From: a virus
Strand: one strand, 5' to 3'
Virus record (IMG/VR): IMGVR_UViG_3300025668_000745
Coordinates: 20,644 to 84,643 of that record
Length of the DNA: 64,000 bases
The notes under the pieces were generated by a model. It was not told the origin of the DNA. It worked only from the letters and a program-made list of their open reading frames with translations, and did not search any database. The translations under genes were made by a program, and so were the position numbers. Shown piece by piece: positions 1 through 64,000 of this stretch. Each line of letters starts with the position of its first letter. Within the stretch, counting starts at the first letter, position 1.

Positions 1-1
1 A

Positions 2-3000
2 TTGGTTTATAATAATAAAAATGCTGTTATAGATAATATATTTGATCCGTTTTACGGAAATGAAATATTTAAAGCAGACGGTACAAAATTAGACAGAAGC
101 ACACTTTCTACATACAGACAAAATAGTGAATTTGTCATTGAAACAAAAACTAATGACGGATTGTATTTCTGTAAATTGTATCCAATACAAAAAGAACATG
201 TATTAGTATTAGACAATCGAACAAAATTTAAAGATTATATTTACGATCCAGCAATGGGCTATAGACAAGATAGAGTTAAAATATTAGGTTATAGAACAAG
301 TGACTGGAATGGCGGTTTTGATATACCTGGTTTTGTTTACGATAATATTAAAGTTACATCTTGGGAAAGTTACAAAGATTATAAAATTGGCGACACAATT
401 AAATTTAAAGAGTACTATTATGTTGCAGATAAAAATATAACAGGTACAGAAACGTTTGACGCAAGTGTTTGGGTACAATTATCCGAAGCACCAACACCTA
501 AACTAAAACCTAATTGGGATTATCGATCAGCACAATTTGCAGACTTTTATGATCTGGATACTGATAATTTTGATACTGAACAACAAAAGTTAGCACAGCA
601 TTTGATAGGCTATCAGCCAAGAAAGTATCTTGAAAATATTATTAATGATGAAGTTTCTCAGTATAAATTTTATCAAGGTATGATAAGAGAAAAGGGTACT
701 AAGAATAGTTTAACAAAATTATTTGATAGTTTAGGAAAATCTGATAAAGATAGTCTAAAGTTTTACGAAGAATGGGCAGTACGTACAGGTCAATACGGAG
801 CAGTTGATAATTTTAGAGAAGTAGAATACTTAATTGACGAGCAAAAATATATTTTACAACCACAACCTGTAAAATTAACTAATTTAATTAGTGCGTCAGA
901 CACATCTTTAGTATACAAAATACCAGAAGCTGATGTTTATACTAAACCGTTAGACTATAATCATAGCAATTCTTTTGTTAGTAAAACTGATTACTCACAA
1001 TTTTTAAAAGATGCAGGTTATGTTGCTGAGGAAGATGTCGCTTTTGTAATAAAAGAAATAGACGAAATTTTAAATTTAGATTTTTCACAAGTAACAAGAT
1101 CATCATATATTTGGGTATCTAATAATAATGGTGACTGGGACATACTAAAGCCAACGAAAACAGAACTTGTAATAGAAAGTATTACAAGTGAAGCTCGAGA
1201 AATAACTTTTGATACTAATATACAAGTTACTGATATAAAAGTAAATGATTATATTGGCGTTTATGGTATTGTAGAAGATGCAGGTCTTATTAATGACGAT
1301 AAAATAGGAAGATGTTTTAAAGTTAAGAAAATACAAGGAAGTGCAATTACAGTAGATAGTATTGCGCAGGCTCCTGAATCAATTACTACAGGAAGTGCAT
1401 TTATATACAAATTTGTGTCATATAGAACAAAAGATATAGAAACATTTAACAATAATCTTAATTCAAATTATCTAACAACTAATGATAAAGTTTGGATCGA
1501 CAGTGTTGACAACAGTAAGTGGAATGTAGTTTCTAATACTAATCCGTACTATCAACATCAAGAAATAACTACTGAGCTTACATTTAAAGATGCTTGGGTA
1601 GCAGATACTCGATATAAGAGAAATGACATTGTGTTGTTTAGCGGAGATCGTTATGTTGCTATTAACGAAGTTACCAGTGCAGTTGATCCAAGTGCGGATA
1701 CAACAAACTGGCAATTAACAGAGTTTGTTGCAGACGGATTTGGTAGTAAAGTAGTAAGTGGTAAAAAGAATCAAAATGTATTTGTACTTGCGCAAGATTC
1801 GTACAACGGATTAGGCACTATTTTCTATTATCAAAGAAACAGCGAAACTTTAAATTTAGCATATATGAATAAGTTTGAGTCATTAGAAGAATATGCTACT
1901 AACTTTAAATATGATAACATTGCAGTCAGCGACGACGAAGAAATCGTTGTTGTGTCGTCAAGCCAAGCATCAAATGTAAAAACAAATTATAAAGGTCTGT
2001 TTAATGATGCTGCACCTGGCGGAACTTATGTAGAAGGCGATATTGTAGAATATCAAGATACATTGTGGAAGTTTAATGCAGATTATATAGACGATGCAAG
2101 TACATTGTTTACTGAAGTTCAAGATGTAGTACCAGTCAACAACATACCTGTAGAAAGTTTAGGATCTACAAGTTACGGAACTTATAACGAACAGGGTGTA
2201 ATTTTTGTTTATAAAAAATCCGGACCAAGATCATACGCTTTAGTTAATAGTACAATTAGTAGACGTCCGCAACTTTCTGAATTTTTTGGTAAAGAAGTAG
2301 TTATAACACAAAAAGACGGAACATACGAATTATTTGTAAGTGCTCCAGGTACAAATACAAATAGAATATACTTTTTAAAATATGACGGCGAAAACAATAT
2401 TTTAAGTTATAATGAAGACAGAAGATACAAAGGTCAATTTGACGAAAATAAAAGTTATAGAAAAGGTGACATTGTTCAATTACTTGTAGAAGGCCAGTCA
2501 GCACAACAAGGGCAGCAACTATTTGTAGCAAACAATACATTACCTGCACAGACATTTTCATCTGATAATTGGAAATTACAAGACCCAGATATAAACTACT
2601 TAGAGTATGTTCCTAATACGTTATTTCCTGTTTTAAATGACGATAGTACTGTTCTATCTGATGAAGAAAAAGAAAACTTCGGAGATTCATTTGCTGTATC
2701 AAGTAACGGAGAAGTATTAGCAGTAGGTATATCAAATTATGCAAAATACGATAACGAAGCAACTTATTTAACTGGTGACATTGTAAGTAATAATGGAAAA
2801 ACTTACGAAGCAGTTTCGTCTGTGCCTCCTGTAGTTGAACGAATAATATATTTAGATAGTGATGGAATTAGCACAAAAGTTGATATTGCTCCAGGAAGTA
2901 TTCTTACTCAAGCAAATACTAACGCAACTGGCGTTGTAAAAAACTTAGTTGTTGATAGTAATAGAATTTTGCTTACTGAAGTTTCTGGAGTATTTGATAC

Positions 3001-6000
3001 TCAATCCGGTAATGAAGTTACAGTTACAACAACAGACAGTTCTCAATTAGAAGATACCCCATCTGGTAGATTTATCGGAGAGGTTGTAAATGTTCCTAAT
3101 GCAGACACTACAAATACAAGTGCTTGGAGAGAAATTGCCGCAGAAAAAGTTGCAATTTACAGAAAAAATAATACAAGATTTGCATTAGCACAAGTAATTA
3201 ATGGCACAGTTGAAAATCAAGGCTTTGGCTCAAAGATTGAAATATCAGATGACGGAAATACTTTATTGATAGGTGCACCGTTAGCTGATGTAAACAATTA
3301 CGACGATAGCGGAAAGATTTATGTTTACAAATGGCAGTTACAAAACTGGACATTAACACAGACAATTGAAGCACCGCAAGATTTAAGAAATCAAAAGTTT
3401 GGTGATAAGTTTTCGTTTAATGAAGACACTCTTTTTGTAATAACAGAAGGTACTTATAAGTTTGATAACGAAGTTACAGACATAACACTTGATGGTAACT
3501 TTACAAGATTTGGAGAAAAAAGCAATAACTCAACTAATCTACATGTTTATGATAATTTACAAGGCGGCTTACTTTATGCTGGTAAAATTATTTTAGATAA
3601 AGTTACTAACTTTGTTGATTATAGTGTATATGCAAAAAATAATCATGTTTATATTGGACTTCCGTATGCAGGACCTGTTAATGATTATGGTAAAGTATTT
3701 GATATCCGACGCCAGGTAAACACAACAAGCTGGAAAGTAGATAAACAACAAACAGATATTATAGATACTACAAAATTAAAAACAGTATTTGCATACAATA
3801 AAGATACTAAAAAACTAATAAGTGATATAGATTATATTGATGTATTGCAAGGCAAAATTGCTGCTCCGTTAGAACAGGAAATTAACTTTAAAACACATTA
3901 TGATCCTGCAATTTATGATATAGGAAATGATAGCGTTGTTGTAGATAGCAATCAAAGTTGGGCTGAAAGATACATAGGAACAGTTTGGTGGAACTTATCA
4001 ACAAGTAAATTTTATAATCCTTATCAAGGCGATGTATTATATAAAACAAATTATTGGAACAAAATATTTCCAGGTTATAACGTAGAAGTATGTGAATGGG
4101 TCGAAAGTAATTATATACCGAGTCAGTGGGATAGTTTATCCGGAACATCTGAAGGATTTGCGCAAGGTATAACAGGTGATACAAAATACGGTGATGATGT
4201 TTATGCTACTGGAAGAAAATATGATCCAGAGGCACAAGCATTTACAACAAAATATTATTATTGGGTTGCTCAGAAGAAAACATTACCTAACAATAATTCA
4301 TATAGAAAACTAACAGCGCAAGAAATTGCGTTAATGATCGAAGATCCTGCAGGACAAGGATATCGCTTTGTAGCATTATTAGACAATGACGAATTTGCAA
4401 TGTTTAATCTTAAAGGACTAATTAGTGGTAAAACTACAGCACTTAATTTTAGTTACTATGTAAAAGACAATATTAATACAAATATTCATACACAGTATAA
4501 AATATTTACAGACGGGCTTGCAACAAGTGTGCCATCAAACGACTTACAAGAAAAATGGTTTGATAGTTTAATTGGGTATGACAAGTTTTTTAGAGATGTG
4601 CCTAACAAAGATCTATCAGAAAAGCAAAAATACGGAACATTAAACACACCTCGACAGTCGATGTTTAAGAATAAATTTGAAGCTCGTAAACAATTTTTTG
4701 AAAGAGTAAATTATGAATTAAACAAACGGATAATATTAGATGATTACGATTTATCTAATTTACTGTTAAGCGATATCGAGCCTGACTTTAAAGAAAATAA
4801 GTATGATGTAGCTATTGATAATAATTTGCAATTAGAAACTATTAGTTTAGATAATAAAACTACAGCTGAGATATCAATAGAATTAGTTGATGGTAAAATT
4901 AATAAAGTAAAAATTACAAATCCTGGTATTGGGTATGTAACAGCACCAAGTGTAACTATCGGAGGTGACGGACAACAGGCTGTTTTAGAAACTGAAATTA
5001 CAGATGGTAAAGTAACTAATGTTATAATCAAAAACAAAGGCAAAAACTATAATACTATTAGTGCAGTAGTTAGACCGTATACAGTTTTAATTCGAGCAGA
5101 TAATACAGTAGAAAACAAATGGTCGTTGTATAGTTATGATTATGTTGAATTTACGTGGAAAAGAATAACAGGACAGCAATATGATAATACATTATACTGG
5201 TCTTATAAAGATTGGTATGCAGCAACCGTAAGTGAATTAACATCTATTGATTACGTTGTAGAAAATAATTATGAATTAGAATTACTAAGTGATAAAATTG
5301 GTGATATTATCAAGATTCAAACTATCGGAACTGGCGGCTGGCTGTTATTAAGAAAGGTTGATAATACTAATACTGACACAAGTATTGATTATGAAACTAT
5401 AGGTAGACAAAACGGCACAATAGAATTTAATAAAAGTTTATGGGACTATAATCAGCAACAAATTGGTTTTGACTTAGAAAGTTTTGACACTCAGTTATAT
5501 GATAACGAACCTGTTAGAGAATTAAGAAATATTTTAAATGCTTTGGCAAATAATATATTTGTAGATAATTTACGTCTTGAATGGAATCAATTATTCTTAG
5601 CAGGTATTCGTTATGTATTTACAGAACAGCGATATGTAGACTGGGCGTTTAAAACAAGTTTTGTAAAAGCAGAACATAGACTTGGAGAATTTGAGCAAAA
5701 AATTACATTCCAAAATGATAATTTATCCAGCTACGAAGATTATGTACGTGAAGTAAAACCTTATAAAACTAAAATTAGAGAATATTTAAGTACATATGAA
5801 AAGGTAACTAATACAAATACATTAGTAACAGACTTTGATCTTATGCCGTTGTTTAATCCTATTAGTGGTAAAATTGAACCTTTAAATATTAAATTACAAC
5901 AAGGACAGATATTTGTACAAGAAGGAAAAGCCGACAGCGTTAATAGGAACTGGGCAAATAATGTAGGGTTTCAAGTTGAAGAAATCAACGTTTATGATGG

Positions 6001-9000
6001 CGGAAGAGGATATACTTACACACCTAAAGTTACAATAGAAAGCGTTTCGGGTACAGGCGCCGAGGCAAGAGCAATAATGCGTAACGGCGAAATTCTTAAA
6101 ATTGAAGTACTAAAATCTGGCACAGGATATTTGACACAGCCACAAGTAGTTATTGAACAACCGACTGGTGAAGATGCAATTAATCCTGTAATTGTTGCAC
6201 GTATTGGAACAGGACTTCCTCGAGCATTTACAAATAAAATTAAATTTGATAGAATATCAGCATTGTCAGATTACGATAGTATATCTGTTGTTGATGAAAC
6301 ATTTACAGGAGTTTCAAATTCACAAATTTATAATCTTGAAAATTCTATGGATTTAAATAAAGCAAATGTTTTAGTAAAAATTGACGGTATTGAATTGTTA
6401 TCAAGTGAATATACTTTTGGCAATACTACAGAAGTTGGTACTACAACATTAAGAGATACTTATGATCTTACAACTGGCAACAATTATTATAATAACTTTA
6501 ATAGCTTAATAACAAGCGGTACAGATGTTGAACATGGATTTATTAACTTAACAAATACTCCTGCACAAGATAGTGTAATAACAGTTTCATATAAGAGATC
6601 AGTTGATTCGTTAAATGTAGCAGATAGAATTAGTAATTACTATAAGCCGGCTGTTGGAATGTATGGCAATGAGTTAACTCAATTAATGGAAGGTGTTGAC
6701 TACGGAGGCGTAGAAGTTACGTCATTTAACTTTGAAACAGAAAATATTGTAGGATGGGACCAAGGTGCATGGGATACAGTTGCATGGTCAACTTATACTG
6801 AAACTGGCGATGAATTTACATTTTTAAGTGACGGTATTACAACATCGTTTACACTACCGGAAGGATCAACACTTGAACAGGATGTAGAATATAATGTTTA
6901 TATTAATAGTGTGAGAATTGACGCACCTGATTTTGTAGCAGGCACAGATGAAATTCCTGGCACAGATGAAATTCCTGGTAGTCCGGCAGATGCAGAATAC
7001 AACAACGGAGCAATTAGTAATGTTACTGGTGCCGGTAGTGATTTCTTCAAACGTGAAGTTACAACCAACGGCGTAAGAATTATGGGTGCTGGCACAGTAG
7101 GTGGGCAAACAGCAGTTCCAGATGCGTGGTTAGAAAAGGTAGCACGTATGTTTGAATTGTTTTTAGATCCAACCGGCGCAGGTATTAACGAAGCATTCCA
7201 AAGAAACTTAATTAAAACATTAAGTGGTGATGCAGGAACTTGGCACGAAGGATTACCGACACTACAACGAGTGGCAAGAGGCGCAGGAGCAGATTATACT
7301 CCAAACTTCCTAACTGACGCAGGTGTTATTAGTTGGAACTTAACTCCATTGTTTGATACTCACGTTGCTAACGATATGGTTTGGTACTTGAACTCAACCG
7401 GTGACGGATACGGCGTTGGTGAGATCGACGCACAAGAAGTTATTGAACACGTATTCCACACACTACATATGCACGGTCTAACAGACGATATAAAACTGTA
7501 TTCATACATTAGTGCAGATTGGGCAACTGGTCCATTATATGCAGCAATGGAAGAAGCATTTGACGCAGGCAAGTGGGATCCATCAGGTTACCAAGCAAAT
7601 CCAGATGATTGGAAAACAGATGCAGATGCATTTGAAGTGGCAGCAAAAGAATATATGTTCTTGTTAAACTTTGCTATGTTTGATTACACTGGGCTATGGG
7701 ACGGCGACAGTCTTGCTCCTGAGTGGGCAGATGATGTACGTACCCCTGCACAAATCCAAACAACACTTCCAGTAAGTTATGCGTTCTTTAATACATACAT
7801 TGCTCCGGTTATTAGTAAGCCTTCATTAGCAACTATTAATAGCATATTTGGAGACGGCAATACACCAGCACAAGACGATCCAAGTTTATCAGGAGCATCA
7901 GGTTATGTTGTTGATGCGCTTGTAGGAGGAACTGACGCAGTTGCAGCTATTCCTGGTGTACCCGGAACATCGGCTACTAATGAAGATGCATTTATGCTTA
8001 CGATTACAGGTAACGGTACTAATGTATTTGAATTCCCAGATGCAGCAGAATTCCAAGCATATGTGAGTGATAAGCCTGATGCAGAAATTACTTTACGAAA
8101 AGAAACATTTGACGGAGGAACACTACCGGATGAAACATCGTATGACACTTTATTAACAGGTGGTGATTTAGCATATGCTTCAGCAACTGGTGTTGCATCA
8201 GAAGATATTGTAATTGACGGTGACGGATTTGTTACAATAGCTACAAGTGCAGGACCTGAAGAAGTTGTTCCTGGACATGTTGCAGATACTCTTGATATAA
8301 GAGTTTACAATAGGCCTGATGATGGCGGCAATGTAATTACTACAAGGACATATACATATACTGATACTTCTACTTTTGATATTGGGTTAAATCCGTCATC
8401 AACTGAAGGATTCATTGTAAAAATTAATAAACTTATTGTTGATAGTACAAATTATACTCTTGACTTTGCACAACGTCAAGTTACTATTACAATGCCACTT
8501 TCGGCTAACGACGAAGTAACAATATATTCAATAAGCGGCGGCGCAAGTAATATATTAGATGTTGATAATTTTATTGCAGATGGTAGTACAAGTGAATATA
8601 TTACGAATGTATTATATAGAGAAGATGCAAATGCATTAGTAACAGTAAATGGTACTGAAGTTATATTTGAAATATTTAAAACTGACAGCAGTTATGGCAG
8701 TGAAGCTAATTTAATTGGTATTAGATTTGGTGAAGCACCAGTTGCAAATGATTATATTTATTTTGCAATAGTAGCAGGAACAACTATTCCACACTCACAA
8801 GTTAAGATACAAAACTTTACTGGCGACGGATCATCTACACAATTTTTGTTAGAACAATTACCGTATACACTAACTACACCAGTTTACACAAATACTATTA
8901 TTAATGTAGGCGATGTATTCTTAAATCAAGGATATAATAAAAAGTTTACAGTCAACAATGCATTAAACCAATATCAACTTGATGTATGGCAAATACCTAC

Positions 9001-10321
9001 AGGAAGTTTTGATATACAATCTGCAAAAGTGTTTGTAAATAATACATTGTTAGCTTATGAAACTGAGTTTTTATGGGACGAGACGACTAATATATTCTCA
9101 CTTGTGGCAGGTACTGCCCAAGATGGCGATGATTTAAAAATCTTTATTTTAGGTGAAGAAGAATTTAGTATAGACACTACAAATAATCTAACAACATTAG
9201 TATTAGGAAGTGCAGCAGCACTTGATACAAATATTGTAGTGTATTCATTAGGCGACGATAGAACTCAATTATTTGAAAGATTCCATTACGATATTGCAAT
9301 TGATCAAAGTGTATCAACTGAATCGGCTCAATTTAAATTATATCAAAGACTAAAGTCAGGAAAGATCAAATTAAGAAATAAAGCAGCAAGTCCTGATTTT
9401 GTTTGGGTATTTGTTAATGGCATATTACAAACACCAAATCTTGATTATGTATTATCTGAAGAAATGAACGAAGTAATATATAAAGAATCATTACAATTAA
9501 ATGACAAAATAGAAGTATTAGAATTTACTACTGGAGGAATTGGCCGTAGATTTGGTTATAGAGTATTCAAAGATGTCACAAATAAAACTATTTACAAACG
9601 TCTTACAGATGACAGAATATATAAAGTAGCAAAAGATTTTAATTTTTATGATAAAACACTTGAGCTTAATACAACTGCTGGTTTACCTACACCGAGTAAA
9701 GATGAGAACATTCCTGGAGTTGTGTTTATTGAAGGCGAAAGAATAGAATACTTTATTAAGTTAGGCAACACTTTACGTCAATTACGTAGAGGAACACGAG
9801 GTACTGGTGTAGGAGAATTATACACAGCTGATACACCAGTTACGGACCAGAGTTTCATCCATACTATTCCATATAATGATAATATAGAAGTAGTGAATGA
9901 AACAGGAGATGCTACATCGTATGAATATAACTTGCCATATGTACCTAATGTAGTATCTAATACATTGAACACATCAGCGTGGAATAGAAGTACTATACCA
10001 TTAACATTTGGACAGTGTAACGAAATAGAAGTATTTGTAGGAGGCAAAAGGTTGCATAAAGAGCCATATACAGTTTATGATGTAGTTACAAATACAAATA
10101 TTACTTATGAAGCAGAATTTTCTGTTAATGGGTATAACTATGGAACACAAGGTAACCCAATGGGAAGAGTTAGATTAACTAACCCTGCAGGCGACAATAC
10201 AAATGTAAAAATAGTTAGAAAAATAGGCAAAACTTGGATCAAAGATGGCGAAAAACTTTCAGATGCAAATAATTTAATAGCAAGATTTATAAGATCTACA
10301 ACACAGGGACTACCCGAATAA
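2..10321 (+). CDS. Giant virion structural protein (baseplate/tail-associated), 5'-truncated by the window edge
   Basis: 3439-aa ORF open from the window start. Contains W/Y-x4-Y-x2-GD-x-V carbohydrate-binding-like repeats, FG-x-x-V/I beta-propeller (FG-GAP-like) repeats, PGxGY/GGxGY repeats typical of T4-like baseplate proteins and repeated F-x-GDG-x-T beta modules. Lies upstream of tail-fibre genes. Confidence 0.75.
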   Translation: MVYNNKNAVIDNIFDPFYGNEIFKADGTKLDRSTLSTYRQNSEFVIETKTNDGLYFCKLYPIQKEHVLVLDNRTKFKDYIYDPAMGYRQDRVKILGYRTSDWNGGFDIPGFVYDNIKVTSWESYKDYKIGDTIKFKEYYYVADKNITGTETFDASVWVQLSEAPTPKLKPNWDYRSAQFADFYDLDTDNFDTEQQKLAQHLIGYQPRKYLENIINDEVSQYKFYQGMIREKGTKNSLTKLFDSLGKSDKDSLKFYEEWAVRTGQYGAVDNFREVEYLIDEQKYILQPQPVKLTNLISASDTSLVYKIPEADVYTKPLDYNHSNSFVSKTDYSQFLKDAGYVAEEDVAFVIKEIDEILNLDFSQVTRSSYIWVSNNNGDWDILKPTKTELVIESITSEAREITFDTNIQVTDIKVNDYIGVYGIVEDAGLINDDKIGRCFKVKKIQGSAITVDSIAQAPESITTGSAFIYKFVSYRTKDIETFNNNLNSNYLTTNDKVWIDSVDNSKWNVVSNTNPYYQHQEITTELTFKDAWVADTRYKRNDIVLFSGDRYVAINEVTSAVDPSADTTNWQLTEFVADGFGSKVVSGKKNQNVFVLAQDSYNGLGTIFYYQRNSETLNLAYMNKFESLEEYATNFKYDNIAVSDDEEIVVVSSSQASNVKTNYKGLFNDAAPGGTYVEGDIVEYQDTLWKFNADYIDDASTLFTEVQDVVPVNNIPVESLGSTSYGTYNEQGVIFVYKKSGPRSYALVNSTISRRPQLSEFFGKEVVITQKDGTYELFVSAPGTNTNRIYFLKYDGENNILSYNEDRRYKGQFDENKSYRKGDIVQLLVEGQSAQQGQQLFVANNTLPAQTFSSDNWKLQDPDINYLEYVPNTLFPVLNDDSTVLSDEEKENFGDSFAVSSNGEVLAVGISNYAKYDNEATYLTGDIVSNNGKTYEAVSSVPPVVERIIYLDSDGISTKVDIAPGSILTQANTNATGVVKNLVVDSNRILLTEVSGVFDTQSGNEVTVTTTDSSQLEDTPSGRFIGEVVNVPNADTTNTSAWREIAAEKVAIYRKNNTRFALAQVINGTVENQGFGSKIEISDDGNTLLIGAPLADVNNYDDSGKIYVYKWQLQNWTLTQTIEAPQDLRNQKFGDKFSFNEDTLFVITEGTYKFDNEVTDITLDGNFTRFGEKSNNSTNLHVYDNLQGGLLYAGKIILDKVTNFVDYSVYAKNNHVYIGLPYAGPVNDYGKVFDIRRQVNTTSWKVDKQQTDIIDTTKLKTVFAYNKDTKKLISDIDYIDVLQGKIAAPLEQEINFKTHYDPAIYDIGNDSVVVDSNQSWAERYIGTVWWNLSTSKFYNPYQGDVLYKTNYWNKIFPGYNVEVCEWVESNYIPSQWDSLSGTSEGFAQGITGDTKYGDDVYATGRKYDPEAQAFTTKYYYWVAQKKTLPNNNSYRKLTAQEIALMIEDPAGQGYRFVALLDNDEFAMFNLKGLISGKTTALNFSYYVKDNINTNIHTQYKIFTDGLATSVPSNDLQEKWFDSLIGYDKFFRDVPNKDLSEKQKYGTLNTPRQSMFKNKFEARKQFFERVNYELNKRIILDDYDLSNLLLSDIEPDFKENKYDVAIDNNLQLETISLDNKTTAEISIELVDGKINKVKITNPGIGYVTAPSVTIGGDGQQAVLETEITDGKVTNVIIKNKGKNYNTISAVVRPYTVLIRADNTVENKWSLYSYDYVEFTWKRITGQQYDNTLYWSYKDWYAATVSELTSIDYVVENNYELELLSDKIGDIIKIQTIGTGGWLLLRKVDNTNTDTSIDYETIGRQNGTIEFNKSLWDYNQQQIGFDLESFDTQLYDNEPVRELRNILNALANNIFVDNLRLEWNQLFLAGIRYVFTEQRYVDWAFKTSFVKAEHRLGEFEQKITFQNDNLSSYEDYVREVKPYKTKIREYLSTYEKVTNTNTLVTDFDLMPLFNPISGKIEPLNIKLQQGQIFVQEGKADSVNRNWANNVGFQVEEINVYDGGRGYTYTPKVTIESVSGTGAEARAIMRNGEILKIEVLKSGTGYLTQPQVVIEQPTGEDAINPVIVARIGTGLPRAFTNKIKFDRISALSDYDSISVVDETFTGVSNSQIYNLENSMDLNKANVLVKIDGIELLSSEYTFGNTTEVGTTTLRDTYDLTTGNNYYNNFNSLITSGTDVEHGFINLTNTPAQDSVITVSYKRSVDSLNVADRISNYYKPAVGMYGNELTQLMEGVDYGGVEVTSFNFETENIVGWDQGAWDTVAWSTYTETGDEFTFLSDGITTSFTLPEGSTLEQDVEYNVYINSVRIDAPDFVAGTDEIPGTDEIPGSPADAEYNNGAISNVTGAGSDFFKREVTTNGVRIMGAGTVGGQTAVPDAWLEKVARMFELFLDPTGAGINEAFQRNLIKTLSGDAGTWHEGLPTLQRVARGAGADYTPNFLTDAGVISWNLTPLFDTHVANDMVWYLNSTGDGYGVGEIDAQEVIEHVFHTLHMHGLTDDIKLYSYISADWATGPLYAAMEEAFDAGKWDPSGYQANPDDWKTDADAFEVAAKEYMFLLNFAMFDYTGLWDGDSLAPEWADDVRTPAQIQTTLPVSYAFFNTYIAPVISKPSLATINSIFGDGNTPAQDDPSLSGASGYVVDALVGGTDAVAAIPGVPGTSATNEDAFMLTITGNGTNVFEFPDAAEFQAYVSDKPDAEITLRKETFDGGTLPDETSYDTLLTGGDLAYASATGVASEDIVIDGDGFVTIATSAGPEEVVPGHVADTLDIRVYNRPDDGGNVITTRTYTYTDTSTFDIGLNPSSTEGFIVKINKLIVDSTNYTLDFAQRQVTITMPLSANDEVTIYSISGGASNILDVDNFIADGSTSEYITNVLYREDANALVTVNGTEVIFEIFKTDSSYGSEANLIGIRFGEAPVANDYIYFAIVAGTTIPHSQVKIQNFTGDGSSTQFLLEQLPYTLTTPVYTNTIINVGDVFLNQGYNKKFTVNNALNQYQLDVWQIPTGSFDIQSAKVFVNNTLLAYETEFLWDETTNIFSLVAGTAQDGDDLKIFILGEEEFSIDTTNNLTTLVLGSAAALDTNIVVYSLGDDRTQLFERFHYDIAIDQSVSTESAQFKLYQRLKSGKIKLRNKAASPDFVWVFVNGILQTPNLDYVLSEEMNEVIYKESLQLNDKIEVLEFTTGGIGRRFGYRVFKDVTNKTIYKRLTDDRIYKVAKDFNFYDKTLELNTTAGLPTPSKDENIPGVVFIEGERIEYFIKLGNTLRQLRRGTRGTGVGELYTADTPVTDQSFIHTIPYNDNIEVVNETGDATSYEYNLPYVPNVVSNTLNTSAWNRSTIPLTFGQCNEIEVFVGGKRLHKEPYTVYDVVTNTNITYEAEFSVNGYNYGTQGNPMGRVRLTNPAGDNTNVKIVRKIGKTWIKDGEKLSDANNLIARFIRSTTQGLPE
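6941..6976 (+). repeat. Perfect 18-bp tandem duplication GGCACAGATGAAATTCCT x2 (GTDEIP-GTDEIP linker)
   Basis: Read directly from the sequence; marks the left edge of an apparent inserted domain. Confidence 0.95.
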
Positions 10322-10325
10322 ATAC
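10318..10325 (+). promoter_or_regulatory. T4-type late promoter motif ATAAATAC
   Basis: TAAATA core overlaps the stop codon of the giant ORF, 17 nt before the ATG at 10342; SD-like GAAGGA follows. Confidence 0.6.
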
Positions 10326-10341
10326 ATATAGGTGAAGGACT

Positions 10342-10956
10342 ATGATGAAACAAACAGATGAACACAGCGGCATTTACGTAAAAGGACACATCAAAATTAG
10401 TGATCCAGATTCGGGTGAAGTTTATATTGATAAACCAAATGCTATACACTATGAGAACATGAGTATTGCACTTGCTGAAAGTATCGGCAATGCAGGTCAA
10501 GGATTTATATTTGAAATGGCATTCGGCAACGGTGGCACAAATGTAGATCCAACAGGTATTATTACATACCTTACTCCAAACAGTACAGGAACAAATGCAA
10601 GTTTATATAAACAAACATTTTCGAAAGTTGTAGACGATAGGAGTGTTAATAATACAGATCCTATAAGAAATAAGATCGAAACAAGACACCTTAGCGGAAC
10701 TAATTACACCGATATTGTAATAAGTTGTTTATTAGATTACGGCGAGCCAGATGGTCAAGATGCATTTGACACAGCAACTAATACAGAAAGTTTATATGTA
10801 TTTGATGAATTAGGACTTAAAAGTTATTCACCTACTGGCGAAGGAAGATTACTTACACATGTTATTTTCCATCCTGTACAAAAGTCACTTAACAGACTTA
10901 TACAAATTGACTATACTGTAAGAGTACAAAGTTTAACAGGGTTTAACGAGGAGTAA
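10342..10956 (+). CDS. Virion structural protein (jumbo-phage baseplate region)
   Basis: 204 aa; motifs KGHIKI..NAIHYENMS, FDELGL and THVIFHPVQKSLNR..YTVR recalled from jumbo myophage structural modules; structural context and late promoter. Confidence 0.65.
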   Translation: MMKQTDEHSGIYVKGHIKISDPDSGEVYIDKPNAIHYENMSIALAESIGNAGQGFIFEMAFGNGGTNVDPTGIITYLTPNSTGTNASLYKQTFSKVVDDRSVNNTDPIRNKIETRHLSGTNYTDIVISCLLDYGEPDGQDAFDTATNTESLYVFDELGLKSYSPTGEGRLLTHVIFHPVQKSLNRLIQIDYTVRVQSLTGFNEE

Positions 10957-10958
10957 TA

Positions 10959-12977
10959 ATGGCAATAATAATTTATCATACTGACGGTACAAGATCGTTA
11001 ACCATTACTGACAATACTGTTAATAATGAAACAAGTTTAGATTTACCCGGCAGAGGGTATACTGGTTATGGCACCAAGGTTAATGAAAACTTATTACACT
11101 TATTAGAAAACTTTGCTAATACTTCTGAGCCCAGCGGTCCGGTTATAGGACAACTTTGGTACGACACAGGCGCAGCAGGCGGCTTAAAAGTGTTTAACGG
11201 TTCGTCATTTTTAGATGCTGGCGGATTAAAGTCTGGAGCAATTAGACCTGCTGATGCTAAAAGTGCTCCTGGAGATTTATGGGTTGATACAACTAATGCA
11301 CAATTATATTTGTGGAACGGAACTAAATGGATATTAATTGGTCCTGAATATTCCGATGGATTAATTACTGGAGCAAAGCCAGATACAATTACTGATATTA
11401 GTAATTTAGAAAAAACAGTTTTATTTTTATATGTAGCTGGACAACCGCTTGCTGTATTATCAACTGAAGATTTTACTCCAAAAACAGCGTTATCTGGTTA
11501 TACTCAAATAAAATCAGGATTAAATATTTCATCTAACGTAGTAATGAACGGAATTGCTGAAAAGGCAAATAGTTTATTAGTTGACGGAACAAGTGTTGCT
11601 GGTAATCAGTTTTTAAGAAAAGATACTGCTAATATAACAAACGAATCACTAACAGTTCGAAATAACCAAGGTATTTCTGTAGGACTTGATAGTTCTATGA
11701 GATTAGAAGTTGGCGGAGTTACAGGTACAATCAAACACCCTTCGGCTAATAGTAATATTAACCTTTCAGTTACTACATCACAAGGTTTGGCAAAAAATGT
11801 TTTAAGAGTTAGCGGAAGCGAAAAAGTTGGTATTAATAGAAACCCTGATGTTGCATTACATGTAGCGGGTAACATACAGACTAATTTAGGTAATGCTGGT
11901 GAAAACGGCGATTTAATTATTGCTGGAGATGCTAACATAGGAGAAAACTTAGATGTTTCTGGAACATCGTTATTTGACGGTCTTGCTACATTTGGTACAG
12001 CAACAGCTACTAACTCTTTTTCAACTAACACATTATTACCAATATCAGAAGATTCAAATATTGGTGCAGCAAATAATAGATGGAATACAGTATATGCACA
12101 AACAGTAAGAGCTGATACTATTGAAGGACAGTTTTCTGGTTCGGCAAGTACAGCAGGTAGATGGTCAAGTCCTATATCATTACAGTTTGGTGGCGGCAAT
12201 AGTGACATTACAAGCTCCCCTATTGAAATTGATGGATCTGATAATGTTGTAATTAGTGCAAGTGTTTCAAGTAGTTTTATTGTAAACAAAAGTACAGTTA
12301 GTGATGCGGCTGTAGACGATTTATTATTAATACAGCGAGGCGGTCAATTATTTAAATTAGCATATAGATCGATACAAGATGCATTACCTACTATTCCGGT
12401 CGGCACTATTATGCCGTATGGTGGCCCGACAGCACCTGTTGGATACCATTTATGTGACGGAAGTCAAAAAATTATATCAGAATTTGAAGATTTATACGAA
12501 GTTATAGGTTATAATTATGGATCTATTAATAGTGTTTCAGCAGGTAGTTTTAAACTACCCGACCTTAGAGGTAGAGTACCGTTAGGAGTTGATAACATGG
12601 GCGGATCAAGCGCAAATAGAACACTTGACACTTCAGCAGACACACTTGGATTATCAAACGACGGTAAATCAAGTGAATTACTAATTCAACAAAGAAATTT
12701 ACCTGAACACCAGCATACTTTTGAATCTTTTCCTGAAGGTAGCAATGTTGCAGTAGATACATTTTATGCACTAAACGATAGTGTATCTGATACTACTGCT
12801 GTAGGTGTTAGTAATGACTTAGGCGTACAAAAAGACCCAGGAGGTACTACGTCTGCTATAGATAGAACAGGTAAAATTTATAGACAAAATATTAACGAAC
12901 CAGTAAATGAAGCAGTCAATATTATGCCTCCGTATCAAACATTTAATTATATTATCTATCACGGAGTGCTATCATGA
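10959..12977 (+). CDS. Tail fibre / baseplate protein with C-terminal tail-collar domain
   Basis: N-terminal ENLLHLLENFA..P..GQLWYD module shared with the next two ORFs; PVGTIMPYGG..GYHLCDG..FKLPDLRGRVPLG is a phage tail-collar signature; SD GAGGAG upstream. Confidence 0.8.
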   Translation: MAIIIYHTDGTRSLTITDNTVNNETSLDLPGRGYTGYGTKVNENLLHLLENFANTSEPSGPVIGQLWYDTGAAGGLKVFNGSSFLDAGGLKSGAIRPADAKSAPGDLWVDTTNAQLYLWNGTKWILIGPEYSDGLITGAKPDTITDISNLEKTVLFLYVAGQPLAVLSTEDFTPKTALSGYTQIKSGLNISSNVVMNGIAEKANSLLVDGTSVAGNQFLRKDTANITNESLTVRNNQGISVGLDSSMRLEVGGVTGTIKHPSANSNINLSVTTSQGLAKNVLRVSGSEKVGINRNPDVALHVAGNIQTNLGNAGENGDLIIAGDANIGENLDVSGTSLFDGLATFGTATATNSFSTNTLLPISEDSNIGAANNRWNTVYAQTVRADTIEGQFSGSASTAGRWSSPISLQFGGGNSDITSSPIEIDGSDNVVISASVSSSFIVNKSTVSDAAVDDLLLIQRGGQLFKLAYRSIQDALPTIPVGTIMPYGGPTAPVGYHLCDGSQKIISEFEDLYEVIGYNYGSINSVSAGSFKLPDLRGRVPLGVDNMGGSSANRTLDTSADTLGLSNDGKSSELLIQQRNLPEHQHTFESFPEGSNVAVDTFYALNDSVSDTTAVGVSNDLGVQKDPGGTTSAIDRTGKIYRQNINEPVNEAVNIMPPYQTFNYIIYHGVLS

Positions 12978-14695
12978 GCTATATTATTAACACTACAAAC
13001 GGTTCTATTTTAACTACATTGGTAGACGGTACACGGGACATATCTACTACAAGTATAAGTTTAATAGGAAAAAATTATACAGGTTTTGGAGAAAGCATAA
13101 ATGAAAATTTTGTTAATATACTCGAAAACTTTGCTAACACATCGGCACCGAGTGCTCCATTAGCTGGACAACTTTGGTGGGACACAAGTGAATCTCGATT
13201 AAAAGTTTACGACGGAACAACAAAAAGTTGGAGAACAAGTGGTGGACCTATATTATCTTCAGAAGAACCAATTATGGTTGCTGGCGATTTATGGATAGAT
13301 ACTTTCAATAGACAAATTTATTTTAAAGACTCTGCTGGATTAGATCCAGTATTAGTTGGACCAAGTTATAAAAACAGCCAAGGCAAAACTGGATTATTTT
13401 CAGAAGATATAATCAACGATGCTGGCTTAGAAAAAACAGTAAGTTCGTTATATGTAGCTGGATTAAAAATTGCAATTGTTTCAAAAGAAACAATTACTCC
13501 AAATGGTGTAATTGTAGGACTTACTGGAGATATTAAACCTGGTATAAATTATTTAAATGTAACTGGAGAAACTAATCCTAAACTAATCGGTACAGCAACA
13601 AATGCAGAAAGTATAGGCGGCGTTAATATAAGTAATTTATTAAGAGGCGACTCTAATGACCAAACAGTTGGTACTTTGCGTATAAAAAATGATGGAGGGT
13701 TATCGATAGGTAATGCTCAACCATATCATCAAATACTTATAAATGGTACACGAGATACAATTTTTAAAAATAGTAGTAGTGGTTCAAAGATATCATTTGA
13801 ACTACGTAATGCACAAGCACAAAGTGAAACAGCTATTGATATTAACCCTTCAGCAAGACAGATTAAATTTTATCCTGTTACAGGAGATGCAGATGTAAAT
13901 GTAAATGGTGATCTTACAGTAGAAGGCGATCTTACAGTTAACGGTTCAACTACAACAGTAAACTCAACAGAGCTATCAGTAGACGACAAAAATATCGAGT
14001 TAGCAGCTACCGATAGTCCGTCAGATGCTATAGCAGCAGGCGGCGGTATTATACTTAAAGGTAGTTCAGACCATAGCATTATTTGGAACTTAGATATTCC
14101 AAACGGTGATTACTGGACAGTTAACGATCATTTAAATCTTACAACAGGAAAGGCATTTAAAATTAACAATACAAGTATTTTAGATGCAGTTAGATTACAT
14201 AACTCTGTTACAGAGAGTAATTTACAAACACTGGGAGATTTAAATAATCTTCAAATTAATAACGGTCCGTTTATGAGCGGAAACAATATTAGTACAACAG
14301 CGTCACTTACATTTGACGTAGACGGTATTGTTACGTTTACAAATAATACAGCTGATATTAATATTAGAGGTATAGCAAACCCTGCGGCTAATAATGACGT
14401 TGCAAACAAAGCATATGTTGATCTTAAAACACGAGATACAAAGGTATCATTATCCTTTGATGCAACAAACTATAACGTAGGGCCTTACGCAAAATACGAT
14501 CAATCAATTACACAAACTTGGTTACAACAGATTGCACCAGCATCTGACAGAAACGCAACAACTACAGCGGCACTTCATTGCATCTTTTACTTACCTGGCG
14601 GTATAGAAAGAGAAGTAAGAAGATATGTAGTATCAATCATTAACAATGCAAAAACGTGGGATTTTCAAGGTGTTGAAAATATATCACAGCCATAA
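12974..14695 (+). CDS. Tail fibre / baseplate protein (paralog)
   Basis: ENFVNILENFA..GQLWWD N-terminus; GDLTVEGDLTVNGSTTTVNST..V.DKNIEL fibre motif; ATGA overlap with the previous gene. Confidence 0.75.
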   Translation: MSYIINTTNGSILTTLVDGTRDISTTSISLIGKNYTGFGESINENFVNILENFANTSAPSAPLAGQLWWDTSESRLKVYDGTTKSWRTSGGPILSSEEPIMVAGDLWIDTFNRQIYFKDSAGLDPVLVGPSYKNSQGKTGLFSEDIINDAGLEKTVSSLYVAGLKIAIVSKETITPNGVIVGLTGDIKPGINYLNVTGETNPKLIGTATNAESIGGVNISNLLRGDSNDQTVGTLRIKNDGGLSIGNAQPYHQILINGTRDTIFKNSSSGSKISFELRNAQAQSETAIDINPSARQIKFYPVTGDADVNVNGDLTVEGDLTVNGSTTTVNSTELSVDDKNIELAATDSPSDAIAAGGGIILKGSSDHSIIWNLDIPNGDYWTVNDHLNLTTGKAFKINNTSILDAVRLHNSVTESNLQTLGDLNNLQINNGPFMSGNNISTTASLTFDVDGIVTFTNNTADINIRGIANPAANNDVANKAYVDLKTRDTKVSLSFDATNYNVGPYAKYDQSITQTWLQQIAPASDRNATTTAALHCIFYLPGGIEREVRRYVVSIINNAKTWDFQGVENISQP

Positions 14696-14716
14696 ATATT
14701 ATATTGGCATAAATAC
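14693..14716 (+). promoter_or_regulatory. Two TAAATA late-promoter motifs
   Basis: TAAATA at 14693 and 14710, upstream of the ATG at 14737 (SD AGGGG). Confidence 0.6.
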
Positions 14717-14736
14717 GTTATACATAGGGGTCAACA

Positions 14737-16290
14737 ATGGCATATAGCATACAAAAAACAAGTGGTCAAACGTTATCTACAATTGCTGACGGCACAGTAG
14801 ATAATACAACTGACTTAAAACTAATAGGTAAAAACTTTGCAGGGTACGGCGAAATACAAAACGAAAACTTTGTATTTTTATTAGAAAACTTTGCAAGTGC
14901 GCAACAACCACCACGTCCGATAGCAGGGCAAGTTTGGTTTGATAGCGGAGAGAATAAACTTAAATTTTACGACGGAAGTGCGTGGAAAACTACTGGTGGA
15001 ACCACAAGTACTACTTCACAACCTGTAAATTTATCAGAAGGTGATCTTTGGTTTGATAACGTAAATCAAAAATTATACATTTATAACGGCGCTGACTTTT
15101 CATTCATTGGACCCCAGGATGCAGGTGACGGCTTAACACAAATGCAAAGTAGAGAAATAATTGCTACAGATAATACATCTAAGGCAGTTGTTGTTGCTAC
15201 TATAGAAGATGAAGAAATTGCAATTTTTAGTAATTCTAATTTTACTATTAAAGATACAGGAACACAATTTGCTGATTTTGCAGGATTTGTTGACAATAAC
15301 AGAACAATCAAAAAAGGTATTACATTAAAAGGTAATGACGAAAATGGTGTTAACACTGAAACATTCTTTTACGGCACAGCTACTAATGCAACTAAGTTAG
15401 GTGGATTTAGTGCAGCTAATTATGTAAGATCAGATCAAGCAAACTTTTCCGGCACAGTAGTTAACTTTGATGATAACGGTATTAATATTGGTAATGATCA
15501 AGATATGTCTATTGTTATAGATGGTAGCGGCGGCAATGAAGGTCATCTAAAAATGAACCAACAGTTGTTAAAGTTTAGTACTTATAACGGTGCATCATAT
15601 GATGAAGTATTTAAAATTAACGGCTCGCAAATATTGCCAGGCGGCACACCAGTAAACCAAGTTAGTGCAAGATCAATCGGCGATGCAACAAATCAGTTTA
15701 ACGAAGTTCATGCACAATCATTTAAAGGTACATCGGATAGAACAAACGAAATGCGTGTAGGTCTACCTGCAAATAATGAATATATTACAGCAAGCTATAC
15801 ATATGCTGGAGCAGCGGATGCTAATACAGTTGTAGCAAGAGACGACAACGGTAATATTGCTGCTAATGAACTTTACGGCGTATCGAGTCGTGCAAAGTAT
15901 GCTGACTTAGCAGAAATATATAAATCAGAAAACAACGATATTCCTAATGGAACAATTGTTGGTATTACAGGCGGCGCCGGCGATACAGAAATAGGTCCGG
16001 CATTTATAAACGGTGCAAACGCAACTGCTATCGGTGTAATTAGTACAGCGCCAGCATATTTAATGAATGCCGATGCTTCCGGACAAGCAGTTGGATTAAT
16101 AGGTAGAGTTCCAACACTTGTAAAAGGTCCAGCAAAAATGGGAGCTCCGGTGTATGTAAGTAATGATCCAGGTATAGGTACAACAGAACCAGACCCGGAT
16201 GGGCCATTATGTCTTGTAGGATACATATTAGAAGAAGACGCCGGCGTTAGTGAAGCCGCACGATTAGTTGAATGTTTTATTAAGTGCTAA
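14737..16290 (+). CDS. Tail fibre protein with C-terminal intramolecular-chaperone (peptidase G2/S74-like) domain
   Basis: Third ENFVFLLENFA..GQVWFD paralog; C-terminus AKYADLAEIY...GVIST.PAYLMN...GLIGRVP resembles autocleaving fibre chaperone domains. Confidence 0.7.
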   Translation: MAYSIQKTSGQTLSTIADGTVDNTTDLKLIGKNFAGYGEIQNENFVFLLENFASAQQPPRPIAGQVWFDSGENKLKFYDGSAWKTTGGTTSTTSQPVNLSEGDLWFDNVNQKLYIYNGADFSFIGPQDAGDGLTQMQSREIIATDNTSKAVVVATIEDEEIAIFSNSNFTIKDTGTQFADFAGFVDNNRTIKKGITLKGNDENGVNTETFFYGTATNATKLGGFSAANYVRSDQANFSGTVVNFDDNGINIGNDQDMSIVIDGSGGNEGHLKMNQQLLKFSTYNGASYDEVFKINGSQILPGGTPVNQVSARSIGDATNQFNEVHAQSFKGTSDRTNEMRVGLPANNEYITASYTYAGAADANTVVARDDNGNIAANELYGVSSRAKYADLAEIYKSENNDIPNGTIVGITGGAGDTEIGPAFINGANATAIGVISTAPAYLMNADASGQAVGLIGRVPTLVKGPAKMGAPVYVSNDPGIGTTEPDPDGPLCLVGYILEEDAGVSEAARLVECFIKC

Positions 16291-16294
16291 ATAG
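16287..16294 (+). promoter_or_regulatory. Late promoter motif CTAAATAG
   Basis: TAAATA overlapping the stop codon, followed by SD GAGGA and the ATG at 16316. Confidence 0.55.
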
Positions 16295-16315
16295 TACGTA
16301 TAACGAGGAAAAGCA

Positions 16316-17368
16316 ATGGCAGTAAATGTTGGAGATTTAATCACTGATACGGATTATAATAATATGCGTACAACAGTAGAATCAGTTTTAGGAGCACCGG
16401 TAGGGACACATGGAAGTCCAACTACTAACTTAGGTTATGGTCAACCTTTAGAAAGTTCAACAGTAGCCAACGGTGCAACTGTTACTGCTGATGATTTAAA
16501 TAAACTTTATCTTGATATATATGCATGTAAATTACACCAAGTAGGTGGCACAGGGTTTACAGTACAAGAAGTTTCTGTTGGTAACATTATTGGTGCAGAC
16601 GCAAGTGGCACTTCGGTATCAAATCTTAATCTAACACAACAGGGCGTTAATGATTTTATAAGCGAGTCTGATCAAGTTTTTACTGATCGTGAAGATAAAG
16701 ATACAGGATATATGCAAGCATTAGCAGCTAATACACGATCACGTACTACAGCTTGGGGATATGGCGGGTTAACAACAATAACACATATTTTTAGTGTAAG
16801 TTTTGGCGGACAAACAAAGTCAGCTGACTCGGGCAATACTCAAGTACTTACAGCAGCCGATCATTATCGAGCATTTTTTAATACTGGCGGAGAAATTCGC
16901 TGGTACGGTAGTCGTTCAGGCGGCGCCGCTCATACTAAAAACACTGACTGGACAAATATGTTTGCTGACTTAGGAACAGTGAAAATAGATCGTGATAGTG
17001 TTACAGTTACTGGTAATACTACAAATACAACAGTATTATCAAAAGGCGGATTTGAATTATCTACAACATATCAAGATATAATAGTTCGAACTGGTGCTAA
17101 TTATTCTGTTAACAATTTAACATTATCAGCCAAAGTTGATAGTAATACTAATCCGACAGTAGTTACACTGCGCTTACAATTAACTGATACAGATGATGAC
17201 TACGGTGGCGCAACTTTTGACGACGGCTATGTAGAACCAGCAGTTGATCCAAGTGTTGACGGTACATTATCAAGTAATACTCAAATATATCTTGCTCAAG
17301 ATAGTAATAATATTATTGAAATAACAGCGCCAACAGTTAATATGAATGTATCTGGAACTGATCTTTAA
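16316..17368 (+). CDS. Putative virion structural protein
   Basis: 350 aa, G/T/S/N-rich; LGYGQ and RAFFNTGGEIR motifs; late-promoter motif and structural context. Confidence 0.6.
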   Translation: MAVNVGDLITDTDYNNMRTTVESVLGAPVGTHGSPTTNLGYGQPLESSTVANGATVTADDLNKLYLDIYACKLHQVGGTGFTVQEVSVGNIIGADASGTSVSNLNLTQQGVNDFISESDQVFTDREDKDTGYMQALAANTRSRTTAWGYGGLTTITHIFSVSFGGQTKSADSGNTQVLTAADHYRAFFNTGGEIRWYGSRSGGAAHTKNTDWTNMFADLGTVKIDRDSVTVTGNTTNTTVLSKGGFELSTTYQDIIVRTGANYSVNNLTLSAKVDSNTNPTVVTLRLQLTDTDDDYGGATFDDGYVEPAVDPSVDGTLSSNTQIYLAQDSNNIIEITAPTVNMNVSGTDL

Positions 17369-17375
17369 ATTTTAA

Positions 17376-17404
17376 TTGACAAACTGTATTTAAGACTGTA
17401 TACT
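17376..17404 (+). promoter_or_regulatory. Sigma70-type promoter heading the enzyme island
   Basis: TTGACA (17376-81), 17-bp spacer, TATACT (17399-404); SD GGAG at 17413. Confidence 0.8.
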
Positions 17405-17423
17405 AACAGTATGGAGTATACGT

Positions 17424-17777
17424 ATGGATAAAAAACTTGAAGCAGCATTAGACTTTACTAATTATTCGCTTACATTAGAAAAACAAAAACTTATAGCAAA
17501 AAACCACTTCAAAAAATCTATTATTTTGAATTACGAAGGCGGTATGTTTACAGTATCGATGGAGTTATTGTCTTATTGTAAATTAATGGAAAAAGATAGC
17601 AACTACGAACAATACATTATTATTGACGATAATGATATCCCAATTGAAATAACAAACTTAGAAGAATTTTATACACAGGCTCGTAGGTTGTATTACAAAC
17701 ACTGTAAACAATATCTAAATGAGTATAAACGTTTAATTGGCAAAAGAGACGTAAAGGGTATTGTATTTGATGAGTAG
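17424..17777 (+). CDS. Hypothetical protein
   Basis: 117-aa ORF with promoter and SD; overlaps the next gene. Confidence 0.7.
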   Translation: MDKKLEAALDFTNYSLTLEKQKLIAKNHFKKSIILNYEGGMFTVSMELLSYCKLMEKDSNYEQYIIIDDNDIPIEITNLEEFYTQARRLYYKHCKQYLNEYKRLIGKRDVKGIVFDE

Positions 17778-18588
17778 CGGAGTATTGTTATTTGCAAGTA
17801 ATAATAAATCAGTTGATTATGTAAAGCAAGCTATTTTCCTTGCTAAACGCATACGCAAGTATATGGACTTGCCCACTTCGATTGTTACGACTGACAAAGA
17901 CTATAACATCGAACCCAGTGTGTTTGATAAGATCGTTTATGTTGATGATACAAAAAAGATTAATAATCGAATATATAATGATGCAGCTAAATCTATTACA
18001 TTAAATTTTAAAAATAATTTACGTCCGTTGGCGTACGATCTTTCACCGTATGATAATACTTTTTTAATGGATACTGATTATATAGTTTCCAGTAATTATT
18101 TAAAAGGTTTTTTGCAACAGTATGAGGATTTTTTAATTTTTAAAGATAGCATTAATATAGGATATGAAGATAATGCTGATACGTTTAAGTACATAGGTAA
18201 AAATAGTATTGACTTTTATTGGGCTACAGTAGTTTATTTTACTAAATCAAATAAGAATAAAGTATTTTTTGACTTATTAAAACATATACAAGAAAATTAT
18301 TATAATTATGCAGTAAATTATAACTTACAAAATACAATGTATAGGAACGATCATGCATTTAGTATTGCAATTCATATAATGAATAATTTTGGACAGTCTA
18401 ATCTTTTCAAAACTTTTCCAACTCCTATAATTTATACTTTAGACAAAGAAGAATTATTAGAAATTAACGATACAGAATTAACATTATTATCTCGAAACTC
18501 AGATAAAATTAATACTGTATTACATAAAACAAAAGACATAGATGTTCATGTAATGAATAAGTTTAGTTTAGAAAAGTTAATATCATGA
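17770..18588 (+). CDS. Glycosyltransferase-like protein (GT-A fold, GT8-like)
   Basis: GVLLFA..DYVKQA start, LSPYDNTFLMDTD DxD motif, RNDHAFSIA; paralog of the next ORF. Start placed at ATG 17770. Confidence 0.65.
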   Translation: MSSGVLLFASNNKSVDYVKQAIFLAKRIRKYMDLPTSIVTTDKDYNIEPSVFDKIVYVDDTKKINNRIYNDAAKSITLNFKNNLRPLAYDLSPYDNTFLMDTDYIVSSNYLKGFLQQYEDFLIFKDSINIGYEDNADTFKYIGKNSIDFYWATVVYFTKSNKNKVFFDLLKHIQENYYNYAVNYNLQNTMYRNDHAFSIAIHIMNNFGQSNLFKTFPTPIIYTLDKEELLEINDTELTLLSRNSDKINTVLHKTKDIDVHVMNKFSLEKLIS

Positions 18589-19439
18589 GTAAGGGTTTTC
18601 TGTTATTTGCTCAAAATAACTCAACAACAGATTATGTGCGACAAGCATATGCATTAGCATGTAGTATAAAAGCTACACAAAAAACTCACTCTAATGTTTG
18701 TTTAATTACTGATAAAAATGTTAGTGACAATTATTCAAAAGTTTTTGATCAAGTTATAGTAATACAGTCTGACGATGCATTAAACAGTGAATGGAAGATT
18801 GAAAATAGATATAAAATTTATGATCTTAGTCCGTATGAAGAAACTATTGTGTTAGATACTGATATGTTAGTATTATCAGATTTGTTAGACTACTGGCAAG
18901 ACTTTTCAACACACGATATTTGCTTTACTACTGATGTAAGAACATTTAGAAATAAACCTATAACAACTGGACTATGGTATTATAGAAAAGCATTTGTAAG
19001 ATTTGAGCTACCTAATACATATGTTGCACTACATTATTTTAAAAAGACAACTCTAACAAAGATGTTTGCAAAATATTTAGAAATTATTAATAAAAATTGG
19101 GAAGTAATATATGGTACATTTACAGGTGGCAATGCTTTTCAAAAATGGGCAAGTATTGATGTTAGTGCTGCATTAGCAATTCGAGTTTTAGATATTGAAA
19201 AGGAAGTTACTCCAAAGAATTCTGTAATTAATTTTACTCATATGAAAGTATACCATCAAGAGTTTGATAATTTGCAAAATAATTGGCAAGATTATATTAC
19301 TGCTTATATGACAGACGAATTAGAACTTTTTATTGGCAACTATAAACAAGGTGGAGTTTTTCATTATATTGAAGATTCGTTCTTAAGCGATAAAATTATA
19401 AAAAAATATGAAAAGTATTTGAATTATGCAGAATTATAA
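18585..19439 (+). CDS. Glycosyltransferase-like protein (GT-A fold, GT8-like)
   Basis: GFLLFA..DYVRQA, LSPYEETIVLDTDML DxD motif, C-terminal FTHMK/FHY. Confidence 0.7.
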   Translation: MSKGFLLFAQNNSTTDYVRQAYALACSIKATQKTHSNVCLITDKNVSDNYSKVFDQVIVIQSDDALNSEWKIENRYKIYDLSPYEETIVLDTDMLVLSDLLDYWQDFSTHDICFTTDVRTFRNKPITTGLWYYRKAFVRFELPNTYVALHYFKKTTLTKMFAKYLEIINKNWEVIYGTFTGGNAFQKWASIDVSAALAIRVLDIEKEVTPKNSVINFTHMKVYHQEFDNLQNNWQDYITAYMTDELELFIGNYKQGGVFHYIEDSFLSDKIIKKYEKYLNYAEL

Positions 19440-20001
19440 AAAGAGAATTTCCTATCTAAATAAAATTAATAATAAAGTACCTATCTGGTATTGCGAATAT
19501 GATAGCAAGTCTAACGATATTATATGTTTTACAACAATTGATAATAAAACATCTACACGAATTGAAGTTTCACATGACACTGCAATGAAGTTTAATAGTG
19601 GAGAAAAACATTTATATCAATATTTTGTCAATGTTGACAGTAATGCTGTTGAAATTAAACAACAGTTTTTAAAGCCTAAAACAACAAACTTTTTTGAAGT
19701 AATACAACAAACAGATATATGTGATATTATAATACAAAAGGACTACAAAAACAACAAGTGGAAATTTAGTTGTAATAATGTTGAGAACAACATTGACGGA
19801 TCATTACATTTCAGCATTACTCAGAAAGACAACCCAAATTTGCTATATAGAAGTATAACCATTTCTGTAAATGAGATAACTGATAATACTGTAGAAGTTG
19901 ACTTTACAGAACACGATAAAAACACTAAAGACTATAGTGTGTTCACAGTTAAAAAGTTTCAATCGTATACATTAGAGGAAAAACATGCATCAAACACTTA
20001 A
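19426..20001 (+). CDS. Hypothetical protein
   Basis: 191-aa ORF overlapping both neighbours. Confidence 0.65.
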   Translation: MQNYKKRISYLNKINNKVPIWYCEYDSKSNDIICFTTIDNKTSTRIEVSHDTAMKFNSGEKHLYQYFVNVDSNAVEIKQQFLKPKTTNFFEVIQQTDICDIIIQKDYKNNKWKFSCNNVENNIDGSLHFSITQKDNPNLLYRSITISVNEITDNTVEVDFTEHDKNTKDYSVFTVKKFQSYTLEEKHASNT

Positions 20002-21601
20002 AGTAAAAGATTTAGATATAATATATCTATCTTACGATGAACCAAACGCAGAAAAAAATTATGAAGACTTACTTACAAAAGTGCCTTGGGCAAAGCGTGT
20101 ACACGGAGTAGAAGGCAGCGATGCCGCACACAAAGCATGTGCTAAACTTAGTAATACAGATCGATTTATTACTATAGACGGTGACAACATAATTAATCCT
20201 AAGTTTCTGCAAGAAGAAATATATTTCTATGATGGTGCAGATATCGACAAGGCTGTTATTAGTTGGACTGCTAAAAATTCAATTAACAATTTAATGTATG
20301 GTAATGGCGGCATTAAGTGTTGGCCAAAATCTCATGTTTTAAATATGCAAACACATGAAAATGCTGAACCAGATAATGTCAAAGCACAAGTCGATTTCTG
20401 CTGGGACATGGAGTACATACAACAAGATACTTGTTATTCGATGATAATGAATAATTATACTCCTCATCAAGCGTGGCGTGCTGGGTTTCGTGAAGGGGTT
20501 AAGATGGCACTCAACGAAGGAACACAACTATCTAAAGACGGATTGTTATCTCAACATTGGAAAAATCTAAATAGACTCTATATTTGGACAATGGTCGGCT
20601 GCGATACTATAAACGGCGACTGGGGAATACTTGGGGCAAGAGCAGGTTTGTATATGGCTATGTGTACAGATTGGGATTTTATACAAGTAAGAGATTTTGA
20701 ACATTTAAACGACTTATGGAAACAGTCCTTTGAATCGATTGAAAACGTTGAAGATGAAATTGTTGAATACGGTATCAAACTCATTAATGCACTTGATCTT
20801 CCAATTGCTGAAAATCCGTTATCAGCTCAACAGAGTAAATTCTTCAAAACAGTGTATCGAAACCCTCCAAGATTAATATCGCCTAAAGTTGTCAAAGCAT
20901 CTCCAGTAGCAAAAACAGAATACGATATTGTAATGATAACATATAACGAAGAATATATGAATCAAAACTACAAGAGATTATTAGAAAGATTTCCTTATGC
21001 AAAGCGTATACACGGAGTAGATGGAATTCATAATGCACATATAAAAGCAGCAGAGCTATGCACAACTGATATGATTTGGATAGTTGACGGTGATGCTGTT
21101 ATTGACGACGATTTTAATTTTAACTATGCAGTTCCTAAATGGGATTTAGACACAGTGCATGTATGCAATAGTAAAAATCCTATTAATGATTTAATTTACG
21201 GTTATGGTGCTATTAAACTATTTCCGAGAGAACTTACTCTTAATATGGATAAGTCTAAGCCGGATATGACTACAAGTATAAGTAATAAATTTAAAAAAGT
21301 ATACGAAATAAGTAATATTACTGAATTTAATACAAGTCCGCTAAACACTTGGAAAAGTGCATTTAGAGAATGTTGTAAACTTTCAAGCAAAGTAATAGAC
21401 AGACAAAAAGACGACGAAACAAACGAACGATTAAATATTTGGTGTACAGTTGGCAACGACAGACAATACGGAGAATATGCAATCGATGGTGCCAACGAAG
21501 GCAGAAAATACGGAGAATACTATCGTGATTCACTGCAAGATCTGCGTAGAATAAATGATTTTATGTGGTTAGAGGAGAGATTTAATGAGCATTACAAATA
21601 A
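19985..21601 (+). CDS. Tandem two-domain glycosyltransferase-like protein (GT-A/GT2-like)
   Basis: Two homologous halves, each with a DGD (DxD) motif: AKRVHGVEG..IDGDNII and AKRIHGVDG..VDGDAVI. Confidence 0.7.
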   Translation: MHQTLKVKDLDIIYLSYDEPNAEKNYEDLLTKVPWAKRVHGVEGSDAAHKACAKLSNTDRFITIDGDNIINPKFLQEEIYFYDGADIDKAVISWTAKNSINNLMYGNGGIKCWPKSHVLNMQTHENAEPDNVKAQVDFCWDMEYIQQDTCYSMIMNNYTPHQAWRAGFREGVKMALNEGTQLSKDGLLSQHWKNLNRLYIWTMVGCDTINGDWGILGARAGLYMAMCTDWDFIQVRDFEHLNDLWKQSFESIENVEDEIVEYGIKLINALDLPIAENPLSAQQSKFFKTVYRNPPRLISPKVVKASPVAKTEYDIVMITYNEEYMNQNYKRLLERFPYAKRIHGVDGIHNAHIKAAELCTTDMIWIVDGDAVIDDDFNFNYAVPKWDLDTVHVCNSKNPINDLIYGYGAIKLFPRELTLNMDKSKPDMTTSISNKFKKVYEISNITEFNTSPLNTWKSAFRECCKLSSKVIDRQKDDETNERLNIWCTVGNDRQYGEYAIDGANEGRKYGEYYRDSLQDLRRINDFMWLEERFNEHYK

Positions 21602-22484
21602 AGAATTTTTACATGGATTACAAGAATATAGTGAATTTAAGACAGAAGGTTCGGTTGCACGAAATGTAAAATCTTTCTTAGATATCCTATATGCAGAGGA
21701 TCAAAAGTCTGCTTTTGTTAATCATTTCTTACCAAAAGATCTTGCAAATATTTACGGATCTGATAATTTTGAGCAAGACCTTATTGTATATCTTTTAAAT
21801 AATTATGAAGGCAACGATACTCGTTATTTTAGATTTATTAAGGACTTTATCAAAAAAGATAAAGACATGAATATACTCTCAGATGCATTAAGTAGAAGCC
21901 AAATCAAGAGTAAGATATGGTTAGTAAATGAGCTTGAAAAAATATCTAATCATTATGGCAATGTTGTACTATTAGCTGGTTGGTACGGACAGTTAGTTGA
22001 GTTGTTTGGAGATAGTGTAGACAAGATTACATTTAAAAAATTTAGAAACGTTGAAATTGATATAGATGCATGTAATGAAAGTGACTATAATTTTAACTTA
22101 CGTCGAATAGATGATTACAAAGTAAAATCTATACACGGCGATATTAATAATCTTAATCTGCACGGAAGCGGATATCAGTGGGACGTAGAAAATTTTAAAA
22201 CTGAAGAAAAATATAATGAGCAATTTTACCCAGACCTAATTATAAACACAAGTGCTGAACATATGACAACTGAATGGTTTAATCAAATTAGATTTAACCC
22301 TTGGAAAGATCATAAACCTATTGTTGCTATACAAAGTAATAATTATTTTGACTTAGAAGAACACGTAAATTGCGTACATAGTATTAATCATATGAAAAAA
22401 CTATTTCCTATGAGTAAAATATTATATGAAGGTGAATTACAACTTAAAGGTTATAAGAGAGTTATGTTGATCGGTGAAGCATAA
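21585..22484 (+). CDS. Class I SAM-dependent methyltransferase-like protein
   Basis: VVLLAGWYG motif-I-like glycine loop, acidic VEIDID after strand 2, DLIINTSAEH. Confidence 0.55.
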   Translation: MSITNKEFLHGLQEYSEFKTEGSVARNVKSFLDILYAEDQKSAFVNHFLPKDLANIYGSDNFEQDLIVYLLNNYEGNDTRYFRFIKDFIKKDKDMNILSDALSRSQIKSKIWLVNELEKISNHYGNVVLLAGWYGQLVELFGDSVDKITFKKFRNVEIDIDACNESDYNFNLRRIDDYKVKSIHGDINNLNLHGSGYQWDVENFKTEEKYNEQFYPDLIINTSAEHMTTEWFNQIRFNPWKDHKPIVAIQSNNYFDLEEHVNCVHSINHMKKLFPMSKILYEGELQLKGYKRVMLIGEA

Positions 22485-23158
22485 TGAAACGAATACTATG
22501 TATCGGCGACAGTCATACTGCTGGACATAATAGACGCACTAACGTATCTGGCCCTGACGATATTGTAACTCCTAAGAATTGGTCAGCCTATTTACAAAAA
22601 ACATTTCGTAATTCAGAAGTTTGGAATTTATCATTATCAGGTTCAAACAACTTTTTCTCTGGTATAATACTTGATAGTTTTTTAGAAACTTATACTCCTG
22701 ATGTAGTAATTTATCAGATATCTGATCATAGAAGATTTATAAAAATAAAACGTACAACTAAATTAAATTTATTAGAAAGTACAAATTGTGTTGCTCCTAA
22801 TTATTATGCATTACAAAGACGACCTTTCCCCTTTGGAATGATGGTTAGTCCACAGAGCTTTTCATCTGCATCACGTAAAGAGATAATTCGGCTGTATACA
22901 GCGTTATCTGATGACGACATTGTATATTTAAATAGTATTGCAGTAGAAAGGAATCTTCTAAAATTACAGAATATTCCACATTACGCATTTTATTGGCGCA
23001 AAGAAGATGCTGTTATTACAGGCTACGACAGTGTAGATGATATATTAGGATCACAATTTCATAGTTTTGTTGAAGACAACGGATGTCACTTAAATACTAC
23101 AGGACACGGACTTGTTTACAATAACATTATTCATACAAAGGTAGTAAACTTACTATGA
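22484..23158 (+). CDS. SGNH/GDSL hydrolase-like protein
   Basis: ILCIGDSHTAG (block I), NLSLSGS (block II), C-terminal DNGCHL..GH. Confidence 0.7.
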   Translation: MKRILCIGDSHTAGHNRRTNVSGPDDIVTPKNWSAYLQKTFRNSEVWNLSLSGSNNFFSGIILDSFLETYTPDVVIYQISDHRRFIKIKRTTKLNLLESTNCVAPNYYALQRRPFPFGMMVSPQSFSSASRKEIIRLYTALSDDDIVYLNSIAVERNLLKLQNIPHYAFYWRKEDAVITGYDSVDDILGSQFHSFVEDNGCHLNTTGHGLVYNNIIHTKVVNLL

Positions 23159-23382
23159 TAGATTTAAAAGATCTCCCTGTTAGGGAATTACAAAAAGAAA
23201 GTGCAAGAGCTCTAAGTACAATACAAGCAACTAACAATAATATTTGGCAGTTTAATAAAAAAGCTCATCACAATAGTCATAATTGGTATTGTGCTGTAAT
23301 AGACTGGTATATTGATCAATATGGAGATTTGCCCAGTAAAGCAGGCCCTGGTAAAGATGTAAAATTGGTGTTAGATGTATGA
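23155..23382 (+). CDS. Small hypothetical protein
   Basis: 75 aa with 4-nt overlaps on both sides. Confidence 0.65.
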   Translation: MIDLKDLPVRELQKESARALSTIQATNNNIWQFNKKAHHNSHNWYCAVIDWYIDQYGDLPSKAGPGKDVKLVLDV

Positions 23383-24011
23383 GAAAAAATGTATTCTGTT
23401 TTGGATGCAGCTTTACTAACGGTATCCATTTTGCCCAAAAAGACTGGAGAGCTTCATATCCGTATCAGCTATCTCTACTCATGCCGGACGTAGATGTTTA
23501 TAATCTTGGGGTATCTGGTGGAAATAATATACTGAATGATATGATAATAAAAAAAGCACTTGAGGAGTATTCCGTAGATTTTTCTATTGTACAGTTTACA
23601 TTTCCAAATAGATTTTATATTTCGTTATCTGATAGTTCTGAAAAAATAGGTATTAGGTACGGGGTTAAGCAGCTAAGTGATAATTATTACTTGTTATCCA
23701 AAGAGTACATAGCAGAATATTTTAATATTTTTACGCCAAGCTACTTGAAAAGCAATGTTCAAAGGATTAAGCAACTGTATAAATTACTACCAAAAAGACA
23801 AATAGCTCATATAAATGAAACAGCTTATTTGTCAACATTATATAGATTAAAAGACTTGCATCATTATACTTGGTCTTGGAACGAAGACACGTTAGGCACT
23901 AATGTAGTACCTAATAGCCTAAAATTAGAAAAATTTGATGACGGTACTGGACATTTGACTCAAAAAGGTAATCGGGTACTTGCAGGCTATTTAAAAGGTG
24001 AAATAGCATAA
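23379..24011 (+). CDS. SGNH/GDSL hydrolase-like protein
   Basis: VFCFGCSFTNG, NLGVSGG, C-terminal DGTGHL..GN. Confidence 0.65.
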   Translation: MRKNVFCFGCSFTNGIHFAQKDWRASYPYQLSLLMPDVDVYNLGVSGGNNILNDMIIKKALEEYSVDFSIVQFTFPNRFYISLSDSSEKIGIRYGVKQLSDNYYLLSKEYIAEYFNIFTPSYLKSNVQRIKQLYKLLPKRQIAHINETAYLSTLYRLKDLHHYTWSWNEDTLGTNVVPNSLKLEKFDDGTGHLTQKGNRVLAGYLKGEIA

Positions 24012-25094
24012 ATGTATAGATACGAAGACATCAAAGAAGTACACTTAGAAATTACGCAAAAGTGTCAAGCGGCCTGTCCTATGTGCGATCGTAACATGAA
24101 TGGCGGAGATGATAATCCTCATATTACAAATGCAGAACTTAGTTTAGAAGATGCAAAAAGAATGTTTAGTCCTGCTTTTATAAAGCAATTAAATGTTATG
24201 TATATGTGCGGCAACTTAGGAGATCCTATTGTTGCTAAAGATACGCTTGAAGTATTCAAATATTTCCGCGAACATAACGATAAGATATGGTTGAGCATGA
24301 ATACTAATGCTGGAGCCAAGAGTGCTGAATGGTGGACAGAACTTGCAGGAGTTATTGGTCGCAAGGGAGCAGTAATTTTTAGTGTAGACGGTTTAAAGGA
24401 TACAAATCATTTATATCGACAGAACGTTGTTTGGAATAATGTTGAACGTAACATGCGAGCATTTATTAATGCTGGAGGCAGAGCCCGTTGGGACTTCTTA
24501 ATTTTTGCACACAATGAACATCAAGTAGATGAAGCAGAAGCACTTGCTACTCAGTGGGGATGTGAAAAGTTTATCAAGAAAAAATCAGGTAGATTTATTA
24601 CAAGTGATATTAAACCTAAAACATCTCATCAAGCAATAAATCGTAAAGGGGCTGAAACACAAAACTTAGCACAGCCTAAAGATGAAAAGAATAAAAACAT
24701 AGCACTACTAAAACAAAAAGAAATTGAAAAGTCTTATGGTAGTATGAAAGAGTATTTAGATAAGTGCAGTATTACTTGTAAAGTTGCAAACCAAGGAAGT
24801 ATTTTTGTAACAGCAGAAGGACTTTTAATGCCGTGTTGTTGGACTGCTGGACGTATGTACAAATGGTGGCATGCAGATCCCCGTGTAGAACAGGTATGGG
24901 ATCATATAGATAATGCTGGCGGAAAACAAGGCATAAGTATTATAGACAATGACATTAAACACGTGGTTAATGGAAAATTAATAGATAGTATCACTGCAAG
25001 TTGGCAAAAAAATAGTATTGCTGACGGAAAACTTGGCGTTTGCGCTCAAAAATGCGGTAGTGAATTTGACCCGTATAAGGAGCAATTTGTATGA
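24012..25094 (+). CDS. Radical SAM protein with C-terminal SPASM/twitch domain
   Basis: CQAACPMC; CGNLGDP; FSVDG; C-terminal C..SIFVTAEG..PCCW..CAQKC. Confidence 0.9.
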   Translation: MYRYEDIKEVHLEITQKCQAACPMCDRNMNGGDDNPHITNAELSLEDAKRMFSPAFIKQLNVMYMCGNLGDPIVAKDTLEVFKYFREHNDKIWLSMNTNAGAKSAEWWTELAGVIGRKGAVIFSVDGLKDTNHLYRQNVVWNNVERNMRAFINAGGRARWDFLIFAHNEHQVDEAEALATQWGCEKFIKKKSGRFITSDIKPKTSHQAINRKGAETQNLAQPKDEKNKNIALLKQKEIEKSYGSMKEYLDKCSITCKVANQGSIFVTAEGLLMPCCWTAGRMYKWWHADPRVEQVWDHIDNAGGKQGISIIDNDIKHVVNGKLIDSITASWQKNSIADGKLGVCAQKCGSEFDPYKEQFV

Positions 25095-25807
25095 TATACG
25101 TAGGCGGCGACAGCTATGCATATGGATCAGAATTATTAGATATATCAAATCGTTTTGGTGATATTGTATCAGATGCTATGGGAACAACAAATCAAAACGA
25201 TGCAATAGGCGGCGCAAGTAATCAAAGAATTTACCGTAAATTTTTTGAAGCGTTTGATCCTAATAAATTTTCACATGTAATTTTAGGATGGACTGGCCTA
25301 AACAGATTTGAACATTATTCTGTCTTTGATCAAGATTATGACGGTTATAGAAGAATAACTGCACATCGATTACTTCCTTCTAACAAACATGAAGATTACA
25401 TAGATGAAAAACTTAGAAAAAGAATCGCAAAATTGCGAGATGATGTAAAGGTATCTAAAGAAAATAAAGTATTATTGCAGTACATGGCTAATGTACGTAC
25501 TGACAGAGTTATACATGCTGAAATTTTAAATATGATACTGCAAGTACAAAGGATGTGTAAATATACTGACACAAAATTATGCATGTTTTTTGGAGTACAG
25601 AATAATATCATAAAATTCAATGAATTAATAACAGATCATTTAATGTACAATAGTGTAGACTGGAATGATACATGGCTTTATCAACCAGATTATTCTTTAC
25701 AGGAATGTATGAATGATTTAAAATTACCAATAGGCCCAGGGAAACACTTTTTAGAAGAAGGCCATCAAGTTGCTGCTGACAAAATATTGGAGCATTTTAG
25801 TGTCTGA
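25091..25807 (+). CDS. SGNH hydrolase-like protein
   Basis: IYVGGDSYAYG, GGASNQRI, GPGKHFLEEGH. Confidence 0.65.
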   Translation: MIYVGGDSYAYGSELLDISNRFGDIVSDAMGTTNQNDAIGGASNQRIYRKFFEAFDPNKFSHVILGWTGLNRFEHYSVFDQDYDGYRRITAHRLLPSNKHEDYIDEKLRKRIAKLRDDVKVSKENKVLLQYMANVRTDRVIHAEILNMILQVQRMCKYTDTKLCMFFGVQNNIIKFNELITDHLMYNSVDWNDTWLYQPDYSLQECMNDLKLPIGPGKHFLEEGHQVAADKILEHFSV

Positions 25808-26435
25808 TAAATGTTTTCAACTTTCAATCTCAACGTATTGTCAAGCTAAATGTCGTAGTTGCTTACGTACCAATAGCGAAACAGGTGAGCCGGAAGATTG
25901 GCTTACGCCTACACATATGAGCGTAGAAGCAGTACAAAATTTAGTATCTGGCGATTATTTTAAAAAGAACAAACTGGGATATTTACTTCTTTGCGGAGAA
26001 TTAGGTGATCCAATGATGCATCCTAATATAGATAAAATTTTAGATATTACTCTTGCTGTTGTTCCTCGAGTAGAACTTTCGACAAACGGCGGCCTGCGTC
26101 AACCAGAATGGTATGCAAAGACAGCGCAAAAATATGGAAGTCGTATTCATATTAAATGGGCAATAGACGGCACTGACCATGAGACAAATTGGAAATATAG
26201 AGAAGGTGTTGACTATTATCGAGCAATGGATAATATGAAAGCATGGATTGAAAACGGTGGTAACGGTGATTGGCATTATTTAATTTTTGAGTGGAACTGG
26301 AAACAAGTAAAAACAGCTAAACAAATAGCTAAAGATATAGGGATTGAAATACTATTTAAAATAAACAACAGGCCGTTTGGGTTAATTGATCCACTTCATA
26401 AACGTAAAGTAATGGAGGAATTGACCAATGGCTAA
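25800..26435 (+). CDS. Radical SAM core only (no auxiliary domain)
   Basis: CQAKCRSC, CGELGDP, STNGG, WAIDG. GTG start at 25800 after SD GGAG; ends right after the barrel. Confidence 0.85.
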   Translation: MSDKCFQLSISTYCQAKCRSCLRTNSETGEPEDWLTPTHMSVEAVQNLVSGDYFKKNKLGYLLLCGELGDPMMHPNIDKILDITLAVVPRVELSTNGGLRQPEWYAKTAQKYGSRIHIKWAIDGTDHETNWKYREGVDYYRAMDNMKAWIENGGNGDWHYLIFEWNWKQVKTAKQIAKDIGIEILFKINNRPFGLIDPLHKRKVMEELTNG

Positions 26436-26820
26436 ACAGCAAAAGATTATGTGTATGTTTCATGATGGCGCTCGAAGTGAATACGATATAACTGTTGACG
26501 GTAGAGTGTGGCCGTGTTGTAAATTTGTAAATGTAATAACAAAGATCGAAGCCGGATTGCAAAAAAAAGGTGCTCTTGACGGAGACGACTATTTTTTTAA
26601 ATTACAAAAAGATGACCCTAATTGGAATAGTTTAGAACATCATTCATTAGACGAAATATTAGATCATGATTATTTTTCTACATATGTAAACAATGAAGGA
26701 TGGGAAAGTGGAAACACCAGCGTATTGTGTAAAAAACGATGTACGGCAAATATGCACCAAGACGGAACTTATACATATGTAGCAGATACAAGTAACAAAA
26801 TACATAAGAGGATAAAATAA
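26428..26820 (+). CDS. Stand-alone SPASM/twitch Fe-S domain protein
   Basis: C..ITVDGRVWPCC..NSL..SLDEIL..CKKRC matches the C-termini of 24012 and 34882; has its own SD GGAGG. Confidence 0.75.
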   Translation: MAKQQKIMCMFHDGARSEYDITVDGRVWPCCKFVNVITKIEAGLQKKGALDGDDYFFKLQKDDPNWNSLEHHSLDEILDHDYFSTYVNNEGWESGNTSVLCKKRCTANMHQDGTYTYVADTSNKIHKRIK

Positions 26821-26821
26821 A

Positions 26822-27571
26822 ATGATATATGTAGGCGGGGACAGTTATACATACGGAATTGAATTAAATAATCCTCTGAAAGGTCGATATTCTTTTTTGA
26901 TGCAACAAAAATTAAAAATGTCTGTAGTAAATGATTCTTGGGGCGGAGCAAGTAATGACAGGATAGCCAGAAAATTTTTAGAGTTTATGAGCGGTCATAA
27001 AGTAAAACCTGACTTGGTGTTTATTATGTGGGCTCCTATTACAAGATCAGAGCAGTATGCTCCTGAGGAGGATATGTGGGAGGAAAGAGACGGATTTAGA
27101 CAAGTAAGATCGCCTGATATTTTTTTACCTGCCAAAGGTAAGCCGACAAAAAAACAACTACACTGGCGCCGATCTCTTAGTCAGTTAAGTGCTACGCAAA
27201 AATGGTGGCTTAATATATTTGACCAAAAAGGAGCAATTGATAGTTATATTAGAAATATAATGATAGTTCAAACTGTTTGTCGTGCAGGAAATATACCGTT
27301 TATTATGACTAATTGTAATTCTTCAATGACACTCAAACAACTTGATGATTTTGTAAGTCGTAATAGAAAAGTAGAAAACTACACACAACAACGAGTAAAT
27401 CTCATTGATAGTAGTAACTGGTTATTTGATAAAACATGGTCTTTTGCTGAATGGGCAAAAGATAACGAATATCCAATAGGTCCACAACATCATCCGTTAG
27501 AGGAAGCACATATAAACTTTGCTAATATATTAACAGACAAAGTTAAGGAGAGATTAAATGCCTCCGATTAA
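26822..27571 (+). CDS. SGNH hydrolase-like protein (paralog of 25091)
   Basis: IYVGGDSYTYG, GGASNDRI, GPQHHPLEEAH. Confidence 0.65.
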   Translation: MIYVGGDSYTYGIELNNPLKGRYSFLMQQKLKMSVVNDSWGGASNDRIARKFLEFMSGHKVKPDLVFIMWAPITRSEQYAPEEDMWEERDGFRQVRSPDIFLPAKGKPTKKQLHWRRSLSQLSATQKWWLNIFDQKGAIDSYIRNIMIVQTVCRAGNIPFIMTNCNSSMTLKQLDDFVSRNRKVENYTQQRVNLIDSSNWLFDKTWSFAEWAKDNEYPIGPQHHPLEEAHINFANILTDKVKERLNASD

Positions 27572-28772
27572 ATGCTTCTTTGCAAAAAATGCAATTAATT
27601 ACAAGCCCAATGATAGAATAACTGCGTGTCCCAGAGGTCACGGATCTTTGGCTAAAATTAGTGACTCGGTAAAACCAAGTGATTTTTTAAATAACGAAGG
27701 ATTTAGAAATCTTAGGAAAACTTTACAAGATGGTGAATGGGATACATCGCATTGTGATACTTGTATGGAAAGAGAACAACGAAATATCACAAGTATGCGT
27801 CAAAACATTAACTCTGAATTTAATCCTAACACTAAAATTAATGCAAACGGCAAAGTGCGTTATAGAGAATTAAAATTTATAGAGCTTAGATTCAGTAATA
27901 CTTGTAACTTATGCTGTTTGCATTGTGGCCCCGATTACAGCAGTCAATGGGCATCACTTATAAAAAATAATCCCTTACAAAAAGATGACGTTGCTCATAA
28001 TATTAGAGGATGGGTTAATCCGAGTAAAAATACAAATTGGACAAGTAAGCAAGTAAGAGACTTTGTAGAAGACTTAAATAGAAACTTTCCAAATGTTGAA
28101 AGATTTGATATTGCCGGCGGCGAGCCATTGTATCAAAAACAATTTTGGCTATTTTTAGATTTAATAAAAGACCATCCTAACATAAAACGTATGACTATTA
28201 GTATTACTTCTAACTTTAATGTTGACATTAATTATAAAGATTTTGCTAAAAAACTTAATAAATTTAAATGTGCAAATGTGCGAATAAGTTTAGATGCTGG
28301 AAAAAACTTGTACGATTATTTTAGAGGCGGCAGCTGGGAAAAAGTAGAAGACAATATAAAACAGTTTAACAAAACCAGAAGGAATACACAATTAGAGGTT
28401 ACAAATACAATCGGAGTTCATCAAATTTTAGATCTTGAGGATGTAATTGTAAGTATGTTAGAACTTCCGGTTGACAAGTTACATCATAGTATTATACAAT
28501 ATCCTGACTATTTAAGTCCGCACGTATTTGAATCTAATAATCAAAGAGTCATTGATGAAATTGATAGGGCTAAAGCAGCAATTAATTGTTATAAAAGTGA
28601 TATAAAATACGTTAGCGCTCATAGAATGATTAAATCACTTGAAAAGGAGTATAGTAACTCAAAGTATAAATCTACTTTACTAAAAAGTTTTCAATACTAT
28701 ACTAATAAAATGGATAAAATTAAAAATACAAATTTTGAATCAGTGTTTGGATATAAAATAGATGAACTCTAA
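27558..28772 (+). CDS. N-terminal twitch-domain radical SAM protein
   Basis: N-terminal C..C..CDTC precedes ELRFSNTCNLCCLHC; AGGEP; ISLD. Confidence 0.88.
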   Translation: MPPIKCFFAKNAINYKPNDRITACPRGHGSLAKISDSVKPSDFLNNEGFRNLRKTLQDGEWDTSHCDTCMEREQRNITSMRQNINSEFNPNTKINANGKVRYRELKFIELRFSNTCNLCCLHCGPDYSSQWASLIKNNPLQKDDVAHNIRGWVNPSKNTNWTSKQVRDFVEDLNRNFPNVERFDIAGGEPLYQKQFWLFLDLIKDHPNIKRMTISITSNFNVDINYKDFAKKLNKFKCANVRISLDAGKNLYDYFRGGSWEKVEDNIKQFNKTRRNTQLEVTNTIGVHQILDLEDVIVSMLELPVDKLHHSIIQYPDYLSPHVFESNNQRVIDEIDRAKAAINCYKSDIKYVSAHRMIKSLEKEYSNSKYKSTLLKSFQYYTNKMDKIKNTNFESVFGYKIDEL

Positions 28773-29856
28773 CTATTGTGTCCTTCCTTTTGTTCATAGT
28801 TGTACAAATGTAGGCGGCAGAAATAAACCTTGCTGTAGATTTTCTGACCAAAGTTATAACGATCAAGTTAGTCCGTTAGATTATTTCAATGGAGATAAGA
28901 TAAATTTACTTAGAAATAAAATGCTTAACGGAGAAATAATAAAAGGATGCGACAAGTGTCACGCAGAAGAGTCGTTAGGTAAACAAAGTTATAGGCAACG
29001 GTCAAACAATCAATATAAAGAATATATTGACAAACAACCTACTTTAAAATTTATCGAAATTGGACTAAGCAATGCCTGTAATTTTGGATGTGTAACTTGT
29101 GATGCAGCATATAGCACAACTTGGTGGCAGGATATTGATGATGTAAATGCTATAGGCGCTAATAAAGCAAAACCTAATCAAAAAGTTGTATACACAGATA
29201 GTAAGTTTAATGACTTTTCTAATATAGATAGAATAAAAATATTAGGCGGCGAACCATTTATGGAGCCGAGAAACTTAGAGTTTTTAAAAAAATGTAATTT
29301 AAAAAATATCGAATTAGAACTTGTTACAAATGGTAGCATTTTGCCAAACAATGAGTGGCAAGAAATATTGCAACAACTAAAATATGTAAACTTAGATATA
29401 AGTTTAGACGGCCATGGTGAAATTGCCGAGTATGTGCGTTATGGAACAAACTGGAAAAAATTAGAATCTAATATTAATTGGTGGAAACAGTGGTGGAGCA
29501 ATAATAACAATATCACTATAAAAAGTCATTTTGTAGTTCATGCTCTAAATGCATTTGATTTACATAATTATTTAGAATGGCAAAAAAAGTTTAAATGGAA
29601 AACTACGTTTGATATACTACAAATGCCAGAATATTTAAATATTAAAATTCTGCCAACAGAAATGAAGAAAGAAATTTTAGAAAAGGTAGATATTAAGAAT
29701 GTTACAAACTATTTAACTAAGCATATGAACATTTTTGACAAGGACCAGTGTAGTCTGCTAACTAACTATGTTAGTGTTTTAAATAAAAAACGTAATCATG
29801 ACTTACAACAAATTAACAAACTAATGGATAGACTTAATGAAGCAACCAACAGATAG
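28762..29856 (+). CDS. N-terminal twitch-domain radical SAM protein
   Basis: YCVLPF..PCC..CDKC, then CNFGCVTC; GGEP; TNG; SLDG; YVRYG. Confidence 0.9.
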   Translation: MNSNYCVLPFVHSCTNVGGRNKPCCRFSDQSYNDQVSPLDYFNGDKINLLRNKMLNGEIIKGCDKCHAEESLGKQSYRQRSNNQYKEYIDKQPTLKFIEIGLSNACNFGCVTCDAAYSTTWWQDIDDVNAIGANKAKPNQKVVYTDSKFNDFSNIDRIKILGGEPFMEPRNLEFLKKCNLKNIELELVTNGSILPNNEWQEILQQLKYVNLDISLDGHGEIAEYVRYGTNWKKLESNINWWKQWWSNNNNITIKSHFVVHALNAFDLHNYLEWQKKFKWKTTFDILQMPEYLNIKILPTEMKKEILEKVDIKNVTNYLTKHMNIFDKDQCSLLTNYVSVLNKKRNHDLQQINKLMDRLNEATNR

Positions 29857-31081
29857 TAAAACTTTTTGTATTTTACCTTGGATACATGTGAATGGTAGTG
29901 TCGGCGGAGGTTATCGACCATGCTGTAATAGTGAAAGTTATTTTGATTTTAAAGACGACAACAACAGTATCAAACAAGCGTTTGAAAGCAACAGTATGGA
30001 CGAAATCCGCCAGTTTATGCAGCAGGAAAAAGAACATCCTGCATGTGAAGTTTGCTATTCAAGAGAGCGCAATAATGGATTAAGTTTTCGACATACATAC
30101 ACAGTTGATAAGTTTAAAGAATTTGTAGATCCGAATGCAGACGAAAAAATAAAATATTTAGACTTACGTTTTGATAACACTTGTAATCTTGCTTGTAGAA
30201 TGTGTGATCCAAGTAGTAGTAATCAGTTATATAGTAGTATCGAATGGTATAGGCAAGAGGATAAACCACTACCAGAACACTGGAAAGGGTTTACTAATTA
30301 TAAACAAAAAGATCAAACACAGATTAGTGCAAATCGTAAAGACTATGTAATAGAATTATTACCGGGTATAGAAGTTTTAAAAGTAACTGGCGGCGAACCT
30401 TTTATTAGCAAGGATTTTTTAGAAGTATTAGATCATGCAATTGAAAATGATTATGCAAAAAATATTAGATTGCTAATAACTACAAATGGCACTAAGTTTG
30501 TAAAGGCAGTTTTACAACGTCTTAAACATTTTAAGGGCGTTGACATGAATGTAAGTGTTGACGGAACCAGTCATGTGTATGACTATGTTAGATATCCTTT
30601 TACATGGAATAAATGGAATGATAGATTCTTAGAGTTTTTAAATTTTGCTGATGAAAACGAAATGTATAAAAACAAATACTTTCGAATTCGAACAAGTACA
30701 GTTGTTACAATGTACAATTGGTTGAATTGTCCAGAGCTATATACACATTTGAAATCTTATACTGAACAATTTCCGTGGTTAATTAATAAAAATTATATAC
30801 CACGTATAGATTTTAATTTAAATCTGCGCCCAAAAGATAGTGAAATGTCGGCCAAGTGGTTACCTAATAACATTTTAGATAAGGGTTTAGAGTTATGGCA
30901 GCACACTGATTGTAGACAATATAAAGAATTTGAAAAGTATGTAGTTAATGCAAAAAAACTAAGTTCAGACGATAAAAATCTTTATCGAGAAAAAATTAAA
31001 TACACTACTACGACATTAGACAAACAGCGGAAACAAACTTTTGCTGTATTAGATAGCGAGATTGTTAAATGGCTAAAATAG
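29837..31081 (+). CDS. N-terminal twitch-domain radical SAM protein
   Basis: FCILPW..PCC..CEVC; DLRFDNTCNLACRMC; GGEP; SVDG. Confidence 0.9.
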   Translation: MKQPTDSKTFCILPWIHVNGSVGGGYRPCCNSESYFDFKDDNNSIKQAFESNSMDEIRQFMQQEKEHPACEVCYSRERNNGLSFRHTYTVDKFKEFVDPNADEKIKYLDLRFDNTCNLACRMCDPSSSNQLYSSIEWYRQEDKPLPEHWKGFTNYKQKDQTQISANRKDYVIELLPGIEVLKVTGGEPFISKDFLEVLDHAIENDYAKNIRLLITTNGTKFVKAVLQRLKHFKGVDMNVSVDGTSHVYDYVRYPFTWNKWNDRFLEFLNFADENEMYKNKYFRIRTSTVVTMYNWLNCPELYTHLKSYTEQFPWLINKNYIPRIDFNLNLRPKDSEMSAKWLPNNILDKGLELWQHTDCRQYKEFEKYVVNAKKLSSDDKNLYREKIKYTTTTLDKQRKQTFAVLDSEIVKWLK

Positions 31082-32472
31082 ATAAAAAAGAAGCAGAGCG
31101 TTTAGAAAGTTTAGTACCAAATAAAAAGTTTTGTCCTGCTCCCTTTATGCATACATATATAAATTCAAATAATAGAGGATATAAACTTTGCTGTATGAGT
31201 CATATTGTTGGTCGTTGGGATACTGAACAAAGTCTTAAAGAACAACACGAAGAATTTTGGACTGGTGAAACTATGCAAAGTATTCGCCAAGATTTTCTTG
31301 ATGGCAAAATGCCAGAATCGTGTGAGTGGTGGTGCGGTCGTTGGGAAAAAGAAGGTATATATCATAAGAGTGATAGATTAGATTTTATAAAACGCTACGA
31401 ATTAGAATTAAAAGCAGGATTTACAGAAATAAATTGGGACATAACTCATGGTACTCTTGAATTCCAGAAGCCAGTTGATATTGATTTACGACCAAGTAAA
31501 ATGTGTAATTTAAAATGTCGTAGCTGTAATAGTCTTTGGTCCGATAAGATTGAACAAGAAGTACTTGCTAATCCAGAAATACAAGGATGGAGCCATTGGG
31601 ACATGGTAACACAAAGCCCTAATGCTATGCGTAAAGCAAAACAGATTGATTACTCAGATCCTAAGTTTGATGTTGTTAGTAATTTAGACTTTTCAAATGT
31701 ATTTCGTTTAAAAATGAGCGGAGGGGAAACGTTAGTTGATCCAAGAGTTTATAATATTATGAAAAAACTTGTTGATAGTGGCGAAGCAAAGAATGTACGT
31801 CTTCATCAAATTACAAACTGTACCAGCCTTCCAAGCAGAATATACGATTTACTGGCACAGTTCAAAGAAGTTAGTTTCAATATTAGTGTAGATGGCGTAA
31901 AAGAAACAGATGAATTTTTACGTGACGGGACCAGATGGGATCGAAAACAAAAAGTATTTGATAAAATCTTTACATTACCTAATTTAAAATGGGCTGGCAT
32001 AATGCATGTCTTCCAACCTGTTAGCGCATTTCAAGTAAAGCGTAATGTAGAATGGTTTTTAGAAGGATACAGAAAATATACAAAACAACATAACGGTGTT
32101 ACTTTTAATCCTATTGTTGATCCTTGGTATCTAAGTGTAAGTTGGTTAGATGAAGATCATAAAGAGTACATAAGACAGCAAGTAAAAGAATGTATAACAG
32201 AATTTAATATGTGTAAACAAGAACAACAATGGTTTGATCTGTTACATAGTGAATTAGATAAGACACAAACTGACGAGCGTCGAAAAAGATATGCAAATGA
32301 TTATGTGCGAGCAGAGTTAGCATTGGATAAAATAAGAAATACAAGTTCTCTTACTATAGAGCCTATGCTACAAAGATATTTTGATAGATACGATCCAAAC
32401 AATGTTACACACGGTGACAAAACAGGAAGACCAGGAGCCCACTTTGATGGAAAACCAAAACCAACAGTCTAA
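31069..32472 (+). CDS. N-terminal twitch-domain radical SAM protein
   Basis: FCPAPF..LCC..CEWWC; CNLKCRSC; GGET; SVDG. Confidence 0.9.
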   Translation: MAKIDKKEAERLESLVPNKKFCPAPFMHTYINSNNRGYKLCCMSHIVGRWDTEQSLKEQHEEFWTGETMQSIRQDFLDGKMPESCEWWCGRWEKEGIYHKSDRLDFIKRYELELKAGFTEINWDITHGTLEFQKPVDIDLRPSKMCNLKCRSCNSLWSDKIEQEVLANPEIQGWSHWDMVTQSPNAMRKAKQIDYSDPKFDVVSNLDFSNVFRLKMSGGETLVDPRVYNIMKKLVDSGEAKNVRLHQITNCTSLPSRIYDLLAQFKEVSFNISVDGVKETDEFLRDGTRWDRKQKVFDKIFTLPNLKWAGIMHVFQPVSAFQVKRNVEWFLEGYRKYTKQHNGVTFNPIVDPWYLSVSWLDEDHKEYIRQQVKECITEFNMCKQEQQWFDLLHSELDKTQTDERRKRYANDYVRAELALDKIRNTSSLTIEPMLQRYFDRYDPNNVTHGDKTGRPGAHFDGKPKPTV

Positions 32473-33706
32473 AAAGGTATTTTGTACAGCACCTTTTTTT
32501 AATTTATATTATAAGGGTAATAAGGATTATAATAAAATAATGCCTTGTTGTGAAGGTCGTTTGGGATCTTTAGGTAACTTTAGTCATTATGAAGAATATA
32601 GTAAAAGTAAATGGTTACGAAATATAAGAAAGAAAATGCTTAACAACGAACCTGCAGAAATATGTACTCGATGCGTATCTGTTGAAGAAGCTGGCGGGTT
32701 CAATGCAAGAGAACATTATAGAAATTTACTTGAAAAAATAGAATTTAGGACAAAGGAAAAAGTAGAGTTTAATTTTAAAAACGGGAACCAACACGGCCAT
32801 CCGATGGCATTAGATTACAGAGGTAGTAATCTTTGTAATTTAAAATGCAGAATGTGTCATCAAGGAAGTAGTTCGGAAATTGCTAAAGAAATTAATAAAA
32901 ATCAAGATCTGTATCGTCCAATGGGATACGGTAACGGAGTAAGTCATTTATATATTAATAACAAACTGCCTAACGAGTTTATAGACGAGCTTAAATTAGA
33001 CAACGTGTATAGATTTAAAATCTTAGGCGGCGAACCGTTAATGCAAGAAGATGTGTACATAGGATTAGAAAAAATGGCACAGTTGCCACACAGGAAGGAA
33101 GTTGATATAAGTTTTACAACTAATGCAACTAACTTTCCAAAAAGATTCTATGACTTAATTGGAAAATTTAGACGTATATTGATGCGAGTAAGTCTTGACG
33201 GTGTTGATGATGTATTTGAATATTGTAGATCAAACGGCAACTGGGACAAAATTATGAAAAATATAACTTCGTTGTCTGAGCGGGGGTATACACAAAATGA
33301 ATTAGCTCTCGGTTTTAGTTTTGTTATACAATTTTATAATGTTTTTAGGATTTATGATATAATGGAATGGTGTGCTAAATGGGAAGATGAACATCCTATA
33401 GAAACTTCGATATGGTCAATGCATACATTTTTTAGTCCAATTGAACAAAATCATTTATCAACAGCAATGTGTACTACAGAAGATAGAGAATTTCTTAGAC
33501 AAGAGCTTGACAGATTCCTTAAAGATTATGGACGTAGGTCCTGGTTTGATCGTGTAGAAAACATTATATTCAATTTTGATGAAAATAGAAATTTTGATAA
33601 AGAAAAAGCCAAAGAAACACTAATTGTATACAGTAAAAATTTAGATAAAATTAGAAAAACCAATTTACCAGATTTACATGAAAGATATAGCAAATATTAT
33701 GAATGA
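32447..33706 (+). CDS. N-terminal twitch-domain radical SAM protein
   Basis: FCTAPF..PCC..CTRC; CNLKCRMC; GGEP. Start placed at ATG 32447 after SD AGGAG. Confidence 0.9.
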   Translation: MENQNQQSKKVFCTAPFFNLYYKGNKDYNKIMPCCEGRLGSLGNFSHYEEYSKSKWLRNIRKKMLNNEPAEICTRCVSVEEAGGFNAREHYRNLLEKIEFRTKEKVEFNFKNGNQHGHPMALDYRGSNLCNLKCRMCHQGSSSEIAKEINKNQDLYRPMGYGNGVSHLYINNKLPNEFIDELKLDNVYRFKILGGEPLMQEDVYIGLEKMAQLPHRKEVDISFTTNATNFPKRFYDLIGKFRRILMRVSLDGVDDVFEYCRSNGNWDKIMKNITSLSERGYTQNELALGFSFVIQFYNVFRIYDIMEWCAKWEDEHPIETSIWSMHTFFSPIEQNHLSTAMCTTEDREFLRQELDRFLKDYGRRSWFDRVENIIFNFDENRNFDKEKAKETLIVYSKNLDKIRKTNLPDLHERYSKYYE

Positions 33707-34889
33707 AACATACAATAGTATTAACCCCAGTAAAACAAATGAATTTATCATAACATGGGACACTGGCAAACGATGTAATTTTGACTGCGGCTATTGCGGC
33801 GATGACAGACATGACTTAGTGAGCAAGTTTCCAGACTTCGACGAGCTTGTTAAAGGTGTTGACTTTATTAAGAAATATTTAACAGTAATGATGCCGCATA
33901 GGAATAATCAAGTTGCTACACTTAGTTTAACAGGCGGAGAACCTACAGTTAATCCTAATTTTTTACGATTAGCAACATATCTAAACGATCAATTTAAAGA
34001 CTTTGAATACGAAGTTAAAACTATCTTAACTACAAACGGCAGTTTCCCTCAAAAAAATATTCAACATTTGGTAGATAATTTTAGAGGAATCACTCTTAGT
34101 TATCATTGTGATAGTAAAGAAAAACTTAAAGAAAAAGTAAGAGAAAATATCCTTATTTTACATAAGAGTATGAAAAGTTTTAAAGTAAATCTTATGATGC
34201 ATCCGTATGATAATTATTGGCAAGAATGTTTAGATTTAATCGATGTAATGGACGAGCATAAAGTTAAGTATGTTCCAAGAGTAATTAATGGTTTAAAATA
34301 TAGTCCAGAGCAAAGTGAATTTCTTACAAATTATTGGCAAAGGAAAAATAAAACTAAAACTGAAATAAAAGTAGAAAAAGTTGAATCAAAGCCACAAGAA
34401 GTTAAAAAAGAAAATGTCATACATCGAAAAATGAAAAAAGATGTTGAAAAAACATTTAACGAATTACGAAAAGATGAAACTAAAACTAATGTTATTCACG
34501 GCAGGCATTGTTGTAGTAAACACGAATTATCCTGCGGGTCAATGTGTGGATCTACGCAAAATCTTACATATGTTACCGATACAAGATTTCCAGAATGGTA
34601 CTGCGGTGTAAATTGGTTCTTTTTACATCTCGAAAGTCAAACAGATCAAATATTTCATCATCAAACCTGTCAAGCACAATACGGCAAAGGTAGGGGAGCA
34701 GTTGGTAAAATAAGTGAGTGGACAACTTTTACTGACAAAGTTGAAACTATGATAAACACAGGTAAAATGGAAACTATTCAATGTCCAAATAAAAAGTGTG
34801 GTTGCGGATTGTGTGCTACAAAGAGTATAGATAAAAATATGTTTAACAACTTAATGTCTAATCATATTAAGGGCGTAACATATGTCTGA
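33699..34889 (+). CDS. Radical SAM protein with Cys-rich C-terminal domain
   Basis: TWDTGKRCNFDCGYC; GGEP; C-terminal CC..CGSMC..C..C..CPNKKCGCGLC. Start at 33699 or 33678. Confidence 0.88.
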   Translation: MNETYNSINPSKTNEFIITWDTGKRCNFDCGYCGDDRHDLVSKFPDFDELVKGVDFIKKYLTVMMPHRNNQVATLSLTGGEPTVNPNFLRLATYLNDQFKDFEYEVKTILTTNGSFPQKNIQHLVDNFRGITLSYHCDSKEKLKEKVRENILILHKSMKSFKVNLMMHPYDNYWQECLDLIDVMDEHKVKYVPRVINGLKYSPEQSEFLTNYWQRKNKTKTEIKVEKVESKPQEVKKENVIHRKMKKDVEKTFNELRKDETKTNVIHGRHCCSKHELSCGSMCGSTQNLTYVTDTRFPEWYCGVNWFFLHLESQTDQIFHHQTCQAQYGKGRGAVGKISEWTTFTDKVETMINTGKMETIQCPNKKCGCGLCATKSIDKNMFNNLMSNHIKGVTYV

Positions 34890-36108
34890 TAACAGTCTTG
34901 GTATTCATATCGAAATATCTTCTAACTGTAACAGCAGATGTTTAGACTGTGGACGATTTGTCAAAGGTACAGACACTATTAATCCGTATGTTGATATTGG
35001 AAGTAAAGGCAATATCAGTATTTCGGCTATAGAAAATATTTTTGATAAATCTATATCAGAAACTGCACGATACGTAAATTTTACTGGAACTTATGGTGAC
35101 TTTACCTTACATCCCAATGCATTAGATATAATGAAATGTATTTCTAATAAAATACACCCGCACATAAAAAATAGAAATAAAAATGAGTTAACAGATAAAA
35201 TAAGATTACTTGCTGAAACAAATGGCGGAGCAAGAGACGACGAATGGTGGCACAAGTTTGGTGACTACATCTTAAAATATTTTGATAAAGGTAGTTTAGT
35301 TATATTTGCATTAGACGGCACCGACAACGACACGCACCAAATGTACCGTCGAGGTGTTGACTTTGATACAGTGTTACGACATGCAAAAATTTTAATTGAT
35401 AAAGGTATACGAACACGTTGGAGCTTTATAAGTTTTGCGCACAATGAACATCAACTCGACGAAGCAAAGCAAATGGCTAACGAAATAGGATTTACACAAT
35501 TTCGAATTAGAAGATCAAGGCTACGCCATAATCCAAAAACAATTACAAATGTAAAACAAAAAAAGAAAAACATAAGTGATAAACAAATATCAAAGTCTCA
35601 GATGTATACAGACTTAGTAAAAGAAAAAGAACATAGTGTTGTAAATGATGTTCCTAAGCCGTGGTATAAAAAGAAGATTGACGATTATGTAAATGAAACT
35701 TCTATTGAGTGCGAATGGAAAAAGAAACAACAAATTAGTATAGACTATACAGGAAGAGTTTGGCAATGTTGTTACTTTAGTAATTTTTATCATTATAACT
35801 TAAATCTGCCAGACTACGAACATGTGTCAAATAATGCATATGATTACAATTATAATAACCAAAACTACGAACGGTTAAGTGTCTACGAGGATAGATACAA
35901 TGACAAATGGAATAATATAAATCATAGAACACTTAGTAATATTTTAGGACACGATTTCTTCACAACAGATTTGCCTGATAGTTTTAATAACACTACAGAG
36001 CATAAACATAATCCAAGAATTGTACGATGTAGCAAATTTTGTGGAGAAAAGTCAAGAACTTTAGATAAGAAGCTAACATCTATTAATAAAGAAAAAGAGG
36101 AACAATAA
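34882..36108 (+). CDS. Radical SAM protein with C-terminal SPASM/twitch domain (paralog of 24012)
   Basis: HIEISSNCNSRCLDC; GTYGD; FALDG; FAHNEHQ shared with 24012; C..GRVWQCC..CSKFC. Confidence 0.9.
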   Translation: MSDNSLGIHIEISSNCNSRCLDCGRFVKGTDTINPYVDIGSKGNISISAIENIFDKSISETARYVNFTGTYGDFTLHPNALDIMKCISNKIHPHIKNRNKNELTDKIRLLAETNGGARDDEWWHKFGDYILKYFDKGSLVIFALDGTDNDTHQMYRRGVDFDTVLRHAKILIDKGIRTRWSFISFAHNEHQLDEAKQMANEIGFTQFRIRRSRLRHNPKTITNVKQKKKNISDKQISKSQMYTDLVKEKEHSVVNDVPKPWYKKKIDDYVNETSIECEWKKKQQISIDYTGRVWQCCYFSNFYHYNLNLPDYEHVSNNAYDYNYNNQNYERLSVYEDRYNDKWNNINHRTLSNILGHDFFTTDLPDSFNNTTEHKHNPRIVRCSKFCGEKSRTLDKKLTSINKEKEEQ

Positions 36109-37515
36109 ATGACTTACAAATCGCCGTCAGACACATTTTGCTTACTGCCTTGGGTACATTTAAGTACAAGACCGGACGGCAGTATGCGAGTATGTTGCAC
36201 AGCTAATGCAAGTAGTGTTGGCGCAACCAATGACAAAGAGCACGGCGGCCAAGTTGGCATCCTTAAAACTGAAGACGGTAAGCCTAATAATTTAAATGTT
36301 AGTGATTTTGAATCAGCATGGAACAGCACATACATGAAAAATGTGCGTAAGCAGATGCTTAATGGTGAAAAGCCACCCAGTTGTATAAAATGCTTTAAAG
36401 AAGAAGCGGCTGGTCACAATTCAAAGCGTATGTGGGAAACACATTATTGGAGCCAGAGAGTTGATGTTGATAAAATTATTGCTGACACAAAAGAAGACGG
36501 ATCAGTTCCACCTCAACTTGCGTACATTGATTTACGCTTTGGTACTAAGTGTCAGTTAGCATGTGTTATGTGTAGCCCACATGATAGTTCAGGTTGGATT
36601 AAAGATTATAAAGCAATTTTTCCTGCTGTAGAAAACGCCAGTCTTAAAGAAACAATGCAATGGCAAGACAAAGGAAGTTATAATGGTAGTAGTTATAACT
36701 GGCATAAACAAAATCCTACTTTCTGGAAACAGTTTTATGAACAAATGCCAAGTATGCAGCAGATCTATTTTGCAGGCGGCGAAAGTCTTATTATTGAAGA
36801 ACACTATGAAATACTTGAACACGCAATTAAAATGGGATATGCTAAAGATTTAGAGCTACGCTATAATTCAAACGGTGTTGAATGGCGTGAGGATTTATTT
36901 GATTTATGGAAAGAATTTAAACTTGTACGATTCCATTATTCAGTAGACAGTATACACGAAATGAATGACTATATACGTTATCCAAGTGTATGGAGTAGAA
37001 CAAGTGAAGTCTTTCATATATTAGATAACGAAACAAGTAATAACGTAGAAGTTACAGTTGCATGTGCAGTGCAAGCTCTTAATATATATTATTTGCCCGA
37101 CTTTATAAAATGGAAACTTAACGAAGGATTTAAAAAGATTAATATGTGGCCTTTTGGCGCCGGCGGTATTAACTATCACTTTGTATATCATCCACCGCAT
37201 TTAAATGTAAAAGTTTTACCCAAATGGTTTAAAGAAGAATGCCGTAAGAAGTATGAAGAATTTTATCCGTGGTGGGAAGCTAATTGGGAAAAGGGTGTAC
37301 CGAGCTGGCACAAAGGCAAAGTTGATTACGACAAATGGCGCAGTGCAAGTTATGGTATTGATAGATTAGAAGGAATGTTAACGTTTATGGAAAGCGAAGA
37401 CTGGAGTGTGCGACTTCCTGAAATGAAAGAATTTTTAGATTTATGTGACACACAACGCGGCATAACTTTTGCAGAAACTTTTCCTGAAATGAAGGATATA
37501 TTTAAGGATGTCTAA
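36109..37515 (+). CDS. N-terminal twitch-domain radical SAM protein
   Basis: FCLLPW..VCC..CIKC; DLRFGTKCQLACVMC; AGGES; YIRYP. Confidence 0.9.
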   Translation: MTYKSPSDTFCLLPWVHLSTRPDGSMRVCCTANASSVGATNDKEHGGQVGILKTEDGKPNNLNVSDFESAWNSTYMKNVRKQMLNGEKPPSCIKCFKEEAAGHNSKRMWETHYWSQRVDVDKIIADTKEDGSVPPQLAYIDLRFGTKCQLACVMCSPHDSSGWIKDYKAIFPAVENASLKETMQWQDKGSYNGSSYNWHKQNPTFWKQFYEQMPSMQQIYFAGGESLIIEEHYEILEHAIKMGYAKDLELRYNSNGVEWREDLFDLWKEFKLVRFHYSVDSIHEMNDYIRYPSVWSRTSEVFHILDNETSNNVEVTVACAVQALNIYYLPDFIKWKLNEGFKKINMWPFGAGGINYHFVYHPPHLNVKVLPKWFKEECRKKYEEFYPWWEANWEKGVPSWHKGKVDYDKWRSASYGIDRLEGMLTFMESEDWSVRLPEMKEFLDLCDTQRGITFAETFPEMKDIFKDV

Positions 37516-38830
37516 CACCTTTTGTCCTATTCCCTGGATATTTCAAGCAGTACGTAATAACGGCGATATTAGAGTATGTTGTCAAGCAAACGTAACTAAA
37601 AATCAAGGTGTTGTTAGACACGAAGACGGCAAACCGTATAATGCCGGAAGAGATGATATGTCAAAAGCACGTAATGCAACTCTTATGAAAGAAATACGGA
37701 AAAATATGCTTGACGGAGTATGGAGTGAAGAGTGTACTCGGTGTATGAACGAAGAAGCAAGTGGGTTAAACAGTCGAAGACAGTACGAATTAGAAAATTG
37801 GAAATTTGATTTAGACGAAGCAGCATCTATAACTGAGTTAGACGGATCTATATCTCAACCTCCAATAAGTTATTATGATTTACGCTTTGGTAATATGTGC
37901 AACCTTGCATGTCGTATGTGTGGCCCAACTGACAGCCATACCTGGTATGAACAGTGGATAGATTATCACGGCGGCGACGGATATGATGATACTCATGGTA
38001 GAGTTACGTTAAAGAAAAATGAAAAAGGAAGATTATATACCAACGATTATGATTGGCACAACAGCGAAAGTTTTTGGGAACAAATAGAAAAAAATATTTC
38101 AAATATTGACCATGTATATATGGCCGGCGGCGAGCCAATGATGATTGAACGTCATTACGAGTTTTTACAAAAGTGTATAGACAGCGGTTATGCAAAAAAA
38201 ATTATTATTGAATATAATACAAATATGACAACTTTGCCTGATCGAGTATTAAAAATGTGGACATATTTTAAACAAGTAAGAGTTGGCGCAAGTATAGACG
38301 GAATGGGTGATGTTGTTGAATATCAACGTTGGCCACTAAAATGGAAAAGTGCATATCGTAATTTAAAAAAACTTGATGACTATGCGTATAACAATAAAAA
38401 TATTATTGCTTGGATAGCATTTACAGTTACAGCATACAACGTATGGCATACACCAGAATTTATGTGGTGGAAATTAAAAGAAAGCGGATTTAAAGCAATT
38501 AACAGCACTAAGAAACGTCCTATTATTACACATCATGTTGCTCACGGACCAAAAAGAGCAAACATTAAGATTTTGACACCTGAGCTTAAAATAAAATTAC
38601 AAGAATATTATAACGAATGGATTGATCGTGTTAATGGCGATAACGAAATTACACCTTTACAAAAAGAAAAATTTGCTGATATATTAGCAAGTATTTTAAA
38701 ATTCTCCAATAGTGCAGATATGAGTGATCAAATACCGCAGTTTATAAAATTTACTAAATATCTCGACGATACTCGTAAGCAAGATATATTATCAATTGCG
38801 CCAGAATACAAGGATTTATTTGATGGCTGA
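37508..38830 (+). CDS. N-terminal twitch-domain radical SAM protein
   Basis: FCPIPW..VCC..CTRC; DLRFGNMCNLACRMC; AGGEP; SIDG. Confidence 0.9.
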   Translation: MSNTFCPIPWIFQAVRNNGDIRVCCQANVTKNQGVVRHEDGKPYNAGRDDMSKARNATLMKEIRKNMLDGVWSEECTRCMNEEASGLNSRRQYELENWKFDLDEAASITELDGSISQPPISYYDLRFGNMCNLACRMCGPTDSHTWYEQWIDYHGGDGYDDTHGRVTLKKNEKGRLYTNDYDWHNSESFWEQIEKNISNIDHVYMAGGEPMMIERHYEFLQKCIDSGYAKKIIIEYNTNMTTLPDRVLKMWTYFKQVRVGASIDGMGDVVEYQRWPLKWKSAYRNLKKLDDYAYNNKNIIAWIAFTVTAYNVWHTPEFMWWKLKESGFKAINSTKKRPIITHHVAHGPKRANIKILTPELKIKLQEYYNEWIDRVNGDNEITPLQKEKFADILASILKFSNSADMSDQIPQFIKFTKYLDDTRKQDILSIAPEYKDLFDG

Positions 38831-39830
38831 CTTTCTACCAATGATGTATCAAGATAGTCCAATAACTAAAGTACTCCAAGAATCAACAACTTTTAACTTT
38901 GCTACTACAGTATCAGATTATTGTAATTACTCGTGTCATTACTGCTGGCCTGGAGCACATGCTGGAACAATGAAACTTCCGCCACCTACAGATATATTCA
39001 AGCATAATATTAAAAAATATTGCAAATGGGTTAAAAAACATAACCCAAAAATAGAAAATTTTTATTTTCATTATAGCGGCGGCGAGCCTTCTATGTTCCC
39101 CCATATGTCTGATTACCTAAAGTTTGTTGCTGATGAAATACCTAATGGGTATAGCGGATTGCAAACAAACGGATCTCGAACAATTAGATGGTGGGAGAAA
39201 AATTTACCAAATCTTCATTCATTATCGATAAGTGTACATGTTGGTAGCGCAGATCCTAATCATTTAATAGAACTTGCAAAACTTTGTGAAGAACACAAAG
39301 TAGATTACAATCTAAATGTTGCAGCCGATCTTCGAAATAAAAAGAAAGTATTAAAATTTTTAGAATTATTTTCTAAAAATAATCTACAAACGGGATTTCA
39401 TCTAATACAAGAAATACACGAAACCTGGGACGATAATGATCTACACACTAATAAAGAGTTTTATGAGGCGTGTGATAGTTTTACAGCGCATTATCAAGAT
39501 CGTAATAGTAATTCAGAGTTACAACGTAAAGTAACATTTGAAACAGAAGATTCAAAGAAACCAATTAAGTTTGATGAAATGCAGAGAAGTTCAATGAGGG
39601 GAGATTGGACTGGATATGATTGTAATACACCGGCACAATTTATGATGATTAATTCACAAGGTCATTTATATATATCTTGTGGTAATAAAATTGGACCACT
39701 AATTAAAAAAATTGATTTATTTAAATCTAAATTATCAGTTATTCCTGCACAACCTTGGGTGCGTTGTACAACTGGATATTGTAAGTGTACAGGCTTATGG
39801 CATGCCAATAAACAATTAGTAATAAAGTAG
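38823..39830 (+). CDS. Radical SAM protein with C-terminal Cys cluster (paralog of 39866)
   Basis: CNYSCHYCWP; SGGEP; TNGSR; C-terminal C..C..CTTGYCKC. Start placed at ATG 38823. Confidence 0.88.
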   Translation: MADFLPMMYQDSPITKVLQESTTFNFATTVSDYCNYSCHYCWPGAHAGTMKLPPPTDIFKHNIKKYCKWVKKHNPKIENFYFHYSGGEPSMFPHMSDYLKFVADEIPNGYSGLQTNGSRTIRWWEKNLPNLHSLSISVHVGSADPNHLIELAKLCEEHKVDYNLNVAADLRNKKKVLKFLELFSKNNLQTGFHLIQEIHETWDDNDLHTNKEFYEACDSFTAHYQDRNSNSELQRKVTFETEDSKKPIKFDEMQRSSMRGDWTGYDCNTPAQFMMINSQGHLYISCGNKIGPLIKKIDLFKSKLSVIPAQPWVRCTTGYCKCTGLWHANKQLVIK

Positions 39831-39859
39831 TTGACTTTTGCAAACAAAGAATGTAATAT
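39831..39859 (+). promoter_or_regulatory. Sigma70-type promoter, probably giving a leaderless mRNA
   Basis: TTGACT, 17 bp, TAATAT; the ATG at 39866 is 6 nt after the -10 element; no SD. Confidence 0.55.
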
Positions 39860-39865
39860 ATTAAT

Positions 39866-40984
39866 ATGAGCGAAGATTTAAAATGGTCAAATTATGACTT
39901 TACTAAAATACCTTTTGACGACATTGTCTCTGTGGGGCAACGTACTCTGCTGTATCGTGATATATTTACTGTATCATGGTTACTTGGACGTTTCTGCAAC
40001 TACAAGTGTTCCTACTGTTGGCCCTATGCCCGAAGTGACCGTAAAGATCACAGACCTACCGAGCTCTGCTTGCGAACAGTGGATGAAATTAAACGTCAAG
40101 CCAGAGACAACGGCTTCAATTCTTTCCACTTCTCCTTGTCAGGAGGAGAGCCTACTTTCCATCCTGGATACTTGGACATACTAAAGCACTTAGCTGACGA
40201 TGTAGATAATACTAACTATACAAGTGTACACATGACATCAAACTGTAGTCGCAACATGCGTTGGTTTGAACAGTATGTAGAAGCAGTTAAACCATTTCAT
40301 AGAGCAAGCATTACAGCAAGCCTGCACACAGAACACTTAAACACAAAGGAGAAGATGCAGGACTTTGCAGATAAACTAATCCTGTGTCAAGAACACGATG
40401 TACAAGTTACAATTAATATGGTCATGGTGCCGGACTGGTTTGAACGTGATTGGGAAAATGCACTGTTCTTTCACGAACAAGGTATCAACGTTACTCTTAA
40501 ACCACAATCAGACCCTACTGCTTCTAAAGTTGTTGACGGATACAAACCGGAAGACCTAAAACGTTTACATAACGGTATGCCGCAACGTGCATATACAGAA
40601 AGCAAACGTAAGTGGGAAGGTAGACCAAAACCTGCCTTTCAAATTCCACAAGGAGCAGACGGGAAACTTGATGCAAGTGTGCCTTGGCATTTTCAAGTAG
40701 AGTTTAAAGACTCAACAGGTAAAAAATGGTTCATGGATCAAGCAGAAAGATTTAATGCATTTAATTTTAATAAGTTTGAAGGATGGCGATGTAATGCAGG
40801 GTATCAAGGAATTATTATACGTGAACCGGACGGTTCAGTAAAGCGTAGTTATAGCTGTCATGATACGCCTCTTGGTAACATAGAAACAGGATTTAAGTTA
40901 TTTGACAAACCTATGCCATGTATAACTAAATCCTGTGTAAGTAGTGCAGATAGTAAAATACCTAAGACTAAAATTATTTCTTAA
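39866..40984 (+). CDS. Radical SAM protein with C-terminal Cys cluster
   Basis: SWLLGRFCNYKCSYCWP; SGGEP; C-terminal CNAG..SC..CITKSC. Confidence 0.9.
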   Translation: MSEDLKWSNYDFTKIPFDDIVSVGQRTLLYRDIFTVSWLLGRFCNYKCSYCWPYARSDRKDHRPTELCLRTVDEIKRQARDNGFNSFHFSLSGGEPTFHPGYLDILKHLADDVDNTNYTSVHMTSNCSRNMRWFEQYVEAVKPFHRASITASLHTEHLNTKEKMQDFADKLILCQEHDVQVTINMVMVPDWFERDWENALFFHEQGINVTLKPQSDPTASKVVDGYKPEDLKRLHNGMPQRAYTESKRKWEGRPKPAFQIPQGADGKLDASVPWHFQVEFKDSTGKKWFMDQAERFNAFNFNKFEGWRCNAGYQGIIIREPDGSVKRSYSCHDTPLGNIETGFKLFDKPMPCITKSCVSSADSKIPKTKIIS

Positions 40985-41606
40985 ATACTACCGGAATTTC
41001 TTCTTTTATACGTCTTTCAATCTTTACATTTTCTGTATGATGCTCACGTCTTTGTCTTGTGCTATCTTTAAATCCGATACCCATTAAAAGTATACTTGGA
41101 TTATCAAACCCTAAAATTTCTTCAACTTCTGATTTATCGTAACATGCACAACACCCTGTTTGATAACCTAACATTGTAGCAATAACATTTAAATAGCCAG
41201 CAGCAATACCTACAGCCATTTCTCTATCACGTCTTAACATGTTGTTATCTGATTCGTCATTATTTTTAAACTTTTTGTTATATTGTGCAGACATATCATT
41301 TGCTTCAAATGCAACAAGTAAGTTTGCAAGTGTTTGTGGATTTGTACATTCTACTCTATCTCCTGTTTCAGGATCAGCATATCCTAATCCTAATGAATTG
41401 GCATGTACTTGTTCTATAATATTTCTGTCTGTAATAAAGTGGGCTTTGTAAAACGCAAAGTTTTGTTTGCTCGGACAGTTAGTAACAGCGTGTACTAAAA
41501 CATCAATATCCTCTTCTGGAATACTTTTACTAAGATCCCAATTTCGTTGTGTATGTTGGCTTTTGATTACTGATTTTTTAATCTCGTTGCGAAAGTCTAA
41601 TTCCAT
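40974..41606 (-). CDS. Nitroreductase-family flavoprotein
   Basis: SQHTQRNWD..IPEEDID.L..A..CPSKQN; GIAAGYL..A..LGYQTG; LMGIG; SD AAGGAG. Confidence 0.75.
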   Translation of the reverse strand: MELDFRNEIKKSVIKSQHTQRNWDLSKSIPEEDIDVLVHAVTNCPSKQNFAFYKAHFITDRNIIEQVHANSLGLGYADPETGDRVECTNPQTLANLLVAFEANDMSAQYNKKFKNNDESDNNMLRRDREMAVGIAAGYLNVIATMLGYQTGCCACYDKSEVEEILGFDNPSILLMGIGFKDSTRQRREHHTENVKIERRIKEEIPVVFKK

Positions 41607-41634
41607 AATGAATACTCCTTGTACTATTATTTAT
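41604..41634 (-). promoter_or_regulatory. Late promoter ATAAATA plus imperfect RBS/AUG-occluding hairpin
   Basis: Minus strand reads ATAAATAATAGTAC-AAGGA-GTATTCATTATG: 10-bp stem with one G-U pair and one bulge. Confidence 0.55.
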
Positions 41635-41690
41635 TCAAATATGTATTATAACTAAACCGATATGCATAATTACTTATAAAGGAAGCAAAA

Positions 41691-42443
41691 ATGGATTCAA
41701 AAACACATGATAAGGACGGTAATCCTTTAAACTTGATGCCTAAGGCAAACAGATTGCATCAAGCAAGTTATTACGATACATGGTTAACTACTCCTGAAAG
41801 ATATGAACCAACTCCTGAAGATATAAAATGCGAACTGCAACTTCAAGCCTTGGGTAATTTTGAGCAGTTGTGTTTCAACTTTAATTACGAAAAGTTTACA
41901 AAAGAACTCGAAAATTTTGAGTTTGTGCCTTACTTGCGTAGAGAAGGTATCACCAATGACCGAGACGGATTAATGTTAGTTGGATTAGAGGGCGATAAGT
42001 CAAACGATAGTTTAAGTAGACCCGAAGCTATTGCTCGTGCTGGCAGACACTTAGAAGAAACAGATTTTACATTTCCTACTGATGCATATATTGGACTAAC
42101 TTCTCTACACGAAGTCTTAGATTATTGGGGTGGATTAGGACGCACAATGATTGTTAAAAGTAACAAGGGAGGCTGGTTCCCACCACATCGAGATGCTCCA
42201 CAACTTACAAGAGATTGTTTTAGAGTTATTGTATTTCTTGGCCCTGCAACAGATTTTGATGCATATGAATGGTACTTGGGAGACGAAAGAAGAATAATTA
42301 TTCCTAATACTGCATACTATGTAGACACACGTAAAGTACACAGAACACATGCTTGGGCAGACGATAGTTATCACTTAGTATTAAATGTTCCAAAAACTTG
42401 GCCTAATGTACTTAAACTTATGAGCAAATTAAGACACTATTGA
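41691..42443 (+). CDS. Fe(II)/2OG dioxygenase (Asp/Asn beta-hydroxylase-like)
   Basis: GGWFPPHRD (HxD); YYVDTRKVH distal His; HLVLNV. Confidence 0.7.
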   Translation: MDSKTHDKDGNPLNLMPKANRLHQASYYDTWLTTPERYEPTPEDIKCELQLQALGNFEQLCFNFNYEKFTKELENFEFVPYLRREGITNDRDGLMLVGLEGDKSNDSLSRPEAIARAGRHLEETDFTFPTDAYIGLTSLHEVLDYWGGLGRTMIVKSNKGGWFPPHRDAPQLTRDCFRVIVFLGPATDFDAYEWYLGDERRIIIPNTAYYVDTRKVHRTHAWADDSYHLVLNVPKTWPNVLKLMSKLRHY

Positions 42444-42444
42444 T

Positions 42445-43152
42445 ATGCGTTCTGAAAGCCAAATCAACTTATTAAAATCACATCATTCAGATCCGTTTTC
42501 ATTATCTAATTTCCTTACATCGCAAGAGGTTGAGGATCTATTAGATTACTATTTTAATAATCAAGACAATGTTATTAAAAAAACAACAGGACCGAGTGTA
42601 CTAAAAATAAAAGATAACTTATTAGATAATATAATAAGCAGACTAAAATTACAAATAGGTGACTTTGATATAAGGTATGCACATTTCTTTGATGTAACCG
42701 GTCCGCATGTAATTCACAATGATGACGAATTTGATTATCCAGAATCGTATAAAGCATTTACAATACCGCTTAAAATATATGGTAATAGTGATGATGTAAA
42801 ATTAGTTATATATGATCAATATTACTACGGAGGCCCTGCTAAATTTTTTAATAATCAAGACACAAGTACTTGGAATGTGCATTATAATCCACCGCTTACT
42901 GATTATACTAATGTTGAAAATACAAATAACAGTGGTATATCAAAAACTGAAAAGGAAGAATATCTTACACACTTGGAAGATAAATGGTTGGAAGGGTTAA
43001 GCATCAAAAGTATGTTAGATTGGAAAATACAAAATGTTTTATGTTTTGACAGTTTACAATTACATTCGTCTACAGATTTTAATGCTAAAGGCATTGAACG
43101 AAAAATAGGATTAAGTATATTTACAGTTTTATCTGATCAAGCAAAAGACTAA
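42445..43152 (+). CDS. Fe(II)/2OG dioxygenase-like protein
   Basis: PHVIHND, FTIPL, FDSLQLHSS..K.GLSIF. Confidence 0.65.
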   Translation: MRSESQINLLKSHHSDPFSLSNFLTSQEVEDLLDYYFNNQDNVIKKTTGPSVLKIKDNLLDNIISRLKLQIGDFDIRYAHFFDVTGPHVIHNDDEFDYPESYKAFTIPLKIYGNSDDVKLVIYDQYYYGGPAKFFNNQDTSTWNVHYNPPLTDYTNVENTNNSGISKTEKEEYLTHLEDKWLEGLSIKSMLDWKIQNVLCFDSLQLHSSTDFNAKGIERKIGLSIFTVLSDQAKD

Positions 43153-44332
43153 CATCTAATTTTTTATTTTTGTAGTCGTTTTCTTTTATTAAGAATTTTT
43201 CTATATCGTTTGATGTATAAGATCCTGTTCCTATAAGACTCCTTAAACTTTTAAGCCAAATACATACATTATTCTTACATGCTTCTGCATGTTCGCCTTT
43301 AGAATTTAATACTATTTGTATTGCTTCGTCGACATATTTTCTAAATTCAATAGGTAAATTTGCTGGACTAAGAACTTTGGGAGTAGTCACCCAGTTATTA
43401 ATAAATCCAAATGGCACATCGACTTCAGTTAAATGATCGTAAACATATTGTATATATAATGGCAAGTGTTTAATACTAAACACATTCGGAGTCATTGCTA
43501 ATATTATATAACTTACTTTTTGGTTAATAAAAAAATTAAAATTCTTATCAAAGACATCCCAGTCAAGATGAAATCTAATATTTTCTGCTACACTACCCAT
43601 AGCTTCATTAGATAATCCAAATGACCATAGCCAATTTGTTCTATCGTTTTTAATTAGTTTTTCAATCTTATGTAATAGTTTGTCACTTGCGCCGCAGTTA
43701 GTAACTATGTGTATTCTAAACTTTCTATCTGCAAGTTTTTCTTCTAATGTATGCAAAAATTTAAAAAATTCTACACTTGCTAATGGCTCGCCCCCTAAGA
43801 TACGCAAATCTAAATATTTAGATCTATCTTTAGTTACAACGTCTAACCAATCTAAAAGAACATCAATATCTTTATTATTATGTTTTAAAAACTTTGCTTC
43901 TCCTCGTTCTTCAGCAATAATACTACTAAACGCTGAACTGCAATATAAACAACTTTGAGTACATGTATTATCAAATGTAAGACCAACAACTCTTAAATAA
44001 TCTAATTCAGGATTGGCTTTAATTTTACTATGTATTCTTGTATTACTTTTTACTTTGCGTTTAGATGTTCCTGAGTTCTTTTCAGCCATCCAGCATTCAT
44101 TACAAGCTGAGTGTTTTTCTTCATTTAAAAAGGCTAATTTTCGATCATGGTGTTCGGAGTTATTAGTAAAAAAGTCCAAAGTTAAATCTTTAGGAAACGA
44201 AACATCTTTGGAATAACAGCACCAAGATATAGATCGATCTCTAAGATTGATATCTACCTCTTCCCAAGGAAGTGAACAAAACATATCGTACTTGTGTATT
44301 GATTTTTGAGCAATATAGTCAGAGCTGGTCAT
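43121..44332 (-). CDS. N-terminal twitch-domain radical SAM protein (inverted orientation)
   Basis: FCSLPW..WCC..CNECW; FDNTCTQSCLYC; GGEP. Start at 44332 or 44338. Confidence 0.85.
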   Translation of the reverse strand: MTSSDYIAQKSIHKYDMFCSLPWEEVDINLRDRSISWCCYSKDVSFPKDLTLDFFTNNSEHHDRKLAFLNEEKHSACNECWMAEKNSGTSKRKVKSNTRIHSKIKANPELDYLRVVGLTFDNTCTQSCLYCSSAFSSIIAEERGEAKFLKHNNKDIDVLLDWLDVVTKDRSKYLDLRILGGEPLASVEFFKFLHTLEEKLADRKFRIHIVTNCGASDKLLHKIEKLIKNDRTNWLWSFGLSNEAMGSVAENIRFHLDWDVFDKNFNFFINQKVSYIILAMTPNVFSIKHLPLYIQYVYDHLTEVDVPFGFINNWVTTPKVLSPANLPIEFRKYVDEAIQIVLNSKGEHAEACKNNVCIWLKSLRSLIGTGSYTSNDIEKFLIKENDYKNKKLDVSLLLDQIKL

Positions 44333-44366
44333 AAACATATTTAGTACACCATAAATACCCTATATG
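44330..44366. promoter_or_regulatory. Back-to-back divergent TAAATA late promoters, each 5-6 nt before an ATG
   Basis: Minus: CTAAATA-TGTTT-ATG(44332). Plus: ATAAATA-CCCTAT-ATG(44364). No SD on either side. Confidence 0.6.
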
Positions 44367-45197
44367 CACGAAACTGAATTAAGAAACATTATAAAGAATC
44401 CTTGGGTACAATGTCCACAAGTTAATAGCGTACAACACTTATTGAAGTCTGTCGAAGTTATTAATTTTGTAAGAGGCAGTGGTGAAGCATCTGCTCGGTT
44501 GGATTATTTAGAAACTTTATACAGAAAATGGGTAAGTGATATAATAGATTTACGTGATTTTAAGTATTGTTATTTTGTTAACGGTGTTACTGATGCAATT
44601 AATCAATGGGTAGCAACCGAAACAAGGACCTGGCAATATTTAAAAGGCGATTACGAATATGCTAAAATGATCGGCGGCGACGGATATTGTGTAGATGACA
44701 TTAATCCTGAACAGTTGTTATATATAAGCAACCCGGAATGTTCTACTGGCGACTTCATTAAACTTAAAGATATACCTAATCCTATAATATTAGATTGTGC
44801 ATATATTGGCAGTACCTTAAAACAACAAATGTCAGTGCCTAATACAACAGAACAAATTTGGTTTAGTTTTTCAAAAGGTTGGGGATTAGTTGGTCAACGT
44901 GCAGGGTTAGTTTTTACAAAACATCCTCATAAAAGTTTACATGTAATGAAACAAGTTGAAGCATGGAATTATACAAGTGTAGAAACAGCAATAGCTATTG
45001 TAGAAAACTATGATATAGACACTGTAGCAAGCGCATACAAGCCCGTACAGCAGCAGTTGTGTGAGAAGTATAACTTAGAGCCCAGTGATTGTTTTTTCAT
45101 TGCTAAGAGTACTGATAAGCGTTTTAAGATACGGCGTAGAAAAGAAGACATTGCTCGATTAGATTTGAGTTCTTTAATGGAGCACAGTAATGCATAA
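44364..45197 (+). CDS. PLP-dependent fold-type I enzyme (aminotransferase class I/II-like, compact)
   Basis: GVTDAI, YISNP..TG, ILDCAY and SFSKGWGLVGQRAG (PLP-lysine motif). Confidence 0.8.
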   Translation: MHETELRNIIKNPWVQCPQVNSVQHLLKSVEVINFVRGSGEASARLDYLETLYRKWVSDIIDLRDFKYCYFVNGVTDAINQWVATETRTWQYLKGDYEYAKMIGGDGYCVDDINPEQLLYISNPECSTGDFIKLKDIPNPIILDCAYIGSTLKQQMSVPNTTEQIWFSFSKGWGLVGQRAGLVFTKHPHKSLHVMKQVEAWNYTSVETAIAIVENYDIDTVASAYKPVQQQLCEKYNLEPSDCFFIAKSTDKRFKIRRRKEDIARLDLSSLMEHSNA

Positions 45198-45828
45198 AAT
45201 TGTAGGGTTGTCGTTTAGTTATGCTGATAACAGTATGCAAAATAGAGGAATGTCTTTATTAGGAAAAGTTATTCCCTTTCATAAAACTTATACTTTAGCA
45301 GATTTTGATATACCCTTAGTAAAAACAAATAAACCAGACGGCGCAAGTCCTCAAGGTGTTAAGGATATGGTAGCAGCATTAGAAGAAGCAGATGCGATAG
45401 TTTTTGGAATATCAGAAATGATAGCTTATCCGTGCGCTTCATTTAAAAATTTTTGTGAATGGTTAGTTATAAATATTAACAACAATGATGATTTGACTAA
45501 AAGTTATTGTATCAGTCATAAGCCGTTAGTAACAACTACATTTACTCCAGGACCACATGCTGGAGATAGACATTGGGAAGTTTCCAACCAACTACTTTTC
45601 CAATTGAATTGTAACATTGAAAAAAATTATGTTTTTAGAGACGCTTGGGAAAACTTGTTGCCTAATAACATAGATTATATACAACAAGAAGCAAAAGAAA
45701 TGTTAGAGTTACTTTCAAAAAAATATAATGATAGCGGCATTGTTGTGCATGATAGAGTGCGCACAATGGGGAAATGGATGAATCAATACGAAGAATGGGA
45801 TAAAGAATGGACTTCTTCAGATCTGTAA
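45190..45828 (+). CDS. Flavodoxin-fold NAD(P)H-dependent FMN reductase-like protein
   Basis: IVGLSFS; ADAIVFGISE..ASFKNFCEW resembles the ADxxVxxxPEY..LKNxxDW motif. Confidence 0.65.
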   Translation: MHKIVGLSFSYADNSMQNRGMSLLGKVIPFHKTYTLADFDIPLVKTNKPDGASPQGVKDMVAALEEADAIVFGISEMIAYPCASFKNFCEWLVININNNDDLTKSYCISHKPLVTTTFTPGPHAGDRHWEVSNQLLFQLNCNIEKNYVFRDAWENLLPNNIDYIQQEAKEMLELLSKKYNDSGIVVHDRVRTMGKWMNQYEEWDKEWTSSDL

Positions 45829-46403
45829 AATTTAAAACTAATATAGACTTTTTCTATGATTGTGCAGAATATATTTCTGAAGATTCTACCTTTAACATAG
45901 ACGATAGTGTTTATATGTGTTGGACTGACGATAATAAAAAATTTATTCCAATACACAATTTTATAGATAAACTAAAAAATAAATTAAATTGTGAAATTAG
46001 TAGAAGTTGTTATACAGTTCAAAGAAGCAAAAAATCTAATTTGCCAATTCATATAGATAAAGATGATTCTATTATAGACAGATCTATTCATGGGAAAATA
46101 TATAGTTTAATTATACCTATTAAAGGTAGTGGCGTTACTAAGTTTTATAATTTGCACTCTAAAGATAACGGCCCTAACAGTATGGATATACACGAAAGAT
46201 ACAATCTATATATAGGAAATGATAATATCGAACAACAAGTGCAGATGCATAGTGCTGTAACAATTGAGCAACCTACAATTTTAAATATTAGCCAACCTCA
46301 TAGTGTTACTGTAGTTACTGCTCCGAGAATTACCTACCATTTAAAATTATTACAAGTTTCAGAACCTATAGATAAAATAGCGGAGATATTAAGTGAAATA
46401 TAA
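45807..46403 (+). CDS. Fe(II)/2OG oxygenase / cupin-like protein
   Basis: LPIHID, LIIPI, ILNISQPHSV..PRIT. Confidence 0.65.
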   Translation: MDFFRSVKFKTNIDFFYDCAEYISEDSTFNIDDSVYMCWTDDNKKFIPIHNFIDKLKNKLNCEISRSCYTVQRSKKSNLPIHIDKDDSIIDRSIHGKIYSLIIPIKGSGVTKFYNLHSKDNGPNSMDIHERYNLYIGNDNIEQQVQMHSAVTIEQPTILNISQPHSVTVVTAPRITYHLKLLQVSEPIDKIAEILSEI

Positions 46404-47901
46404 CGCATTATTGTTAGCAGCAGTTCCAAGACAAAAATCATATTATGCCTCTAAAAACTTTGGTATACATCGTGCTGCTACAGAATTTCGAAATAATAAT
46501 ATAGATACTCAAGTTGTTCATTATTTTAATAGATTTAGTGATAATGAATTAGACAAAATGATAGATAAGTTTTGTAATGACCAAACATCAGTTGTTGGGT
46601 TCAATACAATGTTCTGGGAAAACTATGATCCTGTCGAAAAGCAGCATGTGTTAAAAAAAGCAAAATATATTTGTAATGTTATAAAACAAAAGTATCCCAA
46701 TACAAAACTTATTGCCGGCGGCCCCAGTTGTAGAATATTTTTAAAAGAAGAATTTAACAATTTGATAGATGCAATTTTTGAAGGATTCAGTGAAAACGAC
46801 TTTATTCCGTACATACAAAATAAAATAATTGTACCTTCTAAAACTTACTATAACATTGACGTATATAACAATATACACGGATCGTTTAATTTTACTAACA
46901 GCAATACAATATACCAAAAAAATGATTTTCTCATGCCGTCAGAAACTCCAACATTAGAAGTTGGACGAGGATGTATTTTTAAGTGTAAATTTTGTGCATT
47001 TGCACTTAATGGTAAGAAAAAGTTAGACTATATAAAAGATCCAAAAGTATTAGAAGAAGAATTATTGTATAATTATGAAAATTTTGGATTTACTAATTAC
47101 ATATTAAGTGACGATACATTTAATGATAGTACATATAAAATAGAATTATTACATAAAGTGTTTACTAATCTACCTTTTGATATAAAGTTTAGTTCTTATT
47201 TAAGATTAGATTTACTAAATGCACATCGAGAACAAATACCGTTATTAAAAGAGATGGGACTAATAGGTGCGTTTTTTGGTATAGAAAGTTTTGATAAGAA
47301 AGCCAGCAGCTTAATTGGAAAGGGTATGGATCCTGACATTGCAAAACAAATGTTATTAGATTTAAAAAATACTCACTGGGGCAATCGAATAAAAATTGGT
47401 GTTGGATTGATAACTGGATTACCGTATGAAACATACGAATCGCATGATCGAACTATGGAGTGGATTTTAGATGAAAGTAATACAGTTGACCAAGTTGTGC
47501 CTTTTCCGTTAGGTGTTACTAATCCTAATAATGCAAAACCGCAACCTTGGGAAAGTGAATTTCAAATTAATGCAGAAAAATATGGGTTCAGTTGGCCAAA
47601 CAATGATAGTATACGATGGCATAATAGTATTGGACCAGTAAAAACTTTAGACGAAGCTGAAAGACTATACGAACTTTATTCAGAATGTGTATCTAAAACA
47701 GCTCGATGGAAGCAAGGAGGATTTAATTTACTCAAAGCATATCCGTTAGTAAGTTCTCAAAAAAATGCACCAACCATAGATCAACTTCTTGATATGAATC
47801 GATATGCCTATACTAAGTACATTAAATTAATTGAACAACAGCCTGAAATAGAATTCAATTATGTAAATTCTTACAAAAAGGAAATTTTAAATGCTTTATA
47901 A
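46393..47901 (+). CDS. Class B-like (B12-binding domain) radical SAM protein
   Basis: N-terminal Rossmann-like region with KLIAGGP; EVGRGCIFKCKFC; DDTFN; FGIES; ITGLPYET; GTG start. Confidence 0.8.
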   Translation: MKYNALLLAAVPRQKSYYASKNFGIHRAATEFRNNNIDTQVVHYFNRFSDNELDKMIDKFCNDQTSVVGFNTMFWENYDPVEKQHVLKKAKYICNVIKQKYPNTKLIAGGPSCRIFLKEEFNNLIDAIFEGFSENDFIPYIQNKIIVPSKTYYNIDVYNNIHGSFNFTNSNTIYQKNDFLMPSETPTLEVGRGCIFKCKFCAFALNGKKKLDYIKDPKVLEEELLYNYENFGFTNYILSDDTFNDSTYKIELLHKVFTNLPFDIKFSSYLRLDLLNAHREQIPLLKEMGLIGAFFGIESFDKKASSLIGKGMDPDIAKQMLLDLKNTHWGNRIKIGVGLITGLPYETYESHDRTMEWILDESNTVDQVVPFPLGVTNPNNAKPQPWESEFQINAEKYGFSWPNNDSIRWHNSIGPVKTLDEAERLYELYSECVSKTARWKQGGFNLLKAYPLVSSQKNAPTIDQLLDMNRYAYTKYIKLIEQQPEIEFNYVNSYKKEILNAL

Positions 47902-48298
47902 ACTGATAGAAAACCTGCCAGTAGAATATACTTTTGATAAAGAAGAAAGAATTATTTTATGCGGTGTTCCAGGACCATTTACACCAGGATGCTCTTCGAA
48001 ACACTTGCCTGGTTTTGCAAATAATTTACAAGAATTAAAAGATAAAGGTATTACTAAGGTTGTGTTTATTGCAGTTAGTAATGCATATGTTATGAACGCT
48101 TGGAATGAAAAGTTTGGACATGACGAGATTGATTGTATTGGAGATCCGTACGGAGAATACATTGAAGAAATATCACAAACAATGTGGAACCCTATGTTAG
48201 CAAGAGCATCTAATAGATTTGCTGTATTAATCGAGAATGGTAAAATTATAAAACAGTTTAACGACCCATTTGTTGAAGGTGTACTAAATGACCTTTAA
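47891..48298 (+). CDS. Peroxiredoxin (Prx5/redoxin family)
   Basis: VPGPFTPGCSSKHLPGF peroxidatic motif; VMNAW; RFAVLI. Confidence 0.85.
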   Translation: MLYKLIENLPVEYTFDKEERIILCGVPGPFTPGCSSKHLPGFANNLQELKDKGITKVVFIAVSNAYVMNAWNEKFGHDEIDCIGDPYGEYIEEISQTMWNPMLARASNRFAVLIENGKIIKQFNDPFVEGVLNDL

Positions 48299-49139
48299 AA
48301 CTACACACAATAATTACAGATTAGTTGATAATAATGATGTGCCTTTATATCATTATGACATTGATGATTACACAGCAAGAGAAAATGAATCTCACCAAGA
48401 ACACAAAAATTTAAACTATAAGTCGGCGTATGACGGATATAAAGGCGTAGTATGGACACCGTTAGATCTTCCGTTTTTAGATATAGATTTAGATCACCTT
48501 TGGAACGTTTGGCAAGATGTACATCAATATAAAAAAGAAGGATTGGCACAGCCTTGGTTTGACGAACGACCTGACGATATGAATAGTTCAAGGCATAGTG
48601 TATATACAGATCATGATTATAGAGCGCTAATTTGTTTTAAGAATACAGATTACTATTCTACTAATGTAAAAGGAGAATGGTATCAAGTTATTAGAGATGA
48701 ATTTCCACAAGTAGTTGACTTTTGTGAAAATCATTTACCTTTTGACAATTTAAGATTTGTAGCTTTTGCTGGTAGAGACGAACATGGAGTAGGACCTCAT
48801 TATGATGAAGATTACAAAAATAGACATAGACTTTTTGGACAAGAACCGAGTCAAATACGAATTCGTTGGAGTAATGTAACTACTCCAGAAACTGAACATT
48901 TATACTTTACTAACGATCATGCAAAAACAAGATTGTACCCTATGTTACCTAATGATACAAATGCAATGGCATGGGACGGGCAAGTACACGAACATGGTGC
49001 TGACAAAGGATATCATCCTACTGAAAGAATGATACTCATGCCTATGGGTACATTAAACATTAAAAAATGGCATGACTTGTTAGACAGAAGTATAGAAAAA
49101 TATAAAGATTATGTTATTACTGTGGATCATTTCAAATGA
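48288..49139 (+). CDS. Fe(II)/2OG dioxygenase-like protein
   Basis: VGPHYD; AWDGQVHEHGAD..RMIL. Confidence 0.55.
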   Translation: MTFKTTHNNYRLVDNNDVPLYHYDIDDYTARENESHQEHKNLNYKSAYDGYKGVVWTPLDLPFLDIDLDHLWNVWQDVHQYKKEGLAQPWFDERPDDMNSSRHSVYTDHDYRALICFKNTDYYSTNVKGEWYQVIRDEFPQVVDFCENHLPFDNLRFVAFAGRDEHGVGPHYDEDYKNRHRLFGQEPSQIRIRWSNVTTPETEHLYFTNDHAKTRLYPMLPNDTNAMAWDGQVHEHGADKGYHPTERMILMPMGTLNIKKWHDLLDRSIEKYKDYVITVDHFK

Positions 49140-50059
49140 TTATGAAAGGAGCAAACCTATCTACATTATTTCCTTCTGAAGCAAGTGCAGCAATAGCACA
49201 AGACGGTTATTTAGTTTTACAAAATACTGGCGCTTCACCTGAGGAGTTTGCAGAATGGTTTACAGATTTTGCGTATACACTAAGTCCTGATATATGGTGC
49301 AGTGATAAATCTCATAGTAGTCTATTTTGGAGAGTAACTAACCAAAATATTGATGAAAGAACACAAGGATTGTTTTCAAGCGATGATGTAGATTGGCATA
49401 CTGACTTAGCACCGATTATCGATTCACAAGAAGTTATTGGATTATACGGAAAGACAATAACATTTGATACAGAAACTTGGGTATGTTCAGCAGTTGAATA
49501 TTGGAACAGATTAGATGAAGAAACAAAATCTATGTATAAAGAACTTGTTGTAGAATTGTATCATGCCAGTATAAACAAAGATAAAGAATTATTTGAAACT
49601 AAGTGGCAAGTAGACTGGGACAAAGAATACCCACAAGAAATTATAGACGGTCTGAGAAAAAATAGACAACTAAGTCAAATACAAAATTGTACAAACATAA
49701 GTTTAGACAATGCAAAAAAATTTAATAAACATCGAGGACTTGTTGCAAAATATAATTTTGTTAGTAATCATCCGTTAGGTGCAGATAGTATATTTTTCCA
49801 CCCGCATTTGATTGTAGACTTATATAAAGAAAATCAGTCTATAATACAAGGAAAAGAAATATTTCAAACGATATATAGAGACTTAATAGAAAGCAATAAG
49901 TACACATATAAGCATAGATGGAAAGAAGGTGATATACTGTTAATAGATCAAATTAACACATTACACCGAAGAACAAAAGTTTACGAAGATAAGCCTCGTG
50001 AATTGTTAAGATGTGCAGGATGGTATAAGAACAGGAAACATTATAATTATGTCCTATGA
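49136..50059 (+). CDS. TauD/TfdA-family dioxygenase
   Basis: DWHTD; TWVCS; YKHRWKEGDILLIDQINTLHRR..RELLR. Confidence 0.85.
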   Translation: MIMKGANLSTLFPSEASAAIAQDGYLVLQNTGASPEEFAEWFTDFAYTLSPDIWCSDKSHSSLFWRVTNQNIDERTQGLFSSDDVDWHTDLAPIIDSQEVIGLYGKTITFDTETWVCSAVEYWNRLDEETKSMYKELVVELYHASINKDKELFETKWQVDWDKEYPQEIIDGLRKNRQLSQIQNCTNISLDNAKKFNKHRGLVAKYNFVSNHPLGADSIFFHPHLIVDLYKENQSIIQGKEIFQTIYRDLIESNKYTYKHRWKEGDILLIDQINTLHRRTKVYEDKPRELLRCAGWYKNRKHYNYVL

Positions 50060-50810
50060 TTTAATTTATGTAAACGGTGCATCTTATGAAGCAGGAGCTG
50101 GTTTGTGTCAGCATGAATATTTAACAGATGTAGAATTACAAAAATATCCTGAATGGTTAACTAATTTTCCAAAAATTATGACAGAAGAAAAAATGAAAGA
50201 ATTGTGGAATCTGTATGATAACGGATTAGAAGAAAGAGAAAAGCAGTGTGCCTGGCCTGCACATTTAAGTAGGATGACTGGTATTCCTGTACAAAATGAA
50301 GCTGTAGCAGGAGCCTCAGCTTCAACAACTGCAATTAAAACACTTGAAACAAATATGAAACAACACAAAGGCAAAAAAGTTTTGTATATAATTGGAGTGT
50401 GTCCTAATCAAGGAATTTGGTGGCCAGGTTCTGAAAGAGGAAATGATAGTATTCTTTTAAATCCGTACAGAAAATTTCCTAATACATTTGAAAGATTTAT
50501 TGCAGAACACATACGTGATAATGCTTCTCGAGAACAAGTAGATCATTTATATAACATTTCTTTCAAAGGACTGTATCTTTATCTAAAGGAAAGAAAAAGA
50601 GATTGTTATTTTGTTCACGCTGATTTTGGATTAGCAGACGGATCTTCAGGAAGAGCAAGAAGACCAATAACTGGATACTTAGACGAAATAGCACCAAACA
50701 TTGATCCTACAAAAGATAAAGTACTTACGGTATGCGGACATTATACAGAAGATGTCCATATCGAACTTGCTGAAAGAATAGCAAAGAAAATTGAAAGTGG
50801 CGAAATATGA
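50049..50810 (+). CDS. SGNH hydrolase-like protein
   Basis: IYVNGASYEAG, AWPAHL, NEAVAGAS, CGHYTEDVH. Start placed at ATG 50049. Confidence 0.6.
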   Translation: MSYDLIYVNGASYEAGAGLCQHEYLTDVELQKYPEWLTNFPKIMTEEKMKELWNLYDNGLEEREKQCAWPAHLSRMTGIPVQNEAVAGASASTTAIKTLETNMKQHKGKKVLYIIGVCPNQGIWWPGSERGNDSILLNPYRKFPNTFERFIAEHIRDNASREQVDHLYNISFKGLYLYLKERKRDCYFVHADFGLADGSSGRARRPITGYLDEIAPNIDPTKDKVLTVCGHYTEDVHIELAERIAKKIESGEI

Positions 50811-51418
50811 AAAAACAAAACTTACCTACAATAGCAAATTTAAATCTAAATATTGATTTAGAAAGGTTGCGAAGTGCAACTGATAAATTAGCAGAAGAAT
50901 TTGTAAATGTACGTGCAGCTAATCCTGGATTGTGCATGAATCATGAAGAATTAGTTAAAGATGTTTACGATAACTTTGAACAAATTAATTTAACTACACC
51001 CAGTGAAGTCTTGCCACATACAGCAAGTATTAAAGAACGACTACGGCGTAGGGAAGAACATTTATATAATGTACCAACTGAAGATTATATTGGAAGTTAC
51101 TTTGAAGAAATAGTAACACAATGTAAAGCACCAGCAAGTCGTATACGTATTACTAAACTTGCTCCTGGCAAAACTATACCTTTCCACGTAGACTACGATG
51201 TAAGCTACGCTGTACGCTGTATAGTACCTGTATACGGTGGTAGTAATGTTGTAAACTTATTTAAACGTGATGGAAAACTTGAAGCGTATAATCTCGAAGA
51301 CGGTACTGCTAATTTCCTCAACATAGGATATCCACATGCTGTTGTGAACATGAGCGATAAGCCTCGTATAGCACTAATGTTTAGTTTGGACGGTACTGAT
51401 GACATCACAAGTTTATAA
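50807..51418 (+). CDS. Aspartyl/asparaginyl beta-hydroxylase-like Fe(II)/2OG oxygenase
   Basis: RIRITKLAPGKTIPFHVD; FLNIGYPHAVVN..PRIALM. Confidence 0.8.
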   Translation: MKKQNLPTIANLNLNIDLERLRSATDKLAEEFVNVRAANPGLCMNHEELVKDVYDNFEQINLTTPSEVLPHTASIKERLRRREEHLYNVPTEDYIGSYFEEIVTQCKAPASRIRITKLAPGKTIPFHVDYDVSYAVRCIVPVYGGSNVVNLFKRDGKLEAYNLEDGTANFLNIGYPHAVVNMSDKPRIALMFSLDGTDDITSL

Positions 51419-52187
51419 TTATACAGATACAGAATTAAAAGACCTTGCAACTAAAATACAAACGCAAGGCCTGTCAATACTTCATGAACAACAGTTTACT
51501 GAATCACAGATTGTAGAATTCTTTAAACGCATAGGCGAGTGCGAAGCACCTGGCTTGTTTATGAATCCTAAAGATCACCCAGAGTTATTCTTAGTGTCAG
51601 ACAGAAAAGATGAACACGGTAACAAGACAGGAATGTTTGGCGGTGGCGAACTTGGGTGGCATTCAAACGGTAATAGCAGACATCTTATTGATAAGATTCT
51701 TATTGGACTATACTGCGTCAAAGGTGATCCAAATACAACTCTTAGCGTATGTAATACAAGCGATCCGTTTTATGACTTGTCAGAAGAGGATCAAGCATAC
51801 TGGAAAAGCATTACAATTAGATTAAAGTTTCAAAACGATACAATGTATCACTTAGACGATGACGATCCGGAACTTGAGTTTATGAGTAAGAACAAGGGTA
51901 GTATTAGACCGTTAGTTGGAACACACCCGCATACAGGCAAAGACTATTTCTACTTTCCTTATCACTTTATTATTAAAGCATGGCAAGGTAAAACTCCAGT
52001 AGACCATAACGAAATAATTGAACGCTTAAAACCTATTATATTTAAAAGCCGCTATCAAACACATCACGTATTTGCCGAGGGCGATCTATTAATGATGGAT
52101 CAGTTTACTACATTGCACAGACGTACACCTGTTATGGGCGATAGGTTATTGTGGAGATTAGCAAGTGACTACTCAAACATGGCATAG
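51399..52187 (+). CDS. TauD/TfdA-family dioxygenase (HxN variant)
   Basis: ELGWHSNG; RPLV..HP.TG; HVFAEGDLLMMDQFTTLHRR..RLLWR. Confidence 0.8.
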   Translation: MTSQVYNYTDTELKDLATKIQTQGLSILHEQQFTESQIVEFFKRIGECEAPGLFMNPKDHPELFLVSDRKDEHGNKTGMFGGGELGWHSNGNSRHLIDKILIGLYCVKGDPNTTLSVCNTSDPFYDLSEEDQAYWKSITIRLKFQNDTMYHLDDDDPELEFMSKNKGSIRPLVGTHPHTGKDYFYFPYHFIIKAWQGKTPVDHNEIIERLKPIIFKSRYQTHHVFAEGDLLMMDQFTTLHRRTPVMGDRLLWRLASDYSNMA

Positions 52188-52689
52188 AATTTTTGACGTT
52201 GATTACAATATTGATAAAGTATTAGTTTGGGCAAGAAAACTACAATTAAGTAAGCCAGGTATTCCTATGCAAAACAAAACTTCTCTTAATACTGTAGATC
52301 TTGGTGAAGACCAGTATTACTGGGAAGGAGAGTTTCCTAAACAAGAGTTTGATATATTCAATGACATTATTTGTTTAGACGGAAAATTTAGAGGAATCGA
52401 AACAAGTTGCTCTTTATGGGAGTATCAGTCTCATACTACGCTGCTGCCACACATACACGATACTGAAGAATTAATCGGAGGAGTACTAATTGTTCCGTTA
52501 ATTGGAAATTTTAAAACAAGTATATATCAAGGAGATAAAGAAATCGATAGTGTTGAATATTCTCCAGGTAAGTTATTTTTTGTAAAAGGAAAAGAATTTT
52601 TGCACGGCGGCGAAGCTATAGATGGTTATAGATTAGCTGCATTATTGTACATAAAAAAGGATGTAAACTTGGATGATTATATAATATGA
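52165..52689 (+). CDS. Cupin / 2OG oxygenase-like protein
   Basis: LLPHIHD, LIVPL, FLHGG..YRLA; GTG start after GGAG. Confidence 0.55.
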   Translation: MTTQTWHRIFDVDYNIDKVLVWARKLQLSKPGIPMQNKTSLNTVDLGEDQYYWEGEFPKQEFDIFNDIICLDGKFRGIETSCSLWEYQSHTTLLPHIHDTEELIGGVLIVPLIGNFKTSIYQGDKEIDSVEYSPGKLFFVKGKEFLHGGEAIDGYRLAALLYIKKDVNLDDYII

Positions 52690-53324
52690 ATGTTGTAGGT
52701 ATAAGTTTTAGTCACGCTGAAAATAGTTTACAGACACGGGGATTGTATCTTATGCAAGATATATTGCCTATTAATACAGTATGTGACATGACTAACTATA
52801 ATATTCCAATGTGCAGTTCGAATAAAAGTGACGGCGTTGTTCCGCAATCGGTTGACAATTTGATAAGCGTAATGGAAAGTGCTGATGTTTTAATTTTTGC
52901 TATAAGCGAAGCAACTGGACATTACTGTGCTGGATTTAAAAATGTAATGGACTGGTTAGTAGTAAAGGCAAAATTTAATGCACGCCTTGGAACTGATTAT
53001 GCTATTACAGATACACCCATTTTTGTAGTAACATTTACTCCTGCTAAGAATGAAAATGTTGGAAATAGACATTTTGCAATGACTGTAGATCTACTGGAAA
53101 AGCTGGGAGCAAAGGTACAAAAGACGTCTGTAATACCAGATTCTTGGAAAACTGTAATTCCGGGACATTCCGCCGCAGTAAAACCAGTCTGTCGTGTGAT
53201 TAGTGATTTTCTAAAGTTATATACGCCGAATAGTATAACGACACGTAAAAAAGATGACACCGATAGTTTACATTGGTTAACCAACTACAACGAATGGGAT
53301 ATGAAATGGAAGTCAATAGATTAA
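52686..53324 (+). CDS. Flavodoxin-fold NAD(P)H-dependent FMN reductase-like protein (paralog of 45190)
   Basis: VVGISFS; ADVLIFAISE..AGFKNVMDWL; TFTP..G.RH shared with 45190. Confidence 0.7.
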   Translation: MNVVGISFSHAENSLQTRGLYLMQDILPINTVCDMTNYNIPMCSSNKSDGVVPQSVDNLISVMESADVLIFAISEATGHYCAGFKNVMDWLVVKAKFNARLGTDYAITDTPIFVVTFTPAKNENVGNRHFAMTVDLLEKLGAKVQKTSVIPDSWKTVIPGHSAAVKPVCRVISDFLKLYTPNSITTRKKDDTDSLHWLTNYNEWDMKWKSID

Positions 53325-53968
53325 ACGGAATACCGTGGCCTCGATGGCATACTACGCCGCCAAAAGAACTTATCAAGGTTCCGTTGAAAGAAGAATATGC
53401 ATTACACACTATGGACTATTTAGATACTCCTGAAGCAAGATGTATTTTTGAAAAACAAGCTCAAATTATAATTGATAATAATATACAGGGTATAGTTGAT
53501 ATAGGTTGTCGCATTGGCATAGTAAACGATATACTACAAGAATTAAATTATAAAAATTATACATATATGGGGTTTGATACTTCAAGTGAGCCTATTACGT
53601 TTGCAAATAATAAGTATAAGGATTATAAAAATATAGAATACAGACAGGCAAGTATGTATTCAAAAAAAGATATTACTGTATCTTTTGATGTAGATTGTGT
53701 AATATGGAGCGGAGTATTATTATATGCACCCGACACACATTTAGAGTTATTTGACGATTTGACGTATAATTTTTATAATAGTAAACATGCTATTATTCAA
53801 GAACCATGTAGTAATCAAGATTCAAACAAGTTTCTTGACAATATTGAATTAAACACTATTGAAAAAGATTTACATTTATATGAAAACAAATATAATAATT
53901 ATAAAGAATGTATAGTTAATGCTAATATCTTTTCAGGACGTAGGAAAATAGTACACATATGGAAATAA
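53306..53968 (+). CDS. Class I SAM-dependent methyltransferase
   Basis: IVDIGCRIG, YMGFD, DCVIWSGVLLY. Start placed at ATG 53306. Confidence 0.75.
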   Translation: MEVNRLNGIPWPRWHTTPPKELIKVPLKEEYALHTMDYLDTPEARCIFEKQAQIIIDNNIQGIVDIGCRIGIVNDILQELNYKNYTYMGFDTSSEPITFANNKYKDYKNIEYRQASMYSKKDITVSFDVDCVIWSGVLLYAPDTHLELFDDLTYNFYNSKHAIIQEPCSNQDSNKFLDNIELNTIEKDLHLYENKYNNYKECIVNANIFSGRRKIVHIWK

Positions 53969-54513
53969 GAATAATACCTTACATAGTTGACGGCGAAGAA
54001 AATAAAAAATTATCTAACAACGATTTAAATATTTGCCGTATTGCTATAGATAATATGAAAACACAATCAAAAAAAGATAGACTTTTTAATAATTACAATC
54101 AATATTTAAAATTAGATACTATGGCTATGTATTGCGTTGCTGTTGATAAAAATAAACCTGTAATGTGTACAGGTGCTCAGCATATAAGCAAACATTGTTG
54201 TAGACTGTTTAGTCGTTATTATTTGTTTGATGATTATCGAACATCTCATGTCAGTAATTTATACGATAAGGTTGATAATTTTCAAACAGACTTATACATG
54301 CAACATGCATTAAAAAACAAGTATAAATTATTCTTTTGGAGTCGAGACAAAGGAACAGGATTTTTTAAAAAAATTAAAAACGCAAGACCTGATATATTTA
54401 AAAATTGGACAGTGTATGATACAATGATAGAATTATTATGGAAGGATAATTTTCAGGGTATTATCTATACAGGTGATATAACGTATATTGACGAGTTAAC
54501 GATTAACAAATAA
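53959..54513 (+). CDS. Hypothetical protein, possibly GNAT acyltransferase fold
   Basis: V..KPVMCTG..RLFSRYYLFDDYR resembles the GNAT beta4 region; weak match. Confidence 0.4.
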   Translation: MEIRIIPYIVDGEENKKLSNNDLNICRIAIDNMKTQSKKDRLFNNYNQYLKLDTMAMYCVAVDKNKPVMCTGAQHISKHCCRLFSRYYLFDDYRTSHVSNLYDKVDNFQTDLYMQHALKNKYKLFFWSRDKGTGFFKKIKNARPDIFKNWTVYDTMIELLWKDNFQGIIYTGDITYIDELTINK

Positions 54514-55131
54514 CTTTTCAGCAATCCATCCACCAGTGTCCCACTTGTGTAATCTTACTTTGCGAAAGTTGTTGTGATGCTGTCTATGAAATCCTTCTCC
54601 AGCAATAAAGAAGTTAAGCCACGGAACATCTGCTCCGCCTTCTACTTTATGTCCTACTGTATTAAGTAAACCAAATCCTATTTTAGCAAATACAAATGGC
54701 GTTGCGCAAAAAGCAATCCAAAACAATGGACTAATTATAAAGCTCGCTACATTTACTATGATTAGTATTTTTAACCAATGCTTATGACAAAATACTAATC
54801 TTGGATTAGCATATAAGTCACGTGCATATTTCATTGGTATTTTAGGTATACTCCAAGTAGTAAGCAAAACTTTCCAATAGCCTACGTGATTAGCAGCATG
54901 TGGATCATGTTCTGTATCACTGTGAGCATGATGCATTCTGTGACTGGCAATCCAACCAATAGGAGTACGAATACATGCTATCATTAGCATTGCTAAGCCG
55001 ATAGTCTCAAACCATACTGGTACATTAAATTGTTTGTGGCAATAGTATCGATGTAATAGTATACTGGCACCCCAATGACTGATCACTTGGCTCCATAAGA
55101 TGCCTATAACTAATGCGATTAAAATTTCCAT
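54496..55131 (-). CDS. Membrane fatty-acid (acyl-lipid/acyl-CoA delta-9-like) desaturase
   Basis: Three His boxes HRYYCH, HRMHH(AHSD..DPH) and GEGFHRQHH, plus NTVGH and hydrophobic segments. Confidence 0.85.
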   Translation of the reverse strand: MEILIALVIGILWSQVISHWGASILLHRYYCHKQFNVPVWFETIGLAMLMIACIRTPIGWIASHRMHHAHSDTEHDPHAANHVGYWKVLLTTWSIPKIPMKYARDLYANPRLVFCHKHWLKILIIVNVASFIISPLFWIAFCATPFVFAKIGFGLLNTVGHKVEGGADVPWLNFFIAGEGFHRQHHNNFRKVRLHKWDTGGWIAEKLFVNR

Positions 55132-55155
55132 TTGTACTCCTACAAATGTATTTAT
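55129..55155 (-). promoter_or_regulatory. Late promoter ATAAATA followed by a perfect 8-bp hairpin enclosing the SD and pairing the AUG
   Basis: Minus strand reads ATAAATA-CATTTGTA-GGAG-TACAAATG. Confidence 0.7.
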
Positions 55156-55172
55156 TTGTATTTAAATTACAA

Positions 55173-56933
55173 TTAAACTAAGTTGACCCAAGCACTATTT
55201 TCGTAGCCTTGGAACTTATTAAGTGTGCTATTATAAATCATCATACCGTTTACTGGAGTTAAACCATCTCTTTGTGCAGTTGTCATGTTACCAAGTAGCA
55301 TCTCATTAGGACCACTTATCTTAACATTACCTACAATTTCAAGATCGGCATCTGGTGCTCTTCCAAGTCCGTCGAAACCAGAAGCACCAGTTTCTCCTTT
55401 AATCATAACAGATCCGTCACTATAAATTTTAACAAATTCTGAATAGTTTGGAGTATCTGGATGTGGGAAGAAGACCATTTGATCTGCACTTGCACTTTGT
55501 GTCCAAGCGTTAGATTGGATAGCATTTACTTGACTACCAAAGTTTATTTTAGATACTTCTGTAGAATTTGCTACTGCACCTGATTCTTTTCGTAACAAAT
55601 TAAGAATATTATAATTACCATCTGTAATACCGTATAGCTCTGAAGCAGTTACACTATCAGTTTCAACTCTTCCTCTTATAATTCCGTCTACACCATCTAC
55701 AAGTATAGTTGAATCATCTGCAAATACACTACCAGACACATCACCTATTGATGGACCTGTATGTATACCTACAGTATTACCTGATACGGAACCAGTTAAG
55801 CTACCCGATATTGTATTTGCAACAACAGAATTAGCATTAACATCTCTTGTAGTTGCATCAGTAAATACTACACTATCTTCACCATATGTACTACCGTATA
55901 TGTCCATAGTAATTGTATTAGATAGAACATCAATATCGTCTACCCATATTTTATTCCAACGTTTTCCTGATGTACCAAGATCAAGTGTTGCACCACCAGT
56001 TGGAATTAAACTTGTGTTAACAATATTAGTATTAAGTTGATTTAGATATATTGATCTAAATTTCTTTGAATTTGTACCTATATCAATTGCATCGTCGGAA
56101 ATTGGAGTAATAACAAAATCGGTTGTAGATAACCCAAGTAATGGATCGGCATCTTCCCAAGTTGATAATGAGTTATTCCATACAATAGTATTACCGTTAG
56201 CTGGCGATACTGCACTTACGTCTGTTAGATCATTTAGTGTTGTTGCGCCGCCACCGCCACCACCTGATGGTGCTGCTGCAATCCATTTACTTGTAGCGTT
56301 GTTCCAAGTAAGAACATTGCCGTCTGCTTGCCCAACAATATTAGTATCTATCAATTCGTCTAAAGTAAGATCGCCTGGAGCCCAATTGTTACCTACTGTA
56401 TTCCATTTTAAAACTTGATTAGTAGTAGCACCGGCTTGTGTAAGAGACGAAGTTGATATTCTACCAGTGGATGCATCAATTAATAGTGTACTATCGTCGG
56501 CTACTACATCAGCATTTATTGACGGAGCACTAAATGTTCCATCAATATTAATGTTGTTTGTATAGATATTTTTAAAGCGTTTTTGAGCATTACCAAGTGT
56601 AAACACATTAGTAGTTTTAGGAATAATTGCACTTATTAAGCCATTTGGTTGTACAAATAGCTCATTTGTTGTTACTCTACCGTTTATATTGATATTACCA
56701 GTACCGGTAATATCTTTAGCATTAAGAACTAAGTTTCCACCTAATTGCGGAGTCAAGTCTTCAATAACATTTGCCAGTCCTAAGAACGGATCACCTGTAA
56801 CTGGAAATCCACCAGCATTAATACCATCACCGATATATAATTTCTTTGTATCAGTAGTATATATAAGTTCTCCCTGCTCGGGAACAATTGTCTGCCTTAG
56901 TGCATTGGTACCACGACGAATTTTTAGCGGCAT
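55173..56933 (-). CDS. Tail fibre / receptor-binding protein
   Basis: LKIRRGT..GELIYTTDTKKLYIGDG N-terminus (Mtd_N/hyaluronidase-N-like), TPQLGGNL, LG...KRF/W repeats, LNDLTDV..W repeats, poly-Gly hinge, C-terminal TTAQRD..GMMIYN..FQGY. Confidence 0.8.
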   Translation of the reverse strand: MPLKIRRGTNALRQTIVPEQGELIYTTDTKKLYIGDGINAGGFPVTGDPFLGLANVIEDLTPQLGGNLVLNAKDITGTGNININGRVTTNELFVQPNGLISAIIPKTTNVFTLGNAQKRFKNIYTNNINIDGTFSAPSINADVVADDSTLLIDASTGRISTSSLTQAGATTNQVLKWNTVGNNWAPGDLTLDELIDTNIVGQADGNVLTWNNATSKWIAAAPSGGGGGGATTLNDLTDVSAVSPANGNTIVWNNSLSTWEDADPLLGLSTTDFVITPISDDAIDIGTNSKKFRSIYLNQLNTNIVNTSLIPTGGATLDLGTSGKRWNKIWVDDIDVLSNTITMDIYGSTYGEDSVVFTDATTRDVNANSVVANTISGSLTGSVSGNTVGIHTGPSIGDVSGSVFADDSTILVDGVDGIIRGRVETDSVTASELYGITDGNYNILNLLRKESGAVANSTEVSKINFGSQVNAIQSNAWTQSASADQMVFFPHPDTPNYSEFVKIYSDGSVMIKGETGASGFDGLGRAPDADLEIVGNVKISGPNEMLLGNMTTAQRDGLTPVNGMMIYNSTLNKFQGYENSAWVNLV

Positions 56934-56962
56934 ATTTGACTCCTAAAATAATTTCTTACATT

Positions 56963-56970
56963 GTATTTAT
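56963..56970 (-). promoter_or_regulatory. Late promoter motif ATAAATAC
   Basis: About 30 nt upstream of the tail-fibre ATG (SD AGGAG). Confidence 0.6.
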
Positions 56971-56987
56971 CATATTGTCTAAGAAAG

Positions 56988-57305
56988 TTATTTTCCTTTT
57001 TTTAGAAAGAATTTAGTTCTTTTAGTTATATCTTGCTTAACTTTATGCACATTGAGTCTAAAATCGATATTTTCTATTTGATCATTGTATTCTTCAATTA
57101 ATGTTTCGATTTCAGTCTCAAGGCTGTCTGCGTTGGGAGATTGCATAGATTTTTCTATATCAACCTCCCAAACTTTACCATCTCTAAAGATGATACGCAT
57201 ACTATGGAGATACGCTAAAGGTACTACTGAAACGTCGACATCTTTGAGTATCTCCGGCCAATGATCAATAACATCTTGAGGTAATTTGTTATTAGGCTTT
57301 GGCAC
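56988..57305 (-). CDS. Hypothetical protein
   Basis: ORF co-oriented with and overlapping its neighbour; probable GTG start at 57305. Confidence 0.6.
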   Translation of the reverse strand: MPKPNNKLPQDVIDHWPEILKDVDVSVVPLAYLHSMRIIFRDGKVWEVDIEKSMQSPNADSLETEIETLIEEYNDQIENIDFRLNVHKVKQDITKRTKFFLKKGK

Positions 57306-57900
57306 TCTCTTCTGTCTTTTTTGTTTTGCGCTTAGTAGGTACAAGTTCTTCTGCTTGTTCTCTTAGAGCTTTCGCTTCTTTGAACAATGCATCTGCTTGC
57401 GATCTATATTGCGCCGCTAAATGATCATCTGATAATACTCCAGTGTCAGCATAATCTTGTGCTGTTGACTCTGATGTATAAACATCTGATGCTGGTTGGG
57501 TTGGTTCGGGCTGTTTACCACCGGCTAATTCGTGTATAGTAATACCTTTTTGATTTGCAATAAGTTGGTTTAGCTCTGCTAAATTAACAGTACTTTTCAT
57601 ATCAGGTGTCATTTCAATTAGCTTAGATGCCATCTTTTGGATTTTTCCAAACTTATGAAAACACTGAAACATATTTCTACCATCGGGCAATGTTGCTCTA
57701 TTCATAGCATCGGCTAATTCAATTGCTGTTTGTCCGGCATTGGATTCAATTACTTTCATAAATGAATCATGCTCTTCGGCATTCAATGTTTCTGTTAACA
57801 CTACCAGGCAAGACTCTGCCTCGCCTGGTACTGTTCTATATACTACACCGACCTTCTTTTGATTGGCGGCAACTCTGCCGACGTGTTTTAGTGCGGCCAT
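57292..57900 (-). CDS. Hypothetical protein with C-terminal coiled coil
   Basis: ATG at 57900 preceded by SD GGAG; helical C-terminus QADALFKEAKALREQAEEL. Confidence 0.7.
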   Translation of the reverse strand: MAALKHVGRVAANQKKVGVVYRTVPGEAESCLVVLTETLNAEEHDSFMKVIESNAGQTAIELADAMNRATLPDGRNMFQCFHKFGKIQKMASKLIEMTPDMKSTVNLAELNQLIANQKGITIHELAGGKQPEPTQPASDVYTSESTAQDYADTGVLSDDHLAAQYRSQADALFKEAKALREQAEELVPTKRKTKKTEESAKA

Positions 57901-57901
57901 G

Positions 57902-58192
57902 TTATTCTCCTGCTGGAGCACCCTCTTCTGGTGCTGCTTCGCCTTGTGCTGAGGCTGCTTGTACTGCAATTAAGAAATTACTTAATCTTGTGTACGTTTT
58001 ACCGACGGCTTCCATTTCTGTTGGACGGAATGCGCCACGGGCACTTGCAACATCAATAATTTGTTTTAAACCGTTCAAATCACCAATGCTTAAATCTGTA
58101 TTTTGCTCACCTTGAGCTTCTTGTGCATTTTGTACAAGTTCTTCGGCAACCTCTGGATTTGCTGTTGCTTGTGTTTCAGTAGTTTCTGACAT
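57902..58192 (-). CDS. Hypothetical acidic protein
   Basis: 96 aa, strong SD AAGGAG; IIDVASARGAFRP.EM..VG motif. Confidence 0.7.
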   Translation of the reverse strand: MSETTETQATANPEVAEELVQNAQEAQGEQNTDLSIGDLNGLKQIIDVASARGAFRPTEMEAVGKTYTRLSNFLIAVQAASAQGEAAPEEGAPAGE

Positions 58193-58232
58193 ATAGTTTC
58201 TCCTTTTATAATAATATATATCTGTCTTTAGG

Positions 58233-58517
58233 TTAAGTGTATTTCAAAATTGGACAAGCTAATAAAAAGTAACTTGCTTCTTTTTGATTTTCAAAACCTA
58301 TTTTTACAATCGTTTCAATTTTTGATGTGCTATCTGATATATTTACACTTTTACAAATAGCATACCTTCCTTTTAGATTAGAAGTGATCCATCGTTCAAC
58401 TGCATCGATTGTATTATACTTATATTCGATACATAGCGTTTCGAAATATTCTGGTATTATAGGAAGTTTTCTTGTTCCTAATAATGTATTAGGATTAGGC
58501 TGCAATAGATTCTTCAT
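58233..58517 (-). CDS. Hypothetical protein
   Basis: About 94-aa ORF overlapping the end of the vWA gene. Confidence 0.55.
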   Translation of the reverse strand: MKNLLQPNPNTLLGTRKLPIIPEYFETLCIEYKYNTIDAVERWITSNLKGRYAICKSVNISDSTSKIETIVKIGFENQKEASYFLLACPILKYT

Positions 58518-59817
58518 AATGTGCCGTAACTCCAAATGGACCTTTTATATTACGTTGAAGGTCACCGTGTACTAAGAATACTGTATCACAATAGTCTGGG
58601 TCGCCCCAGCTATCCCAAGCGTATCCGTCTGTAAACATAATAAACTTTTTTGGTTGGATATCATTTTGTTTCATGTATGTCCAGTTAACCATAAAGTCTG
58701 TGCCACCACCGCCTTTAATGTCATATTCGGTTATCATTCTTCCGTCGTCTGCACTAAAGTCATCTTCATTATACACTTCAGTGTCAAAGCACCAAATTTT
58801 AATGTTGTAGTCTTTGTATTCATCCATAATACCTTTTATTTCAGAAAGAAAAATTCTTGCTTGAGTATTACCGATTGACCCGCTCATATCTAATGCAATA
58901 CAAATATCAATAGTTTCTTCAAAATTCATACCTGGAAGAATAGCGCCTGTATGCCAACCTTTACGTGAAGGACGTATAAACGTATAATCGTTTTTAATTG
59001 TACTTTGTATTTGTTGTCTAAGAATCTCACGCCAGTTCATTTTAGGCTCTGTAAGATCTTTAATCATACGTGCAACACCTGCAGGAATATTACCGGCACC
59101 TGCTGTCTGTGCTGCCGAAATCATGCCTTCTTTAATTTCGTCACGTATTTTTTTAAGTTCTTCTTTAGAATATGAAGGACGACCGCCTTGACTTTTACCT
59201 GAACCTGGGGTGTTACTGTCTCCATCGCCAGCACCATCGTTAGCTTCCCAATCAACATGTTCGTCTAATAGTTCACCAAGTTGTTTTAGTTCTTCATCGT
59301 CATACTTGCCAAAGATGTCATCGTATACTTCTTCTGATGTCCAACCTTCATATTTAAAGTCTTGAAAGCAATCAATAAATGTTGGCTTAGTACCAATGCG
59401 ATCACGTACTAAGGTATTATTTACAATATAGTCTGCGGCAATGTTGTAAATTTGTGGATCTCTATCATCTCGACGTGCTAAGTGATCAAATACACAATGC
59501 AGAATTTCGTGTGCAATAACAAACTCAACTTCTTTGTTTGACATTGCATTAAAGAACTGTGTATTGTAATATAAATTACGTCCGTCAACAGCGGCAGTAG
59601 GACACCAGTCGTCTGCCGCTTTAATGATTAAACGTGTTGCCATGTTACCAAAGAAAGGATGGCGAAGTAGTAATCCTACACGAGCAATAATAATACGATC
59701 TAATACTTCAACTCGCATTTCTTCTAATGCTTCTGGAGTAATATCAGGGTCTGGAGACCAATTCTTTTTACCTTCTAAGTTGTATAGTACATCTGAATTA
59801 AAAAAATCTAAAGGCAT
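58495..59817 (-). CDS. Metallopeptidase-like (HExxH) plus vWA domain protein (DUF2201-like)
   Basis: PTAAVDG, AHEILHC, NIAADY.VN, MIDAS DMSGS, GGGGTDF, FTDG. Start at 59817 after SD AAGGAG. Confidence 0.85.
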   Translation of the reverse strand: MPLDFFNSDVLYNLEGKKNWSPDPDITPEALEEMRVEVLDRIIIARVGLLLRHPFFGNMATRLIIKAADDWCPTAAVDGRNLYYNTQFFNAMSNKEVEFVIAHEILHCVFDHLARRDDRDPQIYNIAADYIVNNTLVRDRIGTKPTFIDCFQDFKYEGWTSEEVYDDIFGKYDDEELKQLGELLDEHVDWEANDGAGDGDSNTPGSGKSQGGRPSYSKEELKKIRDEIKEGMISAAQTAGAGNIPAGVARMIKDLTEPKMNWREILRQQIQSTIKNDYTFIRPSRKGWHTGAILPGMNFEETIDICIALDMSGSIGNTQARIFLSEIKGIMDEYKDYNIKIWCFDTEVYNEDDFSADDGRMITEYDIKGGGGTDFMVNWTYMKQNDIQPKKFIMFTDGYAWDSWGDPDYCDTVFLVHGDLQRNIKGPFGVTAHYEESIAA

Positions 59818-59827
59818 AACCTTCTCC

Positions 59828-60916
59828 TTATGCTGATTGTGCCGCAGTAATATACTTACCATAACGTTCGTGGAACTCGTCAAAACACTCAACCTCGTCT
59901 GGGTCAATTGGAAGGCTGTATTGTGTAAGTGCAAGTTTGATACCCATAACAACTAACTCGGTGTCAAAGTTATCCATTGCAAAGCGCAAGAAGTTGTTAA
60001 CTTTTTCGTCAAACTTCTTATCGTTTTTATTTACTGCTTCTTTTAGTTCGTAACATAGTGATACAGTTAACGAATACATAGCACTAATTTCTTTGTTTTT
60101 TAGTTCACTTACTTTACCTGCAAGAATGTCAGTTGGGTTAGGCATTTTAGATGCAACTTTGCGGTGCGCCATAAACTTTACAGCAAGACCCTCGCCTACT
60201 GATCCGCTTACAAGATCTGTTGTAGTTTCTTCATCTTCACCGTCTTCTAACAGTTCTGATACAAATGACCATGAACGAGGCGTAGCAAACGAACGACTTG
60301 GACTTTTAGGATCAAAGTCATATAAGTCTTTTTTACTAAATGTTAAGTAACCTACAACATCAGTATTTTGATTATTGTCTACAGCCCATTCAAACCAATC
60401 GTCAAAGTTAACTGCAAGCTCTAAGTGTACAAAGCGATTTGCCAACGGTGCTGGCATACGGTATGTAACACCTTTGTCCGACTCGCGGTTACCTGCCGCA
60501 ATAATAGTAACATTGTCTGGAAGTTTGTAAGTGCCAACTCTACGATTAAGAATAAGTTGGTATGCTGCCGCTTGTACTGCCGGAGCCGCAGAGTTCATTT
60601 CGTCTAAGAACAATACAATGTTGTCATACTTAGCAGCCATTTCTTCATCTGGTAATTCGCTCGGTGCGCCCCACACCATTTTACCAATATTTGAATCAAA
60701 GTATGGAATACCTTTAATATCTGTAGGTTCCCATAATGACAAACGAATATCAATTAGATGACTTTTAGGTAGTGTATTTGTAACCTGTGCTACAATATCT
60801 GACTTACCAATGCCTGGAGGTCCCCAAAGAAAGATTGGACGTTGTTTCTTCATAGCACGTAAAATGCTACGCTTTGCTTTGTTAGGTGATACTGTACGAG
60901 TTGCAATATTTTCCAT
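59828..60916 (-). CDS. MoxR-like AAA+ ATPase
   Basis: Walker A GPPGIGKS, Walker B LFLDE, AAGNR, PLANRF, TPRSW. Confidence 0.9.
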   Translation of the reverse strand: MENIATRTVSPNKAKRSILRAMKKQRPIFLWGPPGIGKSDIVAQVTNTLPKSHLIDIRLSLWEPTDIKGIPYFDSNIGKMVWGAPSELPDEEMAAKYDNIVLFLDEMNSAAPAVQAAAYQLILNRRVGTYKLPDNVTIIAAGNRESDKGVTYRMPAPLANRFVHLELAVNFDDWFEWAVDNNQNTDVVGYLTFSKKDLYDFDPKSPSRSFATPRSWSFVSELLEDGEDEETTTDLVSGSVGEGLAVKFMAHRKVASKMPNPTDILAGKVSELKNKEISAMYSLTVSLCYELKEAVNKNDKKFDEKVNNFLRFAMDNFDTELVVMGIKLALTQYSLPIDPDEVECFDEFHERYGKYITAAQSA

Positions 60917-60950
60917 TGTGTTTGCCCTTTGTTGCTTTTGCTATACTACT

Positions 60951-60979
60951 AATATAATACATCTTGAAGCAAAAGTCAA
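60951..60979 (-). promoter_or_regulatory. Sigma70-type promoter
   Basis: TTGACT, 17 bp, TATATT on the minus strand upstream of the AAA gene. Confidence 0.7.
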
Positions 60980-61356
60980 TCAGTTTTGGTAAACTTTTTC
61001 AAAGTTTTTGTCATACCATATCGGTTAATGTCTCCTGAGAAAAGACTTAGTTCGACTGCTTTCTTTTCGCTCGTAACATATATTCCAGACTGTGTTAAAA
61101 AATAAGGACAGTCGATAAACTTATCTAAGAAAATTATTACTTGTGATGTAAGTTTCATTTCTTTAGGAAACGGAACATCGTACATAGTAATATTGAGTTG
61201 ATGAAGCATATCAAAACCTTCATCAGTAAGACGTAATCCGCCAACTTGTTTATCTCGAGTATTCTTCCACCATAGCTTTAAATGTTGTTCTACAGCAATG
61301 TCATCTGTACTTTTATCTAAATGTTTGAGGAATACTTTAGTGTATTGTTGTTTCAT
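60976..61356 (-). CDS. Hypothetical protein
   Basis: 126 aa; WW.N.R..GLRLT..G motif; ATGA overlap. Confidence 0.7.
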   Translation of the reverse strand: MKQQYTKVFLKHLDKSTDDIAVEQHLKLWWKNTRDKQVGGLRLTDEGFDMLHQLNITMYDVPFPKEMKLTSQVIIFLDKFIDCPYFLTQSGIYVTSEKKAVELSLFSGDINRYGMTKTLKKFTKTD

Positions 61357-61643
61357 ATTACAGAAACTTCATCGCCTTGTGTGAGTTTATGTACTGCAAA
61401 GTCTTTACAATTAAACATTTTATTTAATTTTTTAGCAAGATTTATTGCATGACCGGGATTAGAGAATGACACTTTCTTGTATTTTGGCCCAGGATAGTTT
61501 GTAACTATGTTCATAGACTTTAAATTAAACGGTTTTCCGAGATAAAACACTGCCCATATAGCTTCTGATTCGAGTACTTGCTCGCTTTTATAAGTTACTT
61601 TGTCTATTTTTTCTAATAGAATCGTCGGTTTTGGTCTACTCAT
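61353..61643 (-). CDS. Hypothetical protein
   Basis: 96 aa; MSRPKP..GPKYKKVSFSNPGHA.NLAKKLN. Confidence 0.75.
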   Translation of the reverse strand: MSRPKPTILLEKIDKVTYKSEQVLESEAIWAVFYLGKPFNLKSMNIVTNYPGPKYKKVSFSNPGHAINLAKKLNKMFNCKDFAVHKLTQGDEVSVI

Positions 61644-61680
61644 ATGCGTAATCCTTTTGTAATATACGCATATATTTATC
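61641..61680 (-). promoter_or_regulatory. Late promoter GATAAATA overlapping a 9-bp hairpin that occludes the start codon
   Basis: Minus strand reads GATAAAT-ATATGCGTA-TATTACAAAAGGAT-TACGCATAT-G; arms at 61665-61673 and 61642-61650. Confidence 0.7.
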
Positions 61681-61707
61681 CAAAAAAGTAGTAATATACA
61701 GTTATAT

Positions 61708-61938
61708 CTAAAACTTTTCGCCTTCTAAAATAACACTTATTACTTCTTCGGTGTTATTATTCTTAGATATTAGTTCTTCGAGATCACCATTTAGTCGTGC
61801 TAATAATTCGGCTAACGTAAAAGTAATAGACTTAGCAGTTTGAATATCAATTCTAATTTCTCGTTGATTACTACTATCAGCAGTTTTTACTTGTTGAATA
61901 AATTTTTCAATAGGGAACGTGTTTACTGGATCTTTCAT
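61708..61938 (-). CDS. Small hypothetical protein
   Basis: 76 aa; ATGA overlap with the upstream gene. Confidence 0.6.
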   Translation of the reverse strand: MKDPVNTFPIEKFIQQVKTADSSNQREIRIDIQTAKSITFTLAELLARLNGDLEELISKNNNTEEVISVILEGEKF

Positions 61939-62408
61939 TTCTTAGCTTTCTTATTTGCTAAACCTAACTTGTGCTTCATTTCTAATTCAGATAAAAACGG
62001 TCCTTGATAGTTGTAACGTTCAAGTGTAATTAACTTTGGACAGAAACTTTTAACCCAGCCTTTATCAAATCTAATAATATAATATCCTGCACTATATAAA
62101 CTTGTAGATTTTTTACTTTTTGTAAAAAGAGGCAGTTTTTGTTTTACATTATAAACAGCATTCTTAGGTGCTACATTAGTAGGATAACCGTGTACTTCAA
62201 AATCTGATTGTACTTCTATTACATTTTCATAAAATATAGTATTACCTAACTCTTTCTTAAGAGTCTTTTTATCTTTAAAAAACTTTTGTGTTAACGGAGT
62301 GCTTAACATGTATCGGTCTTCGTCATAGCTTAACGTGCCAATTTTATTATTGCCGCTTTCAACTATCCAAAACTTATTTTTTAGAATTTCTTTTGCTTTG
62401 ATTGTCAT
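61935..62408 (-). CDS. Hypothetical protein
   Basis: 157 aa; LPLFTK..S.S.Y.AGYY..W..FCPKLITL.RY.Y.GPF; SD AAGG. Confidence 0.7.
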   Translation of the reverse strand: MTIKAKEILKNKFWIVESGNNKIGTLSYDEDRYMLSTPLTQKFFKDKKTLKKELGNTIFYENVIEVQSDFEVHGYPTNVAPKNAVYNVKQKLPLFTKSKKSTSLYSAGYYIIRFDKGWVKSFCPKLITLERYNYQGPFLSELEMKHKLGLANKKAKK

Positions 62409-63388
62409 TTAATATACCTTGCTTGTAATGGGGTTGCATAAAGTGCCGCTTGATCTGCAATACGTTGCATATCCCACTTGGCACAAAACTTCATAAGACG
62501 CATACCTACTTGTGTTATATCTTTGCTTTCTACTGTCTGAATAATATTATCGATAGTTTCTCTAATATGTGCAGGTTGTGCTGTAAGATCGCACAATGTA
62601 ACATTACGGTTGTAGTCATCAAGTACACGATGTTCTACGCCTTCATGATCTACCCAACGCTGTAGCATCATGTTGTTCCAGTTATAACCTTTAGTGTGTT
62701 TATCTTCATATGCTTCAATTAGTCCAACTTTGTTCTTAGTGCCTTTCTTACGTACACCAGGATACGCACTAAACACGTTATCACTTGTGTCGCCACGCAT
62801 ACACTTTTCAAACAGCATAAAGTCAGGCTGCGGCGCTGGCTTCTCTTCTTTAGTTTTCTTATCAATTACAGGCTTGCCGTTGTCGTCAAAGTAACCCTCA
62901 TGTGTAATAGTAACATTCTGTATACCGTTGTACTGCTTACAATTAGGTGCAATAAGTTGCGCAAAGTCACCGTCGGTACTAAGAATAACATGATTATCAT
63001 TGGGATGATTCTGTACCCAACCTGCAATAAGATCGTCAGCTTCTAACACAGGATTTTGTAAAACAGTGCAGTTAGTCTTCTCTGATACAAAGTTCTTAAA
63101 TTCGTCAAAGATCTCAAAAAAGACTTTGTCTTCATCTGCTTGTGCAGGAGTCATTGCATCTCGAGTCTCTTTGCGGTTACGTTTGTAAGGCTCATAAAAG
63201 TCTTTGCGCCAGCTACGTCCTTCTAAACAAAATACAATATGATCAGCATCAAAGTCACGCCATGCTTTCTTAACGCCATTAAGCGTAATATGTAGGGCCA
63301 TACCTACCTTAGTGTCAATGTCGCCACGTACTACATGCCTTGCACGAAAGAACGTGTTGAGTGTATCTACGAGAATATAAGTTGCCAT
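62405..63388 (-). CDS. rnh: T4 RNase H-like 5'-3' exonuclease / flap nuclease
   Basis: ILVD..N.FFR, SWRK..Y..YK.NR, EADDLIA, STDGDFAQL and GDTSDNV acidic motifs of the FEN/5'-nuclease family. Confidence 0.85.
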   Translation of the reverse strand: MATYILVDTLNTFFRARHVVRGDIDTKVGMALHITLNGVKKAWRDFDADHIVFCLEGRSWRKDFYEPYKRNRKETRDAMTPAQADEDKVFFEIFDEFKNFVSEKTNCTVLQNPVLEADDLIAGWVQNHPNDNHVILSTDGDFAQLIAPNCKQYNGIQNVTITHEGYFDDNGKPVIDKKTKEEKPAPQPDFMLFEKCMRGDTSDNVFSAYPGVRKKGTKNKVGLIEAYEDKHTKGYNWNNMMLQRWVDHEGVEHRVLDDYNRNVTLCDLTAQPAHIRETIDNIIQTVESKDITQVGMRLMKFCAKWDMQRIADQAALYATPLQARYIK

Positions 63389-63417
63389 TAGTTTGCCTCT
63401 GTGTAATTTATAGTATT

Positions 63418-63446
63418 ATTATAGCACCAGATCTGGCTGTTGTCAA
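63418..63446 (-). promoter_or_regulatory. Consensus sigma70 (early) promoter with extended -10
   Basis: TTGACA, 17 bp, TATAAT, with TG at -15/-14; the spacer holds the palindrome CCAGATCTGG (63427-63436). Confidence 0.85.
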
Positions 63447-63449
63447 CCA

Positions 63450-63842
63450 TTAAGATATTTCACTCTTGCCCTTGTCAATTGGAACTACATTAATATACCC
63501 TGCTCCAGTTTTAGGATCTTGACCTTCTTCTCCCAGCATTTGTGATACAATAGTTCTAAACCATGCATCAACAATCTGCTCATTTGATTCACCGCTATAT
63601 CCTGCGTCAAGTAATTGTTCAATAAACTCATTATTCCAATCGAGCTCAAAGAACCCGTTTCGAATGTTATCAGGATTAACTTGCGTATCTAATACAGCAA
63701 CCCATGCTTCGCCCTTCTTAGTAGCAAGTTCTTTTTCTGATTCTAATGCTTCTCTACGAAGATCTTCAGCAGTTTTTACTTTTTCGTCAACTTGCTCTTT
63801 TTCTTTCTTTTTGTCTCTTACGAGTTTATTCCACCAGCTCAT
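63450..63842 (-). CDS. Hypothetical protein
   Basis: 130 aa; GFFELDWN..FI..L..GY.G..VD.WF. Confidence 0.7.
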   Translation of the reverse strand: MSWWNKLVRDKKKEKEQVDEKVKTAEDLRREALESEKELATKKGEAWVAVLDTQVNPDNIRNGFFELDWNNEFIEQLLDAGYSGESNEQIVDAWFRTIVSQMLGEEGQDPKTGAGYINVVPIDKGKSEIS

Positions 63843-64000
63843 TAGTATTCCACCGTTTGTTTTAAATATTGTATTTCAATTTGTTTAGCACTAACTTCTT
63901 CACTATAGCCATCATCGATTCTATAGGTTACTCCTTGCTTATACAATTTGATATTTAGTTTGTTAAGATCTTTAATAAGTGTATTAAGTTCCTTAACCAT
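63842..64000 (-). CDS. Hypothetical protein, possibly 5'-truncated (not in the ORF track)
   Basis: Manual translation gives MVKELNTLIKDLNKLNIKLYKQGVTYRIDDGYSEEVSAKQIEIQYLKQTVEY*, with a TAATG overlap into the next gene. Confidence 0.55.
   Translation of the reverse strand: MVKELNTLIKDLNKLNIKLYKQGVTYRIDDGYSEEVSAKQIEIQYLKQTVEY

Follow-up and report, generated by a model that had tools for sequence, protein, structure and literature searches.

Islands comparable to the one described here are already in print, including the "host recognition cluster" of Zaragoza-Solas 2020 and a similar island with 12 radical SAM (rSAM) genes (Nishimura 2017). In pelagimyophages, a ~45-kb hypervariable island contains fibres, GT8-rich glycosyltransferases, a UDP-glucose dehydrogenase and rSAM cassettes, and its proposed role is O-chain modification of the host (PMC7029224); the initial annotation of the present locus had listed such remodelling merely as an alternative. 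A cyanophage trio of DegT-like, amidinotransferase and rSAM genes is labelled 'antibiotic synthesis genes' in its source (PMC12801897). The island considered here probably belongs to the hypervariable 'host recognition cluster' class of marine T4-type phages.

The record that carries the island derives from an uncultured jumbo myovirus of marine origin whose baseplate is Rak2/SCTP-2-like. Within the window (the whole 64,000-nucleotide stretch analysed), the ORF listing gives 43 densely packed ORFs of 117-538 aa at 17424-55131, 40 on the plus strand and three on the minus strand (i25, 40974-41606; i28, 43121-44338; i43, 54496-55131), with only five intergenic gaps of at least 15 nt. The block is bounded by tail genes on both sides:

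10959-17368, plus strand: upstream flank, the collar-type fibre genes u3, u4 and u5, paralogues of one another, then fibre-like u6
55173-56933, minus strand: downstream flank, d1, a fibre with an Mtd_N domain (PF18454, E 6.2e-10)

The first of the upstream genes, u3 (10959-12977), carries a phage tail Collar domain (Pfam, E 1.7e-16), and mutual comparison shows an N-terminal region of ~300 aa common to u3, u4 and u5. The upstream flank genes match PHROG tail families and keep an identical order in all four sibling contigs, in each of which a d1 homologue closes the far side of the island. A locus from another sample (L001) shares 21.4 kb of collinear sequence with the island, 97.7% identical at the nucleotide level, and contigs from a seawater run of a separate study span all 30 bins between window positions 26000 and 45999; the block is therefore not an assembly artefact.

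An equivalent island occupies the same position between fibre modules in all four further large contigs, spanning 28-56 kb with 8-19 rSAM matches per contig. These results confirm what the initial annotation had described, an enzyme block of ~38 kb between tail genes that would adjoin tail genes in related contigs with variable paralog counts, and the gene order it gave is roughly right, although Pfam gives no support to the gene it called GNAT-like (i42). Across the islands, a highly variable rSAM set surrounds a conserved core of i1-i3, i5, i6, i9, i21 and i24. Nine of the 43 ORFs are without family assignment (i1, i4, i26, i27, i31, i34, i36, i39 and i42). Hydrophobic segments appear in only four ORFs among the 43 and the 182 that together make up the five islands, so that nearly all island proteins are predicted to be soluble and to work in the cytoplasm.

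Candidate glycosyltransferases (GTs) and a possible methyltransferase lie at the head of the island:

17424-17777, plus strand: i1, small conserved head protein without a Pfam match; a homologue opens the island in four of four siblings (32-42% identity)
17761-19439, plus strand: i2 and i3, GT8-like (GT-A) candidates, paralogues of each other (E 1e-12)
19426-20001, plus strand: i4, with a sub-threshold Pfam match only and weak homologues in siblings G402 and G404
19985-21601, plus strand: i5, a tandem of GT2-like halves, both of which contain a DGD motif; the repeat is visible in the consensus
21585-22484, plus strand: i6, possible class-I methyltransferase, a lead from cluster annotation

Found in all four siblings, i2 and i3 yield a profile that matches glycogenin (GT8) at E 0.0035, covering the N-terminal ~113 residues. 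The i5 protein falls 0.1 bit short of the Pfam GT2 cut-off (23.2 bits, E 7e-5; cut-off 23.3) and has homologues in 1836 representative clusters at E<=0.001; GT2 is matched by 5 of 49 members of its family and other families by none, the remaining 44 matching nothing. A PDB profile search matched no solved structure to the i5 profiles A2 and A6, and hhalign gave A6 a probability of 4% against a true GT2. On these weak matches, i2, i3 and i5 are regarded as candidate glycosyltransferases. The methyltransferase assignment of i6 is only a lead, taken from an atlas (score 0.95; Methyltransf_31 in 21% of cluster members): its profile has no PDB match, and hhalign found no match to the i41 methyltransferase. 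In many relatives, i5 and i6 are fused, giving ORFs of 1023-1127 aa and homologues of 814-936 aa.

The most abundant class in the island comprises 15 intact rSAM genes, every core of which retains CX3CX2C by motif check:

24012-25094, plus strand: i9, family B, conserved core; CX3CX2C and C-terminal twitch/SPASM-type cysteines
25770-26820, plus strand: i11 (rSAM core) and i12 (twitch/SPASM part as an ORF of its own), with an 8-nt overlap
27558-33706, plus strand: i14-i18, five N-terminal-twitch rSAM genes (NF033640, 226-258 bits; cut-off 170)
33678-34889, plus strand: i19, family C, Cys-rich C-terminus
34882-36108, plus strand: i20, family B, by family match, paralogy and CX3CX2C
36109-38830, plus strand: i21 and i22, both NF033640 (418 and 373 bits)
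38796-40984, plus strand: i23 and i24, family C; i24 belongs to the conserved core
43121-44338, minus strand: i28, N-terminal twitch, motifs intact (NF033640, 162.8 bits, slightly under the cut-off of 170)
46393-47901, plus strand: i32, long N-terminal domain, B12-class-like (Radical_SAM, 52 bits)

Of these 15, 13 score above the Pfam cut-off; i9 remains slightly short of that for Radical_SAM at 27.3 bits. The N-terminal twitch family NF033640 (NCBIfam) accounts for eight of the island's rSAM genes, with i28 slightly under the cut-off. Twitch rSAM enzymes also occur in aminoglycoside pathways. The genes i14-i18 share only 22-30% pairwise identity and keep their motifs intact; i12 can be aligned to residues 282-387 of i20, and the same type of i11/i12 split recurs in G402. 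Against PhpK-family and lipid B12-rSAM models, i32 reaches 55-60 bits, far short of their cut-offs. The core genes are well conserved in all four siblings, with identities of 63-85% for i9, 85-87% for i24 and 85-90% for i21, the most conserved and universal rSAM gene. With 3833 homologues, i21 is present in 80 of 80 loci, which had been fetched with i21 as the query. Among 347 rSAM ORFs, 96 subfamilies were distinguished, one universal and 95 rarer.

Interspersed with and downstream of the rSAM genes are four SGNH-like ORFs (i7, i8, i10 and i13), assigned by sub-cut-off matches or paralogy, and a varied set of later tailoring enzymes:

22484-24011, plus strand: i7 and i8, paralogous SGNH-like pair (Lipase_GDSL_2, E 6e-4, below cut-off; block I GDS and GCS); the 220-nt gap between them holds an ORF of ~75 aa (23155-23382)
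25091-25807, plus strand: i10, SGNH-like (weak DUF6071 match, GDS block), paralogue of i13
26822-27571, plus strand: i13, SGNH-like (Lipase_GDSL_2, E 3e-4; DUF6071, E 1.4e-4; both sub-cut-off)
40974-41606, minus strand: i25, nitroreductase-family flavoprotein (PF00881, E 2.5e-8)
41691-43152, plus strand: i26 and i27, HxD...H spacing resembling 2OG oxygenases, a motif pattern alone, with no Pfam match
44364-45197, plus strand: i29, short PLP aminotransferase-like protein (profile against fold-type-I aminotransferases, from E 6e-4; SxSK region)
45190-46403, plus strand: i30, FMN reductase family (PF03358, E 3.8e-8), and i31, without a Pfam match
47891-48298, plus strand: i33, redoxin (PF08534, E 1.4e-18)
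48288-53324, plus strand: i34-i40, including clear or moderate matches to TauD (i35, i38), Asp/Arg hydroxylase family (i37) and FMN reductase (FMN_red, i40); the start of i36 resembles a GAS block I
53273-54513, plus strand: i41, class-I methyltransferase by Pfam match, and i42
54496-55131, minus strand: i43, membrane desaturase/hydroxylase-like (FA_desaturase, E 3e-8), three hydrophobic segments

Promoter-like sites provide a possible indication of when these genes are used. The site ahead of i1 is the top site of a 20-kb scan (11 of 12 matches):

17376-17404, plus strand: sigma-70-like promoter TTGACA-N17-TATACT, within the 55 intergenic nt that precede i1

A sigma-70-like site precedes the i1 homologue in four of five contigs, and another lies in the 35-nt gap ahead of i24. 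TAAATA boxes occur 17-22 nt before u2, u5 and u6, 21 nt before i25, and 17 and 27 nt before i43. At the start of the array, the promoter-like sites are akin to replication-gene sites and unlike structural-gene sites, which suggests early rather than late expression of the island, although such sites may be chance occurrences in AT-rich DNA: overall, 107 sigma-70-like sites were found against 105 expected, no excess over chance.

The best explanation, with about an even chance of being correct, is that the island constitutes a soluble workshop of the phage's own that builds and decorates a glycan or glycoconjugate. The data show the gene content, intact catalytic motifs, a conserved position, a constant core amid variable genes, and sugar-nucleotide genes in siblings; each chemical step and the acceptor are our inference. 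The head (two GT8-like proteins, the double GT2-like protein and the probable methyltransferase, within i1-i6) would act in the cytoplasm, using nucleotide sugars as donors to glycosylate an acceptor, and the three conserved rSAM enzymes i9, i21 and i24 would make or remodel a core sugar. A strain-specific, swappable set could then diversify that sugar: additional rSAM enzymes of the twitch type, SGNH proteins acting in acyl transfer or as esterases, Fe/2OG oxygenases, methyltransferases and a PLP enzyme. FMN reductases, the nitroreductase and redoxin might provide the Fe-S enzymes with electrons or with protection. Transcription of the main array probably starts at early sigma-70-type promoters. 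As to the acceptor, position makes the neighbouring virion fibre proteins the leading candidate, though one less likely than not to be correct; hyperplastic regions of T4-type phages accumulate unrelated genes, so fibre adjacency may mean simply a permissive site.

Several observations favour glycan tailoring. The GT signals lie at the conserved head, and i5-i6 fusions exist in relatives. Nucleotide-sugar synthesis, which the initial annotation did not recognise, is indeed without a gene in the window, but sibling islands do encode it: a Pfam census of 82 ORFs in the four sibling islands found Epimerase/GDP_Man_Dehyd in two ORFs and UDPG_MGDP_dh (UDP-Glc/GDP-Man dehydrogenase), DegT, RmlD_sub_bind and FkbM methyltransferase in one each, and G402 143469-144434 matches GDP-mannose 3,5-epimerase over its full length (E 2e-102). 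In Bacteroidota, NF033640 rSAM genes adjoin companion genes in two of three loci examined. In one of these the companions are SGNH, a GT-C-like protein and a fusion of methyltransferase with GT2; in the second (G080) they are methyltransferase, PhyH and WelO5-like genes together with an S74/T9SS protein of fibre type; the same rSAM family is thus paired with GT2, GT-C-like, SGNH and oxygenase partners. The solubility of nearly all island proteins, the intact CX3CX2C of all 15 rSAM cores, the fixed place between fibre modules and the single universal rSAM accompanied by 95 rarer subfamilies point the same way, as does the lack of PqqD/RRE and TGT in all five records. Counting against glycan tailoring are the weak GT matches, the standing of i6 as only a lead and the window's want of a nucleotide-sugar gene. 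The virion-glycan interpretation of the initial annotation thus holds in part, through the sugar theme of sibling genes and bacterial GT2/GT-C-like/SGNH clusters, and is weakened by the faintness of the GT matches and by head-of-array promoter-like sites that differ from those of structural genes.

An unlikely alternative, though the best of those considered, is early alteration of the host envelope (LPS/LOS core, O-chain or membrane lipids), for example as a superinfection block. Comparable pelagimyophage islands have been interpreted this way in print, likewise as a proposal (PMC7029224). The GT8-like i2 and i3, the hydroxylase-family i37, the membrane desaturase-like i43 and the early-type promoter-like sites would suit it, and one bacterial analogue has a GT2 and GT-C-like pair, reminiscent of periplasmic glycosylation. 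However, none of the five islands encodes a recognisable polytopic protein resembling a flippase, a polymerase or an initiating transferase, and slow, single-turnover-type rSAM chemistry would be ill-suited to a bulk surface polymer within one infection cycle.

Quite improbably, the enzymes could act directly on side chains or backbones of fibre proteins or a peptide, by epimerisation, C-methylation, hydroxylation or cross-linking, with sugars as a side theme. The mix of rSAM, B12-like rSAM, 2OG hydroxylases (TauD and Asp/Arg hydroxylase families) and methyltransferase also fits such tailoring, and RiPP tailoring sets, for example that of the polytheonamide pathway, show a parallel mix. Many sub-threshold NCBIfam matches are to peptide maturases, and the S74/T9SS protein beside the G080 cluster is of fibre type. 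Yet a PqqD/RRE domain is lacking in all five records, where the positive control was detected; there is scarcely any non-coding space for precursor genes, and the one small ORF (23155-23382) does not resemble a precursor. The bona fide nucleotide-sugar enzymes of sibling islands and SGNH partners typical of glycan chemistry likewise argue against it.

DNA hypermodification, in which transferases and tailoring enzymes would decorate modified phage bases to escape restriction, is very unlikely. T-even-style DNA glycosylation would be compatible with soluble GTs, promoters of early type and the nucleotide-sugar genes, four weak QueC-like matches occur in siblings (best E 8.5e-6), and the records cover only 24-72% of each genome. 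TGT/DpdA is nevertheless lacking in all five records, as is any Tet_JBP match, for which the positive control was also silent; the sole thymidylate-synthase-family gene (one of five records; 330 bits, full length) lies ~50 kb from the island and looks like ordinary ThyA, and the rSAM turnover cost per modified base would be high for a ~350-kb genome. Least likely of all is an aminoglycoside-like or other diffusible specialised metabolite, with no macromolecule modified, for which the twitch rSAM enzymes of aminoglycoside pathways, the cyanophage trio cited above and sibling tryptophan-halogenase-family (E 8e-75), AMP-binding, class III and class IV aminotransferase and IMPDH-family genes could speak, but no scaffold-forming enzyme was recognised in the window, the only exporter is one TctA-family ORF in one sibling (probably the single 8-TM ORF), and hypervariability at a fixed place between fibre modules would be left unexplained.

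For glycan tailoring by soluble, early enzymes, a precedent exists in PBCV-1 A064R, described as a soluble GT-GT-methyltransferase protein that is expressed early and builds the capsid glycan (PMC9614988).

The window carries fifteen radical SAM (rSAM) genes within a single island of 43 ORFs (i1 to i43) that is set between fibre genes. This part of the genome is laid out as follows:

5′ part of the window: the gene for a 3439-aa virion protein, u2, three paralogous collar-type fibre genes (u3 to u5) and the fibre-like gene u6
17424-55131: the island, 43 ORFs, 40 of them on the plus strand, with only five gaps of 15 nt or longer
Far end of the island: d1, a gene for an Mtd_N-domain fibre on the opposite strand, which ends the island

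The genes beyond the far (downstream) side of the island are of replication type, including HNH-, ATPase- and exonuclease-type genes. On the other side, 5′ of the window in the IMG/VR record (84.6 kb, of which bases 20644-84643 were used; 24% complete by CheckV), are genes for a late sigma factor, SbcCD-like nucleases and the hub and wedge of the baseplate. For the gp6-type wedge protein, the nearest of the isolate matches listed, at about 35% identity, belong to jumbo phages such as Salicola SCTP-2, Atu_ph07 and members of the Munch/7t3 group; phages of Pelagibacter and Synechococcus are not named among the gp6 matches listed (12 of 93 records; the 10 commonest of 16 first words). Records of relatives that share these genes are as long as 256 kb (72% complete). 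Together with the baseplate genes and the gp6 kinship, these relatives identify the lineage as an uncultured marine jumbo myovirus. A megablast search of window positions 25001-50000 gave no match among isolate phages.

Two further observations touch on the host. Within the gene for the 3439-aa virion protein, a 927-bp stretch (6988-7914) matches, at 83% identity, a gene found in 82 cyanophage records, S-RIM2 and S-RIM12 among them, and the backbone outside this stretch is jumbo-phage-like; the similarity suggests recent exchange with cyanomyoviruses and may also be a host hint. A scan of genome contigs returned one contig of a Crocinitomicaceae MAG (G001) with island-type rSAM genes (L082), and the same MAG contains several short rSAM-bearing contigs (C480, C457, C59, C187 and C30), one being 85% identical to i21. 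The likeliest origin of these contigs is phage DNA that was binned together with the bacterium; they offer a weak host hint.

Radical SAM enzymes perform some of the hardest reactions in biology. In the island, 13 of the 15 rSAM genes exceed the Pfam gathering score of 29.5 bits for the superfamily (PF04055), the exceptions being i9 (27.3) and i17 (22.8); the CX3CX2C cluster motif is kept in all 15, and a six-frame search likewise gives 15 matches. They form three groups and one singleton:

Family A: i14-i18, i21, i22 and i28; NF033640, with an auxiliary four-cysteine twitch module at the N-terminus
Family B: i9, i11 and i20; a module of this kind lies at the C-terminus, and for i11 it is encoded apart, by the overlapping ORF i12
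Family C: i19, i23 and i24; cysteine-rich C-termini, with MoaA and viperin models matched below threshold only
Singleton: i32; B12-class rSAM-like, far under the family cut-offs

Seven of the eight family A genes match NF033640 over the full model length at 226-418 bits (cut-off 170 bits), i28 falling short at 162.8. Residues C11, C29, C92 and C95 (i21 numbering) are invariant in an alignment of the eight sequences, and i14 has a single cysteine at a position where the other family A genes have CC. At 25770-26820, the rSAM core (i11) and a twitch/SPASM piece (i12) are encoded by two overlapping ORFs; this split recurs in the sibling contig G402 (163492-164413), and is thus a retained arrangement rather than a fresh break. 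The rSAM paralogues are only 22-33% identical, which indicates old, distinct enzymes and not recent copies.

Outside this lineage, similarities are faint. Weak matches to the NCBIfam models for MoaA, viperin and BlsE all lie far under the cut-offs, and a phmmer search of i21 against PDB sequences returned no match. Among isolate phages, tblastn with i14 and i21 gave weak matches only (19-26% identity), to Vibrio phages K566 and K567 and to three Ralstonia jumbo phages; K566 carries three rSAM genes among hypothetical proteins, which do not adjoin fibres and whose neighbourhood gave no functional clue. NF033640 (N_Twi_rSAM), the dominant rSAM family of the island, is catalogued in NCBIfam without an assigned reaction and appears to be largely viral, judging from the Atlas clusters closest to i21, whose members are 88-100% viral.

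The setting of the island is conserved even as its content varies. In 60-80 kb from each of four further large contigs, the common order is the giant protein, u2, u3, u4, u5, u6, the island, d1, d2-d7 and beyond. The initial annotation had proposed, as a synteny test, to ask whether such an island always lies beside tail genes with variable paralogue counts, and this was borne out in all four contigs, with fibres on both sides. The sibling islands measure about 56, 28, 36.5 and 49 kb and differ in content; rSAM matches in five records number 19, 17, 8, 12 and 14, against 15 in the record of the window. Eight genes (i1, i2, i3, i5, i6, i9, i21 and i24) form a core present in all four sibling contigs. 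Across contigs, i21 and i24 are 85-90% identical, exceeding the backbone genes u2 (73-80%) and d6 (78-83%). By comparison, the family A ORFs no more than 10 kb away from i21, counted over the window and 80 loci, number 347 and form 96 clusters at 50% identity, of which the i21 cluster is the sole universal one; six of the eight family A genes of the window have a partner only in L001, a locus from another sample. The island thus pairs a conserved core with a very large periphery of swappable genes.

L001 is collinear with the window over 21.4 kb at 97.7% identity. Most of its proteins in this stretch are 98-100% identical to their counterparts, those of i13, i28, i30 and i31 being at 94-96% and that of i23 at 89%. 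Part of window positions 33000-42000 is present in 20 of 24 listed runs, with half or more of the words in 17; these runs span 12 studies, and the source itself may account for two of the rows. Contigs from one seawater run of a different study cover 30 of 30 bins of a 20-kb stretch. A contig of a seawater run from another study joins across i23 (38822-39797), which would drop this gene, one side of the junction being only 25 nt and the join therefore weak. RNA-library contigs from two runs of the probable source study, which are not proof of transcription, fall on i19/i20, i23 and i24 (3 and 5 of 30 bins). Homologues of i21 number 3833 at E ≤ 0.001, and the 120 listed are 81-90% identical.

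The conserved head of the island contains the candidate transferases. The i5 protein is built of two halves that resemble each other and both carry a DGD motif, and it scores 23.2 bits against GT2 (Pfam cut-off 23.3); 5 of 49 diverse relatives match GT2 (E ≤ 0.001) and no other family. Profiles of the i5 family (A2 and A6) gave nothing useful against the PDB, and hhalign assigned A6 a 4% probability of relation to true GT2. A profile of i2 and i3, which have no Pfam match, retrieved 19 glycogenin sequences from the PDB (best E 0.0035) over only the N-terminal ~113 residues, and hhalign found no relation between i5 and i2/i3. The glycosyltransferase assignments among the island ORFs are accordingly to be read as putative and weak. 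In many relatives i5 and i6 form a single protein. Although i6 shows no relation to the methyltransferase i41 by hhalign and its profile (A3) gives nothing useful against the PDB, a possible methyltransferase identity is retained as a lead. In three sibling contigs the i5 halves are encoded separately, in each case with intervening rSAM genes, and the second half is fused to extra domains; in G402:C1 (139035-139973 and 155720-158281), sugar-nucleotide genes also lie between the halves.

The companion enzymes of the island are as follows:

SGNH-like: four ORFs
Redox: a nitroreductase, two FMN reductases and a redoxin
Oxygenase-type: two TauD-family genes and one Asp/Arg-hydroxylase-family gene
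Others: i41, a methyltransferase; i29, PLP aminotransferase-like; i43, membrane desaturase-like

A “GNAT-like” label carried over from the initial annotation was rejected, as a family search with i42 gives it no support. Nine of the island ORFs carry no family assignment, and neither does an ORF of ~75 aa (23155-23382) in the only long gap of the island.

Promoter-like motifs bear on the expression class of the array. The T4 late box in its exact form, TATAAATA, is strongly avoided: the whole window has a single copy where 15.4 ± 3.7 are expected, so the shorter TAAATA box was used. Copies of TAAATA precede the structural genes u2, u5, u6 and d1 at a distance of 17-30 nt; inside the island, i25 and i43, both on the minus strand, are the only genes with a box at this distance. 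The short gaps before i1 and i24 contain TTGAC-N17-TAnnnT sites resembling the ones that precede d6 and d10, which are replication-type genes, and a similar site precedes the i1 homologue in four of five contigs. The total of TTGAC-N17-TAnnnT-type sites in the region is not above chance, and the argument for early promoters is thus one of position and conservation. The motif pattern suggests that the array could be an early unit set between late genes. Such timing would speak against simple co-transcription with the fibres, and would fit all three macromolecular targets considered here, namely the virion, the host envelope and DNA. It would also match the early capsid-glycan transferases described for chloroviruses (PMC9614988).

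Several lines of evidence bear on the substrate. A Pfam census of the sibling-island ORFs that have no window counterpart (82 of 85, three being excluded as straddling locus borders) yielded two Epimerase/GDP_Man_Dehyd ORFs and one each of UDP-Glc/GDP-Man dehydrogenase, DegT, RmlD-like and FkbM methyltransferase type. The G402 ORF between the i5 halves matches GDP-mannose 3,5-epimerase (E 2e-102). The census also shows tryptophan halogenase, IMPDH-family, TctA, AMP-binding, SET, GNAT and four weak QueC-like matches, which do not fit a simple glycan story.

A cellular survey of one phylum, that of the Crocinitomicaceae MAG, placed NF033640 above its cut-off in 4 of 401 genomes, compared with none of 14 control genomes. 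Three Bacteroidota loci are considered here:

L096: G080:C2:1208000-1227999
L097: G152:C6:33000-52999
L098: G284:C8:93000-112999

One Bacteroidota chromosome carries four NF033640 rSAM genes beside genes for SGNH-like, methyltransferase-GT2 fusion and GT-C-like proteins. Another (L096) has two beside PhyH, WelO5-like and methyltransferase genes, and also encodes a protein of 842 aa that combines a T9SS signal with an S74 chaperone domain of fibre type. The companions at L096 and L097 comprise PhyH/WelO5-like oxygenases, methyltransferases, SGNH and GT2/GT-C-like genes, and B12-rSAM-like genes lie nearby at L096 and L098. These bacterial clusters are a cellular counterpart of the phage island.

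A crude hydropathy scan of the 43 island ORFs and 182 sibling-island ORFs found hydrophobic segments in only four (i43, its homologue in sibling contig G404, one 8-TM ORF and one 1-TM ORF), and no polytopic flippase or polymerase of Wzx/Wzy or ABC type and no initiating transferase among the same ORFs. Nearly all island proteins are thus soluble, and their chemistry would be cytoplasmic. The transferase-like head, the nucleotide-sugar genes of the siblings, the glycan-type companions in bacteria and this solubility together point to sugars as the substrate theme. It is conceivable, and offered here only tentatively, that an abundant lineage of marine jumbo phages uses a swappable arsenal, dozens of rSAM subfamilies strong, to write unusual chemistry on a glycan, or directly on the protein, of its own receptor-binding fibres; the candidate reactions would then yield epimerised, deoxygenated or C-methylated sugars.

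Remodelling of the host envelope is the reading given in the published account of a comparable host recognition cluster in pelagimyophages (PMC7029224). Solubility does not remove it, because peripheral transferases of the LPS core work without membrane helices. Hypermodification of the phage DNA shows no positive sign: DpdA/TGT-type genes are absent from all five records, which are 24-72% complete; Tet_JBP is likewise absent from all five, but its control was silent; and a ThyA-family gene in one of the five is ordinary-looking and far from the island. Tailoring of a RiPP-like peptide is weakened by the absence of PqqD/RRE from all five records (the control being positive in four genomes, and the result bearing on RRE-dependent systems) and by the little room that five gaps of at least 15 nt leave for precursor genes, the one small ORF there not being precursor-like.

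Decoration of the fibres, if it occurs, would amount to a combinatorial post-translational layer for host range and defence evasion that is new to viruses, an outcome we regard as doubtful at present. About a hundred rarer subfamilies, exchanged by phages, surround the abundant and ocean-conserved i21, and identification of the substrate would open a new block of rSAM chemistry. It would also explain the Fe-S assembly genes reported to be carried by such phages (PMC5332604), and would decide whether the host recognition cluster of marine myophages serves virion decoration, conversion of the host surface or protection of DNA. If the target is the virion, the island would encode a self-modification system more elaborate than any known from another phage.

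Comparisons can be drawn with several known systems. BtrN, MoaA and viperin are twitch/SPASM rSAM enzymes that act on sugars or nucleotides. Like them, the island enzymes combine an rSAM core with one auxiliary Fe-S module; eight island genes differ in having this module at the N-terminus, and one in having it as a separate ORF. In PBCV-1, the soluble, early-expressed A064R unites two glycosyltransferase domains and a methyltransferase in one chain, and the capsid glycan is described as a conserved core with variable decoration (PMC9614988). The domain order of the fused i5-i6 homologues would parallel the GT-GT-methyltransferase order of A064R, subject to the methyltransferase lead for i6. 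In contrast to the island phage, PBCV-1 is a eukaryotic virus without rSAM enzymes.

Among marine phages, the 183-kb T4-like genome TARA_ERS488813_N000010 has 12 rSAM genes (Nishimura et al., 2017; PMC5332604), cited in the text of that study merely as Fe-S-related content beside Fe-S assembly genes; its account there describes no island, family or function. The host recognition cluster (HRC) of pelagimyophages and cyanomyophages is a hypervariable block of mean length 44.6 kb in the structural region, with tail fibres, glycosyltransferases (GT8 commonest), sugar-nucleotide genes and rSAM cassettes that vary between close relatives (Zaragoza-Solas et al., 2020; PMC7029224). A change of the host O-chain is proposed in that study, in passages that leave the rSAM families without account. 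The island resembles the HRC as a hypervariable structural-region block with fibres, glycosyltransferase-like genes and rSAM genes, found at the same place in all four siblings. It differs in its Rak2/SCTP-2-like jumbo backbone, as opposed to that of a ~150-kb pelagimyophage or of a cyanomyophage; in its far boundary, which consists of replication-type genes instead of the neck gene (gp14) that bounds the HRC opposite VrlC; and in the dominance of rSAM genes (15 of 43 ORFs). A literature search found no published function for these rSAM arrays, although supplementary tables (e.g. Table S1E of PMC5332604) may list the genes. The existence of such islands is already published (Nishimura et al., 2017; Zaragoza-Solas et al., 2020). 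What is new here is the jumbo-lineage backbone, the extent of the rSAM gene set, the analogues in cellular genomes, the pattern of early-type promoter motifs, the ultra-conserved core set against about a hundred rare subfamilies, and the three placements of one auxiliary Fe-S module.

Follow-up and report, generated by a model that had tools for sequence, protein, structure and literature searches.

The literature on radical SAM genes in phages has so far been limited to counts, reported for the Campylobacter phages CP220/CPt10, one Tara genome and the pelagimyophages. In CP220, the module comprises five radical SAM genes, an amidinotransferase gene and two genes specifying a nucleotide-diphospho-sugar-transferase fold, and it adjoins the baseplate genes. 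In the current work, a locus with fifteen radical SAM genes was analyzed in a 64,000-nucleotide stretch of DNA (the window; positions 20,644 to 84,643 of IMG/VR record IMGVR_UViG_3300025668_000745), the coordinates of which are used below, with genes on the + strand unless marked (-). The record is an 84.6-kb fragment, approximately 24% complete according to CheckV, of an uncultured marine giant myovirus. At 35-50% identity, PA5oct-like phages, Phosso, Atu_ph07 and SCTP-2 come closest to it among isolates, which places it nearest to the PA5oct-, Phosso- and Atu_ph07-like jumbo phages. Its tailoring genes form a single long same-strand block between tail-fibre genes (tail-collar upstream and Mtd_N downstream of the radical SAM block), with a giant CBM-bearing protein and tail fibres being encoded on the two sides.

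A preliminary description of this DNA had reported an intact CxxxCxxC motif in 15 named ORFs. This was borne out: region 19426-52187 has 35 ORFs that encode 100 aa or more, and the motif occurs in those 15, versus a mean of 0.10 and a maximum of 2 ORFs when the residues of the 35 proteins were shuffled 500 times. All 15 ORFs match the Pfam family Radical_SAM (PF04055; E ≤ 1.2e-4), thirteen of them above its cut-off of 29.5 bits; the other two are 24012 (27.3 bits) and 31069 (22.8 bits), of which the latter clears NCBIfam N_Twi_rSAM at 234 bits despite its low PF04055 score. The ORF map also confirmed the uninterrupted run of 11 radical SAM genes from 27558 to 40984, in which neighbours abut or share 8-92 nt, apart from a single 35-nt gap; some genes start at TTG or GTG, or a few codons away from the positions first called. 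An assembly chimera can be dismissed, as the array is reproduced by independent marine assemblies: one contig of 11,452 bp from a 2022 run of another study spans 25111-36567 with 83 differences, and a 7,984-bp contig from a 2019 run spans 25809-33789.

The genes fall into the four architectures originally proposed, i.e. eight N-terminal-twitch, three SPASM-like, three C-terminal Cys cluster and one class-B-like. Seven of the N-terminal-twitch genes score 226-418 bits against NF033640 (cut-off 170 bits), these being 27558..28772 (225.8 bits), 28762..29856 (255.9), 29837..31081 (257.8), 31069..32472 (234.4), 32381..33706 (245.9), 36109..37515 (418) and 37508..38830 (373.2; a homologue with 50% identity is present in a Bdellovibrionota MAG), while the eighth, 43121..44338 (-), reaches 162.8 bits, 7 bits short of the cut-off (PF04055, 30.2 bits). 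Group B, in which alignment reveals a C-terminal SPASM-like Cys domain and GDP in place of GGEP, consists of 24012..25094, 25770..26435 (PF04055, 33.5 bits) and 34882..36108 (40.1 bits, with a weak SPASM match, E 0.01), the latter being 28% identical to 24012. Group C, carrying the C-terminal Cys cluster, is formed by 33678..34889 (38.8 bits; 15 Cys in all, 10 of which lie beyond residue 278), 38796..39830 (44.7 bits) and 39866..40984 (58.8 bits). The class-B-like architecture, with an N-terminal extension, is represented by 46393..47901 only (52.1 bits). One gene, initially placed at 25800, was found to possess the motif but not to be a single intact gene: it encodes a radical SAM core of 221 aa, which aligns with the N-terminal two thirds of 24012 and 34882, whereas the auxiliary Fe-S domain is encoded by a separate 130-aa ORF (26428..26820) that shows a weak SPASM match (E 0.009), aligns with the PCC...CxxxC tail of group B and overlaps the core ORF by 8 nt. 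The same split recurs in a related locus, L085 (207 + 115 aa, 8-nt overlap), and is therefore a conserved feature, not the mark of a pseudogene.

Paralogues within each architecture group share 22-33% pairwise identity, and gene dosage was excluded as an explanation for the array because their identity is this low; distinct functions, as previously suggested, are supported instead. The CxxxCxxC motif is retained in 610 of 628 homologues from 80 related loci, and the NG86 dN/dS of 37 evaluable clusters has a median of 0.083 and a maximum of 0.368, these being rough values as dS is often above 1 and saturated. Selection is thus not relaxed, and each enzyme type is maintained by it. We infer from these comparisons that the array may perform many distinct reactions.

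None of the 15 proteins maps to the housekeeping families QueE, MoaA or NrdG, against which the top scores were 18.8-43.6 bits versus cut-offs of 131-325. These scores, all far under the cut-offs, bear on the proposal of nucleic-acid hypermodification, in which the enzymes would equip phage DNA, or tRNA, with unusual bases in order to evade host restriction; we consider this very improbable. Modified dG occurs in Campylobacter phages, a QueD-like gene lies 6 kb upstream of the CP220 module, group C shows weak viperin, MoaA and QueE matches, and a PP-loop ATPase-like gene is the commonest non-radical-SAM gene in sister arrays (62 ORFs in 43 loci, with an invariant SGGxDS, four Cys and a weak resemblance to TtuA and GMP synthase). 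Against this, the PP-loop ORF is absent from the window, TGT/DpdA is absent from 5 of 5 related records (all fragments), and we know of no precedent among DNA-modification pathways for at least ten different radical SAM enzymes per genome. Remodelling of host membrane lipids, or a boost to host metabolism at low oxygen, is an even more remote prospect. It could draw on a fatty-acid desaturase gene at 54496-55131 (-), on weak matches of 46393 to a B12/radical SAM lipid family and to GDGT enzymes, and on the metabolic benefit proposed for CP220 by Timms 2010 (PMC2853527); however, the scores are far under cut-offs, hypervariable cassettes would be unexpected for core metabolism, and the sequencing runs holding the array derive from oxygenated surface seawater. 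The top NCBIfam match of 46393 is the PhpK family (60.5 bits versus a cut-off of 600, residues 42-362), and no solved structural relative of this protein was found.

The array is not unique to this phage. A relative of 36109 is encoded in 299 of 300 pattern-matched IMG/VR stretches, and larger related contigs contain 8-19 radical SAM matches each. Among the 80 loci kept, orthologues of at least 60% identity occur in many loci for three genes only, i.e. 24012 (75 loci; its cluster at 60% comprises 76 members from 76 loci, window included), the central 36109 (all 80 loci, 83-99% identity) and 39866 (34 loci, median 87%, a count limited by flanks). Judged by these orthologues, 24012, 36109 and 39866 are, in this order, fixed anchors common to the whole phage clade, while the remaining genes of the run (27558, 28762, 29837, 31069, 32381, 33678, 34882, 37508 and 38796) are cassettes. 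The number of radical SAM homologues per locus is 2-13 (within ±10 kb), and the 27 loci with the three anchors in order have 6-13 radical SAM genes between them (13 in the window) in 22 distinct gene orders. Locus pairs whose anchors share 80-95% identity have nearly no cassettes in common (mean Jaccard 0.00-0.05), and 643 genes resolve into 190 clusters when grouped at 60% identity. Radical SAM cassettes in a hypervariable array make up the core of the block; the genes between and around the anchors come from a very large pool of paralogues that are old and individually conserved. Turnover proceeds by single genes, through gain, loss and replacement: 38796 is a presence/absence cassette in natural populations, since contigs from two independent runs (X4 and X8) join 38822 to 39797, thereby missing 974 nt and lacking exactly this gene (first called at 38823), which is moreover only 89% identical to its counterpart in locus L001, where the neighbours are 99-100% identical.

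The array most likely serves, with about an even chance of this being correct, to tailor a sugar-bearing substrate by radical chemistry, the link to sugars being suggested by guilt by association. At the conserved head of the locus, 19985..21601 encodes a tandem double domain with an invariant DGD (D65 G66 D67 in the family), internally duplicated and with homologues built of 1, 2 or 4 units. It may tentatively be read as a GT-A glycosyltransferase, given a borderline Pfam GT2 score (23.2 versus a cut-off of 23.3 bits) and an hhalign match to Bdellovibrionota GT2 genes that covers the DxD stretch only (E 0.0036, probability 9%). It is followed by a conserved gene, 21585..22484 (matches in 74 of 80 loci), without a match in PDB or Pfam, for which atlas neighbours including Methyltransf_31 clusters provide a methyltransferase-like lead. 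Four SGNH/DUF6071-like ORFs are interleaved with the first radical SAM genes (22484-23158, 23379-24011, 25091-25807 and 26822-27571), three with weak Lipase_GDSL_2 and DUF6071 matches and 23379 assigned by eye only from an N-terminal G-x-S motif; in Ralstonia phage RsoM2USA, an N_Twi gene is flanked by 26822-like and 25091-like ORFs. Beyond the third anchor lie a nitroreductase-family flavoprotein gene (40974..41606 (-); PF00881, E 2.5e-8), two candidate Fe/2OG oxygenases with an HxD...H motif (41691-42443, assigned by eye only, and 42445-43152; H91, D93 and H207 invariant in family alignment A5, no match in Pfam or PDB), a short-form aminotransferase-fold (PLP) protein (44364..45197; profile A4 versus PDB 3if2, E 2.7e-5; S168 and K171 invariant) and a flavodoxin-like FMN reductase that is a possible electron donor (45190..45828; PF03358, E 3.8e-8), with a second copy at 52686-53324 (E 2e-9). 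The downstream tailoring block (47891..54513) has Pfam matches to a redoxin (47891), TauD dioxygenases (49136 and 51399), an Asp/Asn beta-hydroxylase-like protein (50807) and a methyltransferase (53273), besides several unassigned ORFs.

The radical SAM region includes both a 328-aa NDP-sugar epimerase/dehydratase (PF01370, 147 bits) and a DegT-like aminotransferase (41-44 bits) in three of five larger related phage records. An alginate-lyase/C5-epimerase-like ORF is found in five loci, and beside the L088 array lie a nucleotidyltransferase-kinase, a mannose-6-P-isomerase cupin and two SGNH genes. N_Twi genes of Bdellovibrionota MAGs reside within 3 kb of GT2 genes in three of four loci of G006 and one of three of G008. 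A G006 contig with a phage-like backbone (C23), which carries a counterpart of 39866 (67% identity), could itself be of viral origin or have been mis-binned; it showed no phage structural gene. Against the sugar reading, Pfam searches of the window retrieved no PF01370, DegT or amidinotransferase gene, and related phage records, all fragments, lacked several canonical glycan genes: GT2 and GT1 were missing in 3 of 3 searched, Wzx flippase in 2 of 2 and NTP_transferase in 5 of 5.

Five loci contain within their arrays a StrB1-like amidinotransferase (E 1.9e-25 to PDB 1bwd), closest to that of streptomycin, which likewise favours a link to sugars. Arrays also contain aminotransferase-fold, SDR-like and PP-loop proteins, and these genes would suit synthesis or alteration, during infection, of a diffusible aminocyclitol- or aminoglycoside-like compound, another secondary metabolite or a cofactor; a trio of aminotransferase, amidinotransferase and radical SAM genes is taken as 'antibiotic synthesis' in a cyanophage paper (PMC12801897). 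This we hold to be distinctly unlikely: scaffold-forming enzymes and genes for resistance or export were not seen, and the position at fibre genes and the serotype-like cassette turnover better fit a surface structure. The two explanations overlap if the molecule is an NDP-sugar.

The same position between fibre genes favours the view that the radical SAM enzymes modify phage structural proteins, e.g. tail fibres or the giant CBM-bearing protein, by thioether or C-C cross-links, epimerisation or hydroxylation, so that cassette diversity tracks fibre diversity. SPASM/twitch radical SAM enzymes with an assigned function are mostly peptide or protein maturases, and the closest solved structures by sequence are the peptide maturases 8vpo (E 3.2e-9), SkfB and CteB, followed by lipid, nucleoside and nucleotide enzymes. 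A fibre-like Gly-rich ORF is located at the array edge in six loci, and the Asp/Asn beta-hydroxylase-like protein and both TauD dioxygenases could act on proteins. We nevertheless judge this view unlikely, as PqqD/RRE was detected in 0 of 5 related records or genomes versus 4 of 14 controls, the block has just four gaps exceeding 30 nt and no small Cys-rich or precursor-like ORF, no CH.S-repeat or RGRR protein, peptidase or exporter was found, and GT2 and NDP-sugar genes co-occur with the family in cells and sister phages.

For radical tailoring of a sugar-bearing substrate, each enzyme would use its [4Fe-4S]/SAM site to generate a 5'-deoxyadenosyl radical, with the auxiliary cluster, located in the N-terminal twitch or the C-terminal Cys domain, completing a distinct C-H functionalisation, for which epimerisation, oxidation, dehydration, C-methylation and C-C formation are candidate reactions; the two flavodoxin-like FMN reductases would plausibly be the electron source. 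The most likely substrate would be an NDP-sugar or a finished glycan, which the GT-A-like protein, methyltransferases, SGNH proteins, aminotransferase-fold protein and Fe/2OG oxygenases of the block may also work on, and the surface of the virion or of the infected cell would thereby gain a structure specific to the strain. If this is true, the surface 'serotype' would be set by cassette content.

An intact CxxxCxxC motif was found in 15 of the 35 open reading frames (ORFs) of at least 100 aa located in the region 19426-52187, while residue shuffles of the same 35 proteins (n = 500) returned a mean of 0.10 motif-bearing ORFs and a maximum of two. All 15 products matched the Pfam family Radical_SAM (PF04055), 13 of them above the curated cut-off of 29.5 bits. 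The two that remained below it were 24012 (27.3 bits; ORFs are designated here by their start in the window), which can be aligned to 34882 and 25770, both above the PF04055 cut-off, and 31069 (22.8 bits), which exceeds the cut-off of the NCBIfam entry NF033640. Eleven of these genes follow one another in an unbroken series at 27558-40984, and the count made in a preliminary description (15 radical SAM genes, 11 of them in tandem) is thus borne out. Neighbouring genes of the series mostly overlap, by 8-92 nt, which suggests that they constitute a single translationally coupled operon.

Eight of the 15 genes encode products matched over their full length by NF033640, seven scoring 225.8-418 bits against a cut-off of 170 bits and the eighth, 43121 (minus strand), slightly below it at 162.8 bits; these N-terminal-twitch radical SAM genes are referred to here as N_Twi. 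The eight proteins share the features of NF033640 (four N-terminal cysteines, CxxxCxxC and GGE), their alignment being invariant at C11, C29, C92 and C95 (the N-terminal auxiliary cluster, situated ahead of the core), at C148, C152 and C155 (the radical SAM cluster) and at G223-G224-E225, and too diverged to serve as a pattern for genome scans. A second group (group B: 24012, 25770 and 34882) possesses a C-terminal PCC...CxxxC domain and has GDP at the usual position of GGEP. Since the SPASM family (PF13186, cut-off 21.5 bits) was not reached (16.6 bits for 34882, 16.7 bits for ORF 26428), and since only five to six C-terminal cysteines are present as against the seven of the SPASM motif, this domain is designated SPASM-like or twitch-like. 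Group C (33678, 38796 and 39866) is characterized by a cysteine cluster at the C-terminus. For the remaining gene, 46393, every best NCBIfam match was to a class-B family at a score far below cut-off (60.5 against 600 and 54.7 against 360), and no B12-binding Pfam domain was found at E <= 0.01. Pairwise identity inside the groups amounts to 22-33%. None of the 15 proteins reached a named NCBIfam equivalog cut-off, and none can be assigned to the housekeeping families QueE, MoaA or NrdG, for which the top scores were 43.6 bits against 284 (MoaA), 27.5 against 131 (NrdG2) and 23.5 against 260 (QueE).

The gene placed at 25800 in the preliminary description indeed contains an intact radical SAM core, but does not represent a whole enzyme: ORF 25770 encodes the core alone of a group-B enzyme, the auxiliary domain of which is specified by the adjoining ORF 26428-26820. 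A related locus (L085) displays the identical split with an identical 8-nt overlap, so 25770/26428 is taken to be a conserved two-gene form and a pseudogene reading was rejected. On a long contig from X4, an independent marine sequencing run, 5 nt are missing at window position 26812, close to the 3' end of 26428-26820, a loss that would alter the C-terminus of the predicted product in that population.

The assembly is one contig of 84,643 bp with a CheckV completeness of 24%. Upstream of the radical SAM block are located tail-collar and fibre genes and a giant ORF of more than 3,439 aa (2-10321, plus strand), which runs off the start of the window, has matches to CBM_5_12 (carbohydrate-binding) and FG-GAP, and probably encodes a sugar-binding fibre or decoration protein of the virion; an Mtd_N fibre gene is present downstream of the block on the opposite strand. 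The closest isolates by protein (35-50% identity) are the PA5oct-like Pseudomonas jumbo phages, Sinorhizobium phage Phosso, Atu_ph07 and Salicola phage SCTP-2. At 58495-60916 (minus strand), a DUF2201 metallopeptidase/VWA-like protein is paired with a MoxR/CobS-like ATPase (phrog_1297) that is 50% identical to the ATPase of PA5oct-like phages. By protein similarity, the carrier belongs to the wider T4-like assemblage and represents an uncultured giant marine myovirus. With PA5oct-like phages as its nearest isolates it is unlike the HTVC008M pelagimyophages, an identity that was rejected; cyanophages were not among the closest isolates, and the isolate phage collection yielded no near DNA match to the window. 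In the whole window, the T4 late-promoter word TATAAATA is present a single time as against 15.35 expected (sd 3.69), and is thus strongly avoided. Nine terminator-like sites were located in 17000-36900, all nine on the minus strand, with the counts of promoter-like and terminator-like sites in this interval being no higher than in shuffles. A sigma-70-like site with 11 of 12 matches (17376-17404) directly precedes the first gene of the block, and a second such site was recognized by eye in the 35-nt gap preceding 39866.

Twelve studies (2011-2022) contributed 20 marine runs in which words sampled from 30000-39999 were present, and 18 of these runs contained half of the words or more. In a 2022 run from another study, a single contig of 11,452 bp covers 25111-36567 and shows 83 differences; from a 2019 run, a contig of 7,984 bp covers 25809-33789. 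Assembly chimerism was rejected on the strength of these contigs, which run through part of the array. Read depth peaks at 24012-25345, 36018-37351 and 40020-40686, which are the positions of genes common to many relatives. Contigs from two independent runs (X4 and X8) join 38822 to 39797, the absent 974 nt (38823-39796) corresponding almost exactly to the radical SAM gene from the ATG at 38823 (the group-C gene 38796); 5 nt of sequence are shared at this joint. Since a contig bearing the gene was also obtained from X4, both forms coexist in that run. The related IMG/VR locus L001 is 97.7% identical to the window over 21.4 kb, its counterpart of the 38823 gene being 89% identical and the adjoining genes 99-100%.

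Scanning of IMG/VR with 36109 returned 300 pattern matches, 299 of which encode a relative, and 80 loci (83-99% identical) were retained. At an identity of at least 60%, orthologues of 36109 were present in 80 of 80 loci, those of 24012 in 75 and those of 39866 in 34, the last count being limited by the flank of +-10 kb. The remaining radical SAM genes of the window have such orthologues in L001 only, with the exception of 37508 (two loci). The three recurrent genes are here termed anchors, and the other, replaceable radical SAM genes cassettes. Individual loci contain 2-13 radical SAM homologues (mode 9-10), and clustering of the 643 genes of 81 loci at 60% identity gives 190 groups. In the 27 loci with all three anchors in order, 6-13 radical SAM genes (median 9, arrays longer than the +-10 kb flank being cut off) extend from the first to the last anchor in 22 distinct gene orders, the window being at the maximum with 13. 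Loci whose anchors are 80-95% identical have hardly any cassettes in common (mean Jaccard 0.00-0.05). As judged from these comparisons, cassettes are swapped gene by gene between three fixed anchors throughout the clade. Radical_SAM matches number 8, 17, 19, 19 and 12 in five related contigs of larger size (165-257 kb, 46-72% complete), so that 15 genes is a high, not an exceptional, number; the system is widespread among phages, and its version in the window is unusually large.

Across 37 clusters at 60% identity, NG86 dN/dS had a median of 0.083 and a maximum of 0.368, with anchors and cassettes behaving alike; these values, derived from at most six pairs per cluster of 75-97% identity, are rough because dS often exceeds 1. 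The CxxxCxxC motif is kept in 610 of the 628 homologues of the 80 loci, the 18 motif-less ones being short ORFs (111-336 aa), several of them at locus ends. Judging from the substitution ratios, the array genes, anchors and cassettes included, are under strong purifying selection, and relaxed selection, for which the array had also been checked, is absent. The earlier proposal that the array provides distinct functions rather than gene dosage gains support, the distinct chemistries being predicted ones.

Timms et al. (2010, PMC2853527) described 11 and 12 radical SAM proteins in the Campylobacter phages CP220 and CPt10, respectively, as well as a five-gene 'interchangeable module' with an amidinotransferase, and proposed a metabolic benefit. 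According to its annotation, the CP220 module consists of five radical SAM genes, the amidinotransferase and two genes with a nucleotide-diphospho-sugar-transferase fold, and adjoins baseplate genes. Both systems belong to T4-type myoviruses and consist of five or more clustered radical SAM genes that are exchanged among relatives; those of CP220 are similar to groups B and C. They differ in gene number (15 in the window, 11 of them contiguous), in family composition (CP220 is without an N_Twi majority, its best N_Twi profile match having an E value of 3.9e-6, whereas eight of 15 genes in the window are N_Twi) and in habitat (hosts in the low-oxygen gut versus surface seawater), while the three-anchor layout is that of the window clade, none being described for CP220. 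TARA_ERS488813_N000010, a T4-like genome of 183 kb, has 12 radical SAM genes, which were read as Fe-S metabolism, and 16 Fe-S genes in Table S1E (Nishimura 2017, PMC5332604), and two host-recognition clusters of pelagimyophages differed solely in radical SAM cassettes (Zaragoza-Solas 2020, PMC7029224). As in the window, the radical SAM genes of these phages occur in a hypervariable region with tail fibres; the relevant sections of the two papers mention them in passing, without families, anchors, selection or substrate. Descriptions of anchors, a cassette pool, selection or substrate were not found in the literature outside subscription journals. New in the current work are the three-anchor/cassette layout, the strength of the purifying selection, the association with sugar genes (in sister phages as well as Bdellovibrionota), and the one-gene polymorphism at population level.

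At E <= 0.001 the N_Twi profile matched 33,110 representatives of public data (clustered at 50% identity), of which 7,522 remained at E <= 1e-30, and 88-100% of the members of the closest ESM Atlas clusters are viral. None of 14 control genomes had a match above the NF033640 cut-off. NF033640 is a catalogue entry for which an assayed member was not found in the open literature; in the window it forms a cassette pool instead of a lone gene. Fused double or triple N_Twi proteins of 770-1,413 aa with two to three matched stretches were noted among the representatives (P0121-P0138 and P0149). A tblastn search of isolates with 36109 had hits (about 21-23% identity) in Vibrio phages K566/K567 and in Ralstonia phage RsoM2USA, and in no others. 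K566 carries four N_Twi genes within 7 kb, and RsoM2USA, a soil jumbo phage, a single one (L091, 6991-10999) flanked by three SGNH/DUF6071-like homologues that resemble window ORFs 25091 and 26822; in both phages all annotated surroundings are 'hypothetical'. The window encodes three SGNH/DUF6071-like proteins by weak matches and two further ones by eye, and their pairing with N_Twi was also observed beside a Pseudobdellovibrio array.

With respect to mechanism, each enzyme is predicted to cleave SAM reductively at its CxxxCxxC cluster and would remove an H atom at a substrate site specific to it, the auxiliary cluster would complete the reaction, flavodoxin-like reductases may supply the electrons, and the set of cassettes carried would define the final structure. 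Redox proteins encoded by the block include a nitroreductase, two FMN reductases (45190 and 52686) and a redoxin. Further products are a conserved methyltransferase-like protein (21585, regarded as a lead only), a methyltransferase (53273), an aminotransferase-fold protein (44364), two TauD dioxygenases with an Asp/Asn beta-hydroxylase-like protein, and the HxD...H proteins of the 42445 family. Up to seven Fe/2OG-type, O2-dependent oxygenases at 41691-52187 (three supported by Pfam, one family by the invariant HxD...H and three by eye only) share the block with fifteen oxygen-labile Fe-S enzymes. The tandem DGD-domain protein 19985-21601, with a borderline GT2 match, consists of an internally duplicated unit of approximately 270 aa with an invariant DGD, and its relatives comprise a single unit (306 aa), two (about 540 aa) or four (about 1,080 aa), examples of relatives being L013:1204-4449 and L036:2437-3357. 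PDB profile searches gave no match for 19985, 46393, or the 21585 and 42445 families.

We consider the chances about even that the substrate is a sugar-bearing molecule. In three of the five larger phage records, the stretch occupied by the radical SAM genes also encodes a DegT-like aminotransferase together with an NDP-sugar epimerase/dehydratase of 328 aa (147 bits), PF01370 being present in all five records and DegT in three. A StrB1-like amidinotransferase (E 1.9e-25), to which that of CP220 is 28% identical (E 1.7e-27), is situated inside the arrays of five sister loci, and an alginate-lyase/C5-epimerase-like ORF was likewise found in five loci. The gene content of the CP220 module is comparable. 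Among the non-radical-SAM genes of the sister arrays, ORFs of the PP-loop ATPase-like type are the most frequent (62 ORFs in 43 loci); they possess an invariant SGGxDS, four cysteines and a weak TtuA-like PDB match; Pfam returned nothing for nine of the ten commonest non-radical-SAM array proteins, nor for most further ones. Against a sugar-bearing substrate, epimerase, DegT and amidinotransferase genes were not found in the window, where the GT-A-like 19985 is borderline, and canonical glycan genes are absent from the phage records searched, all of them fragments (GT2 0/3, GT1 0/3, Wzx 0/2, NTP_transferase 0/5).

N_Twi genes are multi-copy in Bdellovibrionota metagenome-assembled genomes (11, 5, 7 and 1 matches above cut-off), and on large contigs they occur within 3 kb of GT2 genes at three of four loci in one genome (G006) and one of three in another (G008). 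G006 has 12 GT2 matches in 3.7 Mb, giving by our own rough estimate a chance of about 3% for a GT2 gene within 3 kb of a given locus. One 56-kb contig of this genome, G006:C23, binned to Pseudobdellovibrionaceae and either cellular or viral, carries the phage backbone, including homologues of the anchors at 60%, 46% and 67% identity, together with 21585-like, 19985-like and class-B-like genes, three PP-loop genes and two 42445-like genes; a phage structural gene was not seen on it. The contig has a GC content of 0.43, and some 12 radical SAM genes occupy its 20-kb segment 30001-50000 (L096).

BlsE, BtrN and DesII are radical SAM tailoring enzymes of sugars or nucleosides; each alters a single position of a sugar or nucleoside sugar, and some members of this kind carry an auxiliary cluster of the twitch type. 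The likeness of the window enzymes to BlsE is weak and generic (21.8-24.3 bits against a cut-off of 400), and the tailoring enzymes occur singly with a C-terminal auxiliary domain, whereas those of the window form an array and the N_Twi domain is N-terminal. The best solved relatives of the N_Twi profile are the RiPP SPASM maturases 8vpo (presumably a cyclopropyl synthase, going by the title of a paper that contains this code), SkfB and CteB (E 3.2e-9 to 1.2e-5), from which N_Twi differs in having the auxiliary domain permuted to the N-terminus. That these nearest relatives mature peptides speaks against a sugar-bearing substrate and in favour of the enzymes acting on virion proteins, which we nevertheless regard as unlikely. 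The block speaks against a RiPP system in particular: it has just four gaps of more than 30 nt, leaves no space for precursor genes and yielded no small Cys-rich ORF. ORFs of at least 25 aa bearing RGRR, or a CH.S motif twice, are absent from the window; PqqD/RRE (PF05402) was detected in none of five records or genomes as against four of 14 controls, and RiPP-type precursor, RRE, protease and exporter were not found. Nucleic acid as the substrate appears very improbable, TGT/DpdA having been found in none of five related records (fragments). A small molecule is somewhat less improbable than that while still a doubtful candidate, and a role in lipid or host metabolism is the least credible proposal of all.

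Returning to a sugar-bearing substrate, we tentatively suggest that an open-ended library of at least 190 enzyme types, shuffled between three anchors, might write a combinatorial, strain-specific radical 'edit code' on a surface glycan, or directly on virion proteins, and that this code might determine host range or help the phage evade recognition by its host. If so, it would be a virus-borne enzymatic counterpart of O-antigen serotype variation, working in oxygenated seawater.

Radical SAM enzymes perform otherwise hard chemistry, and most of their families are uncharacterised. N_Twi is a large family, its nearest Atlas clusters being almost all viral, and here its members are swappable cassettes under strong purifying selection in the host-recognition region of abundant ocean phages. 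How oxygen-labile Fe-S enzymes can operate in an operon that also encodes Fe/2OG oxygenases dependent on O2 is a further question. Small versions of the array in cultured phages (Vibrio phage K566 with its four N_Twi genes, Ralstonia phage RsoM2USA and Campylobacter phage CP220) make the question of substrate testable. If the arrays act on a glycan, they would diversify phage-host surfaces in a further, new way and provide a rich supply of novel enzymes for carbohydrate editing; if they act on a virion protein, they would represent a new kind of viral post-translational maturation.
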